This document shows, in pieces, positions 1 through 64,000 of a stretch of 64,000 nt of DNA. The notes beneath the pieces are model-generated. The model searched no databases, was not told where the DNA came from, and worked only from the letters and a program-made list of their open reading frames with translations. Source of the stretch: an uncultured Bacteroides sp. (lineage in GTDB: Bacteria; Bacteroidota; Bacteroidia; Bacteroidales; Bacteroidaceae). The translations under genes were made by a program, and so were the position numbers. Positions within the stretch are counted from its first letter, which is position 1. The number at the start of each line of letters is the position of its first letter. The stretch lies in the NCBI RefSeq assembly GCF_963677715.2, contig NZ_CAXXKL010000003.1, positions 720,044-784,043 on the forward strand, read 5' to 3'.

Positions 1-1
1 A

Positions 2-1264
2 GTTAAAGCATACGATGCCGTGGCAGAATTCATTAAAGCCTATCTATTTACAAAGATGAGTCTTGAGATGGGTGATATACCTATGAGCGAAGCCCTGGAA
101 GGTGTTAGTAATCTTACTCCGAAGTATGATGCACAAAAAGACGTATTTACACAAGCATTTGCTTTGCTGGAATCGGCCAATACAGAACTCGCCGAATTGA
201 TATCAGCGGGAGAGAGCCCGTTGAAAGGTGATTTTTATTATAATAACGATCTAAGTAAATGGCAGAAACTGGTCAACACATACCGTCTTCGTTTGCTTAT
301 TCATCTAAGCAAAAAAGTAGATGATGCCGATTTGAAAGTAAAACAACAGTTTGCCGATATCATCGGTAATCCGGCTAAATATCCGGTTATGGAAAGTGCC
401 AATGATAACTTACAGTTCACCTACATCTATCCAACTAATCTTTATCCGAATAATCCCGGAAATTTCGGTTACGATGCATTACGTGATAATTGCTCCGATA
501 CCTATGTGGGGTTACTTAAACAATTGAAAGATCCGCGTCTTTTTATAACCTCAGAGCCTGTTAGAACGTTGATAGATGCTACTCATCCGGCTACAAGCTT
601 CGATGTTTTTGTGGGAGCCAATGCGGGTGAAGATCTTGGAGAAATGTATAATACAGCCACCAGCGGAGGCTATTCATTACTAAACAGATATCGCTATTAT
701 CGTACATACACGGGAGAGCCGACTCTCGAAGTCAGCTATCAGGAAATGTGCTTCAATATTGCCGAAGCAATTAATCGCGGTTGGATTACGTCAGGAACAC
801 TGGGAACGGCTGAAGATTACTACCAAGCCGGCATTAAAACATCAATGGTTTATTATGATATACCCGAAGCGGGCAATTTGACTGTGCATTTCTTTAAAGC
901 AGCTGCCAGTTTGAGTGATGCAGATCCGTATGACGATTTTACGATAGCTGTAGACTGGAATAATTATTATAATCAGCCGACGGTTAAATACGCCGGAGAC
1001 AATGCAACCGGCTTAACACAAATTTTGCAACAAAAATATATTGCCTTGTATCGCCATTCCGGTCTTGAGTCTTATTTTACTTACAGGCGCACAGGTGTCC
1101 CCTCATTCGGAACAGGCCCGGGAACAGGTAATAACCAAAAAATTGCCATGCGTTTTCAATATCCGGATAATGAAAAAACCACAAATACGGATAATTACAA
1201 TGAGGCACTGAAGCAATATAACGGCAAGGATGATATAAATGGTATCATGTGGATATTAAAATAA
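2..1264 (+). CDS. SusD/RagB-family outer-membrane lipoprotein, 5'-truncated by the window edge
   Basis: The frame is open from base 2 (VKAYDAVAEF...). SusD-like motifs: LKGDFYY..D..KW.KL.N..RLR.LIHLS, YQEMCFNIAEA..RGW, QKYIALY, YRRTG, C-terminal WILK. Confidence 0.85.
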   Translation, partial: VKAYDAVAEFIKAYLFTKMSLEMGDIPMSEALEGVSNLTPKYDAQKDVFTQAFALLESANTELAELISAGESPLKGDFYYNNDLSKWQKLVNTYRLRLLIHLSKKVDDADLKVKQQFADIIGNPAKYPVMESANDNLQFTYIYPTNLYPNNPGNFGYDALRDNCSDTYVGLLKQLKDPRLFITSEPVRTLIDATHPATSFDVFVGANAGEDLGEMYNTATSGGYSLLNRYRYYRTYTGEPTLEVSYQEMCFNIAEAINRGWITSGTLGTAEDYYQAGIKTSMVYYDIPEAGNLTVHFFKAAASLSDADPYDDFTIAVDWNNYYNQPTVKYAGDNATGLTQILQQKYIALYRHSGLESYFTYRRTGVPSFGTGPGTGNNQKIAMRFQYPDNEKTTNTDNYNEALKQYNGKDDINGIMWILK

Positions 1265-1319
1265 GTAACAAATGACTATATTACATTGATTTATAATTTT
1301 CAATTAAACAAAAAACATA

Positions 1320-2405
1320 ATGAAAAGAATTAGTTTTTTATTTATAGCGTTATCCTTCGTGGCAACACTAATGGCGCAATCGAGTCACAAAACACAAAAC
1401 GTAATCCTTGTAACCATAGACGGCTTTCGCTGGCAAGAAATGTTCAACGGTGCGGACTCTTCATTTATAAACAACAAACAATTGGTGGAAGATGCGGCTA
1501 ATTGTGGCAAGAAGTACTGGGACAACAGTGTAGATGCAAGACGAAAAATGCTCCTCCCATTCATTTGGGATACAATAGCCAGCAAGGGACAGATCTATGG
1601 TAACCGGACTAAAGGTTGTAACGTAAATGTAAAGAACACCTACTGGTTTTCGTACCCCGGATACAACGAAATACTTACAGGATACGCCGATTCGCGGGTA
1701 AATTCGAATAGTTTCGGCCCAAACCCGAACATCAGTCTTTTTGAGGTTATGAATAAAACCCCGAAATATGCAGGACGCATTGCTGCATTCGCTTCATGGG
1801 ATGCGTTTAATGATATATTAAATGAAAAAAGAAGTGGCTTAATAGTTAGCGCCGGATTTGATAAAGTGAATGGAATGGATTCTGATAGCAAAATGAATTT
1901 GCTTAATTCGATGCAAACGCAGTTGCCCGATATTTTTCACGGTGTGAGGCTCGACGGTGTGACTTTTAATATGGGATTTGAATACTTAAAAACAAAAAGG
2001 CCCCGCATTCTTTATCTTTCTTTTGACGAAACCGATGATTTTGCTCATGGAGGAAGATACGAGGATTATTTAAATTCGGCTCATTATACCGATGATTTTT
2101 TGCGGACTCTTTGGAATTGGATACAATCCGACCCGGAATATAAAGACAAAACAACTCTACTGATAACGTGCGATCATGGTAGAGGTGAAGGACCGATTGG
2201 CTGGAGAAGTCACGGAACGGAGACTGCCAATTCCAATCAAACATGGTTTGCCGTAATGGGTCCGGATACTCCTGCTTTAGGCGAAATGACCAGTGGACAA
2301 TATTACAACAATCAGTTTGCAAAAACTATGGCTGCTCTTCTCGGCTTCAATTTTGAGACTCCAAATCCTGTTGGTGATCCAATTGTTTCGGTTTTAGGAA
2401 AATAA
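1320..2405 (+). CDS. Secreted alkaline-phosphatase-superfamily enzyme (phosphodiesterase/sulfatase/phosphoglyceromutase-like)
   Basis: Signal peptide. Metal-binding motifs TIDGFRWQE, SYPGYNEILTG, DETDDFAH and TCDHGRG. Confidence 0.8.
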   Translation: MKRISFLFIALSFVATLMAQSSHKTQNVILVTIDGFRWQEMFNGADSSFINNKQLVEDAANCGKKYWDNSVDARRKMLLPFIWDTIASKGQIYGNRTKGCNVNVKNTYWFSYPGYNEILTGYADSRVNSNSFGPNPNISLFEVMNKTPKYAGRIAAFASWDAFNDILNEKRSGLIVSAGFDKVNGMDSDSKMNLLNSMQTQLPDIFHGVRLDGVTFNMGFEYLKTKRPRILYLSFDETDDFAHGGRYEDYLNSAHYTDDFLRTLWNWIQSDPEYKDKTTLLITCDHGRGEGPIGWRSHGTETANSNQTWFAVMGPDTPALGEMTSGQYYNNQFAKTMAALLGFNFETPNPVGDPIVSVLGK

Positions 2406-2432
2406 AGCCACTGAGTATCTAAAACATTACAT

Positions 2433-2478
2433 AAAACGAGGAGAAACTTTTTTAAAATTTGCTCCTCGTTTTTTTTAT
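2433..2478 (+). terminator. Intrinsic terminator
   Basis: AAAACGAGGAG...CTCCTCGTTTT stem followed by a T run, just after the 2405 stop. Confidence 0.7.
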
Positions 2479-2525
2479 TCTTCTCCCTAAAAACTACAAT
2501 CACCTAAAAATGGCTCTTTTAATCG

Positions 2526-2570
2526 AAAAAACAAGGAGAAGATTCTTCAAAACCCTTCTCCCCGTTTTTT
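2526..2570. terminator. Second, related terminator-like hairpin
   Basis: AAAAAC..GGAGAAG...CTTCTCC..GTTTTT imperfect stem. Confidence 0.45.
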
Positions 2571-2830
2571 ATTCTCCTTCTTATTAAAAATAGTAGCAGC
2601 AAAATAGGCAACAAAACAAAGAATATCTGCTTTGCCCGTCATAATATCGTTTGGCTCGTTTACAAAATCAATATTTATCTCTATCCATTAATTGGCTCAC
2701 GTCATTCTTTTTTCCGGTTCAAAGCGTCGTTATTTGAACCAAATTAATTAGCTTTGTGAGCCAAATAAGTGTCTCACTGTATCTTTGTTATCTGCGATAA
2801 AGAGTATATCAAAATTATTATAGACTCAAA

Positions 2831-3871
2831 ATGAATTGGACAAACGTCTTAAAATACACGCTTATGACAGCGACTATCCTAACCACAAAGCCTATATTGG
2901 CGCAAAATCAGGATTTTAAAGAACTTGTAGCTTCGGCCATCAAAGCTCCTTCGGGGCACAATACGCAACCGTGGCTTTTTCGCTTGCAAGAAAATGCCAT
3001 CGAAGTACGCCCCAATTTAAAGAATGAATTGGCTGTGGTAGATCCTGAAAACAGAGAACTGTACATCAGCATCGGCTGTGCTGTAGAGAATCTTTGCGTA
3101 GCTGCCACGCAAAAAGGTTATCGCCCTACGCCTACCATCCAGAAGGAGAACGACAGTACCTACATCATCCGTGTAGGGCTGGAAAAACAGAAAGCAACGG
3201 ACAATCCGCTGTTTGCCCCGATAGCCGTGCGACAGACTAACCGTAGTGTGTACAACGGGCAGATGATTGCGGCGGATACGGTGCAGTTGATACAAGAAAT
3301 TGCGAAAGAAGAGGGGGTAAAGTTTTACATGTATAAGAACGGAGAAGCGGCTTTCGACACGCTGACTGAATACATCCGTCAGGGTAACGAAATACAAATG
3401 ACGGATAAAGACTTCAAGAATGAATTGTTGAATTGGATTCGTTTCAACAAGAGCCACGCTGCACAAATGGGCAACGGACTTACCACTGCTACCATGGGTT
3501 CTCCCGGCATGCCCAAGTTCATAGGAAAACCTCTGGTGAAAGCTTTCCTCAAGCCAAAAACACAAAACAAATCGGATATCAGGAAAGTAGAATCATCGTC
3601 ACACCTTGTTCTGTTTACTATCAGCGAGAATACTCCGAAAGAGTGGATTCTTCTGGGACAAACGCTCGAACGTTTTTTGCTCGAAACCACCCGCCTGGGC
3701 ATTGTCAATGCTTATATGAATCAACCTTGCGAACTAAAGCCGTTGGTAGAAAAAATAAAGGAGAAGCTTCTCCCCGACGGTGAATATCCAATGATGATCG
3801 TGCGTCTGGGTTATGCCTCTCCTATGCCCTACTCGCCCCGTAAGAGCGTAGAAAGTGTGATTATTCCTTAA
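2831..3871 (+). CDS. Acg/Rv3131-like FMN-binding nitroreductase-family protein
   Basis: AIKAPSGHNTQPW, RELYISIGCAVENL, RQTNRSVY, and C-terminal GQTLERFLL...NQPCE...P.MIVRLGY. Confidence 0.8.
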   Translation: MNWTNVLKYTLMTATILTTKPILAQNQDFKELVASAIKAPSGHNTQPWLFRLQENAIEVRPNLKNELAVVDPENRELYISIGCAVENLCVAATQKGYRPTPTIQKENDSTYIIRVGLEKQKATDNPLFAPIAVRQTNRSVYNGQMIAADTVQLIQEIAKEEGVKFYMYKNGEAAFDTLTEYIRQGNEIQMTDKDFKNELLNWIRFNKSHAAQMGNGLTTATMGSPGMPKFIGKPLVKAFLKPKTQNKSDIRKVESSSHLVLFTISENTPKEWILLGQTLERFLLETTRLGIVNAYMNQPCELKPLVEKIKEKLLPDGEYPMMIVRLGYASPMPYSPRKSVESVIIP

Positions 3872-4988
3872 GCGGTAACCAGCCTGTTCGCGACAGCAAG
3901 CCGTTCCACATCGGAGCGGGTATTTTCAGCCCTTCCCGGTTGTGCACATCCAGCGCTTTTTCTATCGATTCCGGCTTACCACTCTTTATTTTATCCAGCC
4001 ACTGCGGATCGATGAGCAATTCCCGCCCTAAAGCGATCATGGATATTCCGCTATCGAGTACCTCTTCGGCCTGTTCGGGAGAAGTGATAGATCCTACTCC
4101 GATAACAGGAAGCCCCCTACCCACTTTTTCGTAAATTAATTTAGCACGAGATTCCGTATCTTTTTCATCTCGCATGGAGCCTGCCCAAAAGTCCATAACA
4201 GATACATGCAGATAGTCGAGCCCTTTTTGGGCCAAGGTTTCTGCCAGAGCCAACGTATCCTGAATTGTAATACCCGGATTTTCCGTTTCTTCGGGAGAAA
4301 TGCGATAGCCAACAATAAAAGGACGTCCGGCACTCTTCTTCACCGACGCTTTTACAGCATCGACCACAGCCAGCGGAAACGCCATTCTCTTTTCAAGACT
4401 ACCACCCCACTTATCCGTACGGCGATTAGAATGCGGAGAAAAAAATTGCTGAATGAGATACGTATTGGCACCGTGTATTTCTACTCCGTCAAAACCTGCC
4501 TCGGCGGCTCGGCGTGCAGCTTCGCCATAGGCTGCTATTGTTTCTTCTATTTCTGTTTCCGTCATTTCGCGAGGCACTTGCGCCCCTTCTCTGAGTGCAG
4601 CCACAGCACTGGCGCTCACCGACTGTCCATCGGGCAATTCTTCAGGCGGACACATCCGCCCTCCGTGATGAATCTGCAAAAGGGCTTTCCCACCATTCGC
4701 TTTCAGCGTATCGGCTATGCGTTTCAAACTCGGAATCATTTCATCCGCATGCACACCAATCTGCCCGGGAAAAGCCTTTCCCTGCGGAAGGACATAAGCA
4801 CACGCCGTGAGCAACAACCCCGCACTACGGTTACGTTCCTTATAATAGGCTATCTCCGCATCGGATACCGTTCCGTCTGCATTTCCCGAGAACGTGGTCA
4901 TCGGGGCCAATACCACTCTGCTATCTACCGTTATGCCCGAAACAGGAAATGTAAACGGCGACAGAATCTTGTTATAATTCTTACTCAT
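3861..4988 (-). CDS. NADH:flavin oxidoreductase (old yellow enzyme family)
   Basis: VLAPMT, QIHHGGR, GFDGVEIHGANTYLIQQFFSPHSNRRTD.WGG, YRISPEE. Confidence 0.92.
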   Translation of the reverse strand: MSKNYNKILSPFTFPVSGITVDSRVVLAPMTTFSGNADGTVSDAEIAYYKERNRSAGLLLTACAYVLPQGKAFPGQIGVHADEMIPSLKRIADTLKANGGKALLQIHHGGRMCPPEELPDGQSVSASAVAALREGAQVPREMTETEIEETIAAYGEAARRAAEAGFDGVEIHGANTYLIQQFFSPHSNRRTDKWGGSLEKRMAFPLAVVDAVKASVKKSAGRPFIVGYRISPEETENPGITIQDTLALAETLAQKGLDYLHVSVMDFWAGSMRDEKDTESRAKLIYEKVGRGLPVIGVGSITSPEQAEEVLDSGISMIALGRELLIDPQWLDKIKSGKPESIEKALDVHNREGLKIPAPMWNGLLSRTGWLPLKE

Positions 4989-5267
4989 AAATGTATCTCT
5001 TAAAATTATTTTTATAGTTATAATCCTATATCATTCGCACAATGATATTAATTTTCTTGTTTTTTTGAGAACAAAACGTTTAGTCCACTCCCTTTGTTCG
5101 TTAAAGTACAAACAAGGTTTGCTAAAAGAAGTTTAAAGCAATAATGATTACGACAAACTTTTTTTGCGATAACAAATAAAACCTCTATATTTGAAACACT
5201 ACAATAGAGTACAAAAACAGATGCTATTATCAACCCATAGTATATTCACCCATAAATTATTAATGTT

Positions 5268-5888
5268 ATGAAAAAGATCTATGCAATTACCATGATCGCC
5301 ATATTTATGGCATCCTGCAAGGCTCCTCAAAAGACAGAAACCATGAAAGTAAAAAATGAAACAGTTGCAACCATCATGAATCGCAGAAGCATCCGCGCTT
5401 ATTTGCCCGAACAAATCAAGCCCGAACAACTTGATACCATTATGCAGTGCGCCATCAATGCGCCAAGTGCTATGAACAAACAGTCATGGGAGGTTCGCGT
5501 TATTCGGAAACCCGAACTGATCAAAGCCATCAACGAAGGGTATATGGCCTATGCTAAAGTAAAAGACAGTGAAAAAGCAGGGTTTAGTGTTTTTCACGGA
5601 GCACCGACAGTTATTATTGTAGCCAGCAACGTTACTAACGATTACAGCCCGGTAGATTGTGGTTTATTGGGACAAAACATCCTCCTCTCTGCCGAGTCCA
5701 TGAACATAGGAACCTGCGTTATAGGCAGCGTTATCGGATATCTCAATGCACCCGAAGCCAAAGATCTGGTTGCCCAACTAAATCTGCCAGCCAATTACAA
5801 ACCGCTGTATGCCGTATCGATAGGATATAAAAATGAACGACCCGAGGCTAAGCCCAGAGATAACGCCAAAGTTCAGGTAATTAAGTAA
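5268..5888 (+). CDS. Nitroreductase-family protein with a lipoprotein-type signal peptide
   Basis: IMNRRSIRAY, AINAPSAMNKQSW, DCG..GQNILLSAESMNIGTC, IGY. N-terminus MKKIYAITMIAIFMAS-C. Confidence 0.85.
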   Translation: MKKIYAITMIAIFMASCKAPQKTETMKVKNETVATIMNRRSIRAYLPEQIKPEQLDTIMQCAINAPSAMNKQSWEVRVIRKPELIKAINEGYMAYAKVKDSEKAGFSVFHGAPTVIIVASNVTNDYSPVDCGLLGQNILLSAESMNIGTCVIGSVIGYLNAPEAKDLVAQLNLPANYKPLYAVSIGYKNERPEAKPRDNAKVQVIK

Positions 5889-5963
5889 CACTTGTCAACT
5901 TCCTTTTAGTATATTTGACATTTATTCAAAGTCCGGCTGCCGTTTTCTTTGTTCCTTTGCAGC

Positions 5964-7379
5964 ATGATTCAAAGGCTAATTTCTACAGAGGAAAAGGCAG
6001 ACGGACTACCCCTCCCCAAACGTTACTGGGCTATTTTGGCTATTGCTCTCGGAGTTTCCGTCTCCGTGCTGGATAGTACCATTGCCAATGTAGCATTGCC
6101 CACTATTGCAGACGAATTAAAAACTTCTCCATCTACAATCATTTGGGTAGTCAATGCCTATCAGCTGGCCATCACCATTTCCATTCTTTCCTTTTCTTCG
6201 CTGGGTGAAATTCTGGGATACAAAAAAATATATCTGGCAGGACTTTTATTGTTTAGTGCTACGTCACTCATGTGCGCCCTGTCCACTTCGTTTTGGACAC
6301 TTATTTCCGCCCGGGTTCTACAAGGTTTTGGTGCATCAGCCATCACCAGTGTTAACACCGCTTTGCTACGCATCATCTATCCACAGCGTTTTTTGGGAAG
6401 AGGAATGGGCATCAACGCCCTTGTGGTGGCTTTTTCTGTGGTGGCGGGCCCCACCGTCGCCTCCGGCATCCTTTCTTTTGCTTCGTGGAACTGGTTGTTT
6501 GCAATCAACGTTCCCATCGGTTTGCTGGCACTCTTCGTGGGATACCGGTTCTTGCCCGGCAATCCGGTCAGTATTAAAGGACGTAAATTCGATACTGTCA
6601 GTAGCATCGGAAACGCACTCATGTTTGCCTTGCTCATCTTTACGATGGAAGGCATCAGTCACGAGCAAAAACTGCAATTCATCCTGCTCGGCGCCTTTTT
6701 GCTCATAATTGTGAGCTACAAATTTATTAAAAGACAATTGCGCCAGGAATATCCCCTGCTTCCGGTAGATTTACTTAAGATACCTATCTTTGCCCTATCT
6801 ATCGGCACTTCCATTACCTCGTTTACGGCACAGATGCTTGCCATGGTGTCGCTCCCGTTCTTTTTTCAAAATACACTGGGATATAGCAGTTCGCAAATCG
6901 GATTGTTACTAACGCCATGGCCCATCGCCATCATTATCGTAGCTCCCATTGCCGGACGATTGGTGGAGCGGGTACATGCGGGACTCTTAGGAGGAATCGG
7001 GCTCGCCATATTTTCAATAGGGTTGTTTTCTCTCGCTTTCTTGCCCGATAACCCGTCATACTTCAATATCATCTGGCGCATGCTAGTTTGCGGAACCGGA
7101 TTCGGACTGTTTCAATCGCCCAATAACAGTGTCATTATATCATCGGCTCCCGCACACAGAAGCGGCGGAGCAAGCGGCATGCTGGGAACAGCCCGCTTGC
7201 TGGGGCAAACGCTGGGAACCACCTTGGTAGCCATGATGTTTGCACTATTGCCTATCTCCGGTACCAAAACATCTTTGCTGCTGGCCGGCACTTTCGCCAT
7301 ACTGGCGGCAGTGGTCAGTTCGCTAAGACTTTCGCAACCTTTGCCTGCCTCTCTGAAGAAAAGAGCGGAAGAAGAATAA
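5964..7379 (+). CDS. DHA2-type MFS efflux transporter (YebQ/EmrB-like)
   Basis: LDSTIANVALPTIA, W.VNAYQL, L..ARVLQGFG and about 14 hydrophobic segments. ATG 5964 preferred over TTG 5949. Confidence 0.9.
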   Translation: MIQRLISTEEKADGLPLPKRYWAILAIALGVSVSVLDSTIANVALPTIADELKTSPSTIIWVVNAYQLAITISILSFSSLGEILGYKKIYLAGLLLFSATSLMCALSTSFWTLISARVLQGFGASAITSVNTALLRIIYPQRFLGRGMGINALVVAFSVVAGPTVASGILSFASWNWLFAINVPIGLLALFVGYRFLPGNPVSIKGRKFDTVSSIGNALMFALLIFTMEGISHEQKLQFILLGAFLLIIVSYKFIKRQLRQEYPLLPVDLLKIPIFALSIGTSITSFTAQMLAMVSLPFFFQNTLGYSSSQIGLLLTPWPIAIIIVAPIAGRLVERVHAGLLGGIGLAIFSIGLFSLAFLPDNPSYFNIIWRMLVCGTGFGLFQSPNNSVIISSAPAHRSGGASGMLGTARLLGQTLGTTLVAMMFALLPISGTKTSLLLAGTFAILAAVVSSLRLSQPLPASLKKRAEEE

Positions 7380-7416
7380 GTAAATAAAACAGTTTGGCTG
7401 TAATTATTTTTAAACA

Positions 7417-7550
7417 CCCTCCAGAAGGCTTGTAAAGGGCATTGAAAGAAAACCAATTCCCTTTGCAAAGAAAACCGGTTGCCTTTACAAAGAAAACCGG
7501 TTTTCTTTGCAAAGGCAACCGGTAATCGGCGAAAAGAATACTAATTGTAA
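7417..7550 (-). repeat. Copy 1 of the intergenic 22-bp palindrome-array element
   Basis: CTTT(G/A)CAAAG cores at 7461, 7483 and 7505 (22-bp period). On the minus strand, TTACAATT lies upstream and AAGCCTTCTGGAGGG downstream. Confidence 0.85.
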
Positions 7551-7884
7551 AAAAACAGCACGTTTTTATCTTCCTTTTTTATCTACTGATCATTTTAATC
7601 AGTAAAGAAACCCTTTCTGCATAAATTATAATTTTGAATTCTTTTTGAATTTTCTCAATTCAAGCCTTATATTTATTCATTTCTCAGTTCTTTTATTTAT
7701 AATTTATGTATTCCAAATAAACTTTATTCGTCATTTATTAATATATTAATTTACATAAATAGCATATATAACACATATATAATTAAATATTTTATATCCA
7801 TATAATAAAATAAATCATTTTTTATAATAGCAACATATTAAACCATATAGTGTTAATATTAATAAATCACTAATATTATACACT

Positions 7885-8895
7885 ATGAAACAATTAATGA
7901 ACTCAATGGAGAACAAAACAGAACAAACAAGTACACTTCAGCATTTTGTACCTTTATTATCCGATGAACTAATCCTTTCCGGCAGACACGGGACGGCACG
8001 CGCATACACGAGTGCCTTTAAAAGATTAACCCGTTTCACGGGAAAAGCGGACATAACCTTCGCGGAGCTGACACCTGCTCTGATGAAACAGTTCGAACAA
8101 CATCTGTATGCAGCGGGGAGCAAGAGAAACTCCATATCCCTGTACATGCGCATGCTTCGTTCTATCTGCAACCAGGCAGTAAGAAGAGGCTTGGCAAACA
8201 TTCCGCATGAGCTGTTTCATGACGTATTCACCGGCACGGATAGTTGCGAAAAGCGGGCGATGTCACCTGCCGTCATCCGGTGTCTGCACCAAGCAGATCT
8301 GGAAAGCAAACCTTCCCTTAGCTTTGCCAGAGACATGTTTTTGCTCTCATTCTACCTAAGGGGTATCCCGTATGTAGATCTCATACATCTGAGAAAAAAA
8401 GACCTGAACAAGGGAGTATTGCGTTATCGCCGGAGCAAAACAAACCGTTTGGTTACGGTATGCGTGGAGGCCTGCGCAATGACTATCTTCCGTAAATATG
8501 CCTCTTCAGCAGGAAAATCACCCTATCTGCTTCCGGTCATCACACGTACCGGGCAAGAGGGGTACCGGCAATACCAAAGCGCCCTGCGATTGTACAATAA
8601 GCGGCTGCATTGCCTCTCGGAAATGCTGGAGCTCAAAGAAAATCTGACATCTTATGTGGCACGCCACTCCTGGGCCACAGCAGCTTATCGGCAAGGCATT
8701 CCGGTAGCCATCATCAGCGAATCATTGGGGCACGCTTCAGAGAAGATGACTTATCACTACTTAGCTTCGTTTGATAACCGCACTTTACGAAAAGCCAACC
8801 GAAAAGTGATTGCACTAATGATGACCGAAACAAATAAGCCCCAAACGCCTCCGAAACATTCGCCGTATCCATGGATAAACAAAGCGATAGGATAA
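7885..8895 (+). CDS. Tyrosine site-specific recombinase (Tsr-type invertase) with an N-terminal SAM-like domain
   Basis: Catalytic motifs SFYLRG, YRRSKT, SYVARHSWAT, LGH and TYHYL. It lies 130 bp from an inverted-repeat-flanked segment. Confidence 0.92.
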   Translation: MKQLMNSMENKTEQTSTLQHFVPLLSDELILSGRHGTARAYTSAFKRLTRFTGKADITFAELTPALMKQFEQHLYAAGSKRNSISLYMRMLRSICNQAVRRGLANIPHELFHDVFTGTDSCEKRAMSPAVIRCLHQADLESKPSLSFARDMFLLSFYLRGIPYVDLIHLRKKDLNKGVLRYRRSKTNRLVTVCVEACAMTIFRKYASSAGKSPYLLPVITRTGQEGYRQYQSALRLYNKRLHCLSEMLELKENLTSYVARHSWATAAYRQGIPVAIISESLGHASEKMTYHYLASFDNRTLRKANRKVIALMMTETNKPQTPPKHSPYPWINKAIG

Positions 8896-9024
8896 GAAAA
8901 CAAGGCGTTATTTTGTAGCGAAAGAGGTTCCACCCAGGAATCATCGTTTTGCTTTTCCGATAATAAACAGAGAAGAGAATAATGAATGAAAACACTTACT
9001 AGAAGGATTTACAGGGATTTTTAA

Positions 9025-9052
9025 TCGTTCCGTTACTTCACAGGTAACAGAA
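9025..9052 (+). repeat. Left inverted repeat (recombinase crossover site)
   Basis: TCGTTCCGTTACTTCACAGGTAACAGAA is the exact reverse complement of 9517-9544. It has an internal dyad GTTAC-N7-GTAAC. Confidence 0.93.
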
Positions 9053-9066
9053 TTTGTTTGAGACTG

Positions 9067-9098
9067 CAAATATTGAAATATTATATTAAACTACCAAA
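9067..9098 (-). promoter_or_regulatory. Bacteroides sigma-70-type promoter inside the invertible segment, facing away from the downstream genes (OFF)
   Basis: Minus strand TTTG-N20-AATATTTG followed by CA; one mismatch to the TTTG-N19-21-TAnnTTTG consensus. Confidence 0.7.
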
Positions 9099-9516
9099 TA
9101 AAATAAGTATTAATTAATTGATTTTGATAAATAACATTAATTAATAGTACTTATTTATTAGCATTAAACTGAAAACTTATGTATATATATGTACTTATAT
9201 AACAATAATACATGATATAAATATATTTAAACAAATAGAAATAAAGCATACACAAAATAATTTGTTTTTTTGAGAAATAGCCTTGCTTTCCAAAGATAAA
9301 TGATTAAAATATCTTGTTTGAGCATACATTGCATAACACTACCCAACAGCATTTTATCAACGCCATGTTTACATTCCTGTTTTTTTCGGCACACATGAGA
9401 ATGGCTGTTCAACACATTTTTATGTACTGAAACCTGTCTATACGCATTCGTCGCGACCATTTATGCTTTTAGCATTCTTCGGAATTGCATACCCGAATCA
9501 TTTCTTTGATTCGCGG

Positions 9517-9544
9517 TTCTGTTACCTGTGAAGTAACGGAACGA
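9517..9544 (-). repeat. Right inverted repeat (recombinase crossover site)
   Basis: TTCTGTTACCTGTGAAGTAACGGAACGA, ending 17 bp before the ATG at 9562. Confidence 0.93.
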
Positions 9545-9561
9545 CTAAAAAAGGAAAAAAG

Positions 9562-9969
9562 ATGTTGAGTCCCGAAATATTAAAAGCCGTAGCGCTGATT
9601 AAGGACATCCACTATGGAATCCCCTTATCGGAGAGTCGGCGTCGGCACTTGTTATCGGATGCCGATCGGCGTAAATTGCTGAACCGTTTTCGTTCGGCGG
9701 GGATGATACGGCTCAAAAACGAAATGGGCGACGTTCACCTCCCCGATTCCTACGAGCTGTGTTATCCCCTGCACGAGATCTCCCTCTGCGACATCATGGT
9801 GGCCACAGGTGGCGGCATCGCTTTCTCTATGGAGGATACTGAAGAAATTTATAACCGTTACGGCATGGCGGGCAACCGACTGGGGGTACTCAACCAGATG
9901 GCTTGTCGCTATCTATCGGAGATCCGGCTGACAGACCTACTGACAGCCGAGCCGGAGAGAGTGCATTAA
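9562..9969 (+). CDS. Hypothetical protein, probable Rrf2-like winged-helix DNA-binding protein
   Basis: RKLLNRFRSAGMIR...SYELCYPLHEISLCDIMVATGGGI resembles the Rrf2 pattern L.KAGLV...GY.LARP.EEISL.DI..A.EG (by eye). Confidence 0.55.
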   Translation: MLSPEILKAVALIKDIHYGIPLSESRRRHLLSDADRRKLLNRFRSAGMIRLKNEMGDVHLPDSYELCYPLHEISLCDIMVATGGGIAFSMEDTEEIYNRYGMAGNRLGVLNQMACRYLSEIRLTDLLTAEPERVH

Positions 9970-10002
9970 AGCACAAAATAAAAACTTCAGAGAAATAAAA
10001 TA

Positions 10003-10980
10003 ATGAAATTCATTAGTATAAATAATTTAGAAATGACAAGTATGAAAAAAATGATTTTAGTACCGTTGTCCATCCTGCTGCTGGCAGGTTGTTCTTCGGA
10101 CAACGAACCGCAAAGCGGTACAACAACAGATCCCGTTGAAATTAAGCTTACCGGAGGGATTCAAAGTATCACAGCTACAACACGTGGAGACGGAGTAATT
10201 TCCGGAACTTTACCAGCAAGCGAATTGAGCATTAGTCTTGCCAGAAACAATGCATTGAATATTGATGCAACGACTTACCAGGATTACAAAAATTTATCAT
10301 CTTCGCTTGCTGCAACTATTAGTACAGCAGGGGCAATTACCATTACACCTACAGAGTATTATCTAACTAATAGTTACTCTACAAAATTAGTTGGCTGGTA
10401 CCCAAGTACCGGTACATTTACAGAACAAACAGATGCCCCGGCAACGGTAACTTTCGCCCTTGACGGCAGCACCGATGTGATGCTCAGCAATGAAGTGGTT
10501 GGTTCAAAAAGCTCACCTTCTCCGGCCATGACCTTTGCTCACTTGCTCACACAAATACAGATAAAGGCGTATGCTGAAAGCCCCGCGGCTCAAACTCTCT
10601 GGGGAAATATAACAGCAGCGATAAAAATTAAAAGTCAGGAACCTACTTGCACAGTAACTTTACCTGCTGCAATCGACTTTTCAGGAACGGCAGCCGATGT
10701 GCCTATGTCGATAGTCCCCAATGCACTTTCAGCTGATTCCGAATCACCCACAGATTGTGGCTATGCAATGATTCCACCTGCAACTGCATCAACACAGCTT
10801 CAAATTGAGGTTACCACCGCAACAGGAGGAACCATTACACTGAACCTTCCGTTACAGGCTTATAACGCAAGCCATGCTTATACTATTACTTTATTGTTCA
10901 GATCGACAAATGTTACACCCTCCGCCTCTATGACAGACTGGACATCGGAAACTGTTGGAACTCCGGTAGAAGCACAATAA
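10003..10980 (+). CDS. Fimbrillin-family (type V pilin, BF2867/Mfa-like) lipoprotein
   Basis: Lipobox LLLAG-C, processing site TTR/G, DVMLS...F.HLLTQIQI motif, C-terminal SMTDW donor-strand-like tail. The true start may be a downstream ATG (MTSMKK). Confidence 0.8.
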   Translation: MKFISINNLEMTSMKKMILVPLSILLLAGCSSDNEPQSGTTTDPVEIKLTGGIQSITATTRGDGVISGTLPASELSISLARNNALNIDATTYQDYKNLSSSLAATISTAGAITITPTEYYLTNSYSTKLVGWYPSTGTFTEQTDAPATVTFALDGSTDVMLSNEVVGSKSSPSPAMTFAHLLTQIQIKAYAESPAAQTLWGNITAAIKIKSQEPTCTVTLPAAIDFSGTAADVPMSIVPNALSADSESPTDCGYAMIPPATASTQLQIEVTTATGGTITLNLPLQAYNASHAYTITLLFRSTNVTPSASMTDWTSETVGTPVEAQ

Positions 10981-11068
10981 TCAAACCCTTTGTTTGGCAC
11001 AGTAAAATGCGCATCATTGGTGCATGTCTATTGTGAATCACAATATAAATATGTTTGTTTTGTTTGTT

Positions 11069-11100
11069 GCCTTCGGTTAGAAATGACCGAAGGCTTTTTA
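11069..11100 (+). terminator. Intrinsic terminator after the pilin gene
   Basis: GCCTTCGGT-N8-ACCGAAGGC followed by TTTTT. Confidence 0.8.
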
Positions 11101-11229
11101 TTATGAACACAAAAAGCTACAAGTAAACATCTACAGAAATTCATTTTAATCTGCTAACAAATAAGGGCTTATCAAATAGCTATAAATGGGTATTTTTATG
11201 CTGAACAACATAAAAACAAGTCGTTTTTC

Positions 11230-11260
11230 GTTGCTATCTCACAAAAAGATAGTACTTTTG
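11230..11260 (+). promoter_or_regulatory. pflB promoter
   Basis: GTTG-N19-TACTTTTG followed by CA. Confidence 0.6.
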
Positions 11261-11298
11261 CACGCTCTAAGGAAAACTAACCCCTAACTAATTACATT

Positions 11299-13527
11299 AT
11301 GGAACCAATTAAGATCTTTAAGGACGGACTTTGGAGCAAAGAAATTAACGTCAAAGATTTCGTTAGCAATAACATCACTCCTTATAACGGTGATGCATCT
11401 TTCTTACAAGGCCCTACCGAAAGGACCAAGCATGTTTGGGACGTTTGTCTCAAAGCCATTGAAGAAGAAAGAACTAACAACGGACTCCGCTCACTGGATA
11501 ATAAAACGGTATCTACCATCACTTCTCACAAAGCAGGTTACATTGATAAAGAAAACGAACTGATCGTTGGTTTGCAGACCGACGAGCTGCTGAAACGTGC
11601 CATTAAACCTTTTGGAGGCATCAATGTGGTAGCCCGTGCCTGTCATGAAAATGGCGTGGAGGTAGATGAAAAGGTAAAAGAGATTTTCACTCATTACCGC
11701 AAAACACACAACGATGGTGTGTTTGATGTATATACAGAAGAAATTCGTTCGTTCCGCTCACTGGGATTCCTCACGGGATTGCCCGACAACTATGCCCGAG
11801 GGCGGGTAATCGGTGATTATCGCCGATTGGCTCTTTACGGTGTAGATCAGCTGATTAAAGCCAAACAAGAGGATTTACAGAACCTGACAGGCCCGATGAC
11901 AGAGGCTCGCATTCGCTTGCGCGAAGAGGTGGCTGAGCAAATCAAGGCGCTGAAAGATATTAAAGTGATGGGCGAGTATTACGGATTGGAACTCGGACGT
12001 CCGGCACATTCGGCCCAGGAGGCTGTTCAATGGGTATATATGGCTTATTTGGCTGCCGTAAAAGAGCAAGACGGAGCTGCCATGTCTCTGGGCAATGTGT
12101 CTTCGTTCTTAGATATTTATCTGGAATATGAACTAAGCAAAGGCCTCATCGACGAGTCATTGGCGCAGGAGTTGATTGATCAATTCATCATAAAACTTCG
12201 TATGGTGCGCCACCTACGCATGCAATCTTATAACGATATTTTTGCAGGAGATCCAACCTGGGTTACCGAGGCTATCGGCGGACGCTTTAACGACGGACGA
12301 CACAAGGTAACAAAAACCTCGTTCCGCTTCTTGCAAACGCTATATAACTTAGGGCCATCTCCCGAACCGAACTTAACTATATTATGGTCGCCGGCTTTGC
12401 CCGACGGTTTCAAGGCTTTTTGCACAAAGGTCTCTATCGATACTTCATCCATTCAATACGAAAACGACGATTTGATGCGTTCCGTTCGCCATTCCGATGA
12501 TTACGGAATTGCTTGTTGCGTATCATTTCAGGATATCGGCCGACAGATTCAATTCTTCGGAGCACGTGCCAACCTGGCCAAAGCCTTATTGCTTGCCATC
12601 AACGGCGGACGCTGCGAGAATACGGGTACGGTAATGGTTAAAGGCATTCCGGTACTGACAAGCGATAAGTTGAACTTCGACGAAGTAATGGCTAACTACA
12701 AAGTAGTGCTAAAGGAAATTGCGCGGGTATACAACGATGCAATGAACATCATTCACTACATGCACGATAAGTATTATTACGAAAAAGCACAGATGGCATT
12801 CGTCGACACCAATCCACGTATCAATCTAGCTTACGGTGCTGCCGGACTTTCCATTGCTGCCGACTCGCTATCGGCTATTAAATTTGCTAACGTTACGGCT
12901 CACCGCAATGAAATCGGTTTAACGGAATCATTCGATATTGACGGGGAATTTCCTTGTTATGGAAATGATGATGACCGTGTAGACGAACTGGCAGTAGGGT
13001 TAACACACCTGTTTAGCGAAGAGCTCAGCAAATTGCACATTTACAAGAATGCACGCCCCACACTGTCTATCCTTACCATTACCTCGAACGTGATGTATGG
13101 CAAAAAAACAGGTGCCACACCCGACGGGCGACTAAAAGGTGTTCCTTTTGCTCCGGGTGCCAACCCGATGCACGGACGTGATTCGAAAGGTGCCATTGCC
13201 TCGCTGACTTCTGTAGCAAAAATCAGGTATGAAGATGCACAAGATGGGGTAAGTAACACATTCTCTATCGTTCCGAAATCTCTCGGAGTTACGGAAGAAG
13301 ACCGTGTGGACAATCTTGTAGCAATGATGGACGGATACTTCAGCAAAGGTGCACACCACTTGAATGTGAATGTACTGAATCGCGAAATGCTGGAAGATGC
13401 CATGGAGCATCCGGAAAACTATCCGCAACTAACCATCCGTGTTTCGGGATATGCCGTGCATTTTGTGAGCTTGAGCCGCGAACATCAGCTAGAAGTTATT
13501 TCTCGCAGTTTTCACAGCAAAATGTAA
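11299..13527 (+). CDS. pflB: Formate C-acetyltransferase (pyruvate formate-lyase)
   Basis: GLPD.Y.RGR.IGDYRR, IACCVS active-site cysteines, glycyl-radical motif [10 protein letters not shown]. Confidence 0.97.
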
Positions 13528-13531
13528 GGAG

Positions 13532-14257
13532 ATGATAAAAGTTCATTCTTATGAATCTATGGGAACATTCGACGGGCCGGGTCTCCGGCTCGTCGTTTTC
13601 CTTCAGGGGTGCAACTTCCGTTGCCTATATTGTGCCAATCCCGACACCATTGCGGTTAATGGCGGAACAGCTACCGAACCCGAAGAAATAATACGTATGG
13701 CTCTTAGCCAAAAGGCTTTCTTTGGTAAAAAAGGAGGAATTACTTTTTCGGGGGGAGAACCAACACTGCAAGCCCAAACGTTAGTTCCGCTTTTTCGCCG
13801 ACTGAAAGAAGAAGGAATACACATCTGTCTGGATAGCAACGGAAGCATATGGAATGAGGATGTAAAAGAGTTATTGGAACTGACCGATTTGGTTTTACTC
13901 GACGTTAAGCAATTTAATGCCATGCGCCATCAATCGCTCACAGGACACAGCAACGAACAGACACTACGCACTGCCGCCTGGCTGGAAGAAAACAAGAGAC
14001 CTTTCTGGTTGCGATACGTGCTGGTACCGGGCTACAGTGACTTTGAGGAAGATATTATCGGTCTGGGCGAACAGCTGGGTACATACAAGATGATTCAGCG
14101 AATAGAGATATTACCTTATCACACACTCGGCGTACACAAATATGAAGCAATGAAACAAACATATCTGTTGGAAGGGGTAAAGGAAAACACGCCTGAACAA
14201 ACCGAGCATGCAGCCAATCTGTTCAAGCGTTACTTTCAAACGGTATATATCAACTAA
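13532..14257 (+). CDS. pflA: PFL-activating enzyme (radical SAM)
   Basis: GTFDGPG.RLVVFLQGC, CNFRCLYC, SGGEP; adjacent to pflB. Confidence 0.96.
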   Translation: MIKVHSYESMGTFDGPGLRLVVFLQGCNFRCLYCANPDTIAVNGGTATEPEEIIRMALSQKAFFGKKGGITFSGGEPTLQAQTLVPLFRRLKEEGIHICLDSNGSIWNEDVKELLELTDLVLLDVKQFNAMRHQSLTGHSNEQTLRTAAWLEENKRPFWLRYVLVPGYSDFEEDIIGLGEQLGTYKMIQRIEILPYHTLGVHKYEAMKQTYLLEGVKENTPEQTEHAANLFKRYFQTVYIN

Positions 14258-14283
14258 AAAACGATAAGAAAGTGCTTACTTAA

Positions 14284-15519
14284 TTAATAGGTAAAGCGAA
14301 TGCCGGCCTGAATATTCAGGTTAAACGGCGTTTCCTTTCGGATGGTTTGCACATCGGAACCATCATCAAAGAAATAAGCCACACCCGGTTCTATATAAAT
14401 GCCGATATGTTTAGTGGTATTTAATTGAGCACCTACTGCACCCGAAAGAGACCACTGTAAAGGTTTCACGGTTAGTTTCTCCGATCCCAGCTTTCCGTAA
14501 ACGGATTTTTCGACCAATCCTCCACCCGTAAGATAAAGAGTAAATCTGTCTTTATTCATAAAACTCCAGTTGGCCCGCAAAGGGATGCCAATGTAATGAA
14601 GCTTTTGCTCACTGGTTTGTGCACTTCCCTGAAACTTCACATCCGAAGAAAGTAGCGTGTACGTTACTCCCGTCTCAACAGAAAAGCGGTTGGACAGTTC
14701 CTTACGAACGGAAAGTCCGAATGTTATGGGCTGATGATGCTCTATGTTCGTTACATCATATTCTACATAAGGCAAACCTTCCTTAAACACAATCGTCTGA
14801 TTTTCAGGGATCGATACGAATCCTTCTGTAACATCGTCAAGTAAATATCCTGCTCCCTGAACCGTATTATTCTCGCCACCCCCATACGTGCCGGAAGCAT
14901 TCGTTACGGAAACTCCGACCGACCATCTACGGCTTTTACTTGAAGAGGATTTAACAGGTATATTCAGCTTATCTCTACTGGAAGGACGCCTGACTACTTG
15001 TCGTGAGCTATGCTCTTGAGACGTTACCTCTTCCTTCTCTGTAGGTTGGTTCCCATTTGTTTCATGCTGTTTTTCATCATCCGTCACTGAGTTTTCGTTT
15101 TCAGCAACCGCCTCAGCTACAAGCGCTTTTTCACCAATAGCAGTGGAATGTGTTGCCCGATTTGTTTTCTCCCGAGAAGTACCAGCCTGTGCTATACGCA
15201 TTGATTCCGTGGGTGAGGTAGTAGAGGCAGGCTCTTTTGTTTGGGGAAGTGCATCCGGCAATGTAGCAAGAGCCGGTACGTTTTGCTCCATTTCACGGAC
15301 AACCGGACTGTTAAGGAGATACAAGCTCACCCCTGCGGCAATCAGCAACATCACTCCCGCAGCAACCCACCAGCGATAAGGATAGATGTGCCGCTTGGGA
15401 ACGGAGGGCAACAGTGCTTTCTCCAATCGTTGCCAACCATCGGCAGGATAAGGTTCGGAATAATCTTCGAGAGACTCCCGCAACTTCTTAGTCCATATTT
15501 CTTTATCTTGTTTCACCAT
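14284..15519 (-). CDS. Dual-membrane-spanning anti-sigma factor (Dma-type)
   Basis: Short N-terminal domain, TM helix (WWVAAGVMLLIAAGVSLYLL), long Pro/Ser/Thr/Glu-rich tether and C-terminal beta-barrel ending NIQAGIRFTY. It lies directly downstream of an ECF gene. Confidence 0.75.
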   Translation of the reverse strand: MVKQDKEIWTKKLRESLEDYSEPYPADGWQRLEKALLPSVPKRHIYPYRWWVAAGVMLLIAAGVSLYLLNSPVVREMEQNVPALATLPDALPQTKEPASTTSPTESMRIAQAGTSREKTNRATHSTAIGEKALVAEAVAENENSVTDDEKQHETNGNQPTEKEEVTSQEHSSRQVVRRPSSRDKLNIPVKSSSSKSRRWSVGVSVTNASGTYGGGENNTVQGAGYLLDDVTEGFVSIPENQTIVFKEGLPYVEYDVTNIEHHQPITFGLSVRKELSNRFSVETGVTYTLLSSDVKFQGSAQTSEQKLHYIGIPLRANWSFMNKDRFTLYLTGGGLVEKSVYGKLGSEKLTVKPLQWSLSGAVGAQLNTTKHIGIYIEPGVAYFFDDGSDVQTIRKETPFNLNIQAGIRFTY

Positions 15520-15542
15520 CTATTTATTATGGTTTTACTAAC

Positions 15543-16103
15543 TTAACTATTTTCATCAATATAAGCTCTGATCTTTTTTGCGAGCACCTGCTTGGCCCGG
15601 AACAGTTGAGAAGCCGATGATTTCTCATTGATACCCAACAAGGCGGCAATCTCCTTATGAGATTTTTCTTCAAACATATAGAGATTGAACACCGTACGAT
15701 AACCTGCCGGAAGTTCTGCAATAAATGCCATCAACACTTTATTCGGAATAGCCTCAATGTCAGATGCTTCAGGTTCCTGACTAATCTCCGGAACATCATC
15801 TATATTCATTGCCTGATTCATCACATCGCCCTTGCGCAAAAACTGCAAAGCCGTATTTATCATTACCCGTTCTATCCACGCTCTGAGTGAGCCTTCTCCG
15901 CGCCATGAAAATTTATCAAAAGAATTGAAGATCTTTATAAAGCCATCGTGCAACACATCCTGAGCCGTATCCCTGTTGCCCACATAGCGAAGACAGATAC
16001 CAAACAATCGCCCCGCAAAGCGCTCATAGAGTTCTTTGCGGGCAGAGTTGTCGCCTCGCCTGCACTGTTCTGCCAGCTCATATTCTTCCATTCTTTCAGA
16101 CAC
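15543..16103 (-). CDS. ECF sigma factor (cognate of the Dma-type anti-sigma)
   Basis: AQDVLHDGFIKIF, W.ERVMINTAL, LPAGYRTVFNL, HKEIA.LLGI...S.SQL.RAK. Start is GTG 16103 or ATG 16091. Confidence 0.92.
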   Translation of the reverse strand: MSERMEEYELAEQCRRGDNSARKELYERFAGRLFGICLRYVGNRDTAQDVLHDGFIKIFNSFDKFSWRGEGSLRAWIERVMINTALQFLRKGDVMNQAMNIDDVPEISQEPEASDIEAIPNKVLMAFIAELPAGYRTVFNLYMFEEKSHKEIAALLGINEKSSASQLFRAKQVLAKKIRAYIDENS

Positions 16104-16269
16104 GGTTTACCTTATAAATGCAATAAGGACAAAAATACTGCATGAGGCCTATTGCTCATCCTTTTTTTGTTCATTTAACAGTAGCGAATGCAATATGTTA
16201 CTCACTTATGCATTTTCTAAGTACACAAAAAAACAAAAGTATATAGAATTTAAATACCTAACATGAATT

Positions 16270-17019
16270 ATGAAAAGACTTAGATTTGCTATTTTAGCTA
16301 TATCACTACTGGTTGTGATTTCATCTCTTCAATCTTGTCTGGACGACGATGACAATGACAGATATTCATTGGCTATTGCCACTGTTAAAGTAATAGACGG
16401 ACAGAGCTATTATTTTGCTCTTGATGACAACACCAAAATGCTACCGGGAGACACCACCCAAATTTATAATTACCCACTCAAAGACGGGCAACGGGCTTTT
16501 GTCTATTTCAATTTACTCGACGAAGGTGTGCAAGGTTATGATTACAACGCAAAAATAAGATATATTGAGAATATTCTGACTAAAGGCATCATTCCTCTCA
16601 CGGAAGCAACGGCAGACAGTATTGGAGACGACCATATCAGTCCCACAAATATGTGGATTGGCGGCGGTTATTTAAATATAGAATTTCGGTTGCGGGGAAC
16701 TGACAATCCGACAAGACCACACATGCTGAACCTGGTGCAAAACGCAACGACAGACCCTGCAAATGAAGAAGAAGGATATATTAATCTTGAGTTTCGGCAC
16801 AATGCCTACGATGACAGCACTACCGCAGGATTAAAATCGGGTATCGTTTCTTTTAATCTGAGTCAGATAGCAAATCTCATGACTAGTGAGAAAGGATTAA
16901 AAATACGCGTAAATACCCTCTATGACGGAATTAAATATTATAAAATTGACTTCAAAGCTATTTCGGCGGCAATGAAATTTCAACAGGAAAAACCTAAAAC
17001 CACTATATTGATTAACTGA
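16270..17019 (+). CDS. NigD-like lipoprotein
   Basis: Lipobox LQS-C followed by an Asp run, GQRAFVYFN, IGDDHI...W.GGGYLNIEF, LEFRHNA. Divergent from the ECF gene. Confidence 0.85.
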   Translation: MKRLRFAILAISLLVVISSLQSCLDDDDNDRYSLAIATVKVIDGQSYYFALDDNTKMLPGDTTQIYNYPLKDGQRAFVYFNLLDEGVQGYDYNAKIRYIENILTKGIIPLTEATADSIGDDHISPTNMWIGGGYLNIEFRLRGTDNPTRPHMLNLVQNATTDPANEEEGYINLEFRHNAYDDSTTAGLKSGIVSFNLSQIANLMTSEKGLKIRVNTLYDGIKYYKIDFKAISAAMKFQQEKPKTTILIN

Positions 17020-17061
17020 AAGAATCTATTGATTCGCTACACGAGAGCCTTATTCACGTGA

Positions 17062-17120
17062 AAAAGATGCAAGTAGCCTGCGAACGATGAGTCCGCAACT
17101 ATTTGCATCTTTTATTTTTT
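17062..17120. terminator. Probable bidirectional terminator between nigD-like and oxyR
   Basis: AAAAGATGCAAGTAG...CTATTTGCATCTTTT between convergent genes. Confidence 0.7.
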
Positions 17121-17158
17121 TGAGGTAAAAGCACGCACCAACGCAACACGTGAGGAGG

Positions 17159-18085
17159 TTAAACAAGGTGCTGAACAGCCTGCAAACGAAGCATTTCCTT
17201 AGGTACCGCAGCTTTAATTTCTTCCTTCAAAACCTGCAAAAGGCTGTGTCTGATAAAATTCTTGCTCGTAACAAGAACTATTTGCCTCGTGGGGCGAGGA
17301 ACGGCAAACGGGCGCACCAACTCTTTTTGTTCACTACTAAGTTGATCTACAGCCAAACCCGGAATGAAAGTGATTCCCTTACCACTCTCCACCATACGCA
17401 TAAAAGTTTCCATGCTTCCCAAACGATAAGCCATCTGGCTGAGTTTTACCGCTTCCATCTGACAGAAACGTACCAACTGATCGCGAAAACAATGACCTTC
17501 GTCGAGTAACCACAACCGTTCTCCGGTAATGTCCGATGTGCGTATCAATTCGTGCTTAAACAACGGTTCCTTGCGAGATACATATCCGTAAAACTGTTCA
17601 TAAAAAAGACATTCTCCCGTAAGAGAGGTATCTTCGGGCAAGTTGGCTATAATAGCAGCATCAATCTCTTCAGTTAGCAGCGCCTGCCGGATATCAAGAG
17701 TCTTCATCTCCGTTACACGAATATCCATTTCCGGATGTTTCTCCATCAACTGCGGAAAAAAGCGAGGCAAAAGATAAGGAGCAATGGTGGGAAGCACTCC
17801 CAAACGAAATGTACCGGAGAGCAGTTGTTGCTCTTCATTAATTATCTCTTTTACATGAGAAGCCTGTGCCAGCACGATACGCGCCTGCGCCAGCACCTTC
17901 TCTCCCACTGCTGTGGGACAAACGGGTTGCACGTTGCGATCAAAAAGTTTCACGCCCAACTCCTCTTCCAATTTTTGAATCATGGCACTCAGCGTAGGTT
18001 GAGTCACATTACAATGCTCGGCCGCCTTGGCAAAATGTCTAAACTGATCTACGGCAAAAATATATTCCAGTTGCTGAATAGTCAT
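17159..18085 (-). CDS. oxyR: Hydrogen-peroxide sensor OxyR (LysR family)
   Basis: LysR HTH (F.KAAEHC.VTQPTLS), redox cysteine pair GHCFRDQLVRFC; divergent from dps. Confidence 0.95.
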   Translation of the reverse strand: MTIQQLEYIFAVDQFRHFAKAAEHCNVTQPTLSAMIQKLEEELGVKLFDRNVQPVCPTAVGEKVLAQARIVLAQASHVKEIINEEQQLLSGTFRLGVLPTIAPYLLPRFFPQLMEKHPEMDIRVTEMKTLDIRQALLTEEIDAAIIANLPEDTSLTGECLFYEQFYGYVSRKEPLFKHELIRTSDITGERLWLLDEGHCFRDQLVRFCQMEAVKLSQMAYRLGSMETFMRMVESGKGITFIPGLAVDQLSSEQKELVRPFAVPRPTRQIVLVTSKNFIRHSLLQVLKEEIKAAVPKEMLRLQAVQHLV

Positions 18086-18109
18086 TACTTTTTTATACTT
18101 ATAAGGTTT

Positions 18110-18134
18110 ATAGAATGTGTCTATGCAAAGATAG
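18110..18134. promoter_or_regulatory. Putative OxyR-binding site
   Basis: ATAG-N7-CTAT-N6-ATAG in the oxyR-dps intergenic region, just upstream of the dps -33 box. Confidence 0.55.
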
Positions 18135-18144
18135 AAATTATCAG

Positions 18145-18176
18145 TTTGATGCGCACTCTTTTTTCACCTATCTTTG
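18145..18176 (+). promoter_or_regulatory. dps promoter
   Basis: Exact consensus TTTG-N20-TATCTTTG. Confidence 0.8.
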
Positions 18177-18220
18177 TCATACGGAAAAGAAAAACAATAT
18201 AGACCTCACAAAATAAACAA

Positions 18221-18316
18221 ATGATAATGAAAACATTAGATTACATAAAATTAAATAAAAAAGAGATGAACAATATAAAAAGTTCATTGTTATCTCAAAC
18301 AGAAAAAACAGTATAA
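18221..18316 (+). CDS. 31-aa uORF duplicating the Dps N-terminus (MIMKTLDYIKLNKKEMNNIKSSLLSQTEKTV)
   Basis: Translated by hand. 17 of the first 18 residues are identical to Dps. Whether it is expressed is unknown. Confidence 0.45.
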   Translation: MIMKTLDYIKLNKKEMNNIKSSLLSQTEKTV

Positions 18317-18330
18317 ACCTCATAAAATTA

Positions 18331-18813
18331 ATGATTATGAAAACGTTAGATTACATCAAGTTAAATGAAAAAGAAATGAACAATGTAGTAGCTTCATTGC
18401 AACAATTATTAGCAGATTTCCAGGTATATTACACCAATCTTCGTGGTTTTCACTGGAACATCAAAGGACACGATTTCTTTGTGTTGCACAGCAAATTCGA
18501 AGAACTGTATGACGATGCAGCCGAGAAAGTGGATGAACTGGCCGAACGTGTATTAATGCTGGGCGGCACACCGGTCAGCAAATTCAGCGATTACCTGAAA
18601 GTAGCCAAAGTAAAAGAAGTAGATGGAGTGAGCAGTGGCGAAGAGGCACTAAAAAACATTCTTGATACATACAGTCACCTTATCGGCGAAGAGCGCAAAT
18701 TAACCGCCTTGGCAGCAAGCGTAGCCGACGAAGCCACTGTAGCTCTAATGAGCGATTACCTGAAAGAACAAGAAAAAATGGTTTGGATGCTTACTGCATA
18801 TAATAACAAGTAA
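18331..18813 (+). CDS. dps: Dps (DNA protection during starvation protein)
   Basis: Ferroxidase motifs HWNIKG..FF.LH..FEELY and DELAER. Confidence 0.96.
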   Translation: MIMKTLDYIKLNEKEMNNVVASLQQLLADFQVYYTNLRGFHWNIKGHDFFVLHSKFEELYDDAAEKVDELAERVLMLGGTPVSKFSDYLKVAKVKEVDGVSSGEEALKNILDTYSHLIGEERKLTALAASVADEATVALMSDYLKEQEKMVWMLTAYNNK

Positions 18814-18878
18814 ACTTTAAAAGCATTCAGAAAAAAACAAGCCATACGTTCTGCCACAGAACAAAGCTTCATTATAGC

Positions 18879-18947
18879 AAATCACGCAAAGATGCAAGGA
18901 TCTTTCTTCTTATAACAGAAGATAATCTCGTAATCTTTGCGTGATTT
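18879..18947. terminator. 15-bp perfect inverted repeat after dps (terminator-like)
   Basis: AAATCACGCAAAGAT...ATCTTTGCGTGATTT. Confidence 0.55.
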
Positions 18948-18968
18948 CTTTTTATATAATTACTTTTG
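18936..18968 (+). promoter_or_regulatory. Promoter of the two-component operon
   Basis: TTTG-N21-TACTTTTG. Confidence 0.7.
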
Positions 18969-18993
18969 CGCATTACATTCTACATTACAAATT

Positions 18994-19683
18994 ATGGAGA
19001 TTCTTGTTATTGAAGATGATAACCGAATGGCTGATCTGATCAGTCTGGGGCTAAAGGAAAACGGATATCAAGTGACAGTAGCTTACGACGGAATCGAAGG
19101 ATTCATGCAGTTTGCCACCTGCCATCCCGATCTTGTAATTACCGATATTCTGCTGCCAGGCACCAATGGGCTCGATTTGTGTAAAAGAATTAAAGAAAAA
19201 GACGAAAGTATGCCGGTCATTATGCTCACCGCACTGGGCACTACCAATGAAAAAGTAGAAGGTTTCGATGCCGGAGCAGACGATTACATGGTGAAACCCT
19301 TTGAAATGCGCGAACTATTGGCACGCATACGGGTATTACTTAAAAGAAGCCGGGCCATACGCAACAACGATGTGCTGAAAGTGGCCGATCTGGAAATGAA
19401 CTTGAAGACAAAAACCGTGAAACGCGGCAACAGGGAAATCAGCCTGACTCCCAAAGAGTTCAACCTACTGGCTTTTATGATGAACAACAGCGAAAGGGTA
19501 CTTTCTAAAAGTGAGATAGCTGAAAAGGTATGGGATACACGCTTCGATACCGGCACCAATTTTATTGAAGTATACATCAGCTACCTGAGACATAAGATTG
19601 ATAAAGATTTCCCGAAGAAACTTATCCACACCAAATCGGGAATGGGATTTATTCTGAAAGAAGAACATGAAAATACAGACTAA
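18994..19683 (+). CDS. OmpR-family response regulator
   Basis: REC domain (IEDD, TDILLPG.NG, LTA, GADDY.VKPF) plus winged helix (LTPKEF.LL, NFIEVYISYLR.KID). Start moved to ATG 18994 because the longer ORF contains the promoter. Confidence 0.95.
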   Translation: MEILVIEDDNRMADLISLGLKENGYQVTVAYDGIEGFMQFATCHPDLVITDILLPGTNGLDLCKRIKEKDESMPVIMLTALGTTNEKVEGFDAGADDYMVKPFEMRELLARIRVLLKRSRAIRNNDVLKVADLEMNLKTKTVKRGNREISLTPKEFNLLAFMMNNSERVLSKSEIAEKVWDTRFDTGTNFIEVYISYLRHKIDKDFPKKLIHTKSGMGFILKEEHENTD

Positions 19684-21034
19684 GCTTTCACTCATTTACT
19701 CGTGCATTTTCGGAGTAATCTTACTTATTTTTATCGTTGCCGTCTATTTCTTTTATAGCAATAAAAGTCAAGACGATTATTTTGAGCGTCTCCACATAAG
19801 AGCGGCGTTGAAAGTAGACCTTATCGACGGTGAAACCATTTCGGCAGATATACTACACCTTATCTACGAAAGCACACCCGGAGAGTACGAACCGATGGTT
19901 ACCATATACACCAAACAGGGAAAACTGATTTATTGCGATAAGCAAGAAGTGGCAGAGAGTAATAAACACCTGCAACTTATAGGAAAAGTAAAGCAAAAGG
20001 GCTTTTGCAAAGCATGGGATGAGGATAACAAACAAACCTATGGTTTCCTTATTGAAGGGCTGAAAGGAGAATACGTTGTGTTTGCTACCGGATACGATGT
20101 ACACGGATTCACACGACTAAGCAATCTGCGTTGGATGCTACTGACGGCTTATCTCATTGCGATGATATTTATTGTACTTACTGTCAGACTCTTTGCCCGC
20201 CAGGCCTTCCGCCCGGTTAGCCGCATGATAGACGAAGTGAAAAAGAATAACCCCTCTAACCTGAACATGCGCCTCAATGAAGGTAATCGAAAGGACGAAT
20301 TGGCCTCGCTGGCCATCACCTTTAACAACATGCTGGCCCAACTGGAAGAGGCCTTCAGCGAACAAAAACGATTGGTGTATAACATTTCACATGAACTACG
20401 CACCCCACTGGCTGCCATCATTACCGAACTGGAACTTTCCGAACAGCGAAATTGCGACGAAGAGGAGTACCAACGAGTGATTGGCCAAACATTGAAAGAT
20501 GCCCGCCGACTGGCAAAACTATCAAACAGCTTGCTCGATTTAGCTAAAGCCAGTTACAATGTATCGGGCATCGCCATGCACCCCGTGAGGCTCGACGAAC
20601 TGATGCTGGAAGTTTGCAGTAAAGTGCAAAGAGCAGATTCTCAATATTCCGTTCACTTGCTATTCGATAAAGAACCCGACGACGAAAGTTACATCACCGT
20701 TGACGGCAATAGCTATCTGCTCGAAGTAGCATTCAGCAACCTGGTAGACAACGGTTGCAAATATTCTGCCGATAAAACCTGCGAAATGCATCTTTCATTC
20801 GATAAAGGCCATTGCCTTGTCAGCGTAGTGAATAACGGTACGGATATTCCGAAAGAAGAACAACAAGCCATTTTCACACCTTTTTTCAGAGGAAGCAATA
20901 AGCATGTGGCAGACGGAAACGGCATCGGGCTCTACCTCACACAAAAAATCATCGACCTGCATCAGGGTAACATTGAGCTACAATCAAACCAGAACACAAC
21001 AATATTCACCGTCGAACTGCCCACCACTCACTAA
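19667..21034 (+). CDS. HAMP-containing sensor histidine kinase
   Basis: Two TMs, HAMP (DELASLA.TFN.ML), ISHELRTPL, NLVDNGCKY, GNGIGL. Confidence 0.95.
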   Translation: MKIQTKLSLIYSCIFGVILLIFIVAVYFFYSNKSQDDYFERLHIRAALKVDLIDGETISADILHLIYESTPGEYEPMVTIYTKQGKLIYCDKQEVAESNKHLQLIGKVKQKGFCKAWDEDNKQTYGFLIEGLKGEYVVFATGYDVHGFTRLSNLRWMLLTAYLIAMIFIVLTVRLFARQAFRPVSRMIDEVKKNNPSNLNMRLNEGNRKDELASLAITFNNMLAQLEEAFSEQKRLVYNISHELRTPLAAIITELELSEQRNCDEEEYQRVIGQTLKDARRLAKLSNSLLDLAKASYNVSGIAMHPVRLDELMLEVCSKVQRADSQYSVHLLFDKEPDDESYITVDGNSYLLEVAFSNLVDNGCKYSADKTCEMHLSFDKGHCLVSVVNNGTDIPKEEQQAIFTPFFRGSNKHVADGNGIGLYLTQKIIDLHQGNIELQSNQNTTIFTVELPTTH

Positions 21035-21232
21035 AAAAAGTGTTTTTTAATAAAAGCATCACCAGGTAAACTACGTTCTACATAATTCGAGTATGTTTTT
21101 CAGATGAAATAAGTGCGTTTTCGAAATCAAAGACACACGTTCATTAAAGCTATTTTTATCGTTCTTCCAGATAAATCTTCGCTCCCGTTTTTTCATCCTC
21201 ATCGTTATTGCTATCTTCGCCGTGGAGACAAA

Positions 21233-21306
21233 CATTTCTAATGATTTTCTAATGTTTTTATAATCATTTTCTAACTACAATGAGTGCTAAAATGAGCGTA
21301 CATTTG
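21233..21306 (+). promoter_or_regulatory. Four 11-bp-period direct repeats (OmpR-type operator) plus a -7 box
   Basis: TTCTAAT at 21236, TTCTAAT at 21247, TTATAAT at 21258, TTCTAAC at 21269; TACATTTG at 21299. Confidence 0.7.
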
Positions 21307-21361
21307 TGACGTCGAAAGACAAAATAATAATAGAACCATTCACTTAAAAAAAATTACGATT

Positions 21362-21580
21362 ATGAAAAAGATTATTTTCGCAGCTGCCATTGTAGCTATG
21401 ATGTGTGTAGGAAATGTAGTTGCACAAACTCCTTCTAAGAAGGCTCCAGCTAAAACAGAACAGACAGCAACTAAGAAAGAAGATGTAAAGAAAGCAACTC
21501 CTGCTAAAGCTCACAAAGCAAAAAAGGCTACAAAAGTAGCCAAAGCAAAAGCTACTACAGAAGCAACCGAGACAAAATAA
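21362..21580 (+). CDS. Small secreted Lys/Ala/Thr-rich, probably disordered protein
   Basis: Signal peptide MKKIIFAAAIVAMMCVGNVVA/Q followed by a highly basic low-complexity chain; has its own promoter and terminator. Confidence 0.8.
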   Translation: MKKIIFAAAIVAMMCVGNVVAQTPSKKAPAKTEQTATKKEDVKKATPAKAHKAKKATKVAKAKATTEATETK

Positions 21581-21622
21581 GACTTGACTGAGCTCAAAAG
21601 AGATATTTTCATTTTGTCCGAA

Positions 21623-21662
21623 AAGAGGTGCTTTTTCTATATAGAAGAAGCACCTCTTATTT
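21623..21662 (+). terminator. Terminator
   Basis: AAGAGGTGCTT...AAGCACCTCTT near-perfect palindrome followed by a T-rich tract. Confidence 0.75.
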
Positions 21663-21869
21663 ATAATTCAAGCAAAACACGAAATACCCGATAAATAGTA
21701 ATGCCTACTCATTTGGCCATACGAAAGCCCTCTTACAAACAACAATTAGCGACACAAACTAGTTAAATGAAGTAAACAAAAGCGAAAAACAGACATAATC
21801 ACTTATAGATCAAGCAATTATCAGCTTTATTTCATAACTTTGCACTCTGACAAAATCACAGGTATAAGA

Positions 21870-21986
21870 ATGGCTATATTGATAGGATTTATTATTTTCT
21901 TAGTCGTAGTTGGTTGTTGTTGTTTCATCGCAATACGCAAAGCTCCTTCAGATAAAGATTTGTGGGGTGATGACGACGTAGAATAA
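21870..21986 (+). CDS. Unannotated 38-aa single-pass membrane protein (MAILIGFIIFLVVVGCCCFIAIRKAPSDKDLWGDDDVE)
   Basis: Translated by hand. TM segment, RK after the helix, acidic tail; TAACTTTG -7 box at 21835-21842. Confidence 0.6.
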   Translation: MAILIGFIIFLVVVGCCCFIAIRKAPSDKDLWGDDDVE

Positions 21987-22020
21987 AAACCTGTTTCTAT
22001 TTTTAGACACACTCTTTTCA

Positions 22021-22146
22021 TTACAAATAATAACATTATCGCTGATCATAGGTTTTCTTTGTAAAGGCAACAGGTTTTCTTTGCAAAGAAAACCTGTTGC
22101 CTTTACAAAGAAAACCCGTTGCCTCCATTTCCCTTTTATAAGCCTT
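22021..22146 (+). repeat. Copy 2 of the 22-bp palindrome-array element
   Basis: Contains a perfect 66-bp palindrome at 22051-22116; TTACAAAT upstream and AAGCCTT at 22140. Confidence 0.88.
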
Positions 22147-22244
22147 TTGTACGCAGATTAAAATTAATTACAATTTATATTCCGTGGACTTATAAAACAG
22201 AGATAACGTTGAGCTAAATCTCATCAATCTAACTGCATAAAATA

Positions 22245-23471
22245 TCAATGACCTAATACATTCTCTCCGTCATTCAGCCGTTTGTAGCGGAGCAATGCCT
22301 CTATATAATAATAGTCTGCATAAATAATAGATGCATCAACTTCCGAATGCTCGGGCCAATGCCCCGTAGAATGAAGAAGAAACGAGGGCTTACTTTTCCC
22401 ACTCCGATAAGCCGAAGAATTCAAGCTTTCGAGCATTTTTGTTGCGGCATTTTTGTATTGAGCAGCTTTCTCTCCTTCCAAATAAGTAGAAAGTTCCAGC
22501 AGAGCCGACGCTACAATAGCCGCAGCCGAAGCATCCCGGGGAGCATTAGGAATATCAGGCGCGCTAAAATCCCAATAAGGTACACCATCTTTAGGTAAAT
22601 CATTCAAATAAACATCTGTGATTTTTTGTACAAAAACCAAATATTTAGGGTCATGCGTTTCGCGATAGCAAACCGTGTATCCATAAATAGCCCAAGCCTG
22701 TCCGCGCGACCACATACTATTATCAGCATATCCCTGATGGGTTACTCCTTTTATTAAATTTCCTGTAATGGTATCATATATGGCTACATGATACGAAGTA
22801 TAATCGGGTCTGAATTGACATTTCATCGTTTTATCGGCATGAGACACCGCAATATCATACAATCTTTGGCTACCTCCGTTTTTCGAGGCCCAGAAAAGCA
22901 ATTCCAGATTAATCATATTGTCCATAATGGTATTATAAGGCCAATTATGTAATTTAACCTCTCGCGGCCACGAAAGAATGGTGCCTACCACCGGATTGAA
23001 AAGTGTGGCTAACGTATCGGCTGTATTGAGTATGACTTGTTTATAAACCGGATTTTTCGTGAGCCTGTAAGCATTACCATAACTACAAAAGACAAGAAAT
23101 CCAAGATCATGATCGTAGGCTGGCGTATGAGCTAAAAAGGAAAGAGATGAAGTAAACTTTTCCGCTTCAGATTTAATTGCTGCACTGTGGGTGTATTCAT
23201 AGTCATACCACAATATACCGGGCCAAAAGCCCGATGTCCACTCTTCTTTTGTTGCCTTGTGGCACTCCCATGTTGTAAGACTATCCATTATATTCCGTGG
23301 CATCATGGTATAATCAATTACAGAATCACCCTTGAGTTCATTCAATGTTCGTCCCACCTGAACAGTGCAATAATCTAACGCTTTATCTGCATCTATTATT
23401 CCTACCGATCTTTGTGAACACCCGTAAAAGCACAAAAGTGTCAGACCCAATACTAATTTATTCATATCCAA
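22245..23471 (-). CDS. GH88 unsaturated glucuronyl hydrolase, lipoprotein
   Basis: WTSGFWPG, DHDLGF, IMDNMINLELL, WSRGQAW..YG, RDASAAAI; lipobox FYG-C. Confidence 0.92.
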   Translation of the reverse strand: MDMNKLVLGLTLLCFYGCSQRSVGIIDADKALDYCTVQVGRTLNELKGDSVIDYTMMPRNIMDSLTTWECHKATKEEWTSGFWPGILWYDYEYTHSAAIKSEAEKFTSSLSFLAHTPAYDHDLGFLVFCSYGNAYRLTKNPVYKQVILNTADTLATLFNPVVGTILSWPREVKLHNWPYNTIMDNMINLELLFWASKNGGSQRLYDIAVSHADKTMKCQFRPDYTSYHVAIYDTITGNLIKGVTHQGYADNSMWSRGQAWAIYGYTVCYRETHDPKYLVFVQKITDVYLNDLPKDGVPYWDFSAPDIPNAPRDASAAAIVASALLELSTYLEGEKAAQYKNAATKMLESLNSSAYRSGKSKPSFLLHSTGHWPEHSEVDASIIYADYYYIEALLRYKRLNDGENVLGH

Positions 23472-23513
23472 ATTCTTATTTATTTTACTATTTTTAGTCC
23501 AATATGCACCTTT

Positions 23514-23634
23514 CTATTTAGTTATTCTGAACCAATCGGCATCTATCCAGTCTTCAGGTATATATGATTATTGAGCCGACATATTTAACCAGAGAGGTAC
23601 ACAATAAACCGAAAGCAATCACTTTCTTTACCAT
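23514..23634 (-). pseudogene. Possible remnant of a secreted enzyme gene (signal peptide next to a C-terminus-like segment)
   Basis: MVKKVIAFGLLCTSLV, then after a 1-nt shift (N)MSAQ*SYIPEDWIDADWFRITK*. Confidence 0.35.
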
Positions 23635-23699
23635 GCCTATCAATTTATTTATCTATTAATACGAATTACGCGAGAAACATACTTAAGTAAACAATAAAA

Positions 23700-23733
23700 A
23701 AGGCTGCATAAAACAATTTTAGATGCAACCTTC
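23700..23733 (-). terminator. Terminator inside the PUL, upstream of GH88
   Basis: AAGGCTGCAT...ATGCAACCTT stem with a T run on the minus strand. Confidence 0.5.
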
Positions 23734-23920
23734 TTCATTGTCAAACCCGTATTGTGATAGAACAACATTACATAATAAAAAGAAGCAGGAGAAGCGCCAT
23801 ATTAAACGTACTCAGAAAGACTATAATCTGTCTTCCCGAGTCACCATCATATCCGAAATCAAACAAGGAGAGTCAGGCGTAAAAGCCGCTATTAAAAAAG
23901 ATAGAATATAAAATATTCGG

Positions 23921-25351
23921 TCATTTTATACGTAGTTTCCCTACATACTTTTTACGATTCAGATTCAGATTCAAATCATCCAATGAAGTAATCTTTCTAC
24001 CATTGAGAACAACGTTTTCAAATGAAATATCATCAACAGTGCGATTTTCATCATAGCCCTCAATCAAAGAAGGATTCACATATTTGGCATTACATGTAAT
24101 ATTCCGGAAAACAATATTTTTCACCCCTTTTCCCGGACCTGTATTATATTTCTGATTATACATTACACGCAAATAGAATAGCTGTCCCTCCTGAATGTTT
24201 TCTACCCGAATATCTTCAAAAGTTATGTCTCGCGCCAGATTATGGTCACCCACATTGATAGCCATACATCCCTGATAGTCTCGATCATCTTCATCCTGTT
24301 CCAGAATATCAAGATTGCTGAATAGCATATCTTCCAGCACCTCATCGCCTGTCACGGTATTGCCGTGAGTTCCTATATTTATGGGATGAGCAATGTCTGC
24401 CCAAAGCGTTGAGTTCTGCACTCGTACTTTTCTGCAATCACCGTAAAAATCCCAACGGTGAGTATAAAAGGCCAAACAATCATCCGAATTTCTCATAAAC
24501 ACATCGTCAATAAGAATATTCGAGCATGACATAAAATCGAGCCCGTCAGCCCATCCCTGATAGCTAAATGACTTCAGATTCTTGATTGTAATGCCGGTAG
24601 ACTGTCCTCCTGACACTGTATAATGATGCGGGTCAACTACCGTAATCCCATCAATAAGCACATTTTTTGAATAAGTAATCGAAATACCTTGTTGAGGTTC
24701 GAGTAACATGCCGTGCCCCAAGACCTTCACATTTTCTACACTATCACACACTAAACGTCCCTTCAATACAGCACCACCCTCCAGATATACAATCGTATTT
24801 GAGGGAATACGAAAACTTTTTGTGATACTATCTGTCGGTTCGTGCATGCCCGCTTCAAAGTACATCACATTAGAAGCATTCTTATCCGGAATATCCGTCT
24901 CTATAGAATTAGCAAACAAATGCAAATTATGTAAACGATCGTCATTGAACTCAATAGAGAGATTTTGGGGTTTATCGAGGATAAAAGAAACAAACCGCCC
25001 CTCCACTTTGGGAATAATATGTTTTGATAACGGACGAATGTTCACGGAACGGACTTCTTCGTTATTTTTCTGCACCAATACCTCTATTTTTCCCGAGAAG
25101 TCGAACTGCACCATCGAAGCATCCGACTGAGTATCCATATCCACCTTTACATTATATTCGTAAAGATCAATCCATTCCTTTTCTCCAACCTGACGCACTT
25201 TTACCGTGTAATCATCGTTATGTTTGCTATAGTATAATTGTTTGGGTACAGGATATGTTACAATCTTAGCTTGCCCTAGATATCTGGACTGAGCTAAACT
25301 ACATGTTATGCAATTAAAAAAGAGCCCAAGACTTAGAAGAAAGTTTTTCAT
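23921..25351 (-). CDS. Right-handed beta-helix glycoside hydrolase (GH28-like)
   Basis: Signal peptide, YFEAGMH, VYLEGGAVLKG, WADGLD, NSDDC and repeated beta-helix turns (FSNLDI, FEDIRVE, FRNI, FENV). Confidence 0.7.
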   Translation of the reverse strand: MKNFLLSLGLFFNCITCSLAQSRYLGQAKIVTYPVPKQLYYSKHNDDYTVKVRQVGEKEWIDLYEYNVKVDMDTQSDASMVQFDFSGKIEVLVQKNNEEVRSVNIRPLSKHIIPKVEGRFVSFILDKPQNLSIEFNDDRLHNLHLFANSIETDIPDKNASNVMYFEAGMHEPTDSITKSFRIPSNTIVYLEGGAVLKGRLVCDSVENVKVLGHGMLLEPQQGISITYSKNVLIDGITVVDPHHYTVSGGQSTGITIKNLKSFSYQGWADGLDFMSCSNILIDDVFMRNSDDCLAFYTHRWDFYGDCRKVRVQNSTLWADIAHPINIGTHGNTVTGDEVLEDMLFSNLDILEQDEDDRDYQGCMAINVGDHNLARDITFEDIRVENIQEGQLFYLRVMYNQKYNTGPGKGVKNIVFRNITCNAKYVNPSLIEGYDENRTVDDISFENVVLNGRKITSLDDLNLNLNRKKYVGKLRIK

Positions 25352-25381
25352 ATAAAATCATAGCTATTATTTTCACTTACA

Positions 25382-26971
25382 TTAATAATTATTCACCGAA
25401 TGAATATATTCAATCTTCACCGGTTCTCCGCAAGTATTCCCAAAATCAAGCATCAAAGAAACGGTTATTTTACTCCCAGTAAACAATGTACCATTATTAG
25501 AACGACTTCCAGCAATGCGGAAAACATAGATGCCATTCTCTATTTTCACAGCATCTTTCTCATCAAAAGTCCAGAATTCAGGAGCACTCATCACACTATA
25601 ACTCAATTGTAGCCAATTTTTCTTCCTCTGTTCAGGCATATGCGATATTTTGATGGAAATAAACGGATATTCACTTGCGTTATAACGAATACCTTTCTTA
25701 AATAATGAAATACCGGAAGAAACAATTGCCATGCTACCGTTCACTGGCAATAACTTTGCCGAAGCAAAAATCCAGTCAGTCGAGTATTTCATGGGATATT
25801 CATCTATCATGCCACGAGAATTAATAGCTTGCGGATTCCCTAGATAGAATAAAAGGGTCCCAAAACCCGGGTTATCGCAAGCAAATCCAGGTCCTTCAGG
25901 ACGAGTTCTCTCTAATACCGTCTGAGTATAAGGCATTTTCAAATTTTTACGTTCCGTATAATGATTATATGCCAATTCAAATACCGAGCGAAAACGTCCT
26001 ATCCCTTCTTTTCCTAAAGATTGCCAATTGGAATATTTTCCCGTAATATCTTTCCAAGTAAAAAACGGCACTTCATAACCTAAATTGGATTTAGCCAAAT
26101 ACTCACATCCCTTCATAATACGGTTATCCAATGCACTGTAAAGATCATCACCTTGGTTCCATGCCACTTCTGCTATCTCCGACAGACAACCTATGCCTAG
26201 CATGCAGTGTTGCTGATCACGTCCACTTTCTTGTATCTGTCCATTTTCAGCCACATAATTGGGCAAAGAACCATTATCTTTTCCATGATAGAAAAAATCA
26301 ACGGCATTCTTATATAATTTCTCATCATTTAGAAAAACGCCAAAAGCCAGTTGTGCCTTTGTTACTGCAAGCCCCCAATTTCCATTTGTATAGGGCTTAG
26401 TCTGATAGAAAGATGTCAATACAGGCTGAAAGACATTACGCAACATCCCTTCTACCTTCCGGGTATCTTCGTCGTCCCATCCGTCTTCATAAATAGTTGA
26501 CGAATAAGTATATCGTATAATCTCTGCCGCATTAACAAGTATAAAACCCTGTAAACCTGCACAAAGAGGTTCATCAGGCCCATATATTTTTTGCAACTGA
26601 CTAGCATACGCCCTGATTATCTCCATCGTTTTTTTCGCATAGCGTCTATCCTTTGTAAGGACCCACATCAATGCATTGTAATATGCCGCATTAAAATCTC
26701 GTTCACAGGGATCTTTAGTATACCCATATTCTCCCGCCCGACTGATATTTTTAAATGGACCTCTCATGTTATACATGAAAGAAGCTTCTAGCGTTTTACT
26801 GAGAATGTCGTATGAACCTATAGCTGGTTGCACCTTTTGTTCTACTAATACACGAATACGCTCCAATGCATCCTGTGTATGTAAAATACCCGGATGCCTA
26901 AAATCTCGTGCAAATGAACTATTACCACATAAGACGATGATCAGACAAAAAAACAATCCCGTTTTTCTCAT
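25382..26971 (-). CDS. Alginate-lyase-like domain protein (polysaccharide lyase of unknown specificity)
   Basis: F.HPGILHT, YYNALMW, NGNW, QESGRDQQH, GCEY.AK.NL. Confidence 0.7.
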   Translation of the reverse strand: MRKTGLFFCLIIVLCGNSSFARDFRHPGILHTQDALERIRVLVEQKVQPAIGSYDILSKTLEASFMYNMRGPFKNISRAGEYGYTKDPCERDFNAAYYNALMWVLTKDRRYAKKTMEIIRAYASQLQKIYGPDEPLCAGLQGFILVNAAEIIRYTYSSTIYEDGWDDEDTRKVEGMLRNVFQPVLTSFYQTKPYTNGNWGLAVTKAQLAFGVFLNDEKLYKNAVDFFYHGKDNGSLPNYVAENGQIQESGRDQQHCMLGIGCLSEIAEVAWNQGDDLYSALDNRIMKGCEYLAKSNLGYEVPFFTWKDITGKYSNWQSLGKEGIGRFRSVFELAYNHYTERKNLKMPYTQTVLERTRPEGPGFACDNPGFGTLLFYLGNPQAINSRGMIDEYPMKYSTDWIFASAKLLPVNGSMAIVSSGISLFKKGIRYNASEYPFISIKISHMPEQRKKNWLQLSYSVMSAPEFWTFDEKDAVKIENGIYVFRIAGSRSNNGTLFTGSKITVSLMLDFGNTCGEPVKIEYIHSVNNY

Positions 26972-27053
26972 TATTTGTTCTTATTATGAAATACAGCCCG
27001 AAAATCATACCAATATTTTTTCGGGCTGTAAGTTATAAACACCTATTAAATTA

Positions 27054-28877
27054 TCACCAACCAGGATTATTGCCCAATTCCTGGCCGTTAGACAATGTAT
27101 TCAACCAATTAATCGGAATTGGACGGTACATATACTTGCTTTCAAAGCTCGACTGGTTCAAGAGTGTCTGCATTAGGCCCCCAGTAATATGAGTCACATC
27201 CCAATTATATTTCAAAACCCTTTCTGCTAATTTACCGGTGCGCTGCAAATCATTCCATCGTGGCGCTTCACCATACAATTCCAATGCACGCTCGTTCAAC
27301 ACATCATCAATTGTAACAGTACCTGTATATTCCTGTAAACCACTTTCTGGAGCATTGTTCATAGCTCTTTTCCTTACCACATTTATGTAATATAATGCAT
27401 CTGTATTATCATTATTCTTCACTGCAGCTTCGGCAGCTATCAAGTAAGTCTCTGCCAGACGAAATAAATAAAAATCGCGGGTACCATTTTCTACTGTACC
27501 AGAACTATTATACCTCGTATTACAATCCTTGAATTTCCATACAGGCAACCATATGCGCGATTTAGCATTTAATGACTGATAGCCATCTTTGTAATAATCA
27601 TCATTAGTTACATCTGAATAACTTCCCGTTGGATAGTTATAGAAAAAACGCCCTCTTTCATTGGCCTCTTTTTTCTCAGCATCTGAATAATATTTATAGC
27701 TGGTTTCACCAGGTACTGGGAAGTAAATAACAGTATCACCTTTAGCCACATTTACTCCATTTGTACTTTCAAACCAATTTCTGCCATAAGTGCGACCATC
27801 TACAGAAGTTGTAGCATTGCCGTTTAGCGGACTCATAAACGTAACCTGAGTACGCCTATCTTTGTTCCAATCAAATAGTTCATAAGCATATTTTGTCGGC
27901 ATAACAGAAGCATAATCATTACAGTAGATAGATGAAAAACCGAGATCTGTCCATCCCTCACGGTATACAAATAAATAATATTCAGACTGAATATTTGTAT
28001 TGCAGTTATTGCCTGCTGAAAAATTGATATCAAAGATTATTTCATTATTTTCCTCATTAGCTTGTCGATGTACCATTGCATAATCATCCAATAAAGCATG
28101 ACCAGAGTTATTAATCACATCAACAGCATCATTATATGCCTTTTTGAAATCATCAGGCTCCGCAAAACTCTGATAACCACGCGTCAGATAAACCAAAGAG
28201 CGCAAATGTTTAGCTGCTGCTTTTGATACACGCCCATAATTAGCTGACGTTTGCTTCATCGGTAGTGAAGAATCTAACACATCTTGTAAATCCTGTAAGA
28301 TCTGTGTATAAAAAGCTGCACCATTTGCATATTCAGCCGTAGTAGAAGCTGTTTTTGGTTCCTCAAGAATTAACGGTGCTTGCCCCCAATTTTTCACAAT
28401 TTCAAACAGATATAATGCACGCAAGAACTTTGCTTCTGCTACACGTTGTGATAAAACCCCTGGATCTATTCCCTCAAAAATATCCACATCATTTGTTACT
28501 ACCCCTTTTGCACGACCAATGGCAGCATTGACATTTTTCAAAGCGGCATACAATGTTTTCCATTGATTATAAATTACGCTATTATCATTTGTGTAATTTA
28601 CGGTATATTGATTAAGAGCATTCGCATCACCTCCATAATTTTGGGTACCTATATCGGTACCTAACTGTGTGAATTGAAAATAATTTATATTATTATATAC
28701 TGACTTTAATGTCTCATAAGTTCCATTAATAAGAGATTCATAACCCGTCGCCGTAGAATAATACTCCTCCGCTGACTGACTGGCTATATTTGTTTCATCC
28801 AGAAAAGAAGAGCAACCGCACATCACTAATAGCGACATTGCGACCCCCCCTTTTATAATAAAGTTCATTGCTTTCAT
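27054..28877 (-). CDS. SusD/RagB-family lipoprotein
   Basis: Lipobox MCG-C, AEAKFLRALY, FRLAETYL..AEA, ERALEL.GE..RW.DL.R. Confidence 0.93.
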   Translation of the reverse strand: MKAMNFIIKGGVAMSLLVMCGCSSFLDETNIASQSAEEYYSTATGYESLINGTYETLKSVYNNINYFQFTQLGTDIGTQNYGGDANALNQYTVNYTNDNSVIYNQWKTLYAALKNVNAAIGRAKGVVTNDVDIFEGIDPGVLSQRVAEAKFLRALYLFEIVKNWGQAPLILEEPKTASTTAEYANGAAFYTQILQDLQDVLDSSLPMKQTSANYGRVSKAAAKHLRSLVYLTRGYQSFAEPDDFKKAYNDAVDVINNSGHALLDDYAMVHRQANEENNEIIFDINFSAGNNCNTNIQSEYYLFVYREGWTDLGFSSIYCNDYASVMPTKYAYELFDWNKDRRTQVTFMSPLNGNATTSVDGRTYGRNWFESTNGVNVAKGDTVIYFPVPGETSYKYYSDAEKKEANERGRFFYNYPTGSYSDVTNDDYYKDGYQSLNAKSRIWLPVWKFKDCNTRYNSSGTVENGTRDFYLFRLAETYLIAAEAAVKNNDNTDALYYINVVRKRAMNNAPESGLQEYTGTVTIDDVLNERALELYGEAPRWNDLQRTGKLAERVLKYNWDVTHITGGLMQTLLNQSSFESKYMYRPIPINWLNTLSNGQELGNNPGW

Positions 28878-28903
28878 GTGTTCTAATTTAAAATGTCAAA
28901 CAA

Positions 28904-31900
28904 TTATTTAAAAGACAGATTCACTCCAAAAATAATATTGCATGTCATGGCATCTGTTGAATTAATACTGGTAGATATTTGCTCTGGATCATATACATTA
29001 TCAGCACAAAAAATAAACGGATTCTGAACTGTAGCATACAATCTCAAATTCCCCAGATTCATTCTATCGAGTAAAGAACGTCTCAAAGTATATCCAAATG
29101 TAATATAAGAAATCTTCAAATAGTCAGTTGATGAAAAGGTATGAGACATGCCTGCTTTCGTGTTTCCCCATGAACCGGCCAGATCACGATATGGCCCCAT
29201 ATTATTGGGCTGCGCCATAGAATTTGAAGGATTTTCAGGAGTCCAGTAATTCTTCCTCAAATTATTAAAATTCAAATTATTATTTTCAAGAGCATACTGC
29301 ACAAAGAACTGATTACGGACTTTTGCACCCGCTTGGAAAATTGCCTGAAATGATAAATCAAAATTCTTATAGGTAAGAGTATTAGTCATTCCTCCATTCC
29401 AATCGGGAGTTCTCTTTCCGCTTATAACGCGGTCTTTATCATCTATAGTACCATCTTTATTCAAATCTAGAACCTTAAATTGCCCAGGCTTACAACCATA
29501 TGCTGCCGCCGCTTCAGCCTCATCACTTTGCCATACCCCCACAGTTATAAGATTATAATTTATATCGATAGGCTGACCTATCACCCACAAATTACTATAG
29601 TCCCCAAACATTCCGTTCATAGATTCGCCACGTGAAGTTAAGTCCTCCTTGTATTGCAAGTCGACAATTTTGTTCTTATTATATGCAAAATTAAAATTTG
29701 TTCTCCAAGAAAAATCTTTATTCTGAATATTTTGTGCATTTAAAGAAAACTCAATTCCCTGATTCCTGACAGAACCAACATTAGCCTTTACCGAAGAATA
29801 CCCAGTAGTCACAGGAACAGTCTTATTCATAATAAGATCTTCCGTCAATCGATTGTAATATTCAATATCCCCTGATATACGATTATTAAAAAAACCATAA
29901 TCAATACCAATGTTATACTCTGTCGTTGATTCCCAACCCAAATCAAAGTTTCTCAGATTATTAGGAGTATATCCGATCACATCAGTCGATCCAAAGGTAT
30001 AATATTTAGCACCACTGATGGAACCTTCCGTCTGATAAGCACTCACATTGTCATTGCCTGTTTTACCATAACTTACACGTAATTTCATATTACTCAACCA
30101 ATCGTTTTTCATGAATTCTTCTTCCGAAAGTCTCCATGCCACAGAAGCTGAAGGGAAACTAGCCCATTTATTTCCTTCCGCAAGTTTAGATGAACCATCA
30201 AAACGGATACTCGCAGTAAATAAATATTTATCCTTATACACATAATTAGCACGCACAAGATATGACATTAAGTCGGTCTTTGTAAAACCAGATGAGGATG
30301 CATTTGAATTAGCACCGCCAGATAAATTATACCATAAAGAGTTATATGAAAGTCCATTACCTATTCCTTTTAATGTTTCGTCTTGACTTTGTTGCATCGA
30401 AAACACGCCAGTCAAGTCCAAACGATGATTCTTCTTTGTGATATTATAATTAATCAGATTATCCCATACCCAATCTACATAACTATTCTTAGCATAATTA
30501 CTTGTTGCAGCATTCTGTCCTTTATTAGCTTTGGTATACTTACCTCTATATTGACCTATTTCGTTAATAGTAATATTTGGAGAGAATGTTGTTTTAATTT
30601 CCATTCCTTTAATTGGGCTAATTGACAAATAAATATTGCTAAGAAGGTTATACTCTTTTGTTTTATTCAATTCATTCTTCATAGTTGTCAATGCATTATA
30701 CTGCCCATTGGAGTACGACCAAACCTCCTCACCGGTTACCAAATCAGTCGGGTGATATGTTGGACGCAAGCGGAATGCATCTTGCAGTAAATCTGAATTT
30801 CCGGTATCTCGAACCGAATGAGTACCATACATATTAATTCCAAACTTCATATACTTGCTTGGCTTAACATCAACTACAGCTCTCAAATTATAGCGAGAAT
30901 ATTCCTGAGGTTCCAACATTCCATCTTCATAATAATAGCCAGCAGACAAAGCGTAAGAAGCCGCTTCTGTGCCTCCTGTTGCTGATATCGTATGATTCGT
31001 CATAAATGCAGTCGATGAAATGGCATCTAACCAATTAAAGTAATTGTTGTCGGCTATAGCCTTTAATTCCGATGGCGTGAATATACTGCTATCATCTACA
31101 TATACATTATTATTAGCAGCTCTTTTGGCTTCACGAGCCAATTGTACATACTCAGGACCAGACATCATGTCCGGCAGATTGGTGTAATTTCTAATGCCAG
31201 TATAACCACTATAGTCTATCTTAACCTTTCCCAACTGCCCTTTCTTGGTAGTAACCATCACAACGCCGTTCGTTGCCCGTGAACCATAAATGGCCGTAGA
31301 TGATGCATCTTTCAAAATGTCAATTTTCTCAATATCATCAGGATTGATATTAGAAAGAGATGCACCTGGTACTCCATCAATAACCACCAACGGAGACGTA
31401 GATCCACTAATCGTATTTAAACCACGAATAAGAATATTGTATTCACCACCAGGCTTACTATTAGCATGCTGGATTTGCACACCAGGCATAACACCTTGCA
31501 TAGCACCTACTGCATCTGTCTTTCCACTTCTGATAAGTTCTTTGGTTGAAACAGAAGAGACTGCACCTGTTAAGTCCGATTTTTTAACCGAACCATAGCC
31601 AACAACTACCACTTCATCGAGAATTTCCGCATCCTCTTGAAGGATAATTTTAAAATCTCGTTTAGAACCTACAATTATCTCTTGATTTTTGAACCCTACA
31701 AAAGAAATTTGCAACTTCGATTCAGGCGAAATGTTCAAACTAAAATGACCATTTAGATCAGTAATAATTCCATTCGTTGTTCCCTTCTCCACTACAGATG
31801 CACCAATAATAGGTTCGCCACTTACATCGACAACTTGGCCAATAATCCTCAACTTGTTTTGCAGAACTTCCTGCATTTTGAGGGAAGTCTGAGCATCATG

Positions 31901-32014
31901 GTTCAATTGTTCTTCGGCTACCAAATTCCCATATGGCAGGCAAAACAATGTAAAAAACATTAAAATTAATTTTAATAAATTCAAACTTTTGTGATTTCGT
32001 CTAATTTTATACAT
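28904..32014 (-). CDS. SusC-like TonB-dependent transporter (no STN extension)
   Basis: CarboxypepD-like N-terminus, VVVVGYG, ILKDASSTAIYGSRA.NGV, C-terminal FGVNLSF. Confidence 0.96.
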   Translation of the reverse strand: MYKIRRNHKSLNLLKLILMFFTLFCLPYGNLVAEEQLNHDAQTSLKMQEVLQNKLRIIGQVVDVSGEPIIGASVVEKGTTNGIITDLNGHFSLNISPESKLQISFVGFKNQEIIVGSKRDFKIILQEDAEILDEVVVVGYGSVKKSDLTGAVSSVSTKELIRSGKTDAVGAMQGVMPGVQIQHANSKPGGEYNILIRGLNTISGSTSPLVVIDGVPGASLSNINPDDIEKIDILKDASSTAIYGSRATNGVVMVTTKKGQLGKVKIDYSGYTGIRNYTNLPDMMSGPEYVQLAREAKRAANNNVYVDDSSIFTPSELKAIADNNYFNWLDAISSTAFMTNHTISATGGTEAASYALSAGYYYEDGMLEPQEYSRYNLRAVVDVKPSKYMKFGINMYGTHSVRDTGNSDLLQDAFRLRPTYHPTDLVTGEEVWSYSNGQYNALTTMKNELNKTKEYNLLSNIYLSISPIKGMEIKTTFSPNITINEIGQYRGKYTKANKGQNAATSNYAKNSYVDWVWDNLINYNITKKNHRLDLTGVFSMQQSQDETLKGIGNGLSYNSLWYNLSGGANSNASSSGFTKTDLMSYLVRANYVYKDKYLFTASIRFDGSSKLAEGNKWASFPSASVAWRLSEEEFMKNDWLSNMKLRVSYGKTGNDNVSAYQTEGSISGAKYYTFGSTDVIGYTPNNLRNFDLGWESTTEYNIGIDYGFFNNRISGDIEYYNRLTEDLIMNKTVPVTTGYSSVKANVGSVRNQGIEFSLNAQNIQNKDFSWRTNFNFAYNKNKIVDLQYKEDLTSRGESMNGMFGDYSNLWVIGQPIDINYNLITVGVWQSDEAEAAAAYGCKPGQFKVLDLNKDGTIDDKDRVISGKRTPDWNGGMTNTLTYKNFDLSFQAIFQAGAKVRNQFFVQYALENNNLNFNNLRKNYWTPENPSNSMAQPNNMGPYRDLAGSWGNTKAGMSHTFSSTDYLKISYITFGYTLRRSLLDRMNLGNLRLYATVQNPFIFCADNVYDPEQISTSINSTDAMTCNIIFGVNLSFK

Positions 32015-32287
32015 AACAAAGATTTAAAGTTTTAAAAATTAAAAACTACACATTCATTTATAAAACGAACATTAACTCTCAATTGTGCATGCTCATAAAA
32101 AACCATACACCAAACAACAAATAATACTGTACTTCCATATTCATTTTATTTCCAGACATAAAAGACATCTATTATATTCCTTCTCAGAGTAGTATGATGA
32201 TTTACATCAGAACTGATTTATTTAATCATTTACTCAGAGAAATATATTTTATACTAAATATAGCCCATTTAAAGTTAATAGGCTTAC

Positions 32288-32806
32288 TTAGATACATTTT
32301 CTGATATAAGCCCTCATGCATTTTCTACCCAACAATAAATGATTTTCAATAGTGCGACGGCTAAGATTCATTTTCTCGGAAATTTCATCTGTCGTTTCAT
32401 TATCAAATCTGCTTAGCGAATATATAATCTTACGCTGAGTGGGGAAAGTTTGAAGGTGAGATCTCTCTAAAGACAAAATATCTCTAGCTATAAGGTTCTC
32501 TTCCGTTTCATTGGTCACTGTAATTGAAATATCGTACATATATGAAGTAACCTCTTGTTTCTTATAGTAACGACGAATGTAATCGGTTACGATATTGCGG
32601 GCAATGGTAAAAAGGAAATATTTCACTGTGTCTTCCCGAAGCATTTGCTCATAATCAAGCAATCGCATAAATACGTCTTGCACCAAATCTTCAGCTTCAT
32701 ACTTGTGATTAATACGATAGGTAATATACTTCAGAATGATCTGATAATATTCTTCGTATGAACGAGCAACGACACCCTCGTCTACAGAATTTGATAAGTT
32801 TTTCAT
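32288..32806 (-). CDS. ECF sigma factor without an adjacent anti-sigma
   Basis: AEDLVQDVFMRL, LFTIARNIVTDY, EIS....SRRTIENHL. Start moved to ATG 32806 because a TATATTTG box lies inside the longer ORF. Confidence 0.9.
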   Translation of the reverse strand: MKNLSNSVDEGVVARSYEEYYQIILKYITYRINHKYEAEDLVQDVFMRLLDYEQMLREDTVKYFLFTIARNIVTDYIRRYYKKQEVTSYMYDISITVTNETEENLIARDILSLERSHLQTFPTQRKIIYSLSRFDNETTDEISEKMNLSRRTIENHLLLGRKCMRAYIRKCI

Positions 32807-32954
32807 AATACGATCATTTTCGATATTTGGAATACGATTGCAAATATATAGTGGTGCAAAAGCAAAACAATATTTAATAGACACTAACAAATCTCAGCGC
32901 ATTAAGACAGACTAAATAAATCATAAACCACTGATTATCAGATGATAACATACA

Positions 32955-32994
32955 AATAAAAATAGAGTCTCAAATTATTATTCAAGACTCTATT
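32955..32994 (-). terminator. Terminator of the propeller-AraC gene
   Basis: AATAGAGTCT...AGACTCTATT stem with a minus-strand T run. Confidence 0.7.
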
Positions 32995-33018
32995 GCGGAA
33001 TATTATGTTCTTAAACAC

Positions 33019-35823
33019 TTATTCGTTTGAAGCTCCTATACTACGAATGTATTCATTAGGAGTAATCCCTGTACTTTTCTTAAAAGAGCGGAAAAAAGAA
33101 GCACGTGAACTAAATCCGCATAATTCAGCTAAGGCACTTAATGTATATCGGGAATACTGAGAATCATTCACTAATTTTTTAAATTCCATTATGCGGTATT
33201 CATTAATAAAATCATAATAAGATTGATTCAAATATTGATTAAATACATACGATAATGAATAAGAAGATGTATGAATGGCAAGAGCCAAATCCGCAATCTT
33301 CAGGTCTGTATTGATATAAGGCTTGTGCTCATTGATGTAGGCAGTAAGACTTTCGTATAAAATTTTACATTCTTCCTCACTCAGGCGATTCGTTTTATAT
33401 TTCTCTTCATTAGGCTTCTCCGTATGCAACGCAAGATTTTCAGCCGATAATTCCATGCTGATTTGCTCCCCGGCCTTTTTATTATTAATCCTCATTTTCC
33501 AATAATAGACAAAGCCTACCAATAGTAATATACACACAACCGAAAACAACCAGAACCAAACAGAATAGGCCAGAGCTATTTCAACATTTAAGGAAACAAC
33601 CGACTTTTCGTTACCAGGAATGCGTACGTGAAAAGTGTAACTACCGGGGGATAAATCGTAGTAATAAACTTCATTCTGTCCGGTAATTAAATGCCAATTA
33701 TTATCAATGCCGTCAAGTTTGTACTCATATACTATCGTTGCCGGATCGGTATACGATAAATTGGTAAAGCTTAATGTTAAATTGTTCTGATTGTGTTTCA
33801 ACGATAAACATTGAGTTGCAGCGAGTTCACATTTTTCTATAGAATCAAGAGGAGCGCCATTCACCATTATATTGGTAAGCACTATTTTATAAGGGTATCG
33901 ACTCGCCTCATCAGAATGTGTTGGATTTACATACAACAGTCCTTTCGTATTACCAAACCACAAAATACCTTTTTCATCCTTATAGGCCGTACCGTTTGTA
34001 AAAGTAGGGCTTGGTATGCCATCACTAAAATTATAAGTAGAATAAATTTTATTACTCTCTTTTTCACGCAGCAGTCCGTCGTCGCAACCAAACCAAAGCC
34101 ACCCCATATTATCTTCTACCACCGACATATATGCATTACCATGTAGCGCCGGATTTATAGGAGTGCGATAAAAGTGATTCATAGACAGACTAGAAGTAAA
34201 CATACTCCCTTTATCCGGTAAAAAATACAAATTATGATGTGAATCCTCATAAATAGTGCGAATTTTCTCTTTATGCACAAAACCGTCCGGAAATACATTT
34301 GTTTTCATCGTGCCCGAAGAAGGATCAAAGATACAGAGTCCTGTCTCCGTGCAGATCCATCCCTTTTTAGTTGAATCAAAAAATATTTCATAAACATTGC
34401 CTTCGGGAAGCTGTGAATTAGAACTATTATAGATCTTCACCTCTTTGCTATCAGCATTGTAACAGTAAACCCCCGCAGAGGTTCCCATCCATAAGTTACC
34501 AACAACGTCGGTATCAAAACAGAAAAAATGTCCTTTCTGAAATAATTCAGATGAATAGCCTTTAAAATCGCGTATAGATAAATTCGAGGGATTAAAGATT
34601 GACAAGCCACCACCATAAGTTCCAATATAAAACTCTCCTCTATAAAAGCCAATTGAAAGAATAAGATTTGAACGTAATTGGGGGATTACAAACTTCTTCA
34701 CGATTTTAGTATCTTCATTAACATAATAAAGTCCATCTCTTGTGCCAATCAGTTTCTCTGCTCCATGAATAAAGAAGGAACGAACCGGAAGATCTAAAGA
34801 ATCAAAAAAAGGTGGAAAAGAATAAACGTTGAACAAGCCACTCTGATACATGCTATAATCAAAACCTGCCTGATAAAAACCGATCCAGACAATGCCTTCC
34901 TTGTCCACCAATAGCGAATAAACAGAATTTGATCGGATACTGCTTTTATCTTTTGCATCATGCCTCAAAGAACGAATCAGTTTCTTTTGGCTATGCGAAA
35001 TAAAGTGCACCCCATTACCATCTGTAGATACATAAAGTAAATCTTTGCCATCACTTGATATGGACGATATGATATTGCAACCAACATCAACAAAACGAGA
35101 AAACCGATGCGTAAAAAGATCAAAGCTGATAATGCCCAAACCTGATGTTCCCAAATACAGTGTGTTTTTAATACGAGTCAAGTTGCGAAACATACAAGAT
35201 AAGTGACCTTTAGTTGTAAAATGATAACCATCAATCTTTCCTGTTACCGGATTATAAGAAAACAGACCTTTTTCCGTAGCTAACCAAAGCAAACCTGAAT
35301 TATCAACATTAATGCCACAGATACTATTACTTGGAGAAAAAATATTCTTGTCGACCAGTACCCTGTTTAGCTGACCAGAAGAATAAATAAATAGCCCTTT
35401 CTCTGTTCCTATATAAAGTGTTCCTTTAGCATCAAAAAGTAGAGACAGTACGGTAAAGTCAATTGTTTCGGAAGCAATATGTACCATTGACTCCGTCGCC
35501 TTATTTAAGCGCCAAAGGCCTAGGCCGTTCCCCACCCACAATTGTCCGGCATGGTCTTCCAGAATGGCATTAACCCGTTTTCGTTTTACATCCGCGCCTA
35601 CAAAAGAATAATGTTTAATTTTAACACCATCAAAACGATCCAGGCAATTATCAGTACCTAACCAAACAAAACCTTCCGAATCTTTATAAATAACATTCAC
35701 CAGAAGATCGGAAAGGCCTTCTGCCATTGCCACTCCCCTAAATGTATAAGGCTGCGCAGATAACAAACAAGAAAACAAACAAACGAACAATAACCAACTG
35801 TATCTCAATGTGCTTCTCATCAA
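33019..35823 (-). CDS. Membrane sensor-regulator: beta-propeller + Y_Y_Y + TM + AraC HTH, with no kinase or receiver domain
   Basis: Repeats of D..G.(V/L)W.GT, YEYKLDG.D..W, TM (WFWLFSVVCILLLVGFVYYW) and AraC HTH (CGFSSRASFFRSFKK.TG.TP). No H-box, ATPase or REC motifs. Confidence 0.88.
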   Translation of the reverse strand: MMRSTLRYSWLLFVCLFSCLLSAQPYTFRGVAMAEGLSDLLVNVIYKDSEGFVWLGTDNCLDRFDGVKIKHYSFVGADVKRKRVNAILEDHAGQLWVGNGLGLWRLNKATESMVHIASETIDFTVLSLLFDAKGTLYIGTEKGLFIYSSGQLNRVLVDKNIFSPSNSICGINVDNSGLLWLATEKGLFSYNPVTGKIDGYHFTTKGHLSCMFRNLTRIKNTLYLGTSGLGIISFDLFTHRFSRFVDVGCNIISSISSDGKDLLYVSTDGNGVHFISHSQKKLIRSLRHDAKDKSSIRSNSVYSLLVDKEGIVWIGFYQAGFDYSMYQSGLFNVYSFPPFFDSLDLPVRSFFIHGAEKLIGTRDGLYYVNEDTKIVKKFVIPQLRSNLILSIGFYRGEFYIGTYGGGLSIFNPSNLSIRDFKGYSSELFQKGHFFCFDTDVVGNLWMGTSAGVYCYNADSKEVKIYNSSNSQLPEGNVYEIFFDSTKKGWICTETGLCIFDPSSGTMKTNVFPDGFVHKEKIRTIYEDSHHNLYFLPDKGSMFTSSLSMNHFYRTPINPALHGNAYMSVVEDNMGWLWFGCDDGLLREKESNKIYSTYNFSDGIPSPTFTNGTAYKDEKGILWFGNTKGLLYVNPTHSDEASRYPYKIVLTNIMVNGAPLDSIEKCELAATQCLSLKHNQNNLTLSFTNLSYTDPATIVYEYKLDGIDNNWHLITGQNEVYYYDLSPGSYTFHVRIPGNEKSVVSLNVEIALAYSVWFWLFSVVCILLLVGFVYYWKMRINNKKAGEQISMELSAENLALHTEKPNEEKYKTNRLSEEECKILYESLTAYINEHKPYINTDLKIADLALAIHTSSYSLSYVFNQYLNQSYYDFINEYRIMEFKKLVNDSQYSRYTLSALAELCGFSSRASFFRSFKKSTGITPNEYIRSIGASNE

Positions 35824-35973
35824 TAAACGACTGTTTTAAAGAAAAGTATATTCTATAATTGCATGAGTATGGTTACAAATATAATGATTATTACCATTTA
35901 GTAGGATCAATGCAATAAAAAAGTCCGTAAGAGAATATTATATCCCATAACGGACCGAAAGTAATTTGTTAGA

Positions 35974-38700
35974 TTACAATGCTTTGCATGCAGTAGTAGC
36001 CAGTTCGTATTTTTTTGTTCCGATAGTAATCGTGCATGGAACGGATGAAGTAACATACCATTTACCCATTTTCTTTTCAAGCGCTATATTAGCAATTGTT
36101 TGTGCTTCAATACTTATATCAGACGATTCTATTTCTGTTCCGTTTCCAAGAAAGTATGTGCAATCTCCGTTTGGTTTCAAACTAACTACGGCATAGGTGC
36201 CGCGAACAGTATATTTACCGTATATTGCTTCACCCGATTCGCTTCCTTGCGAAAAGATATAATCAATTCGTCCGTCCTTGCTTGTAACACAGATACCGGC
36301 AAAATCCGGTGCTACAGTTTTTGCATCAAAAAAATTGATTGAAGCGATGTTTGACGGTTCTGACTTACTACTTGGCTCAAATATTGAAACAAAAGGATGC
36401 ATCCATGCTTCCCCTTTCTGACGGGCAACGAAAGTAAGAGTCGGTTGATCTTTAATACTATATGGCATACCGGGAGCGCGACTCAATCCATCACACACCG
36501 GGCTAAGGGCAGCAAAAATTTCCCGATCGCGCTCGCCCCTCATCCACATATTCATAAAAACATCGTCGCCATCAGACTTTTTTATCGTAAAAGTAGCTTT
36601 TATATCTTTGTTTGTAACAACGCTTTTTTTATTATATATATAAGAGTAGGCATACAAGTGTCCACCCGCAAAAGCCAATTCCTGTGTAGGCTGAAAATTA
36701 AGATCAGAGCCATCAGCAGCTGTTATTTTCATACTCTGCCCCAGGTTATGATAAAAATAATCGTGCATCTTGTCTCCCCCCCGCTCCTTTCGGCTTCGAA
36801 AGATATCCACATAATAACCCGTCTGCGGTCCGGTAGTAATAATACTCATCAATCTTGTTTGATCAGCCCTGCTCTCCGGCTCACGAAAGCTCACATCACT
36901 ATAGCTTATGCCTTTGTATATTCCCTCTTTTTCCTGTGGAGCCGGATAGCAACCACGCAGATCAAAAGCATGATTACTCTTCATAATGGGATAACCGGAT
37001 ATGCCATCTACACACACCGTGTTATGAGCAGGAAACTGACCATAATACTCCAAATAATCAAGACCGGAATATAAGCTCTGACCTATACCGGCATCAGGAC
37101 CAAGAACAAAACCTTTACCGTAAAGTTCCATGGAAATTCCATTGGCATGCATGTGATTACCTTCACTGGCATTTTGCGAAATCATCAGACTATGATGCAC
37201 ATCCATGCCATTTCTTTGTACAAACCAGCTTACATTAGGCGCATAAAAAGTCGGAGTCACATAATCTTCTATCTTGCCTGCAGGTATCTCAGTATTAAGA
37301 GTCAAAGGTTTATCCGAGAAAAAAGAAGTAACAGCCACCCGCATATTTTCAGCTTTATCGATCGGTATATTCGTTTGCGGATTGAAGAGTTTAAACATTT
37401 CAGTAAAACGACGTTCCTGGCCTTTTTTGCCATATTGCTGAGCATTACTCACCATTCGTGCAAAAAAGTCCGAACGTAAGTAATCAGGATGTGTATCACC
37501 AAAACCGCAAATCATTCTATTGGGAAACAGATATTGGGGAGTAGCCGCTACGGCTTTCTCTATTACAGGAATCGCTTTCACCAAGTCAATGCCCAAATTA
37601 CGATCTATCAAATCAGCAAAATTAGCATAATCGGCTACCACGTTACAACTATATCCGGGGCATTCTGCCCAGATGCCTGTCTTTGCATCAAAACCATAAT
37701 CGGCAAGATGAGTAAGGCTCCACTGGCGAATAGAAGATTGATTGAGCACATAATCCAAATAATACTCGCGCCCTTTGTTATCCCCATAATTACGGTTATC
37801 TTCAAGTATAAGACCAATATCCATAATAAAACGGGCCTGAATAAGATTCCAGTTATTATGTGGCACCCCATTATCTATAATATTATCCGCCCATTTTTTG
37901 AAAGCATCCGCATAAATAGCCATTTTGCCCGATTTATTCGCTTTCAGATAATCATAAAGAAAATCATAAAGAGGAACCACAGCATTGAGCACATCTTCGT
38001 GTATCACCTCAAAAGAAGTCATTCCTACTAAAGTTTGTTGATGACCATGATTGAGATCTTTCGGCACATTGCGATAATAAATACCCGTCATGTACGTATC
38101 AAAAACCATCGCTGCCAAGTCACCATATTTTTTCTCACCTGTTATCCACCATAAAAAAGCCGCATCACGCGCAATACCCATAATCTCGGTATTGACACTC
38201 GCAATCATCATTCCGGTTTTGCTTATATCAGCCCATTCCAGTGGACTGCCCGGCAAAGCATTGTTATGTAACTCTATCCCTCGCGAATCTTCACTATAAG
38301 GCATAATATCTTCCAATTCGGGACGGGCATAATTGGTGGCATGACTGCGGGCTCCGACATATTGCACCGTCGGAGCAGGTGCCTTCTCACCCCCTGCATG
38401 ATCAAAAAACTCCCCCTTAATATATACATCCGTCGCATGACTCTTCCAGTACATTTGCAATCTCGAAGTAAGCCATTCAGGGTCACGATCGGCATATACA
38501 TCCGTGCGCTGTTTTAACTTAGCAAATAGTTCTTCGGCCCAGGTTTCATCCTTTATCAGCTTAAGCGTTTCTTTTCTATCCGCTACAGTAGTTAACACAC
38601 GAGGATGACTTTGCAACATTTTATCAGGCAAAGAAATATGTTGTGCTACCGCCACTTGCAAGGAGAGCAGTAGAGTGAAAAGCGCTAAAAAAGTCTTCAT
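35974..38700 (-). CDS. Heparinase II/III-like polysaccharide lyase
   Basis: Signal peptide MKTFLALF...AVA/Q, HPRVL, G.W.ECPGY, GFGD, HMHANGISMELYGKG...GPDAG, AHNTV.VDG. Start moved downstream of a promoter box. Confidence 0.8.
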   Translation of the reverse strand: MKTFLALFTLLLSLQVAVAQHISLPDKMLQSHPRVLTTVADRKETLKLIKDETWAEELFAKLKQRTDVYADRDPEWLTSRLQMYWKSHATDVYIKGEFFDHAGGEKAPAPTVQYVGARSHATNYARPELEDIMPYSEDSRGIELHNNALPGSPLEWADISKTGMMIASVNTEIMGIARDAAFLWWITGEKKYGDLAAMVFDTYMTGIYYRNVPKDLNHGHQQTLVGMTSFEVIHEDVLNAVVPLYDFLYDYLKANKSGKMAIYADAFKKWADNIIDNGVPHNNWNLIQARFIMDIGLILEDNRNYGDNKGREYYLDYVLNQSSIRQWSLTHLADYGFDAKTGIWAECPGYSCNVVADYANFADLIDRNLGIDLVKAIPVIEKAVAATPQYLFPNRMICGFGDTHPDYLRSDFFARMVSNAQQYGKKGQERRFTEMFKLFNPQTNIPIDKAENMRVAVTSFFSDKPLTLNTEIPAGKIEDYVTPTFYAPNVSWFVQRNGMDVHHSLMISQNASEGNHMHANGISMELYGKGFVLGPDAGIGQSLYSGLDYLEYYGQFPAHNTVCVDGISGYPIMKSNHAFDLRGCYPAPQEKEGIYKGISYSDVSFREPESRADQTRLMSIITTGPQTGYYVDIFRSRKERGGDKMHDYFYHNLGQSMKITAADGSDLNFQPTQELAFAGGHLYAYSYIYNKKSVVTNKDIKATFTIKKSDGDDVFMNMWMRGERDREIFAALSPVCDGLSRAPGMPYSIKDQPTLTFVARQKGEAWMHPFVSIFEPSSKSEPSNIASINFFDAKTVAPDFAGICVTSKDGRIDYIFSQGSESGEAIYGKYTVRGTYAVVSLKPNGDCTYFLGNGTEIESSDISIEAQTIANIALEKKMGKWYVTSSVPCTITIGTKKYELATTACKAL

Positions 38701-38778
38701 GGTAATCTTCATTAAATAGTTTCGATTACACAAATATACGAATGAAGCACCCAAAATACCTAATATGTTTTTCTATGG

Positions 38779-39414
38779 CTATAACAAATGTCCGTATTCT
38801 ATAGTAAGAAGTTGAATGACAGATGCAACCATCAGTGTGTAAGAAGTTTCTGTTTTTACATAATCGGTCAACTCTCTTTGCAGAAATGAAATAGCCCATT
38901 TATAACGAGTACGCACAGTACTTTCACTCACACCGAGAATATCTATCACTTCTTTTTCAGAATAACCTTTTTTCCAACAATACACAAAAATATTCTGTGT
39001 GAGTTCGGGCATGCGTTCTATCGTTTTATCAATTATTGCATATATATCCTTAGTGTCCAACTCTTCGAGCACATGGGTATAATGAAACTGTTGCGATACA
39101 TTCTCGAGCAAATCTCCGTCTTCGCTGCTTAGCACCCGTGCATCGGCCGAATTAAGATAGTCAATCATGCGGGAAGTGAAGTATTTGTATAAGTAACTTT
39201 TTGCCGATCCCTCTTCATCGGTCTTTACCGATGAGGGATTTTTCCATATAATTATCCAGAAATTCTGCATGATATCGCACGTCATGTCCCGGCTCCGTGT
39301 GCGGGTAAAGGCCAGTCCGTAGAATAAGCGTTTGTAACGATTATAAAAAAGTTCAAAAGCCATATTGTCTCCCACTAAAATACGCTCAAGTAATTCTTTA
39401 TCAGTGGCATACAT
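38779..39414 (-). CDS. ECF sigma factor
   Basis: AFELFYNRY, DIMQNFW..IW, MPELTQ.IF, region 4 VSESTVRTR; divergent from FecR. Confidence 0.88.
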   Translation of the reverse strand: MYATDKELLERILVGDNMAFELFYNRYKRLFYGLAFTRTRSRDMTCDIMQNFWIIIWKNPSSVKTDEEGSAKSYLYKYFTSRMIDYLNSADARVLSSEDGDLLENVSQQFHYTHVLEELDTKDIYAIIDKTIERMPELTQNIFVYCWKKGYSEKEVIDILGVSESTVRTRYKWAISFLQRELTDYVKTETSYTLMVASVIQLLTIEYGHLL

Positions 39415-39590
39415 AATTCATCGATTTAAATGTGTCGCAAAATAACGACTTGCTTGTTACAGACACATTACGTTTTTATGCCAATATCCTCAATCGCAGA
39501 AGAAATAAATATGAAACACTTTCTTAACCTATCTGACAAAAAATACAACATCATCGCTTCGTTATCTATAAAACGAGCAATAATAAATGT

Positions 39591-40646
39591 ATGGCAAAGA
39601 AAAATGAATCATTAAAAAAAAGACTGATACAGGAGAACTCCACCGTAATGGAGAGAATCAGGCTGCGGCTAATAAATGAATTATTTCGCCGCTATGCCAA
39701 TGGCAAGGCTACCGGGCGGGAGAAAAAAATTATTGAGCAATGGGATGCTGAAGATTATTGGGAGAAATACCGCATGCACATTAATGACGAAGAGGCAGAA
39801 GTGGGAACGCAGGAGGTATGGAAACGCATAATGAAACAAATTGAGAATGAAAAACCGGCAATGCAGAAGAGGCTAAAACCTGTGTTATACAAATACGCCG
39901 CCATGGCAGCCGCAGTTTTTATCCTGGCAGGCAGCTATTTCACACTGCGTGAACTCATCGTACATCAAGATTACGCAAAGTATGCTACGGCCTATACCGA
40001 AATAGCATTTAAAACAGGCGAACGTGAAATGCGCCGCGTCACACTGCCGGACGGTAGCGTAATTCATCTCAATGCCGGCAGTGAACTCAGCTATATAAAA
40101 GAGACTTTTAACACCCACACCCGAAACGTAAATTTACATGGAGAGGCATTTTTCGAGGTAGCTCACAATCCTCAAAAGCCATTTATTATTTACGCCAATG
40201 GGCTGAGAGCAACCGTTCGAGGCACTTCCTTCAATATCAAAGCCTATTCCGAACTGGCAGAATGTGTGGTTTCGGTAAGAAGCGGAAAAGTGGAGGTAGG
40301 CAACCAAAGCAAAACAATAAATATGCTTACCAAAAACATGCGCTTTACTTACTGCACAGATAAACAGATATATAAAACAGACTACGACAATTGGGAAAAC
40401 GCCGCCGGCTGGATGAGCGGACGACTGATACTGACCAACGCAAGTATCAGAGAATTGAGCCTCCGCCTGAAGCAACATTTCGGCGTTGAACTGAGCGTAG
40501 AAAAACAAGCCTTGAGCCCGATCATGCTAAACGCTGCATTCGAAAAAGAAGCGACGCTGCACGATGTTATGGAAGGCATGGCACAGCTATATCACATAAA
40601 GTATCATATTAACAATAAACAGGTAACTATCTACACTAGCAAATAA
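39591..40646 (+). CDS. FecR-family anti-sigma factor
   Basis: TM helix, LPDGS...LNAGSEL.Y, R.V.L.GEAFFEV..NPQKPF, VRGTSFN.KAY. Confidence 0.93.
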   Translation: MAKKNESLKKRLIQENSTVMERIRLRLINELFRRYANGKATGREKKIIEQWDAEDYWEKYRMHINDEEAEVGTQEVWKRIMKQIENEKPAMQKRLKPVLYKYAAMAAAVFILAGSYFTLRELIVHQDYAKYATAYTEIAFKTGEREMRRVTLPDGSVIHLNAGSELSYIKETFNTHTRNVNLHGEAFFEVAHNPQKPFIIYANGLRATVRGTSFNIKAYSELAECVVSVRSGKVEVGNQSKTINMLTKNMRFTYCTDKQIYKTDYDNWENAAGWMSGRLILTNASIRELSLRLKQHFGVELSVEKQALSPIMLNAAFEKEATLHDVMEGMAQLYHIKYHINNKQVTIYTSK

Positions 40647-40658
40647 TAAAGTAAAAAC

Positions 40659-43600
40659 ATGGAAAAGAACAAAGTAAAAAAGAAAAACCTATGGGTCATT
40701 GTGCTGGCACTTTTACTATGCACTGCATATCCGCAAAACCAATTGAGCGCACAGATAGTCGGAAACAAATATCCAAAGGAGGGTCTCGTAGAACGTATTC
40801 AAAAGATCGTCAAAGCAAGCAAAAAGAATGTAGTATTCGATGCCATAATAATTAAAGACGTACAAGTTCCGGCCATAAATTCGCCCAAAAACCTATCCGT
40901 AGAGCAGGCACTGGCAAGAAGTTTAAGCTCTACTGAATTTACATACAAAATTCTGCCGGACGGATCTTATGTTATTATCAGCAGAGAGAAACAAACATCG
41001 TCTCAGCCCACCGTTATTTCTGTTCCGCTATCGGGAACGGTTAGCGAAGAAAACGGCGAACCGATACCCGGCGTTTCGGTTATCATCAAAGGGACAAATA
41101 AGGGTACTACAACCGACTTGAACGGAAAATATTCCTTAACCAACGTCTCCAACAATGCCGCACTCGTTTTTTCATTTATCGGTTACAACACACTAGAGCA
41201 AACAGTGACCGAAAACAGAAACCTGAATGCCACACTAACGGAAGCAACCAATGAGTTGAATGAAGTAGTAGTGATAGGATACGGAACTACCCAGAAGAAA
41301 GATCTCACAGGGGCCATTGCCTCCATTGACGGAGGTAAAATATCTCCGCGTCAAAACACGCAAATTATCAGTGCTCTGCAAGGAGCTATATCCGGAGTAA
41401 CCATAACACGTTCCAGTTCGGCACCGGGCACCGCCGGCAGCATTCGTGTAAGAGGCATCACCACCATCGGAAACAGTGACCCGCTTATTATTGTTGACGG
41501 AGTGCCCGTAAATAGCATGAACGATGTTAACCCCATGGATGTAGAGAACGTTACTGTGCTGAAAGACGCCGCATCCGCTTCTATCTACGGAGCAAGGGCA
41601 GCAGCGGGAGTCGTGCTGATTACCACCAAAAGAGGAGGTAAATCGGGGGTAAGTGTGGATTATAACTACAACTATTCGTTAGACATTCCCACCGAAATGC
41701 CCGATTATTATGATGCAACCAACTATATGAAAGCTCAAAACGAACTTGCATGGAATGATAATCCCGCCGGTGGAGAGTATGCCCTTCACGACAAAGATCT
41801 GATCGATAATTATAATGCACTTCATCAGGAAAATCCCGACTTATATCCCGATACAGACTGGGCAGCAATGTGCCTGAAGGCCAACGCAACACGCCAGAGC
41901 CATTTGCTGAGCATCACCTCCGGCGGACAGAAAACAAGAACCAAAGCCAGTTTTGGTTATGACGATGTGGAAGGGCTTTTTAAGAAAAATCTTTCGTGGA
42001 ATCGTGTCACCGCCCGCATCAACAACGACATCAAGTTATACAGCTGGCTGTCGGCAACCGTCGACATCAATTTAAAACTCACCGATGCTGTGAATCCGGC
42101 CTACAGTCCGTCGTCACAGATGCGCTATTCGGCTCCTATTTATTCTGCCGAATACTCCGACGGACGGGTTAGTGAAGGCAAAGCCGGAACAAACTGTTAC
42201 GGAAAAATGATGTACGGCGGCACAGACGAAACAAAAACGTATCAGGGAGGTGGAAAAATATCCATTGACATCACTCCGTTCGAAGGATTAAAAGTTTCGG
42301 GCGTCTTTGCTCCCAACTATACTTTCAGCAAAGACAAAGAGTTTCAGATAAGAGTTCCGTATACCAATTATGATAATCCCGATGTGGTGGCCGGATATTT
42401 GGAAGGAGCCGGGACAACAATGCTCACCGAAAACCGCAACGACAATTACTCACTCACCTCGCAGTTATTTGCCAATTACACAAAAAGCATTGCCCGCCAT
42501 AACTTTAACTTAATGGCCGGTTACGAAGACTATTATTACTATAATGAAAGTCTCATGGCCTCGAGAGATAAATACCAGCTGGACTATTATCCTTATCTGG
42601 ATGCCGGACCGGGAGAGTTAAAAGATAACTCCGGCACGGCTTACGAGAATGCGTATCATTCTTATTTTGCCCGTTTAATGTATAATTATAAAAACGCCTA
42701 TTACTTTCAGGCCAATGTGAGACGTGACGGATCATCGCGCTTCTACAAAGATTACCGCTGGGGTACATTCCCCTCATTCTCTGCCGGATGGATTATTTCC
42801 GAGGAGCGTTTTATGAAAGCCATACCTCTTATCTCATTTCTGAAACTACGTGGCAGTTGGGGGCAGCTGGGCAATGAGAGAATAGGTAACTATCCGTATC
42901 AAACATCCATTGAGTTCAACAATCCCGTGCTCTACGTAGGCAACACACCTACTTCCGCACAAGGAGCTTCCGCTTATCAGTACGCCATACGCGATATTTC
43001 ATGGGAAACAACGGAATCTACCGATTTTGGTTTCGATATGGATTTGTTTAGCAGTCGTTTACGCATCACAGCCGACTATTACCACAAAACCACCAAAGAC
43101 ATGTTATTGAAACTACAGATACCAAGCTATATGGGATATACCGACCCCGACCAGAATGCCGGAAGCATGAAAACCAAAGGCTGGGAAGTAGAGCTGGGCT
43201 GGAACGACCACATCGGAGAGTTGAACTATGGGCTGACCGTTAACCTGTCCGACTATAAGAGCATAATGGGTGATATGAAAGGCACGCAGGTATTGGGCAC
43301 CAACACCATTACCAAAGACGGCACATCCTACAACGAATGGTACGGATACGTAAGCGACGGCATCTTTCAATCGACCGAAGAGATAACGGCAGAAACGCCC
43401 GTAACCTCTTCGAGCGTCACGGCAGGAGATATTCGCTACAAAGACATCAGCGGACCGGATGGTGTGCCCGATGGTAAAATATCGGCCGACTACGACCGCG
43501 TTCCGCTAGGCGGATCACTTCCCCGCTACAACTACGGAGGAGCCGTTAACATGAGCTACAAAGGCATCGATTTTATGATGGCATTTCAGGGTGTGGGAAA

Positions 43601-44006
43601 ACAAAAATCGCTGATGACCGAAGAAATGGCTCGCCCACTAAGAGCTCAGTGGTATAACGTGCCCAGTTTCATTGCCGACAAATACTGGAGTAAAAACAAC
43701 ACCGCCGAGCAAAACGCCGCTGCCGAATATCCGAGATTCTCGGATACCAGCGGAAGTAATAACTACGCCATATCCGATTTCTGGTTGTTCAACGGTGCCT
43801 ACTTACGCATCAAAAACATTACTCTGGGATACACCCTTCCACAAGAATGGACATCAAAAGCCCTGATTCAGAAACTAAGACTATACGTCACATTATCAGA
43901 CTTTTTCACCTTCAGTCATTACCCCAAAGGATGGGATCCGGAGGTTAGTTCCACCGGCTATCCTATTACCAAGTCGGTTATGTTCGGAGCCTCGGTTAAG
44001 TTTTAG
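40659..44006 (+). CDS. SusC-like TonB-dependent transducer with an N-terminal STN extension
   Basis: Extra N-terminal domain (LSVEQAL...L....FTYKI) before the CarboxypepD-like domain; VLKDAASASIYGARAA.GV; ends FGASVKF. Confidence 0.95.
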   Translation: MEKNKVKKKNLWVIVLALLLCTAYPQNQLSAQIVGNKYPKEGLVERIQKIVKASKKNVVFDAIIIKDVQVPAINSPKNLSVEQALARSLSSTEFTYKILPDGSYVIISREKQTSSQPTVISVPLSGTVSEENGEPIPGVSVIIKGTNKGTTTDLNGKYSLTNVSNNAALVFSFIGYNTLEQTVTENRNLNATLTEATNELNEVVVIGYGTTQKKDLTGAIASIDGGKISPRQNTQIISALQGAISGVTITRSSSAPGTAGSIRVRGITTIGNSDPLIIVDGVPVNSMNDVNPMDVENVTVLKDAASASIYGARAAAGVVLITTKRGGKSGVSVDYNYNYSLDIPTEMPDYYDATNYMKAQNELAWNDNPAGGEYALHDKDLIDNYNALHQENPDLYPDTDWAAMCLKANATRQSHLLSITSGGQKTRTKASFGYDDVEGLFKKNLSWNRVTARINNDIKLYSWLSATVDINLKLTDAVNPAYSPSSQMRYSAPIYSAEYSDGRVSEGKAGTNCYGKMMYGGTDETKTYQGGGKISIDITPFEGLKVSGVFAPNYTFSKDKEFQIRVPYTNYDNPDVVAGYLEGAGTTMLTENRNDNYSLTSQLFANYTKSIARHNFNLMAGYEDYYYYNESLMASRDKYQLDYYPYLDAGPGELKDNSGTAYENAYHSYFARLMYNYKNAYYFQANVRRDGSSRFYKDYRWGTFPSFSAGWIISEERFMKAIPLISFLKLRGSWGQLGNERIGNYPYQTSIEFNNPVLYVGNTPTSAQGASAYQYAIRDISWETTESTDFGFDMDLFSSRLRITADYYHKTTKDMLLKLQIPSYMGYTDPDQNAGSMKTKGWEVELGWNDHIGELNYGLTVNLSDYKSIMGDMKGTQVLGTNTITKDGTSYNEWYGYVSDGIFQSTEEITAETPVTSSSVTAGDIRYKDISGPDGVPDGKISADYDRVPLGGSLPRYNYGGAVNMSYKGIDFMMAFQGVGKQKSLMTEEMARPLRAQWYNVPSFIADKYWSKNNTAEQNAAAEYPRFSDTSGSNNYAISDFWLFNGAYLRIKNITLGYTLPQEWTSKALIQKLRLYVTLSDFFTFSHYPKGWDPEVSSTGYPITKSVMFGASVKF

Positions 44007-44046
44007 TTAATCCTAGTATCATTAATCAACAAATAACTTATAAATT

Positions 44047-45786
44047 ATGAAGTTCAAACACTTATTCATATATGCTTTAGCAGGAATGGCACTCTGTTCG
44101 TGTCACGATCTGAATTTGCAACCGCTGTCAGAGGCCTCAGACGAGACCTGGTTTGCCGACAAAACGCAAGTAGAAATGAGCTTAAACACATTATACCTGC
44201 AACAGTTCTGGCCTTTATTCAAGAATTGCCTATACGGCACAAAAGACATCATGGCTATGGACGAAGCGACGGACGACTGGACCAACCGCAGTACCCTGAC
44301 CGTATTTACCAACGGTACCCTTAACGGCAATAACTCCACCGCCATTAAAGGAACCTGGGAAAACTCCTACAAAGCCATCAGCCGCTGCAACACAATACTG
44401 GCAAACATTGAACGCTCTAAAGACAACCTCACTACGGAGTTATACGAACGATACATGGGAGATGCCCGTTTTGTACGCGCCTGCCAATATTCAAGACTCA
44501 TTTCGCTCTATGGCGACGTTCCTTACTTTACGGAAGAAATAAGTCTGGAAGAAGCATACAAGATGGGACGCACGGATAAAGCAGAAGTATTGCAGCACAT
44601 CTACGATGATTTTGATTATGCTGCTCAGAAGCTGCCCGTTGCTTATGACGGCAACGAGATGAAACGAGCTACCCAAGGAGCCGCTTATGCCATGAAAGCC
44701 CGCATTGCACTTTTCTTTAAAGACTACGCAACGGCCCGCGATGCCGCTAAAAGCTGCATGGATCTGAAAATATATTCATTGTATCCCGACTTCGGCGAAT
44801 TGTTTCTGAGTAAAACAAAAAATTCAGTGGAGACCGTATTCGGCATACCCCGCTCCGTAGAGTACGGACAGATGCTTCAGGGAGGTGCCGTAACGGCCTA
44901 TCTGCCACGTACGGCAGGAGGCACAAGCACAGCCAATCCTTCATGGGATTTACTTTGCTCTTTTCTTTGTACGGACGGAAAGACCATAGACCAGTCGACC
45001 GTTTACAACCCTCAAAAACCTTTCGATAACAGAGACCCCAGATGCACGGCCACCATCGTTCCGTTCAACACCCGCCACTTGGGATTCAATTACACTCCGG
45101 AACCGGACTCAGCCAAGTGTTGGAGCTATAAGGAATCGGCCAAAATAACCAATAAAGACTCTAAAGGCGGAGATCAGTATGCCTCATACAACGGTCTGAT
45201 ACTAAAAAAAGGCATTGACGAAACATGGGTTAACAACGGCAGCTATACGGTAGATCCCGACAAGCTCATCATGCGCTATGCAGACGTATTGCTTATGTAT
45301 GCCGAAGCAAAAATAGAGTTGAATGACATAGACCAGAGTGTGCTCGATGCCATGAACACCGTGCGTGCACGAGCCTACAAAGCCGATATAAATTCGGGCA
45401 GTTACCCGCGGATAACGGAAACCGGACAAGCCGCACTGCGTCGGCTGCTACGCATAGAGCGCCGCATGGAGTTTGCTTTCGAAGGATGGCGTTACTGGGA
45501 CATCCTGCGCTGGCGCATAGCGGAAGATGTGATGAACAGACCCAATTACGGACTGCCTACCTCGGTGGCAAACTGCAAGAAGCTCATCACAAGTAAGGTA
45601 TGGTTCTTTTCGGGAACACCTCAAATTGACGAAAACGGCTCGCCCGACTTCTCTACCATGGCCGGCATAGCGCAGTATCGTGTGCTGAGCCAACGGGTGT
45701 TCGATGTAAAAAAACAATATCTATGGCCTATTCCTACGGATGATGTGTTGATTAATGCCAACCTGCAACAAAATCCGAATTATTAA
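44047..45786 (+). CDS. SusD/RagB-family lipoprotein
   Basis: Lipobox LCS-C, NRDPR, MRYADVLLMYAEA, ERRMEFAFEG.RYWD, YLWPIP...QNPNY. Confidence 0.95.
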   Translation: MKFKHLFIYALAGMALCSCHDLNLQPLSEASDETWFADKTQVEMSLNTLYLQQFWPLFKNCLYGTKDIMAMDEATDDWTNRSTLTVFTNGTLNGNNSTAIKGTWENSYKAISRCNTILANIERSKDNLTTELYERYMGDARFVRACQYSRLISLYGDVPYFTEEISLEEAYKMGRTDKAEVLQHIYDDFDYAAQKLPVAYDGNEMKRATQGAAYAMKARIALFFKDYATARDAAKSCMDLKIYSLYPDFGELFLSKTKNSVETVFGIPRSVEYGQMLQGGAVTAYLPRTAGGTSTANPSWDLLCSFLCTDGKTIDQSTVYNPQKPFDNRDPRCTATIVPFNTRHLGFNYTPEPDSAKCWSYKESAKITNKDSKGGDQYASYNGLILKKGIDETWVNNGSYTVDPDKLIMRYADVLLMYAEAKIELNDIDQSVLDAMNTVRARAYKADINSGSYPRITETGQAALRRLLRIERRMEFAFEGWRYWDILRWRIAEDVMNRPNYGLPTSVANCKKLITSKVWFFSGTPQIDENGSPDFSTMAGIAQYRVLSQRVFDVKKQYLWPIPTDDVLINANLQQNPNY

Positions 45787-45808
45787 TCCGTATTACAAGA
45801 AACCTCAA

Positions 45809-47314
45809 ATGAACAAAATAATAAATAAGAGTATTTGCTCTTTTCTATTCTTCTTGCTGCTAGTGACCGGCAACAACCCGTTGAAAGCACAAGCAACCAA
45901 TAATGACACAAAAGCCCCGCAACAATCTGTTGCGGGCCATGTGTGGTGCAACCATACAGGCATATCGGGAGTGGTAGTGACGGATGGTACCAACTTTACC
46001 GTAACCAACGGCAAAGGTTTCTACACGCTGCCGCCCAATCCGGCCTCTACGCATGTTTACATATCCTCGCCTGCCGGATACACTGTGCCGGTAGAAAACA
46101 GTGTGGCTATGTTTTGGGTAAAGTTAAACCGCGAAGCAAACACGAAGAACAACGTTGACTTTCGGTTAACGAAACTGGCGGACAAAGAGACGAATCACTA
46201 CTTCATAGCCGTTGGAGACCCGCAGGTGAGCAATAGAGCCGATCTCGAAAAGCTAAAACCCATTCTTGCAAACATAAAAGCAAAGATAGCCGGGTTACCT
46301 TCAAAAAATGTTCCGTTGCTCGTAGCAGGAGATATTGTGTTCGATACTCCCCAAATGCACACAATGAGTAAACAATACTTCTCAAAAGTAGAGCAACCGG
46401 TGTACTACTGCATCGGAAATCACGACCATGTGTACAGTAAAAAAGACTCGGCCACTTTAGACAACGACTTAACGGCAGATTCTGTTTACATCCGCCATTA
46501 CGGCCCCACACACTACTCTTTTAACCGCGGAGAGGTGCACTACGTTGTGCTGGACGATATCCGATACAAAGGAGGTCCTAAACCCGAATATACCACCGAA
46601 TTTGCTCAGGAACAATTAGATTGGTTAAAGAAAGACTTATCGTATGTGCCAAAAGAGAAGGCACTGGTTCTCCTGTTTCATGCTCCCAGCAAAACCCGCT
46701 TCAAAGCACGGATAGGTAACAATACCGAATTATACAAATTGTTGCAAGGTTATGCAAACGTGCAAACCATTTGTGGGCACACCCATTATAATTCCGTAGT
46801 GGCCGATGACGGATCGGGCATCACCGAGCATATTTTGGGAACAGCGTGCGGTAGCTTTTGGGAAAGCCCCGTGGGGCTGGACGGTTGCCCTCTGGGCTAC
46901 AAAGTGTTTGAGGTTAACGGAACGAAGTTTAAATGGAGATACATTGATTATACCGACAAGCAGAAGCTGTTTACCGTTTACAAACCCGGTGAACGCTCTC
47001 CTGCCCTCCCCCCTGCAGAAGAGCTGCTTGTTAACGTGTGGGACTGGGATCCGGCATGGGAAGTCGCCTATTCGGAAGACGGAGAAAAAACCTTTAAGCC
47101 CATGACGCGGATTAAATCGACCTATGACCCCACCGCCTATGAGTTCATCGGGCTAAAGGGAGAACGAAAAGTACCTAGTAGAAGTTGGCTGGGCTCCAGT
47201 GCTACCGACCATATTTTCTTCTGCGTTCCGTCTGCTGCGACAACAGAGATGGTTATCAAAGTAACCACCCGATTCGGAGAAGTCAGCACCCGGCACGTAG
47301 ACCTGCGCAAATAG
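45809..47314 (+). CDS. Secreted calcineurin-like metallophosphoesterase
   Basis: G..GV.VTDG N-terminal domain, GDPQ, GDIVFD, GNHD, FHAP, GHTH; signal peptide from ATG 45809. Confidence 0.88.
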   Translation: MNKIINKSICSFLFFLLLVTGNNPLKAQATNNDTKAPQQSVAGHVWCNHTGISGVVVTDGTNFTVTNGKGFYTLPPNPASTHVYISSPAGYTVPVENSVAMFWVKLNREANTKNNVDFRLTKLADKETNHYFIAVGDPQVSNRADLEKLKPILANIKAKIAGLPSKNVPLLVAGDIVFDTPQMHTMSKQYFSKVEQPVYYCIGNHDHVYSKKDSATLDNDLTADSVYIRHYGPTHYSFNRGEVHYVVLDDIRYKGGPKPEYTTEFAQEQLDWLKKDLSYVPKEKALVLLFHAPSKTRFKARIGNNTELYKLLQGYANVQTICGHTHYNSVVADDGSGITEHILGTACGSFWESPVGLDGCPLGYKVFEVNGTKFKWRYIDYTDKQKLFTVYKPGERSPALPPAEELLVNVWDWDPAWEVAYSEDGEKTFKPMTRIKSTYDPTAYEFIGLKGERKVPSRSWLGSSATDHIFFCVPSAATTEMVIKVTTRFGEVSTRHVDLRK

Positions 47315-47395
47315 ATTGTTTCCATGAGCACTATTTAACTTCAGAGCAAAGACAAATACCTGCTTTAGCCGTAAGTACCTAAATGATTTTTTTTG

Positions 47396-47530
47396 TTACA
47401 ATTTAAACAGGATTTGCAGCATTCAGGTTGCCTTTGCAAAGAAAGTTGGTTCCCTTTGCAAAGAAAACCAACTTTCTTTGCAAAGGGAACCAACTTTCTT
47501 TGTGCCCCGCCTCAGAAGCCTTCAGGAGGG
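47396..47530 (+). repeat. Copy 3 of the 22-bp palindrome-array element
   Basis: CTTTGCAAAG at 47432, 47454 and 47476; TTACAATT at 47396; AAGCCTTCAGGAGGG at 47516. Confidence 0.88.
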
Positions 47531-47566
47531 GATTATGCCTTATTGAAAAACATTAACAAAGATGAG

Positions 47567-48556
47567 TTAATTGGTAACAGATGCCACACCTTCCGTCGTC
47601 ATCCGAACGCGCTTCATGGTACCGTCAGGATTATAGTACAGACGGTCTATGCACACCGAACGCCGGAAACTCCCACCCTGTGTGTTAACACCTCCATTGT
47701 GATAGATAAAATACCAATTACCCTTAAACTCAATAATGGCCTGATGGTTGGTGTTTGAATTGCCGGCCAGCTCGTTTAATACCCCTTTGTATTCCCAAGG
47801 GCCGTTTATGCTACGGCTCATGGCATAACAAATCTTTTCGGGAAACTCAGAAGCATAAGAAAGATAATACCAGTCTCCACGTTTATGTATCCACGGCGCT
47901 TCGGTGTATCGGGGCAGGTTAACCGGCATAACAGGGCCATCGAGCTCTATCATATTCTTCTTTAATTTGGCATAATAGCACTGCGTGTTACCCCAAAACA
48001 GATAGGCTTGCCCGTCATCGTCAATAATAACGGTAGGGTCTATATCGTCCCAACTGATCTTGGTATACTGTGTGGTCATGTCATTCGTAATCAGAGCCGA
48101 GCCACGTGCGTCATGAAAAGGGCCGACGGGCGAATCGGATACGGCAACACCTATGGCTTTGCCATGAATGTCTTTATGCGTAACAGCCACGTACCAATAG
48201 AACTTTCCGTCGCGCTCTATCACCTGACTGGCCCATGCGTCGCCCTTAGCCCAACTGAAATCTTTGGCTTTAAGCGGCACGGAGTGCTCCGTCCATGTCT
48301 TCATATCGGACGAAGAGAAGACACACCACTCGTTCATCACATATCGTTCCTGCGGAGCGGGGCATTCATCGTGGCCGGTATAGATATAAACTGTTCCATG
48401 ATACGTCATTGCAGCCGGGTCTGCCGTATATTTATACCTGAACACCGGATTTCCGGTAGCAACGAAAGTAGTATCTCCCTTTGCCAGCAATCCACCGGAT
48501 GTTGCAAGTGCAAAAATCAATAAGATCAGCCGGCTCATTCTTTTTATCAGATTCAT
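47567..48556 (-). CDS. GH43 glycosidase, probable alpha-L-arabinofuranosidase
   Basis: ADPAA, WAS, IDPTV, EAPWI.KR, NHQAII; lies in an arabinan PUL. Confidence 0.88.
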   Translation of the reverse strand: MNLIKRMSRLILLIFALATSGGLLAKGDTTFVATGNPVFRYKYTADPAAMTYHGTVYIYTGHDECPAPQERYVMNEWCVFSSSDMKTWTEHSVPLKAKDFSWAKGDAWASQVIERDGKFYWYVAVTHKDIHGKAIGVAVSDSPVGPFHDARGSALITNDMTTQYTKISWDDIDPTVIIDDDGQAYLFWGNTQCYYAKLKKNMIELDGPVMPVNLPRYTEAPWIHKRGDWYYLSYASEFPEKICYAMSRSINGPWEYKGVLNELAGNSNTNHQAIIEFKGNWYFIYHNGGVNTQGGSFRRSVCIDRLYYNPDGTMKRVRMTTEGVASVTN

Positions 48557-48564
48557 CGTGTGTT

Positions 48565-50553
48565 TTATTTGGCGGATTTTGTGAATTTATAAACAGTAAA
48601 CGTATAAGGCTCCAATTCTGCATCCAGTGCCCTGTCATAAACGGAAACCGATGTTGTTTCCGGAACGATGGCAAATGGATGCTCTATCGTATTGTCACTA
48701 TCAAGGTCGGAAGAATGCAGTTTAATGCAAATGCCATTTGTCAGCTCATCCTGTCTCTTTAATCCGGCAAAGGTTAGTGGAACCCGTAGCGTTTTATCGG
48801 TAGTATTTATTACTTTCACAATATACGAATGCGTCGGTCCGTCCCACACCGCGCTGGCAAAAAGTCCGTCTTGTCCCTCCGCACCCGTAACCGGCTTCCC
48901 GTTCATCGTCAAAGAAATAACGTTAGTCCCTTTATTTTGTGCATACAGTTGCTGCACATAGTAGCTTACCGTACGAACAGCGTTCAGGTTATCAAACCAA
49001 ATCATGTCCGGACGCCATTGCCACCCGTCCACATGCGCAAACAGAGGAGCATACGTTGCCATCTGCACCACATCGGCATTACGTTCCATCCCCGTCATAA
49101 AAGCGGCTTCCAGTAAAGAAGCATAAAAATGATTCCATTTTTTTCCTTTGCCGTGGCAGGCATATTCTCCGGCAAAAACCTTCGGCCCCTTACGGTCGTA
49201 ATTGTCGTAGCGTGCCCCCTGACTAAGGAACCAACTTTCCGGACGATAAAAATGTTCGTCCACCAAATCCACTTTCAACCGCTTCATCTCCGGCCAGAGA
49301 TATTCAAACTGCTTTCCTTCAGAGTCGGGACCCGAACTGCCGACTATTTTAATTTCGGGATGAGCCTTGCGGATGGCTTTTACAAACAACTCGAGACGCG
49401 CAGGATACTCCGGCCCCCACTGCTCATTTCCTATCCCGATAAATTTCAGATGGAAAGAGGCCGGATGCCCCATTGCGGCACGTTTTCTCCCCCAGACAGA
49501 GGTTGTATCCCCGTTAGCAAACTCAATCAGATCGAGTGCATCCTGAATGTAACTTCCCAATTCCTCGACAGGCACATGTGCCTTCGGGTCGGTATTTTGA
49601 AACTGGCAGGCCAGTCCGCAACTTACGATAGGCAGAGGTGCGGCTCCTATTTCCTCGGACAATAAGAAATATTCGTAAAAGCCCAATCCGTAACTCTGAT
49701 AATAATCAGGGAAAAAGCGATGCGGAAAGGTATATTGCCAGCGATTCTCATTCAACGGACGATTCTCTACCGGCCCTATACTGTTTTTCCAATTGTAACG
49801 GGTGTTCAAATCAGTACCTTCCACAATGCATCCGCCGGGAAAGCGGAACACTCCCGGATGAATATCGGCCAGGGCTTGTGCCAAATCCTTACGCAGGCCG
49901 TTCTCATGACCCTTCCATGTATCTACGGGGAATAGTGAAATATGTTCAAGATCGATAGGCCCCTGAGAAGCCAGAAAGATGCGAAGCGTTGATTTAGCTT
50001 CGGTCATATCCGGTTTCAGCATCACCTGATACTTTTTCCACTCTTTGGAATCAATCGTTAACTCCTGCGTGGCAAATGCTTGTCTTTCGGCATTAGAGTT
50101 CGTCTTTACCAACTCTATACGAATTTTTCCGGCAGTTCCTCCCTCAGGCAAACGCGCCCATACGGAAAAGCGATACTCTTCACCACTCTTTACGCCTATT
50201 CCGAAGAAACCTTCGTTATCCAAACCGGTATGCTTTTGCGGATGCCCCGGATAGGACAACCTGACGTAATGCGGGTTACGTTCGAAAGGACCATCATCCT
50301 GCACACTGACTTTTCCAAAGGTTTTCCACCCCATCAGGTGTTGAGGGAACTCAAACGAACGGTTCTTTACCAGTTCGGCATACAGTCCGCCGTCGGCTGC
50401 ATAATTAATATCCTCAAAAAAGAGTCCGTACATGGTCGGCTGAATCTCTGCACCCAGCTTTTTTGTTTGAATAACCAGTTCATTGGTTTGTGCAGCCAAC
50501 GAAAGTGCGGCCGATAACACCCATGCCGTAAATAAGGTTCTGCGTATTCTCAT
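48565..50553 (-). CDS. GH51 alpha-L-arabinofuranosidase
   Basis: GLFFEDINYAADGGLYAE, RFPGGC, GNEQWG, DEHFY, GEYA, YAPLF. Start moved to ATG 50553 (signal peptide). Confidence 0.95.
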   Translation of the reverse strand: MRIRRTLFTAWVLSAALSLAAQTNELVIQTKKLGAEIQPTMYGLFFEDINYAADGGLYAELVKNRSFEFPQHLMGWKTFGKVSVQDDGPFERNPHYVRLSYPGHPQKHTGLDNEGFFGIGVKSGEEYRFSVWARLPEGGTAGKIRIELVKTNSNAERQAFATQELTIDSKEWKKYQVMLKPDMTEAKSTLRIFLASQGPIDLEHISLFPVDTWKGHENGLRKDLAQALADIHPGVFRFPGGCIVEGTDLNTRYNWKNSIGPVENRPLNENRWQYTFPHRFFPDYYQSYGLGFYEYFLLSEEIGAAPLPIVSCGLACQFQNTDPKAHVPVEELGSYIQDALDLIEFANGDTTSVWGRKRAAMGHPASFHLKFIGIGNEQWGPEYPARLELFVKAIRKAHPEIKIVGSSGPDSEGKQFEYLWPEMKRLKVDLVDEHFYRPESWFLSQGARYDNYDRKGPKVFAGEYACHGKGKKWNHFYASLLEAAFMTGMERNADVVQMATYAPLFAHVDGWQWRPDMIWFDNLNAVRTVSYYVQQLYAQNKGTNVISLTMNGKPVTGAEGQDGLFASAVWDGPTHSYIVKVINTTDKTLRVPLTFAGLKRQDELTNGICIKLHSSDLDSDNTIEHPFAIVPETTSVSVYDRALDAELEPYTFTVYKFTKSAK

Positions 50554-50591
50554 GGTTTTCTGATTTAATATATAGATTATGTATATCGTAT

Positions 50592-52076
50592 TCACTTCAC
50601 TAACTTTCCCCAAACAGAACGACCGGTACTATCCAATCCGGTAAAAAGAATTGTTTCCGTTGCGTTTTCCCAATCGTGTCCCGCAAAGATAATCAGATTT
50701 TTAACAACTTCATCTCCTAATTTAATTTCCAACAATTGTTTGTCACTGTTAAAAATCCAACTGCCCTTATCACTCACTGTTCCGTCCTTCTTTAAATAAT
50801 AATGAGAAGATAAATTTTGCTCATTCTCTTTTAAACGTACATCTCCCTGCTGTATTTGCCCTGCTTCCAGATTTCTTTCATGTTGAGGCTCTTTTATACG
50901 TATTATTTCCCACTTTCCAACCAGATCGGCATGCTGAAACTTATGAGTCAGACTGGCTGCATAACGTTCGGGTGAAACGACAGGCCATCCATCGGCATTA
51001 AAAAAGACTTGCCGCACATGTAACACCATCAACTGATTTTCCGGTGAAAGTCTCGCCTGATGAAACATAAAAAAGCATCCGTTTTCTTCTCTATATACTC
51101 CACAATGACCCGTACCCGCCCATCCTGGATGATGGTCGAACCGATAGGGTGCGGTGAGTATGGGGAAGTTATTCGTTGTATCGGCCAGAACCTGCCCTGT
51201 ATAATCAACAAACGGCCCTTCCGGAGAATCGGAGCGCCCCACGCGTATGTTGTAGGTTGTCATCAACGGATCGTAAGACACAAACAAAAAGTATTTTTTG
51301 AGTTCGGGATTGTAGACTATTTCCGGCGCTTCCAGATTATCTTTTCTATAATTCGCCCTGCGGGCTATTAAGTGCCCTCTGTCCGCCGCTTCTTTGACCA
51401 ACCCTGTTGCCGGATTTAACTGCACACAATACAAACCGCCAAAGAAAGAACCGTAGCACATCCACCATTTCCCCGTATCCGGGTCGGCTATTACACTCGG
51501 ATCAATGGCATTCATGGGAGTATCATCGTTTGTTTTAAGCACACATCCCCTCTGCAACCAAGGCCCTTCGGGACTATCGGATTCTGCCAACCCTATATAC
51601 GAGGCTTTGCGCCCAAAAGCCGAAACACAATAATAGAGCCTGTAAATGCTTTTATATTTAATAATGTATGGAGCCCAAATATTAGTCGCCCCTCTTCCAT
51701 CGGCATTGCTGCGTACCCACTCAACAGCCTCTTGAGGAATTTCGGGAAACGCCCAACCTACAAACTCCCAGTGAACCAGATCTTTTGATCGGCGAACTTG
51801 TATGTAGCCCGGAGGCGCTTGCCTCTCTTTTGTTCTTTCCATCCTTTTAGCATAAATGGCATCTGTAGAATACATGTAATAATAGTCGCCAAACTTTTTA
51901 CAGGCAGGATCGTGCACGTTATAAGTCCCCCACGAACGATAATGCTCCATTCCAGAAAAGGAAGAATAGTCATCTACCCAAGGATTGGGTGAAGAAGAAA
52001 TTTTAAAAAGTGACGGCTTGCTGCAAGAAAGAAGAGTCGCCACACAAATCATGGCAAACAAATAAGGTCTCCGCAT
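50592..52076 (-). CDS. GH43 endo-1,5-alpha-L-arabinanase, lipoprotein
   Basis: VHDP, WAP, NAIDP, GSFFGG, EAP, GTGH, C-terminal LVGKWE domain; lipobox LLS-C. Confidence 0.88.
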   Translation of the reverse strand: MRRPYLFAMICVATLLSCSKPSLFKISSSPNPWVDDYSSFSGMEHYRSWGTYNVHDPACKKFGDYYYMYSTDAIYAKRMERTKERQAPPGYIQVRRSKDLVHWEFVGWAFPEIPQEAVEWVRSNADGRGATNIWAPYIIKYKSIYRLYYCVSAFGRKASYIGLAESDSPEGPWLQRGCVLKTNDDTPMNAIDPSVIADPDTGKWWMCYGSFFGGLYCVQLNPATGLVKEAADRGHLIARRANYRKDNLEAPEIVYNPELKKYFLFVSYDPLMTTYNIRVGRSDSPEGPFVDYTGQVLADTTNNFPILTAPYRFDHHPGWAGTGHCGVYREENGCFFMFHQARLSPENQLMVLHVRQVFFNADGWPVVSPERYAASLTHKFQHADLVGKWEIIRIKEPQHERNLEAGQIQQGDVRLKENEQNLSSHYYLKKDGTVSDKGSWIFNSDKQLLEIKLGDEVVKNLIIFAGHDWENATETILFTGLDSTGRSVWGKLVK

Positions 52077-52107
52077 TGAATTTGCACACATAAAGATGAG
52101 TTTTCTG

Positions 52108-52164
52108 CAAAAATACAGCCACATGGCTATTGGTATGGTGGACTAATGAACATTAATGGTGGAC
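52108..52164 (-). promoter_or_regulatory. Arabinanase promoter with a 21-bp-period HTCS-type operator
   Basis: Minus strand GTCCACCAT twice (52156-52164 and 52135-52143), followed by TATTTTTG (52108-52115). Confidence 0.7.
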
Positions 52165-52255
52165 AATCAGCCTCATCGCCGATAAAAGAAGATTCCTGCT
52201 TTTGGTATTGAACGGGAATCTTATACCTTTGCCTCAACCAATGTATTACAGCTCT

Positions 52256-55200
52256 ATGCGAAGACACTTTATATTTATCCTGTTTTTATATTGTCTCTTT
52301 ACAAACAATTTTCAGATCATGTCTCAAGAGTCATTTGCTTCTCGTTACAATATTAATTACGTAACGATGAGCGATGGGTTACTTCATAATTTTATAGACG
52401 ATTTATATAAAGACAGCTCGGGCTTTCTGTGGGTCTCAACCTCCGGAGGAGGCTTGTCACGATACGACGGATACGAATTTGTGCACTATAATACCGGAAC
52501 GGTACGTACCAAACTAAAAAGTAATTTTATACGCAATTGCTGCGAAGATGCCTTCGGAAGATTATGGATTGTTTCGGAAGGTGGAACCGATATTCTTGAT
52601 CTTTCTATGCTACAATTGGTGGTTCCGGCAGTTGTACCTCCACTAAACAGCCATTTATTGAGTGATATTTTAAACAAACCGAGCGTACGTGTCATTAAAG
52701 ATACCCAAAACAACATCTGGCTATGCAGTGAGAACTCTTTATATAAAATAACATTCGATAAAAAGGGAAATATCAATCACATTTTCACACTCTCTTCCAT
52801 ACCTTTGGTTATACCATCCGTCGCTTTGCAAGATGTTGACGAAGACGGTAATATATGGATAGGTCTGGGCAATGAAGTGTGCAAACTTACTACAACCCAA
52901 AACAACAAATTAAAAGCAACACTCATCTCGCCCAGGCTTAGATTTGAACCTGGTACGTTCATCTCTTCTTTTAAATCAAAAGAAAACGAAGTTTGGATAG
53001 GTACGGACAGAGGTCTCTATAGGTATAATCAAAGCGAAGACCTACTGAAACGTTATTTGCATATAGCCGACAACAATCGTTCGCTGTCTCAAAATTACAT
53101 TACCGATTTGGCTGTAACAACCGATAAGCAACTCATTGTAGCGACGTTAAAAGGAGCCAACATTTACAACCCAACCACGGATGATTTTGAGCACATAACT
53201 CAAGAGAGTATATCAACGGGAAGTAGGCTGAACAGTAATTTCCTTAATTGTTTGTTAATCGACGGAGATATTATATGGTATGGCACCGAAACGGGAGGAA
53301 TCAACAAAATGACTCCTCGAAGACTCTCCGTACGAAATTATATTTATCAGCGAGATGATCCGTTCAGCCTTTCAAGGAATCCGGTTAATTCGGTGTACGA
53401 AGATTCCAAAGGAAACTTATGGGTAGGAACCGTAGAGGGAGGATTAAACAAAAAGGTTAAAGGCAAGAACAAGTTCGATCATTATACGGTAGAATCGGCC
53501 TCAAGACTGAGTCACAACACCGTTAGTGCAATAACCGAGGATAATCAAAACAGACTTTGGGTAGGCACATGGGGAGGTGGCATTAATTTGTTCGACCTTA
53601 ACCACACTCAGCAACCGGTAATGCAATATATCGCTACGCAAAACCATCCAGAACTACCCATCGACTTTATAGGTTCACTATGCTACGACCCTATAAATAA
53701 AGGCATGTGGATAGGTGCCAACCAGGGTCTTTTCTTTTATGATTTTGCCAACAAGCGTTTTATGTCTCCTTTAGCCAACAAAGTTAGTGACAATATACAT
53801 GGATATGTCGGAGCTATTATTGACCAAAACGGACAATTATGGATGGGATGCATGGAAGGGCTTCTTATTATCGACTTGCACTCCTATAAAAACGGGCATT
53901 TTACTTATAAACATTTAACGCATAAATTAGACGAGCCAAACTCACATCTGCTTGAAAAAATCACTTGTTTTTATCTTACAAAAGATGGCACTCTTTGGCT
54001 TGGAAGTAATGGCTACGGAGTGTATAAACGCATCATAACAGGTAAGAAGTCGTACAAATTCGTGGCATATACCACCGCCCAGGGATTGTGCAACAATAGC
54101 ATTCGCGGCATCTTGGAAGATGGTAAAGGACGAATATGGATCAGTACCAACAACGGACTATCATGTTATGATAAAACGGCCAATCAATTTACCAACTTTA
54201 CAACGGATGACGGACTGGCCAGTAACCAATTCTACTGGAATGCCTATTATAAATCTCAGGACGGGTCTCTTTATTTCGGAGGATTGAACGGATTGGTCTC
54301 TATTAGTACAAACCGCCCGCAAACCAAAAAAACATCGACTAAAGTAACGCTGACCAAACTAAAAATTGTAAACGAAGAAGTGCTACCGGGAAGCCGCTAT
54401 ATAGACAAAGATATTTCCATTTCCCGAACCATTCATCTGCACGAAAAAGACAAGTCTTTCTCATTAGAGTTTTCGGCTATGAATTTTGATCCGCAAACCA
54501 CCGCCGTCTACAGCTATCGCTTGCTCGGATTTGATGATCACTGGGTGGAAGTTCCGGCCAACCGCCGTTTTGCCAGTTACACTAATCTGCAACCCGGAAC
54601 CTATAAATTTCAGGTAAAATATGCAGTAGAGGGAAACGTTGCCGAAAGTCCTGTTACGGAATTAGAAGTCGTTGTAGCTCCTTTCTTTTACAAAACCACC
54701 TGGTTCCTTTTTCTACTAATTCTATTTGTATTGGGCGGAGTGTATCAAATCTATAAATGGCGCATCAAAACACTACAACACCAAAAACAATTGCTTCACC
54801 AAACAGTAGAGGAGCGCACCCACGAGCTGGAACAGCAGAAAGAAATATTAGAAAACCAAACCATAGCGCTATCCCGGCAAAACGACATGCTGACACAGCA
54901 GAATGAAAAGATAACCAAGCAAAAAACACAACTCATACGTATGTCGAAAAAAGTACAAGAGTTAACCATGGACAAGCTTGCTTTCTTCACTAACATCACA
55001 CACGAATTCCGCACACCCATAACTCTCATCATAGGGCCCATAGAGCGGGCCATGAAGTTGAGTTCCAACCCTCAGGTAATAGAACAGCTTCACTTTGTAG
55101 AGAGAAATTCAAAATACCTGTTATCACTGGTCAACCAATTAATGGATTTCAGAAAGATAGAATCGGGCAAGCTGGAAATTGTAAAATCAAAAGGAGATTT

Positions 55201-56538
55201 CTTGAAATTCATCGATTCACTCATCGTTCCGTTCGAAATTTTTGCCGGAGAGCGGGCAATAACAATCCGCAAATGCTACCGGATTAGTTCACCCGAGTTT
55301 CAGTACGACGAAGATGCTATGCATAAAGTGATTACCAATCTGCTCTCTAATGCCATAAAGTTCACCCCGAACGGAGGAACAGTAACACTGTATGCAACTT
55401 CCGTTATAAAGAAAGAAACAGGCAAAGAACAACTCTATGTATGCGTTAAAGACTCCGGCACGGGAATAACCGAAGAAGACCTAGAAAGAGTATTTAACCG
55501 CTTTTATCAGTCAAGAAACCATGTGAAATTCCCTGTTTACGGACAAAGCGGCACAGGCATTGGCTTGTATTTGTGCAAACGCATTGTTCAGCTGCACGGA
55601 GGTACTATCAAAGCACGCAATAATCGGCAAGGTGGATGCTCATTCAGAATGTTGTTGCCACTAATACGCAAAGAGGACAGTGCACATGAAACGCTCATAG
55701 AAAGCACCGATAATCAGGCAATGCCACCCTCTACAGAGAGACAAAAGTCTTGTCTGCAGGCCATACCCGGCAAACTAACAATGCTGGTGGTTGAAGATAA
55801 CAAGGATATGCGGGGATATATACGCTCTATTTTAATGGATAATTACCATGTTGTAGAAGCGGAAAATGGTGCCGAAGCACTTTCCGTTTTGAAAGAATGC
55901 AATGTTGATTTCATCATCAGCGATTTGATGATGCCCGTCATGGATGGCATCGAATTATCACATAAAGTAAAAGAAAACTTCACCATATCTCACATTCCTT
56001 TTCTGATGCTCACCGCCAAAACATCTAACGAAGCCCGCATAGAAAGCTTTCGCATCGGAGTAGACGAATATCTGCTAAAACCTTTCGATGAAGAGCTGCT
56101 ATTGACACGAATAAAAAATATTCTGGAAAACAGGAAACGGTATCAGCGTCAATTTTCTTATAACATGGAAGTAAATGTATTACAGATAGACGAAGAATCC
56201 AATGATAAAAAGTTTCTGGATAAAATAATGGAGGTAATTAAAGAAAACTATAAAAATTCGTACTATGAAGTGAGTGATTTGATAGAAGCGATGGAGTGAG
56301 TAAAAGCCTGCTCAACAAAAAAATGCAAAATCTCACCGGGCAATCCAGCGGACAGTTCATCCGTAATTACCGTCTCAACATTGCCCGCGAATTAATATTA
56401 AAAAACCGCGTTACAAAAAACATGAATATATCCGAAATTGCCTACGAAGTAGGATTCAACGACCCGAAATACTTCACCCGCTGTTTTACCAGACATTTTA
56501 ATATCCCTCCCAGCAGTTTATTGGAAGATAGCCATTAA
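52256..56538 (+). pseudogene. Hybrid two-component sensor-regulator, frameshifted at the start of the AraC domain
   Basis: Propeller, Y_Y_Y, TM, HEFRTP, NAIKFT, GTGIGL and REC domain, then ATGGAGTGA at 56291. One extra G restores M-G-V-SKSLLNKK and joins the 56296-56538 HTH frame. Confidence 0.88.
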
Positions 56539-56680
56539 AGCATACAACAATTTTTGCTGACCTTTCTAACGCCAATATAGCCTATATAAAAGGCGAATTC
56601 ACGGCTGTTTATTTATCCAAAACAAACAGAAAAATCAAAGAAAAAAAGTGCTCAAAAAAAAGTGTATAAAATACGCTTTT

Positions 56681-56736
56681 ATCCACCCCAAAAATTCATT
56701 TGTCCACTATTAAAACACATCCTCCACTTATATTTG
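56681..56736 (+). promoter_or_regulatory. Promoter of the SGBP-SusCD operon with the same HTCS-type operator
   Basis: ATCCAC at 56681 and GTCCAC at 56702 (21-bp period), TATATTTG at 56729. Confidence 0.7.
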
Positions 56737-56783
56737 CAACGTAAAGTTCACGTATTTTACTCTTAAACCCAAAAATCTGCATT

Positions 56784-58361
56784 ATGAAAACAAGAAAGTG
56801 GCCGTTATTCTTTACAGCGGCAATTGTATTTTTCTGCTTCTGTTCCTGCCAGGAATGGAATCAATGGGATGAACCTTCCGGCAATCAGGCAATACCGATA
56901 CCTGAACCACCGGTCGATAACTCGGCTAAACTGGTGGCCAAATTCACTTTCGAAAACAACTTAGTAAATTCACTGGACGCCACTTCACAAGGCGAGGCGC
57001 TGGCTCAGCCAAGCGGAACAAGACCCTCCTTTGAAGAAAACACAGAGCGAGGCGGAACTGTTTTGCACCAATACTTTGGCTATAACGATGGCTCTTCAAT
57101 TAGTTACACAAAGTTCGATAATCCTTTAAAAGGAATAGAAGACCTCTACGGAGCATCCGTTTCCTTGTGGGTAAAACGAACGGATGACAATGTTTGGGAT
57201 GCCATCTGGTCGTTTTTTGACGAAGACACTTCGGACGGAGTAGACGGACGGGTATATCTCACCCCGAATGCCTATCTAGGTTTTAACGCAACCGGTGGAT
57301 TTTTTGATTGCAACTGGTCCGATAATGTAACAAATGCCATTGCCGTAAATGAATGGAACATGGTAACAGTAACCATTGATGTTACAGGATTCAATATCTA
57401 CGTAAACGGCAAGTTGCTTTACAACATTAATAATCAATTGGCCTGGAATGCAACAGACGGACTTTCGGCAACAAAATTCGGTTACCAGAATGTTATCAAC
57501 CTGATTAAATCATCGCCTTATTTTTATTTAGGTTATGGTTCATGGTGGGGATCGGCCGATCTATTGATGGATGATTTACTTATATATAAGGGAGCATTGA
57601 CAGAAACAGAAGTTTCTGCCTTATACGATTCTTATTCGGGATTAGTAGCTTATTATAATTTTGAGAGTAATTTAACCAACGTGGTTAATGAAACATCCGT
57701 AGGAGAAGCCATGAAGCAATCGGCTGGTACGCTTCCCGGTTTCGAAGAGAATGATGCTCGGGGAAGTACCGTGCTTCATCAGTACTTCGGATACAATGAT
57801 GCTTCATCCATTAGTTATACAAAATTCGACAACCCATTAAAAGATAAAGATATTATCGGAGCAACAATCTCTCTATGGATAAACAGAATAGACGATAATG
57901 TTTGGGATGCTATCTGGTCATTTTTGGACGAAGACGACACGGACGGAGTGAACGGACGGGTTTATCTGACGCCGAATGCTTATTTGGGTTTTAACGGAAC
58001 CGGTGGATTTTTCGACTGCAACTGGCCGGACAATGTAACAAATGCAATAAGTGTGGGAGCATGGAATATGGTGACCGTAACGCTTGACATTAATGGCTTT
58101 GGCATCTATATAAACGGTACAAAGGTATATGATAAGACGACGCAACTCGCATGGAATGGCGACGGCATTGCCCCTACCGATTTCGATTATTCGCATGTAA
58201 TCAATATATTAAAATCGGCCTCCAATTTTTATTTGGGATATGGCTCTTGGTGGGGCTCGGCTAACCTGCTAATGGATGACTTGATGATTTATAATCACGC
58301 ATTATCTGATAAAGAAATTTCAGAATTATACACCGCAAGTAAACCGGAGGTGAACCCCTAA
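56784..58361 (+). CDS. Surface glycan-binding lipoprotein with two tandem LamG-like domains
   Basis: Lipobox FCS-C; two highly similar 237-aa repeats starting at 56931 and 57642 (W..VT.T, DDL.IY..AL). Confidence 0.85.
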   Translation: MKTRKWPLFFTAAIVFFCFCSCQEWNQWDEPSGNQAIPIPEPPVDNSAKLVAKFTFENNLVNSLDATSQGEALAQPSGTRPSFEENTERGGTVLHQYFGYNDGSSISYTKFDNPLKGIEDLYGASVSLWVKRTDDNVWDAIWSFFDEDTSDGVDGRVYLTPNAYLGFNATGGFFDCNWSDNVTNAIAVNEWNMVTVTIDVTGFNIYVNGKLLYNINNQLAWNATDGLSATKFGYQNVINLIKSSPYFYLGYGSWWGSADLLMDDLLIYKGALTETEVSALYDSYSGLVAYYNFESNLTNVVNETSVGEAMKQSAGTLPGFEENDARGSTVLHQYFGYNDASSISYTKFDNPLKDKDIIGATISLWINRIDDNVWDAIWSFLDEDDTDGVNGRVYLTPNAYLGFNGTGGFFDCNWPDNVTNAISVGAWNMVTVTLDINGFGIYINGTKVYDKTTQLAWNGDGIAPTDFDYSHVINILKSASNFYLGYGSWWGSANLLMDDLMIYNHALSDKEISELYTASKPEVNP

Positions 58362-58383
58362 TACTTATAAAAAACATATTTTT

Positions 58384-61300
58384 ATGAAAGAACAACAGAT
58401 AAATACTAAACATCCGGAAAATATTATCTTCCGGATACTCTTGGTAGCTTTGTTTACCATGCTCTGTCAGTTAACCTATGCACAAAAAAAGGCCGTTTCC
58501 GGTTTGGTAAGAGATACTAAAGGAGAAGTTGTTATTGGAGCCAGCGTACTCGAAGAAGGGACAACAAACGGTACTATAACAGATTTAGACGGAAACTTTA
58601 AACTGAACGTTTCTCCCAAAGCTGTCTTAAAAATCAGCTACATTGGCTATAAAACACAAGAAGTGCCCGTAAACGGAAAATCACTGTTCAATATTATATT
58701 AGCAGAAGATGCCGAAACATTGGAAGAAGTCGTAGTAGTAGGCTATGGCGCGCAGAAGAAAGAAAGTGTGGTGGGTGCCATATCGCAAGTTAGTTCCAAG
58801 GAATTGATGAGATCACCATCGGGCAACATATCGCAGGCTTTGGCAGGTAAAATGCCAGGGGTAATCACCTCTCAAACATCAGGAGCTCCCGGTAGCGATG
58901 ATGCTAAAATATACATCCGCGGACAGGCTTCTTTTGCCGGAGACAATCAACCTCTCATATTAGTAGATGGGGTAGAAAGAGCGTATTCACAGATATCTCC
59001 GGATGATATTGAAAGTATATCCACCTTAAAAGATGCCTCTGCAACTGCCGTATATGGCGTTCGGGGTGCCAATGGTGTTATGTTGATCACAACTAAACGA
59101 GGTAAGGATCAAAAGCCAACAGTCAGTCTCTCTGCAAACTTTCAGGTACAGTCTCCTACTCGTCGAGATACTTATCTGAATTCCTATCAATCGGTAAGTT
59201 TACTGGAAGAGGCTTTGGCTAATGATGGATTACCATCACAATTCTCTCCGTCGGACCTCGAGATGTATAAAAAATCATCTGAAGGGCAACTCTCAGGCAT
59301 TGATGCTATGCTCTACCCCAATGTAGACTGGTACGATTATGTGCTCCGTAAAAATGCTCCCGCACAGCGTTATAACATTAATGTGCAAGGCGGCACTAAA
59401 CGTATGCGCTATTTTGTATCCGGAGAATATTACAATCAACAGGGGCTATTCAAGAACTTTAGCACCGACCAATACGGCAACGCTTCTAATTCGAGTTATC
59501 GGAGATACGCTTTTCGTGCAAATTTAGATTTCTTGCTGACGAAAGACCTGACGGCTTCTCTAAACTTCGGCACACGCTTTGAAGAACGCCGGGGGCCAAA
59601 CTCCAACGAATACAATGCCAATTATAGTGAAGTGTTTTATGAATTAAACCACACGCCTGGATGGTTATTCCCTGTAGCTTATGAGGTAGGCGAAGGTGAA
59701 GACAAACAAATACGTTATGGTGGAAACTCACAAAACCAAAACAACATTGTAGGTCGGTTAGCTAAAGCAGGCTTTTATCGTGCAACAAATACGATAAACG
59801 AAACAAACTTCATAGTCAACTACAAGATGGACTGGCTCACACAAGGTTTATCGGCCAAAGCAATGCTCTCGTTTGATTATGATTCTTATTACCGTCGACT
59901 TTTTACAGCTGACTTTGCAACCTACGAATTGCTGTCTTATGATAATGGCAATTACGATTTTGCACAATACAATACCGATACAGAGTTGGCTTATGACGGA
60001 AACACTCAAACCACTACCATGAAACTCTACATGGAGTATGCGTTAAATTATGCCCGTAAATTCGGCAAACACGATGTGGGAGGGTTGCTACTCTATAACC
60101 AGAACGATTATCGCTATCAGGCCGATTTGGCACAACGTTATCAGGGATTGGTAGGTCGTGTTACGTATGGTTACGATGAGCGCTATCTGGCTGAAGTAAA
60201 CTTTGGCTATAACGGATCGGAGAATTTCATTAAAGGCAAACGTTTCGGTTTCTTCCCTTCATTCTCCGTGGGTTGGAGAATCAGCAATGAAGAATTTATG
60301 AAAAGCACGCAAAAATGGCTGAACAACCTGAAAATACGCGCATCATACGGCGAAGTAGGTAATGATAAGTATTACATAAACGGGGTATTGCAACGCTTCC
60401 TCTACCAACCGGTATGGACTCAGTTGAACAATTCATATACTTTCGGTTCATCAAGCTCTACAGGAGGTATATACGAAAGTCAGTATCCTAACTACACGGT
60501 AACGTGGGAACGGGCCCGAAAATATAACTTAGGAATTGATGCCGGACTTTGGAATGGCTTACTGAGTGCTAACATTGATTTCTTTATGGAAAGGCGCAAA
60601 GACATTCTAACGCCATACCTCACCCGCCCACAATGGGTAGGAGTTAATATGGCTTCAGGAAATTTGGGAGAGACGAAAAATGCAGGATATGAAATTGAGC
60701 TAAAGCATAATTACCATATAGGCAAAGATTTTCAGTATAACGTGGGCCTTACCGTTTCGCACGCTAAAAACAAAATCCTCTCTGAAGACGAACCTGAGGC
60801 CAAGACCGATTATCGCAAACGCGAAGGGCATCCTATTAATCAATATTTCGGTCTGATTTGCGACGGTTTTGTTACTTCTGCCGATCTGGCCAGTCCGGAT
60901 TTTCCCGTATCGACCTTTGGTAATGTGCAAGTAGGAGATTTAAAGTATCGAGATATGAATAAAGACGGATTTATAGATGATCGTGATGAAACATCCATCG
61001 GCTATAGTGATATTCCCGAAAACACCTATGCACTTACTCTGGGTTGCGAATGGAAAGGAATTGGATTTAATGTAATGTTACAGGGCGTTGATCACGTATC
61101 CCGCTATTACGATGCCGAAGCAATGTATGCCTTCGTTAATGGTGGTAAAGTAAAAGAGCATCACCTGAAACGTTGGAATCCCGCTCTTAGCGAAGCTGAG
61201 AATCTCAAAAGCGCAACCTATCCTTTGCTGCATTATGATAATTATGGTAATCACAACCAACGGCAAAATTCTTTTTTCTTGCAAAACGGAGCCTTTCTAC

Positions 61301-61503
61301 GCGTTAAGAACATTGAGTTAAGCTATTCCATCCCCCAGCGAATTGTTAAGAAATGGAGTATGAACGACTTTCGCCTCTATATAAATGCCAGTAATCTGAT
61401 TACCTGGGATCACTTAAACAATCTGACCGATCCCGAGAGTAACGGTTCTAACCGTTATCCAATTATGAAGACTGTAAATTTTGGTGTTAACGTTAAATTC
61501 TAA
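58384..61503 (+). CDS. SusC-like TonB-dependent transporter
   Basis: VVVVGYG.QKK, LKDASATAVYGVRGANGV, ends FGVNVKF. Confidence 0.96.
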   Translation: MKEQQINTKHPENIIFRILLVALFTMLCQLTYAQKKAVSGLVRDTKGEVVIGASVLEEGTTNGTITDLDGNFKLNVSPKAVLKISYIGYKTQEVPVNGKSLFNIILAEDAETLEEVVVVGYGAQKKESVVGAISQVSSKELMRSPSGNISQALAGKMPGVITSQTSGAPGSDDAKIYIRGQASFAGDNQPLILVDGVERAYSQISPDDIESISTLKDASATAVYGVRGANGVMLITTKRGKDQKPTVSLSANFQVQSPTRRDTYLNSYQSVSLLEEALANDGLPSQFSPSDLEMYKKSSEGQLSGIDAMLYPNVDWYDYVLRKNAPAQRYNINVQGGTKRMRYFVSGEYYNQQGLFKNFSTDQYGNASNSSYRRYAFRANLDFLLTKDLTASLNFGTRFEERRGPNSNEYNANYSEVFYELNHTPGWLFPVAYEVGEGEDKQIRYGGNSQNQNNIVGRLAKAGFYRATNTINETNFIVNYKMDWLTQGLSAKAMLSFDYDSYYRRLFTADFATYELLSYDNGNYDFAQYNTDTELAYDGNTQTTTMKLYMEYALNYARKFGKHDVGGLLLYNQNDYRYQADLAQRYQGLVGRVTYGYDERYLAEVNFGYNGSENFIKGKRFGFFPSFSVGWRISNEEFMKSTQKWLNNLKIRASYGEVGNDKYYINGVLQRFLYQPVWTQLNNSYTFGSSSSTGGIYESQYPNYTVTWERARKYNLGIDAGLWNGLLSANIDFFMERRKDILTPYLTRPQWVGVNMASGNLGETKNAGYEIELKHNYHIGKDFQYNVGLTVSHAKNKILSEDEPEAKTDYRKREGHPINQYFGLICDGFVTSADLASPDFPVSTFGNVQVGDLKYRDMNKDGFIDDRDETSIGYSDIPENTYALTLGCEWKGIGFNVMLQGVDHVSRYYDAEAMYAFVNGGKVKEHHLKRWNPALSEAENLKSATYPLLHYDNYGNHNQRQNSFFLQNGAFLRVKNIELSYSIPQRIVKKWSMNDFRLYINASNLITWDHLNNLTDPESNGSNRYPIMKTVNFGVNVKF

Positions 61504-61511
61504 CAGATAAT

Positions 61512-63317
61512 ATGAAGAAGACTATTTTATATGCAGCTTTCATTGCAATGTTATCAGGAACAACGCTCACTTCCTGTGAGGATCTGTTCGGAGACTTTCT
61601 GGATAAGCAGCCCAGCAATGAACTTACCGAGGAGGAAACTTTTAGTTTGTGGAGTAATGCTACAAAATTCCATTTTGACACATATAACTTTCTACGTCAT
61701 GGGGCGTGCCGAATAAACAACTCATGGATGGATTCGGCCACAGATTTGGCAGAGACAAGTTATTCTACAGGCGGAACGCGAAACAGTTTTAATATAGGAA
61801 ACTATTACGCCAACAGTGGGGCACCTGAACTAACAGATACATGGGAACTTTATTTCAGAGGCATCCGCAAGTGTAATATGCTGTTAACTCACATTGACAG
61901 TGTACCCAAGCCAACAAGTGATACAGAAGAAAATTATCAGAACGACTTAAAAAATTTCAAGGCTGAATCGAGGTTTTTACGCGCTTATTTTTATTGGGAA
62001 TTATACTTAAGGTATGGGCCACTACCTATAATCACGGATGTACTTGATCCGGACGGTGATTTGCTGAGCGGTTATACCGAGCGCCCGACCAATAAGGTAT
62101 TCATTGACTTTGTATTAACAGAACTCACAGAATGCGAAACGGGACTGATGGAAAAACCGATGGGAAGCAATGGCGTACTTACAATAGACAATAACTTGTC
62201 CGGACGCATCTGCAAACCAATGGCAAGTGCATTGAGGTCCAGAATTATACTCTATATGGCCAGCCCTCACTATCAGAAGATATACACAGCAGAAGGCAGT
62301 ACCCCAATTACCTGGGAAGCTGCAGCCAATGCTGCAAAAAGCTTTATAGAAACATATGGAAATCAGTATGGCCTCTATTATGGCACTAGCAATGACCCGC
62401 TACAACAATATCAAGAAGCTATTCTCTTACCACAATTCAATGGTAACAATGAAATTATATTCTGGAGAAACGATACTCAAGTCGGCTGGTCGGCCATTTC
62501 TAATGATACTCCGGTAGGCGAAGGAGGTAACGGAGGACTCTGTCCGTCACAAAATTTAGTGGATATGTACGACATGGCGAATGGTCTTTCTCCTTTTAGC
62601 CAGTATGATGAAACAGGCGCTCCCGTATACAATGGAACAAACACGCCCGCAATCAATCAGGAAAGTGGATATGATGACGCTCATCCATACGCAAACAGGG
62701 ATCCGCGTTTTTACCGAACCGTATTATATCAGCAATCGATATGGAACAATGCTCAGATAAATGTAATAAAAGGAGGAAGAGACAATCCTGTTGGAAATGC
62801 GAATGCCACACCTACAGGATATTATGTAAGGAAATACATTCCCGAAACGATTCTCTCCAGCAATCATTCTTTAACGGCCTATAGAAATTGGATCATCATC
62901 CGCTATGCAGAGATATTATTGAACTACGCCGAAGCAATGAATGAAGTGAATGGCCCATCGGACGAAGTATTTAATGCATTGCAGAAGATTCGCGACCGAG
63001 TGGGTATGACTGCCAAACTATCGGCTCGCACCGATTTACAAACAAAAGATGCTTTACGAAACTTTATCCGCAAAGAACGTACCGTAGAATTAGCGTTTGA
63101 AGATCACCGCGCATGGGATGTACGTCGCTGGGATGTGGCAATTCAAGCTCTTACACGACCCATTTACGGCATAGAAGTAACAAGCGGAACAGATGGGAAT
63201 CCTGTCTATACCCGTAAAATAGCTCAAAACAGGGTATTTAAAGAAAACATGTATCTCTATCCTATTCCGGAGAGTGAAGAATGGAAAACAAATATAGAAA
63301 ATAATCCGGGCTGGTAA
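61512..63317 (+). CDS. SusD/RagB-family lipoprotein
   Basis: Lipobox LTS-C, NRDPRF, RYAEILLNYAEA, ERTVELAFE.HR.WD, NNPGW. Confidence 0.95.
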   Translation: MKKTILYAAFIAMLSGTTLTSCEDLFGDFLDKQPSNELTEEETFSLWSNATKFHFDTYNFLRHGACRINNSWMDSATDLAETSYSTGGTRNSFNIGNYYANSGAPELTDTWELYFRGIRKCNMLLTHIDSVPKPTSDTEENYQNDLKNFKAESRFLRAYFYWELYLRYGPLPIITDVLDPDGDLLSGYTERPTNKVFIDFVLTELTECETGLMEKPMGSNGVLTIDNNLSGRICKPMASALRSRIILYMASPHYQKIYTAEGSTPITWEAAANAAKSFIETYGNQYGLYYGTSNDPLQQYQEAILLPQFNGNNEIIFWRNDTQVGWSAISNDTPVGEGGNGGLCPSQNLVDMYDMANGLSPFSQYDETGAPVYNGTNTPAINQESGYDDAHPYANRDPRFYRTVLYQQSIWNNAQINVIKGGRDNPVGNANATPTGYYVRKYIPETILSSNHSLTAYRNWIIIRYAEILLNYAEAMNEVNGPSDEVFNALQKIRDRVGMTAKLSARTDLQTKDALRNFIRKERTVELAFEDHRAWDVRRWDVAIQALTRPIYGIEVTSGTDGNPVYTRKIAQNRVFKENMYLYPIPESEEWKTNIENNPGW

Positions 63318-63328
63318 TTTAAAACTCA

Positions 63329-64000
63329 ATGAATATGTTTAGAATAAAATATAAAAACATACTGACAGAATTCAACAAAGTTCTGCTCACAGTTGCCATG
63401 ATGATGATTGTTCAAACTGCCTATGCGCAGCAATTAAAGACCTTAACCGGCCGCATTGTCGATAAAGAGAACAACCCGATTGCCGGAGCAGTGATAAATG
63501 TTACAGAAGAAAGCCGTATAGCTATTTCAGACAGCGAAGGTTATTTCAAACTTAAAAAAGTGAAAACAGCCGATGAACTTAGCATTACCAGTACCGGTTA
63601 CAAATCGACCACTGCCATTGCCGAATTCTCTGATAGTTTAAAAATTGTGCTGGAAGCGGATATTGACGAATATGCACATACTACCGCAGTTCCTTTTGGT
63701 CGCAAACCTAGAAAATTCGTTACCGGTTCTGCTTCCGTCGTTCTGGGCTCCGAATTAGAAAAATATCCGGTTACCGTACTCCAAAATGCGTTTACGTCAA
63801 CCTTAACCGGTGTAGAAACGTACGAAGCACAATCTGAACCCGGATGGTCGGAGACAGCACTTTATATTCGCGGCATTCGTACGATGAATGCAAGTGCCCG
63901 CTCTCCTCTGATTATCGTGGATAATGTAGAACGTGATCTTTCGTTTCTCGATGCTTATCCTATTGAATCTATTACGATACTGAAAGATGCAGCTTCTGCA
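63329..64000 (+). CDS. Second SusC-like transporter, 3'-truncated by the window edge (absent from the ORF track)
   Basis: Translated by hand: MNMFRIK...AYAQ, LTGRIVDKENNPIAGA, YIRG, PLIIVDNVER, ILKDAASA; open to base 64000. Confidence 0.92.
   Translation, partial: MNMFRIKYKNILTEFNKVLLTVAMMMIVQTAYAQQLKTLTGRIVDKENNPIAGAVINVTEESRIAISDSEGYFKLKKVKTADELSITSTGYKSTTAIAEFSDSLKIVLEADIDEYAHTTAVPFGRKPRKFVTGSASVVLGSELEKYPVTVLQNAFTSTLTGVETYEAQSEPGWSETALYIRGIRTMNASARSPLIIVDNVERDLSFLDAYPIESITILKDAASA

Follow-up and report, generated by a model that had tools for sequence, protein, structure and literature searches.

Intergenic arrays of 22-bp palindromic units in a Bacteroides-type genome, a hairpin family that may stand in for terminators

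Within the 64,000-nucleotide stretch of DNA analysed here (the window), we found three copies of an oriented palindromic repeat at the positions and on the strands that a first-pass annotation had proposed (Table 1). The tail of copy 1 ends 19 nt from the stop codon of a convergent gene encoding an MFS transporter, with no hairpin intervening, and a neighbouring tyrosine recombinase gene lies beyond its leader. Copy 2 has a small plus-strand ORF region on one side and a convergent GH88 gene on the other. Copy 3 occupies most of the 252-nt gap between convergent metallophosphatase and GH43 genes, and both of these copies lie between convergent genes, as had been stated. Near-matches to CTTT[GA][CT]AAAG number 12 in the window where 3.1 are expected, a count reached in none of 100 shuffles.

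Table 1. Positions in the window of the three repeat copies, their parts and the neighbouring genes.
Feature	Position	Strand	Basis or remark
Copy 1, whole element	7398-7556	-	nhmmer 143 bits, full length
Copy 1, leader	7556-7521	-	half-site parsing
Copy 1, array	7520-7444	-	half-site parsing
Copy 1, tail	7443-7398	-	half-site parsing
Copy 1, cores	7461-7470, 7483-7492, 7505-7514	-	22-bp period
Copy 2, whole element	22012-22174	+	nhmmer 117 bits
Copy 2, array	22051-22127	+
Copy 2, core starts	22057, 22079, 22101	+
Copy 2, perfect palindrome	22051-22116		33/33 Watson-Crick pairs
Copy 3, whole element	47386-47549	+	nhmmer 114 bits
Copy 3, array	47426-47502	+
Copy 3, core starts	47432, 47454, 47476	+
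MFS transporter gene	5949-7379		convergent with copy 1
Tyrosine recombinase gene	7885-8895	+	Pfam Phage_int_SAM_5 + Phage_integrase; 329 nt past copy 1 leader end
GH88 gene	22245-23471		convergent
Metallophosphatase gene	45755-47314		convergent with GH43 gene
GH43 gene	47567-48556		convergent with metallophosphatase gene

The extents first given for these copies were right in location but too short. Each element is ~160-165 nt long and consists, in a fixed orientation, of a T-rich leader, an array of 11-nt half-sites, and a tail. The leader comprises a T-run, TTTACAA, and then about 22 variable nucleotides containing TTTTATAGG; the earlier observation of exactly 22 nt between TTACAAWT and the array holds for all three window copies. 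In every copy of the family the array has exactly seven half-sites in alternating orientation, of a U-rich type (GGTTYYCTTTG) and its A-rich complement, and the core CTTTGCAAAG recurs every 22 bp. The period had been read exactly, but the count of three units was too low, as the array comprises 3.5. The tail carries AACCCCTCT..AAGGC.., followed by a second conserved motif, TAAATAATTACA, and terminates near AATAATTACA; AAGCCTT lies 23, 23 and 24 nt past the last full unit in the three window copies, as described. We also recovered both of the reported palindromes, the perfect 66-nt palindrome of copy 2 and the 50-nt palindrome of copy 1 with one mismatched pair (96% self-match over 50). As RNA, the copy 1 array has a predicted minimum free energy (MFE) of -39.7 kcal/mol in sense and -35.6 kcal/mol in antisense.

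A search for further copies with nhmmer in the 3.9-Mb, 99.8%-complete Bacteroides-type genome yielded 18 copies, all of them full-length, with neither fragments nor truncated versions among them, and a homologous family of nine copies is present in a congener (G090). Further copies, whose absence would have refuted the first-pass reading, thus exist both here and in a relative. The repeat is non-coding, and all 18 copies are strictly intergenic with a common layout, which agrees with its initial description as an oriented intergenic repeat family. We found no solitary units in the genome outside these elements, and a regulator operator is therefore unlikely. Neither terminal inverted repeats (longest inverted end-to-end match 5.9 nt within the same copy, 6.1 nt between copies) nor copy-specific target-site duplications (direct match 6.0 nt versus 6.2 nt across copies) were detected, which tells against the proposed membership of a MITE family; the TTACA common to copy ends is a family motif. 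Searches of phages, plasmids and IMG/VR gave no match that would indicate a phage or plasmid origin, and a metagenome scan gave no family members. No exact or near-identical proteins from a second strain of the same species are on record, the best homologue having 84% amino-acid identity.

At 14 of the 18 copies, one or more of the neighbouring genes has its 3' end next to the element. Five are located in convergent, nine in tandem and four in divergent spacers, which fits a random intergenic expectation, and element orientation is random relative to genes and to replication. The four copies between divergent gene starts occupy sites where no terminator is needed, an observation that speaks against a terminator role. 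At three convergent gene pairs (C3:672970, 839267 and 866151) the element takes up the entire intergenic space. The location at 'PUL edges' remarked on for the window copies is incidental, since the genes next to the family's members range over dnaK, enolase, mfd, hsp20, rubrerythrin and transporters, among others.

At about ten gene ends the element begins 0-31 nt past the stop codon and there is no other hairpin. When more than 60 nt separate stop codon and element, there is usually a canonical terminator independent of the element. The convergent spacer between ygiQ and mfd is 58-76 nt long in at least five congeners and contains a terminator made of an A-run, a hairpin and a T-run; in this genome it is 197 nt long and made up of the element. 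Similarly, at the end of the GH43 operon the closest metagenomic relatives have an ordinary bidirectional terminator, AAAGAAGGATAA..TTATCCTTCTTTTTTT, where this genome has only the element. Because the canonical terminators of relatives are missing at several sites here, the element probably does their job, and it appears to stand in for ordinary terminators at several gene ends.

The explanation we favour, with a confidence that is about evenly balanced, is a dispersed hairpin array resembling BIME, BrickBuilt and Correia elements that substitutes for terminators where transcription units end. The hairpin module would lodge at such ends and would be transcribed as a 3' UTR by read-through from either side, and its long hairpin may serve the adjacent genes as their bidirectional terminator or 3'-end barrier, or replace it. 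Strand-symmetric processes at the DNA level, namely templated quasi-palindrome correction and exchange between copies, would hold the arms within one copy complementary. They would also make the half-site alphabet uniform within each species, producing concerted evolution, and a putative protein reading the phased 11-nt half-sites may reinforce these processes.

Some of the same sites bear on an unlikely alternative, a selfish and now inactive mobile repeat that spread without inverted ends or target duplication, inserted next to or into terminators and has no host function, its palindromy and uniformity arising incidentally through template switching and gene conversion. Orthologous sites are indeed filled in one species and empty in another, both at the ygiQ/mfd spacer and at G090 copy L083, for which the orthologous site in this genome (C3:34136-34371) is empty. 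The spacer distribution matches the random expectation, and a look-alike array in Prevotella has three units in one assembly and four in another at a single locus. The clustering of copies (13 of 18 within 710 kb, P ~5e-5) would fit local hopping. However, a dead element should decay evenly, whereas in these old copies the cores, along with several motifs of leader and tail, stay nearly invariant while the sequence between them is near random. The lack of any fragment or truncated copy among the 18, and the missing canonical terminators of relatives, likewise argue against a repeat without host function.

The arrays fold on either strand into one or two long hairpins with energies from -16 to -49 kcal/mol. 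An exact inverted pair of spacers occurs in 10 of 18 copies where 1.9 are expected, and ten was reached in none of 5000 shuffles, in line with the earlier remark that the half-site mix varies by copy yet remains foldable. The MFE of the arrays has a z of -4.2 against spacers shuffled among copies. Moreover, the private spacer types I and J are found solely as inverse pairs inside one copy, and these changes are therefore compensatory. The position of the palindrome centre shifts from copy to copy, and we found neither a consensus for leader-tail pairing nor an RNAalifold consensus structure outside the array; within the array this consensus covers only a part. Sense-minus-antisense MFE averages +0.6 kcal/mol, and 11 of the 18 copies are more stable in sense.

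A U-rich segment directly follows the full hairpin in about 5 of 18 copies in sense and about 1 of 18 in antisense, with strong hairpins on both strands. The small number of hairpins directly followed by a U-rich half-site is a point against the terminator role, and the position of the elements at gene ends is a point for it. Terminators predicted inside the array are an artefact of the predictor's 20-pair stem maximum.

A further alternative is a family of independent small-RNA genes, in which the leader would supply the promoter and the tail the terminator of a structured body. The oriented layout, the T-rich TTTACAA leader at a fixed distance, the GC hairpin followed by U-rich sequence in about 7 of 18 tails, and the skew of hairpin transition mismatches (25:11 towards A.C on the sense strand, equivalent to G.U on the antisense strand) are all consistent with such genes. 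We nevertheless regard them as very improbable: the -7 box (TAnnTTTG) of the canonical Bacteroides promoter is absent from the element on either strand, the palindrome centre is not conserved, the consensus structure is partial, and the arrays have no strand bias, so that the autonomous structured-RNA gene considered in the first-pass annotation is not supported. The tail hairpin is weak as a conserved structure, with a mean z of only -0.7. Rfam, searched at both gathering and E-value thresholds, returned no match at the gathering score, and its only sub-threshold hits are to miRNA precursors and are caused by the hairpin. The FopS/GibS RNAs differ in architecture, being built from a single-stranded 5' seed and a terminator (PMC11697453), and they have canonical promoters of a type that is absent from the element. 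The IS-associated BTnc020 family of B. thetaiotaomicron also has another architecture and canonical promoters.

Leader plus tail identity between copies is 50%, with a maximum of 70%, and the variable leader segment reaches 34% against a background of 28%. In contrast, the arrays are 72% identical and their cores nearly invariant. Since the flanks are only ~50% identical between copies, the copies are, as judged from their sequences, old, and no pair is young enough to reveal ongoing movement. The nine homologous copies in G090 use a half-site alphabet disjoint from that of this genome, and at the one copy that is orthologous in both species, upstream of a gene encoding Lin1244_N, the alphabets are disjoint too. 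A homologous family with another alphabet and an orthologous member points to arrays that evolve in concert within species, which in turn implies that they are subject to some machinery or process of exchange. A terminator role leaves unexplained the fixed number of half-sites, the exact 22-bp phasing and the leader and tail motifs, as well as the species-specific alphabet and the concentration of 13 copies in 710 kb.

Another alternative is a docking array, in which the half-sites are duplex or cruciform sites for a putative species-specific protein, either a dimeric DNA-binding or a hairpin-recognising one. Its logic would be centromere-, iteron- or REP/RAYT-like, the protein co-evolving with its sites and organising or marking one chromosomal region; because 22 bp is two helical turns, all docking sites would face the same side. 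We consider this doubtful. The exact period and fixed site number in all 18 copies are in its favour, as are invariant cores within decayed flanks, the disjoint alphabets, the absence of strand bias, placement independent of orientation, and a 22-bp period that recurs across many Bacteroides and Prevotella genomes in arrays otherwise unrelated to one another. So is the clustering of copies, which in G090 places all nine within 540 kb. Minimum spacing between copies gives a weak hint (P = 0.045 and 0.03), and even spacing as such has weak support. On the other hand, a duplex-binding protein would need no complementarity between arms of different units, and solitary units are absent elsewhere in the genome. 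The cluster is also one-sided relative to the terminus inferred from skew, which makes a Ter-macrodomain-like distribution unlikely.

In addition, no candidate protein for docking was found among those we checked. The Y1/RAYT transposase (Y1_Tnp, PF01797) has no match in this genome, while control genomes give matches, and the presence of RAYT/IS200 in look-alike genomes is inconsistent. Lin1244_N, a replication-type gene, is abutted by only one of 18 copies, and as a binding partner it was rejected, being common in array-less genomes and absent from array-bearing Prevotella-type genomes. A paralogue of the copy 1 recombinase on contig C1 (66% identical) has another element 204 nt upstream with the same geometry. 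Recombinase paralogues adjoin an element in two of three cases here, one of eight in G090 and none of ~25 elsewhere; at the G090 site the array is not part of the repeated recombinase segment but stands ~260 nt away from it. A tyrosine recombinase as partner is thus unsupported, its subfamily mostly lacking arrays. Phased repeats beside a binding-protein gene, as in iterons or partition centromeres, were not found.

A broader proposal, which we also judge unlikely, is that the arrays constitute a widespread and so far undescribed Bacteroidaceae system in which a putative co-evolving trans-acting protein recognises, copies and homogenises them. The protein would either be a nuclease or recombinase specific for hairpins or bind DNA as a dimer, and the arrays here would mark one chromosomal region of ~0.7 Mb with a minimum spacing of ~15-30 kb. 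If true, the system would form a RAYT-independent counterpart to the REPIN/RAYT partnership, or a chromosome-organising family of sites.

To our knowledge, Bacteroides genomes are usually regarded as lacking REP-like repeats, and the sole described relative in Bacteroidales is BrickBuilt of Porphyromonas gingivalis. REP, BIME and REPIN elements are extragenic, alternating palindromic units with conserved inter-unit motifs that form hairpins and make no target duplication. They are uniform within a genome, differ between species and often lie at gene 3' ends; a RAYT gene is typically flanked by REPs, copies usually exceed 100, and a GTAG-like head stands by the palindrome. The family described here shares the alternating extragenic palindromes, the conserved inter-unit motifs, the hairpins, the lack of target duplication, the uniformity within a genome, the difference between species and the frequent location at gene 3' ends, which is the part of the suggested REP/BIME likeness that stands. 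It differs in its 18 copies where those elements have hundreds, in half-sites that are AT-rich 11-mers instead of GC-rich 20-40-mers, and in a fixed unit number. With no Y1 or RAYT gene in the genome, and no GTAG-like head tetranucleotide in the per-column consensus of the family, membership of REP/RAYT is not supported.

Correia (CREE) and BOX/ERIC repeats are likewise small, dispersed non-coding modules that form stable hairpins; they are co-transcribed with their neighbours and can serve as terminators or as sites of RNA processing. Inverted ends and a TA duplication characterise Correia elements, and 45-nt boxB units the BOX elements; the present element is identical to neither group in sequence or architecture. 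BrickBuilt is always intergenic, has ~19 copies per genome and is species-restricted (Klein et al. 2015, PMC4596501). Its units are 23-nt direct repeats, 1 to 22.8 per copy; its leader and tail end in small inverted repeats, many of the copies are incomplete, and promoter activity has been reported (PMC4596501). The likeness extends to the order Bacteroidales, intergenic location, a leader, spacer-less tandem 22-23-nt units and a tail, species restriction and a similar copy number. Compared by published architecture, however, the units here are 22-bp palindromes fixed at 3.5, without inverted ends, partial copies or a recognisable promoter.

A literature search on the core word and on Bacteroides REP and MITE repeats yielded nothing relevant. 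Judged by Rfam and the literature, this 160-base family of palindrome arrays is undescribed, which accords with its not having been recognised at first as a known Bacteroides repeat. Such arrays are easily confused with sRNAs, operators or iterons in annotation, and they are relevant for predicting transcript ends near polysaccharide-utilisation loci. Hairpins of this kind can lead to fold-back artefacts and contig breaks in assembly. A dedicated protein, if one exists, would represent a new repeat-protein partnership.

With this family, its congener homologue and similar arrays in Prevotella (Prevotella sp. CAG:1092 and MAGs), 22-bp-phased palindromic arrays are recurrent in Bacteroidaceae intergenic DNA. 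The Prevotella-type arrays share the period and CTTKSSMAAG-type palindromic cores, some literally CTTTGCAAAG, and are intergenic and oriented with about 3.5 units. They differ in their arms (GATA..TATC) and ACGT junction, and some are direct repeats with variable unit number. We liken them to the present family by period and cores, as look-alikes. Their flanks differ as well, with an A-run on one side and a T-run opposite, which is the geometry of a bidirectional terminator.

Scanning the whole genome (3.91 Mb in four contigs, 40% G+C; the window spans C3:720044-784043) for phased cores and with an nhmmer profile extended the three window copies of the repeat to a family of 18. The element is a genuine dispersed repeat of BIME/BrickBuilt type, specific to its lineage and not previously described. 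All 18 copies are full length (approximately 160–165 nt, 65–143 bits), and these whole-genome searches revealed neither fragments of the element nor solitary units outside the 18 copies. When the copies are anchored on the array, each has a leader in which a T-run and TTTACAA, starting 31 nt ahead of it, precede a variable stretch that ends in a TTTTATAGG-like sequence. The array consists of exactly seven 11-nt half-sites of alternating orientation, the U-rich GGTTYYCTTTG and its complement, and is followed by a tail (AACCCCTCT..AAGGC..) that ends near TAAATAATTACA in all copies.

Reading and aligning the window copies bore out the layout described in the first-pass annotation, namely TTACAAWT, exactly 22 nt, the units, and AAGCCTT 23–24 nt past the last full unit. 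The perfect 66-nt palindrome of copy 2 and the 50-nt palindrome of copy 1, with one mismatched pair, are also present as described. The unit core in these copies is CTTT[GA][CT]AAAG at a 22-bp period; allowing up to one mismatch, it occurs 12 times in the window (3.1 expected), and nine of these lie inside the three copies.

Locations of the features discussed, in this Bacteroides genome and in two congeners (G090 and G010)
Feature	Genome	Location
Repeat copy 1	this genome	window 7398-7556 (-)
Repeat copy 2	this genome	window 22012-22174 (+)
Repeat copy 3	this genome	window 47386-47549 (+)
Repeat copy orthologous to a G090 copy	this genome	C3:815395
Example of an empty site, occupied in G090	this genome	C3:34136-34371
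Tyrosine recombinase (Phage_int_SAM_5 + Phage_integrase)	this genome	window 7885-8895 (+)
Tyrosine recombinase (same domains)	this genome	C1:258763-259731
Tyrosine recombinase (same domains)	this genome	C3:484925-485833
Tyrosine recombinase	G090	C1:1885953-1886867
Inverted repeat ATCGTTCCGTTACTTCACAGGTAACAGAA	this genome	window 9025-9052
Inverted repeat TTCTGTTACCTGTGAAGTAACGGAACGA	this genome	window 9517-9544
Spacer from SusD stop to repeat copy	this genome	C1:258286-258393
ygiQ/mfd spacer (L152)	G010	C82:6850-7220

About 24 types of 12-nt spacer separate the cores, with both orientations in use. Ten of the 18 copies contain an exact inverted spacer pair, versus 1.9 expected, and none of 5000 shuffles in which spacers were exchanged among copies within position reached ten; the folding energy of the arrays is 4.2 SD better than that of such shuffles. 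Types I and J are confined to inverse pairs inside one copy, and thus substitutions have been mirrored. The longest palindrome is centred differently from copy to copy (on the middle core in eight, the third core in five, a unit junction in four), and the two strands fold equally well (mean difference 0.6 kcal/mol). Transition mismatches give a weak signal, a 25:11 skew to A.C in the sense orientation. The inverted spacer pairs, the shifting centre and the lack of strand preference therefore point to strand-symmetric maintenance of 'any long hairpin' rather than of a defined RNA fold. The palindromy and uniformity of the arrays would be upheld at the DNA level.

Identity between copies is only 50% in leader plus tail (maximum 70%) and 34% in the variable part of the leader, compared with 28% in unrelated flanks, which excludes a recent burst. 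The arrays are 72% identical and their cores nearly invariant despite the diverged flanks, and so the motifs are kept through either selection or homogenisation.

Membership in REP/RAYT finds no support, PF01797 (Y1/RAYT) being absent from this 99.8%-complete genome. For a MITE, the two ends have in common just TTACA, a family motif that is directly oriented, and end-to-end matches, direct or inverted, are no longer within a copy than across copies; therefore there is neither target duplication nor terminal inverted repeats. The structured RNA proposal found no match in Rfam at gathering score, only sub-threshold miRNA-hairpin matches, and the RNAalifold consensus was confined to a portion of the array. 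REP/RAYT, MITE, BrickBuilt proper, known RNA families and iterons were each rejected on failed defining tests. Neither strand of the element contains a TAnnTTTG -7 box, and searches of phage, plasmid and IMG/VR collections gave nothing similar. The FopS and GibS sRNAs of Bacteroides consist of a single-stranded seed and a terminator, and the FopS consensus is deposited in Rfam (PMC11697453); identity with them was rejected given the different architecture and the lack of an Rfam match.

All 18 copies are intergenic, five between convergent genes, nine in tandem spacers and four between divergent genes; this split matches the random intergenic expectation, and orientation is unbiased. The placement of copies 2 and 3 at PUL edges is incidental; the neighbours of the 18 copies are diverse, and those identified by Pfam include PUL genes, SusD, recombinases, hsp20, rubrerythrin and transporters. 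Others, on inspection of their translations only, we take to be dnaK, enolase, mfd, typA, PBP1A and SusC. At approximately ten gene ends the stop codon is followed after 0–31 nt by the element, without a further hairpin; wider gaps usually hold a canonical terminator as well. The convergent arrangement of ygiQ and mfd is the ancestral state in the genus; their spacer is 58–76 nt with an A-run/hairpin/T-run terminator in at least five congeners, and in this genome it is 197 nt and consists of the element. Among metagenomic relatives, the nearest ones end the GH43 operon (beside copy 3) in an ordinary bidirectional terminator. The best-supported role is that of a putative hairpin module at transcript ends that would stand in for bidirectional terminators; that the family is purely selfish is a serious alternative. 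Against a simple terminator, only about five of the 18 full hairpins in the sense orientation run straight into a U-rich segment, and terminator-scan matches inside the array are a product of the scan's 20-pair stem limit.

The spacer between the SusD stop and a repeat copy holds a separate near-perfect 19-bp-stem hairpin (AAAGAGAAAGAGAGCG..CGCTCTCTTTCTCTTT; spacer folding energy -38.7 kcal/mol), probably the gene's own terminator. The ygiQ/mfd spacer of G010 is filled with five tandem TTGACAA words and then CCATT[CA]TC repeats, with neither a hairpin terminator nor a 22-bp array.

The two-core pattern was absent from 40 relatives searched. Among 185,579 species representatives, chance matches aside, only Prevotella sp. 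CAG:1092 and a set of five Bacteroidaceae/Bacteroidales MAGs have it; their arrays resemble the element in period and core type but differ in arms and flanks. The Prevotella look-alikes have an A-run on one flank and a T-run on the other. A model built from the sequences of all 18 copies identified a diverged homologous family in G090 (nine copies, all inside 540 kb), whose leader and tail motifs are similar and whose period is identical. The half-site alphabets of the two genomes are disjoint. At an orthologous site, where both copies direct their leader side towards the start of a Lin1244_N gene, each carries the alphabet of its own species; either the arrays evolve in concert or they co-evolve with a trans factor. 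Recognition of the arrays by a dedicated protein is a serious alternative to the transcript-end module. Further G090 sites are empty in this genome. The collections contain no other strains of this species (a flanking protein has its best homologue at 84% identity), and a metagenome scan found no member of the repeat family.

Thirteen of the 18 copies lie within C3:380-1090 kb (P about 5e-5), on one replichore and 230–940 kb from the skew maximum. The smallest gaps between copies, 14.6 kb here (P = 0.045) and 26.8 kb in G090 (P = 0.03), are above usual random placement, and five consecutive G090 gaps span 27–37 kb; this is a weak, post-hoc hint of minimum or regular spacing. The element lies 204–329 nt upstream of two of the three tyrosine recombinase paralogues of this genome (66% identical), leader side towards the recombinase and in identical geometry, as for one of eight in G090. 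Six of the G090 recombinases lie in nearly identical stretches of at least 2.6 kb; this segment is thus itself multi-copy, and the array lies outside it. No array precedes approximately 25 recombinase homologues in other species.

Just 3' of the window recombinase gene, the inverted repeats ATCGTTCCGTTACTTCACAGGTAACAGAA and TTCTGTTACCTGTGAAGTAACGGAACGA enclose an AT-rich segment. Neither resembles the repeat family. Their form, GTTAC-N7-GTAAC, is that of a tyrosine-recombinase core site, which agrees with the segment being a candidate invertible promoter.

Among the look-alikes, GATACTTTGCAAAGTAATACGT units number two in Prevotella sp. CAG:1092 scf490 (L021) and three at the same locus in metagenome contig OIXA01001621.1 (L051), preceding a CTTGSGCAAG unit in both, which makes the unit number polymorphic in the Prevotella look-alike family. 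The 2147-bp scf113 (L006) of the former genome is a perfect fold-back around its array; the hairpin repeat probably seeded this as an assembly artefact. Further intergenic arrays with a 22-bp period, but of unrelated unit sequence, occur in many congeners, such as GCTGTCTTGGCAAAGTTAGCAA, CAAAGGTGGCACCTTTCC and GTTTACACCGCATATAGATGGA (L073-L082, L110, L113), and the 22-bp period thus recurs across array families.

Follow-up and report, generated by a model that had tools for sequence, protein, structure and literature searches.

The window analysed here, a 64-kb stretch of DNA from an uncultured Bacteroides species, very likely carries a Bacteroidales Tsr-type switch for phase variation, in which a promoter-bearing segment bounded by perfect inverted repeats lies between a tyrosine recombinase gene and a pair of genes for a small Rrf2-fold protein and a fimbrillin-like lipoprotein. 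Judged from its sequence, this switch is real and probably functional, and as sequenced it stands in the OFF orientation. Its elements, in window coordinates, are as follows.

7885-8895, + strand: tyrosine site-specific recombinase, presumed invertase (336 aa; Phage_integrase and Phage_int_SAM_5)
9025-9052, no strand: IRL, the left inverted repeat (arm TTCCGTTAC, spacer TTCACAG, arm GTAACAGAA)
9053-9516, no strand: invertible segment between the repeats (464 bp; 520 bp counting the repeats)
9098-9067, - strand: Bacteroides-type promoter (TTTG at -33, N20, AATATTTG at -7)
9517-9544, no strand: IRR, the right inverted repeat (exact reverse complement of IRL)
9562-9969, + strand: small Rrf2-fold winged-helix protein, first gene behind the switch (135 aa; profile and fold matches)
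10003-10980, + strand: fimbrillin-like lipoprotein of the type V pilin fold (Mfa_like_1; 312-325 aa)
11069-11104, + strand: intrinsic terminator-like hairpin with T-run closing the putative two-gene unit (11-bp stem with 6 GC pairs, then TTTTTATTAT)

The original prediction had placed perfect 28-bp inverted repeats around a 520-bp segment downstream of a tyrosine recombinase, and both a repeat search and direct reading of the sequence found this to be exact. IRL, which reads TCGTTCCGTTACTTCACAGGTAACAGAA, is the reverse complement of 9517-9544 without a mismatch, and the repeat search returned slightly longer arms at 9018-9052 and 9517-9551 (35 nt, 97% complementarity, 464 nt apart). The core layout is likewise as first described, with 9-bp arms, symmetric at 8 of 9 positions, around the asymmetric 7-bp spacer TTCACAG. 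Furthermore, the window repeat TACTTCACAGGTAACAGAA fits exactly the motif TACTTNNNANGTAANNGAA, given in PMC12940148 as the repeat of Tsr-controlled invertible promoters in Bacteroides and Phocaeicola, and it also fits GTTAC-N7-GTAAC, the published Bacteroidales invertase-site motif (PMC4611039). Within the 64-kb window GTTAC-N7-GTAAC occurs at the two repeats only (0.03 occurrences expected); for the published 19-nt motif, 0.35 occurrences would be expected in the 3.9-Mb genome and seven are found, of which six form three pairs that each adjoin a paralogous recombinase. Apart from the repeats, conservation among homologous loci is confined to the promoter region of ~80-110 bp adjoining IRL: by blastn against ten homologous segments, only the repeats and window ~9018-9135 could be aligned (76-79% identity), and the same comparison revealed no conserved ORF inside the 464-bp segment. 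Nor did the segment give a meaningful Rfam match as a sign of a hidden RNA. IRR lies 17 nt upstream of ATG 9562, and the hairpin it would form in the 5' UTR is no more stable than shuffled sequence (z = -0.63).

The recombinase gene ends 130 nt before IRL, and its product contains Phage_int_SAM_5 (5.6e-18) and Phage_integrase (1.8e-13) domains, as expected for the tyrosine recombinase that had been predicted beside the switch; NCBIfam yielded only generic Xer-like matches, all of them sub-threshold. In an alignment with XerA (4a8e), the beta-hairpin Lys, Arg II, His III (LGH) and the Tyr nucleophile are conserved, the HxxR box reads YVAR, with Tyr in place of His, and Arg I appears offset by three residues (LRGIP). 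Since this pattern is common to all three paralogous recombinases of the genome, the Tyr-for-His exchange is probably a trait of the clade, although it may affect activity. The two paralogues are 66% and 60% identical to the window recombinase, and the wider family, labelled 'site-specific integrase' in Bacteroides, comprises at least 740 clusters. The paralogous recombinase genes lie at C1:258760-259668 and C3:484922-485839. Because the two paralogues are this close and the site arms are nearly identical, knockout of a single recombinase may leave the switch unlocked; the precedent is P. vulgatus, in which, according to PMC12940148, inversion was lost only in a double tsr deletion.

As the sigma-70 consensus is uninformative for Bacteroides (3 matches against 7.4 expected), the promoter scan used TTTG/TAnnTTTG instead. 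Motifs of the TTTG-N20-AATATTTG type number only seven in the 64 kb, both strands included, and the one at 9098-9067 is the sole Bacteroides-type promoter in the region. In agreement with the earlier reading, this minus-strand motif is directed away from the downstream genes and toward the recombinase, that is, OFF, and the + strand between 8896 and 10060 holds no TTTG/TAnnTTTG-type motif. Its -7 box departs from the consensus TAnnTTTG in the first base, which is A and not T, a departure that is also kept in the paralogous modules; the promoter element itself keeps its position and orientation in both paralogous modules as well as in homologous loci. Inversion would carry it to the + strand, to about 9471-9502, which is ~50 nt upstream of ATG 9562, where the original prediction had expected it.

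From this arrangement we infer how the locus would operate. The recombinase at 7885-8895, perhaps together with its two paralogues, would bind both 9-bp arms of each repeat and exchange strands across the identical asymmetric TTCACAG spacers, and because the two sites are inversely oriented, the 464-bp segment would flip. In the OFF state, as sequenced, the lone sigma-ABfr-type promoter would fire leftward and read the 3' end of the recombinase gene in antisense, leaving the downstream genes with no recognisable promoter of their own. In the ON state, transcription from the promoter, then on the + strand at about 9471-9502, would cross IRR and enter a putative two-gene unit, composed of the small Rrf2-fold protein (9562-9969) and the pilin-fold lipoprotein (10042-10980) and ending at ~11069-11104. 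The antisense promoter of the OFF state also raises the possibility of an orientation-dependent feedback on the recombinase gene, which, if real, would explain the ~49:1 bias towards OFF in assemblies.

The locus is not unique: this genome has three such paralogous modules, each with a recombinase, a switch and a small protein. The module at C3 stands first in a canonical type V pilus operon (DUF3575, DUF3868, FimA-like, Mfa2, Mfa_like_1 and Mfa_like_2), whereas that at C1 is followed by DUF3805/DUF3806 and ABC-F ATPase genes and has no pilin gene, an arrangement syntenic in four species. The same gene order recurs in a very common Bacteroides locus, for which the assembly collection lists 8626 index blocks. 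A close orthologue of the window locus was sought at the DNA level in 250 genomes of the genus; no match exceeded ~80% identity, and all were confined to short pieces. Over ~50 homologous loci the spacers are of at least 11 kinds, including TTCACAG, TTGACAG, TTTGCAG, TTCATAG, TTCGCAG, TTTGTAG and TTCGTAA; the spacer differs between loci, yet both repeats of each pair match, which is what strand exchange by a tyrosine recombinase requires. Locus-specific spacers on otherwise common recombinase sites offer a simple explanation for the coexistence of paralogous switches, as several of them could share one chromosome without cross-recombination. As assembled, about 49 of 50 homologous loci are OFF, including all three in this genome, and the switch may be strongly biased to OFF, or some copies may be locked. 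One pair of loci differs in orientation: B. ihuae locus L030 and metagenome contig L020 have flanks that align on the same strand at 99% and 98% identity, their 322-bp segment is 92% identical in reverse, and in B. ihuae the promoter faces the small gene. By these alignments, the pair is one natural inversion at a homologous locus.

The newest element of the locus is the small protein, a member of an undescribed family of small regulators, and it is the most interesting lead; a literature search found no paper on this family. The original prediction had called it Rrf2-like, a description that stood for profile and fold but fell short of the Pfam threshold. Its score against Pfam Rrf2 (PF02082) is 13.1 bits, below the 30-bit cut-off, and NCBIfam found nothing, whereas the top five matches of a profile-to-PDB search are all Rrf2 proteins (RsrR 1.3e-4, CymR 3.2e-4) and Foldseek with the AF2 model (pLDDT 82.7) returned Rrf2 regulators at all of ranks 1-35 (TM 0.45-0.63, probability 0.91-1.0). 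A weak Pfam Rrf2 match is also seen in six of ten members of the family (best E = 7e-4). Its predicted structure marks the 135-aa product as a divergent winged-helix protein of the Rrf2 fold, which shares with IscR, NsrR, RsrR and CymR the winged helix-turn-helix and the long dimerisation helix, but is shorter, scores below the family threshold and has a different context, behind an invertible promoter and ahead of pilus genes. Unlike IscR, NsrR and RsrR, it has no Cys that could serve as an Fe-S ligand in residues 83-102, the region binding Fe-S in those proteins; the missing cluster does not exclude it from the fold family, because CymR-type members are without it too. The family comprises ~110 clusters at 50% identity, annotated as hypothetical or as HxlR/IscR-family regulator (JGI), and occurs in 51 of 250 genomes of the genus, mostly in multiple copies, with one to nine paralogues per genome; the exact protein is known from this genome alone.

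These properties suggest, as the strongest of the alternative readings, that the switch mainly controls the regulator, with the Rrf2-fold protein acting in trans and the pilin as a passenger. We consider this possible, if clearly the less expected case. Such a protein might cross-regulate other pilus or switch modules, or govern a wider regulon, and several observations are consistent with it: in every examined locus carrying one, the small-protein gene comes first behind the switch, the C1 module has no pilin gene to serve, its paralogues are numerous in some genomes, and the predicted fold is that of DNA-binding Rrf2 repressors. However, it is just as conceivable that the action of the protein is confined to its own operon, in cis, or that the protein binds no DNA. 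Tentatively, we hypothesize that its expression is phase-variable and that, as a transcription factor, it ties together the paralogous switch modules or a wider regulon. Its role would then be like that of UpxZ or PapB, a single flip of 464 bp would reprogramme expression in trans, and in C1-type modules the regulator would be the sole cargo.

Under the preferred reading of a Tsr-type switch serving both genes, the pilin is the second part of the cargo, its start following the small gene after a gap of only 33-72 nt. The likely start is ATG 10042 (MKKMIL...LLAGC), giving 312 aa, in agreement with the database gene call of 312 aa. The protein matches Mfa_like_1 (E = 5e-14, 53.3 bits against a 27-bit cut-off), and since a PDB sequence search gave zero matches, its fold was searched instead: the AF2 model (pLDDT 81) resembles best the solved Bacteroides pilins 4k4k (E = 2e-13), 3ufi, 3t2l and 3sy6, with further Foldseek matches to Mfa2 (5nfi), Mfa3 (5nf4) and FimA (6jzk), so that the predicted type V pilin was recovered by profile and fold alike. 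Its lipobox, LLLAGC, scores 19.5 bits for LPAM_1, slightly below the 20-bit cut-off; among 29 homologues neither the lipobox Cys17 nor Arg48 varies, and Arg48 is the expected site of a presumed pilin cleavage. As the locus has one pilin gene only, and anchor, stalk and assembly partners (DUF3575, DUF3868, FimA-like, Mfa2) are absent from it, it cannot build a pilus alone. The paralogous operon at C3:476641-484486 has these partner genes, and its Mfa_like_1 subunit (C3:478856-479779) is 57% identical to the window pilin. Beyond the terminator-like hairpin, pflB follows at 11299 as the next gene, with a -7 box of its own at 11253.

By sequence, the window locus resembles a shortened copy of the C3 module, with a small protein 81% identical, the 57% identical pilin, and four genes missing. 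This relationship lends some plausibility to a fossil switch, whose repeats and promoter would have been inherited from a duplicated pilus module and whose copy would be permanently OFF, as would the OFF orientation of all three modules in the genome and of nearly all homologues. We regard this as improbable: the 28-bp repeats are still perfect although the remaining segment has diverged past alignment between paralogues, the recombinase, small-protein and pilin ORFs are all intact, and the identity of spacers within pairs has been kept across the family.

Equally improbable, in our view, is that a fixed promoter, or read-through from the recombinase gene, drives the pilin or both genes, so that the switch would modulate their expression and not gate it. 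The recombinase gene is indeed co-directional and is followed by only a weak terminator-like hairpin (8926-8942), and a motif scan can miss promoters, because those of Bacteroides deviate from the consensus. Yet the scan returned no motif on the + strand from 8896 to 10060, another terminator-like hairpin stands on the + strand at 9494-9513, just inside IRR, in the OFF orientation, and the short distance between the small gene and the pilin start leaves at most 72 nt. Finally, that the repeats mark the termini of a small non-autonomous transposable element (a MITE) or the att sites of an integrated element, as terminal inverted repeats of 28-35 bp around an AT-rich 464-bp segment adjoining an 'integrase'-family gene might suggest, is highly improbable and was rejected because target-site duplication is absent, the flanks instead carrying on the inverted symmetry, and because the sites hold a fixed place between the same two conserved gene families in ~50 loci; moreover, the repeat is a published invertase site, and other mobile-element genes are absent nearby.

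Tsr-controlled phase-variable fimbriae are an established feature of B. fragilis and P. vulgatus, and the switch described here therefore adds only one further example, from a little-studied Bacteroides species. The small protein may reach further, as it heads switchable operons in many Bacteroides and one member of its family is found in 8626 index blocks of assemblies.

Invertible fimbrial promoters are also known outside the Bacteroidales. In E. coli, the tyrosine recombinases FimB and FimE invert the promoter segment fimS, by which type 1 fimbriae phase-vary in an OFF-biased population; fimS differs from the window switch in that its recombinase clade, 9-bp repeat sites, promoter type and chaperone-usher pilus are all unrelated. 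Much closer is P. vulgatus ATCC 8482, for which PMC12940148 describes invertible promoters of Mfa1 fimbriae and EPS under the Tsr proteins BVU2677 and BVU2684, along with the homologous IVp-I and IVp-II of B. fragilis under Tsr BF2766. The order is the same as in the window, from tyrosine recombinase gene through promoter-bearing invertible segment to type V pilus genes, but the P. vulgatus cargo is a six-gene fimbrial operon, whereas that of the window comprises only the small Rrf2-fold protein and one Mfa_like_1 pilin, and the main text of that report names no small regulator as first gene. Inversion and its dependence on the recombinase are established in P. vulgatus, whereas for the window switch they are predicted from sequence.

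The S-layer switch BT1927 of B. thetaiotaomicron, with recombinases BT1928 and BT1929, and its B. fragilis counterpart under Tsr26 (PMC4611039) are also reminiscent of the window locus, as BT1927 shares the GTTAC-N7-GTAAC inverted repeats and an adjacent site-specific recombinase, and its wild-type population is OFF, the orientation in which the window was sequenced. In contrast, the BT1927 cargo is a surface-layer lipoprotein and not a pilin, and its segment is smaller (256 bp with 22-bp repeats). Lastly, invertible promoters with upstream tyrosine invertases control the CPS loci of B. thetaiotaomicron and B. xylanisolvens (bioRxiv 10.1101/2024.11.17.624012). Their repeat, GTTACTTCTTAGGTAACGGA, is almost identical to the window site, and the recombinase lies immediately upstream in both. 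The CPS cargo is a polysaccharide locus whose first genes are the locus-specific regulators UpxY and UpxZ, and although UpxY has a NusG-like and the small protein an Rrf2 fold, they offer a possible analogy: if the small protein acts in trans, it would add to pilus phase variation an extra regulatory layer comparable to that of UpxY and UpxZ for capsules.

On its sequence, the locus carries a genuine invertible promoter, very probably functional and sequenced in the OFF orientation, of the type operated by Tsr enzymes, the tyrosine site-specific recombinases of the Bacteroidales. The features concerned are:

7885-8895: tyrosine recombinase ORF, with Phage_int_SAM_5 and Phage_integrase domains
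9098-9067, minus strand: predicted Bacteroides bipartite promoter TTTG-N20-AATATTTG, from a motif scan
9562-9969: ORF of a 135-aa small protein, a putative divergent Rrf2-fold winged-helix protein by profile and model
10003-10980: ORF of a fimbrillin-like lipoprotein, start most likely at 10042, by Mfa_like_1 and predicted fold
11069-11094: strong terminator-like hairpin 3' of the pilin gene

The original prediction of perfect 28-bp inverted repeats with a tyrosine-recombinase core layout proved accurate. The left repeat, 9025-9052 (TCGTTCCGTTACTTCACAGGTAACAGAA), and the right one, 9517-9544, are exact reverse complements, and a repeat search of the window returned inverted arms of 35 nt (9018-9052 and 9517-9551; 97% complementary, 464 nt apart). 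Each repeat carries two 9-bp arms, TTCCGTTAC and GTAACAGAA, symmetric at eight of nine positions around the asymmetric 7-bp spacer TTCACAG, and the core GTTAC-N7-GTAAC occurs in the 64-kb window at these two sites only (0.03 expected). The repeat also fits a published motif, TACTTNNNANGTAANNGAA, with which a scan of the whole genome found three switch pairs and one stray match, nothing else. The stray match, at C3:2035737 (minus strand, TACTTTTCACGTAATTGAA), has no partner and is likely due to chance, since 0.35 matches are expected genome-wide by chance. Also in C3, two identical 33-nt stretches containing GTTAC-N7-GTAAC (C3:1398946 and C3:1405913) lie 7 kb apart in direct orientation, and are probably part of a repeated gene unrelated to the switches.

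The recombinase is one of a large Bacteroides family, with at least 740 clusters, that goes by the name “site-specific integrase”. An alignment with the solved XerA (4a8e) shows that it retains the Tyr nucleophile, the LGH His, Arg II, and the beta-hairpin Lys, while its HxxR box reads YVAR (residues 256-260, window 8650-8662) and Arg I seems shifted by three residues. This is probably a trait of the clade and not damage, because the pattern is common to all three paralogues in the genome.

As an E. coli-type promoter scan is uninformative for this phylum, the Bacteroides bipartite motif was scanned as well, giving seven occurrences over the two strands of the 64-kb window. One of these adjoins the left repeat and is directed outward to the recombinase gene, away from the downstream genes as had been claimed, and the motif is absent from the plus strand at 8896-10060, so that, judged by motif, the switch reads as OFF as sequenced. 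Inversion would bring the -7 box to 9495-9502 on the plus strand, and the right repeat would then form part of a leader some 50 nt long. A terminator-like hairpin with a 7-bp stem (9494-9513, plus strand) lies just inside the right repeat in the OFF orientation, where it could stop transcription running on from the recombinase gene; inversion to ON would carry it to the other end of the segment and onto the opposite strand. Comparison with ten homologous segments showed conservation only of the repeats and of about 80-110 bp beside the left one, with no conserved ORF in the 464 bp, and the segment matched no Rfam family.

Evidence for recombination comes from about 50 homologous loci, in which the arms are nearly constant and the spacer varies (at least 11 variants), being identical in both repeats of every locus. 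Recombination by tyrosine recombinases needs spacer homology, and such covariation is what their strand exchange demands. Moreover, the flanks of locus L030 of B. ihuae are 99% and 98% identical to those of metagenome contig L020 on the same strand, while the 322-bp segment matches in the reverse direction, with 92% identity, the promoter of L030 being directed at the small gene; L019 and L024 (85-92% flank identity) are likewise inverted relative to L030. The L020 segment (1754-2075), at 92% against 98-99% for the flanks, is therefore evolving faster than its surroundings. Apart from L030, every homologous locus is OFF, and this bias in assemblies of about 49:1 fits a mostly-OFF phase-variable trait, without being proof for the window locus, of which the genus collection holds no close orthologue.

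Several homologous loci carry additional elements. A very common Bacteroides version of the module (L042 2936-2983; also L044 and L045) carries its gene-proximal repeat as two tandem copies 31 bp apart, and so has three core sites where L043, from a different sample, has just two; L067 and L071 also have an extra site. These loci may be three-site switches or recombination footprints. In a 124-aa subfamily (L056-L060, L065-L069, L071), a second element of about 35 nt, CTATAACGCCTTATATTTTCCGTATTTGCG, is conserved at the segment end opposite the promoter, immediately internal to the gene-proximal repeat; it does not fit the promoter consensus and has no counterpart in the window's own segment.

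In the window's genome (3.9 Mb, 40.7% GC, congeneric with B. ihuae), the set of recombinase, inverted repeats, and small protein is present three times. Each of these three modules has a different spacer, which should prevent recombination between modules even if the recombinases cross-react. The C1 module (L005, spacer TTGACAG) is followed by a DUF3805/DUF3806 protein and then an ABC-F ATPase, an arrangement syntenic across four species. The C3 module (L006, site CCGTTAC-TTTGCAG-GTAATGGAA) comes first in a canonical type V pilus operon of DUF3575, DUF3868, FimA-like, Mfa2, Mfa_like_1, and Mfa_like_2. Since its small protein and pilin are 81% and 57% identical to their C3 counterparts, the window module looks like a trimmed duplicate of this one. 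In contrast to this genome, an uncultured Bacteroides MAG (G092) bears six near-identical whole modules of switch, small protein, and pilus operon (L008, L010-L014) that share the spacer TTCATAG and could recombine with one another.

Both cargo assignments, type V pilin and “Rrf2-like”, were borne out. The pilin matches Mfa_like_1 at 53 bits (cut-off 27), its Arg48 and lipobox Cys are invariant across 29 homologues, and its predicted fold (pLDDT 81) best matches the solved Bacteroides type V pilins 4k4k, 3ufi, 3t2l, and 3sy6, and additionally P. gingivalis Mfa2, Mfa3, and FimA. The switch unit is followed by two genes (11299-14257) with a -7 box of their own at 11253, encoding a 742-aa pyruvate formate-lyase and the 241-aa enzyme that activates it. 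Judged from ORF translations only, the minus strand at 14284-16103 encodes an ECF-type sigma factor of 186 aa and, after it, a protein of 411 aa with N-terminal anti-sigma-like and C-terminal beta-barrel-like parts.

Neither Pfam nor NCBIfam assigns the small protein to a family above threshold; of ten relatives, six match Rrf2 weakly, and with a profile of 71 relatives the five best PDB matches are all Rrf2 (RsrR, 1.3e-4; CymR, 3.2e-4). Foldseek with its AlphaFold model (pLDDT 82.7) places Rrf2 regulators at ranks 1-35 (TM 0.45-0.63), and the Cys ligands of the Fe-S subgroup are missing; together these favour a divergent winged-helix protein of the Rrf2 fold, without the cluster. The family comprises about 110 clusters at 50% identity; among 250 genomes of the genus, 51 encode it, each in one to nine copies. 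One member is listed in 8626 blocks of the assembly-collection index, and its genes are arranged in the same way, as recombinase, switch, small protein, DUF3575, Mfa_like_1. Our literature search found no published paper on this small leader protein, and the undescribed regulator family, which in some modules is the sole obvious cargo, is most worth pursuing.

We hold the switch model for the window locus to be a strong probability. Deleting tsr genes one at a time had no effect in P. vulgatus, where a double deletion was needed for locking (PMC12940148); because three close paralogues are present here, a single-recombinase knockout may mislead as a test. Among the cargo of Bacteroidota invertons, fimbrillin genes are known to be enriched (PMC11892184), and phase-variable fimbriae have been reviewed (PMC12632263). 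The core GTTAC-N7-GTAAC is shared with the BT1927 S-layer switch and its B. fragilis counterpart, of which it is the conserved repeat (PMC4611039), and with CPS switches with upstream invertases (bioRxiv 2024.11.17.624012). The full motif TACTTNNNANGTAANNGAA, to which the window repeat is an exact fit, was published for promoters under Tsr control in P. vulgatus and B. fragilis, those of Mfa1-fimbriae and of EPS (PMC12940148). The switch represents a further example of the already known Tsr-type invertible promoters.
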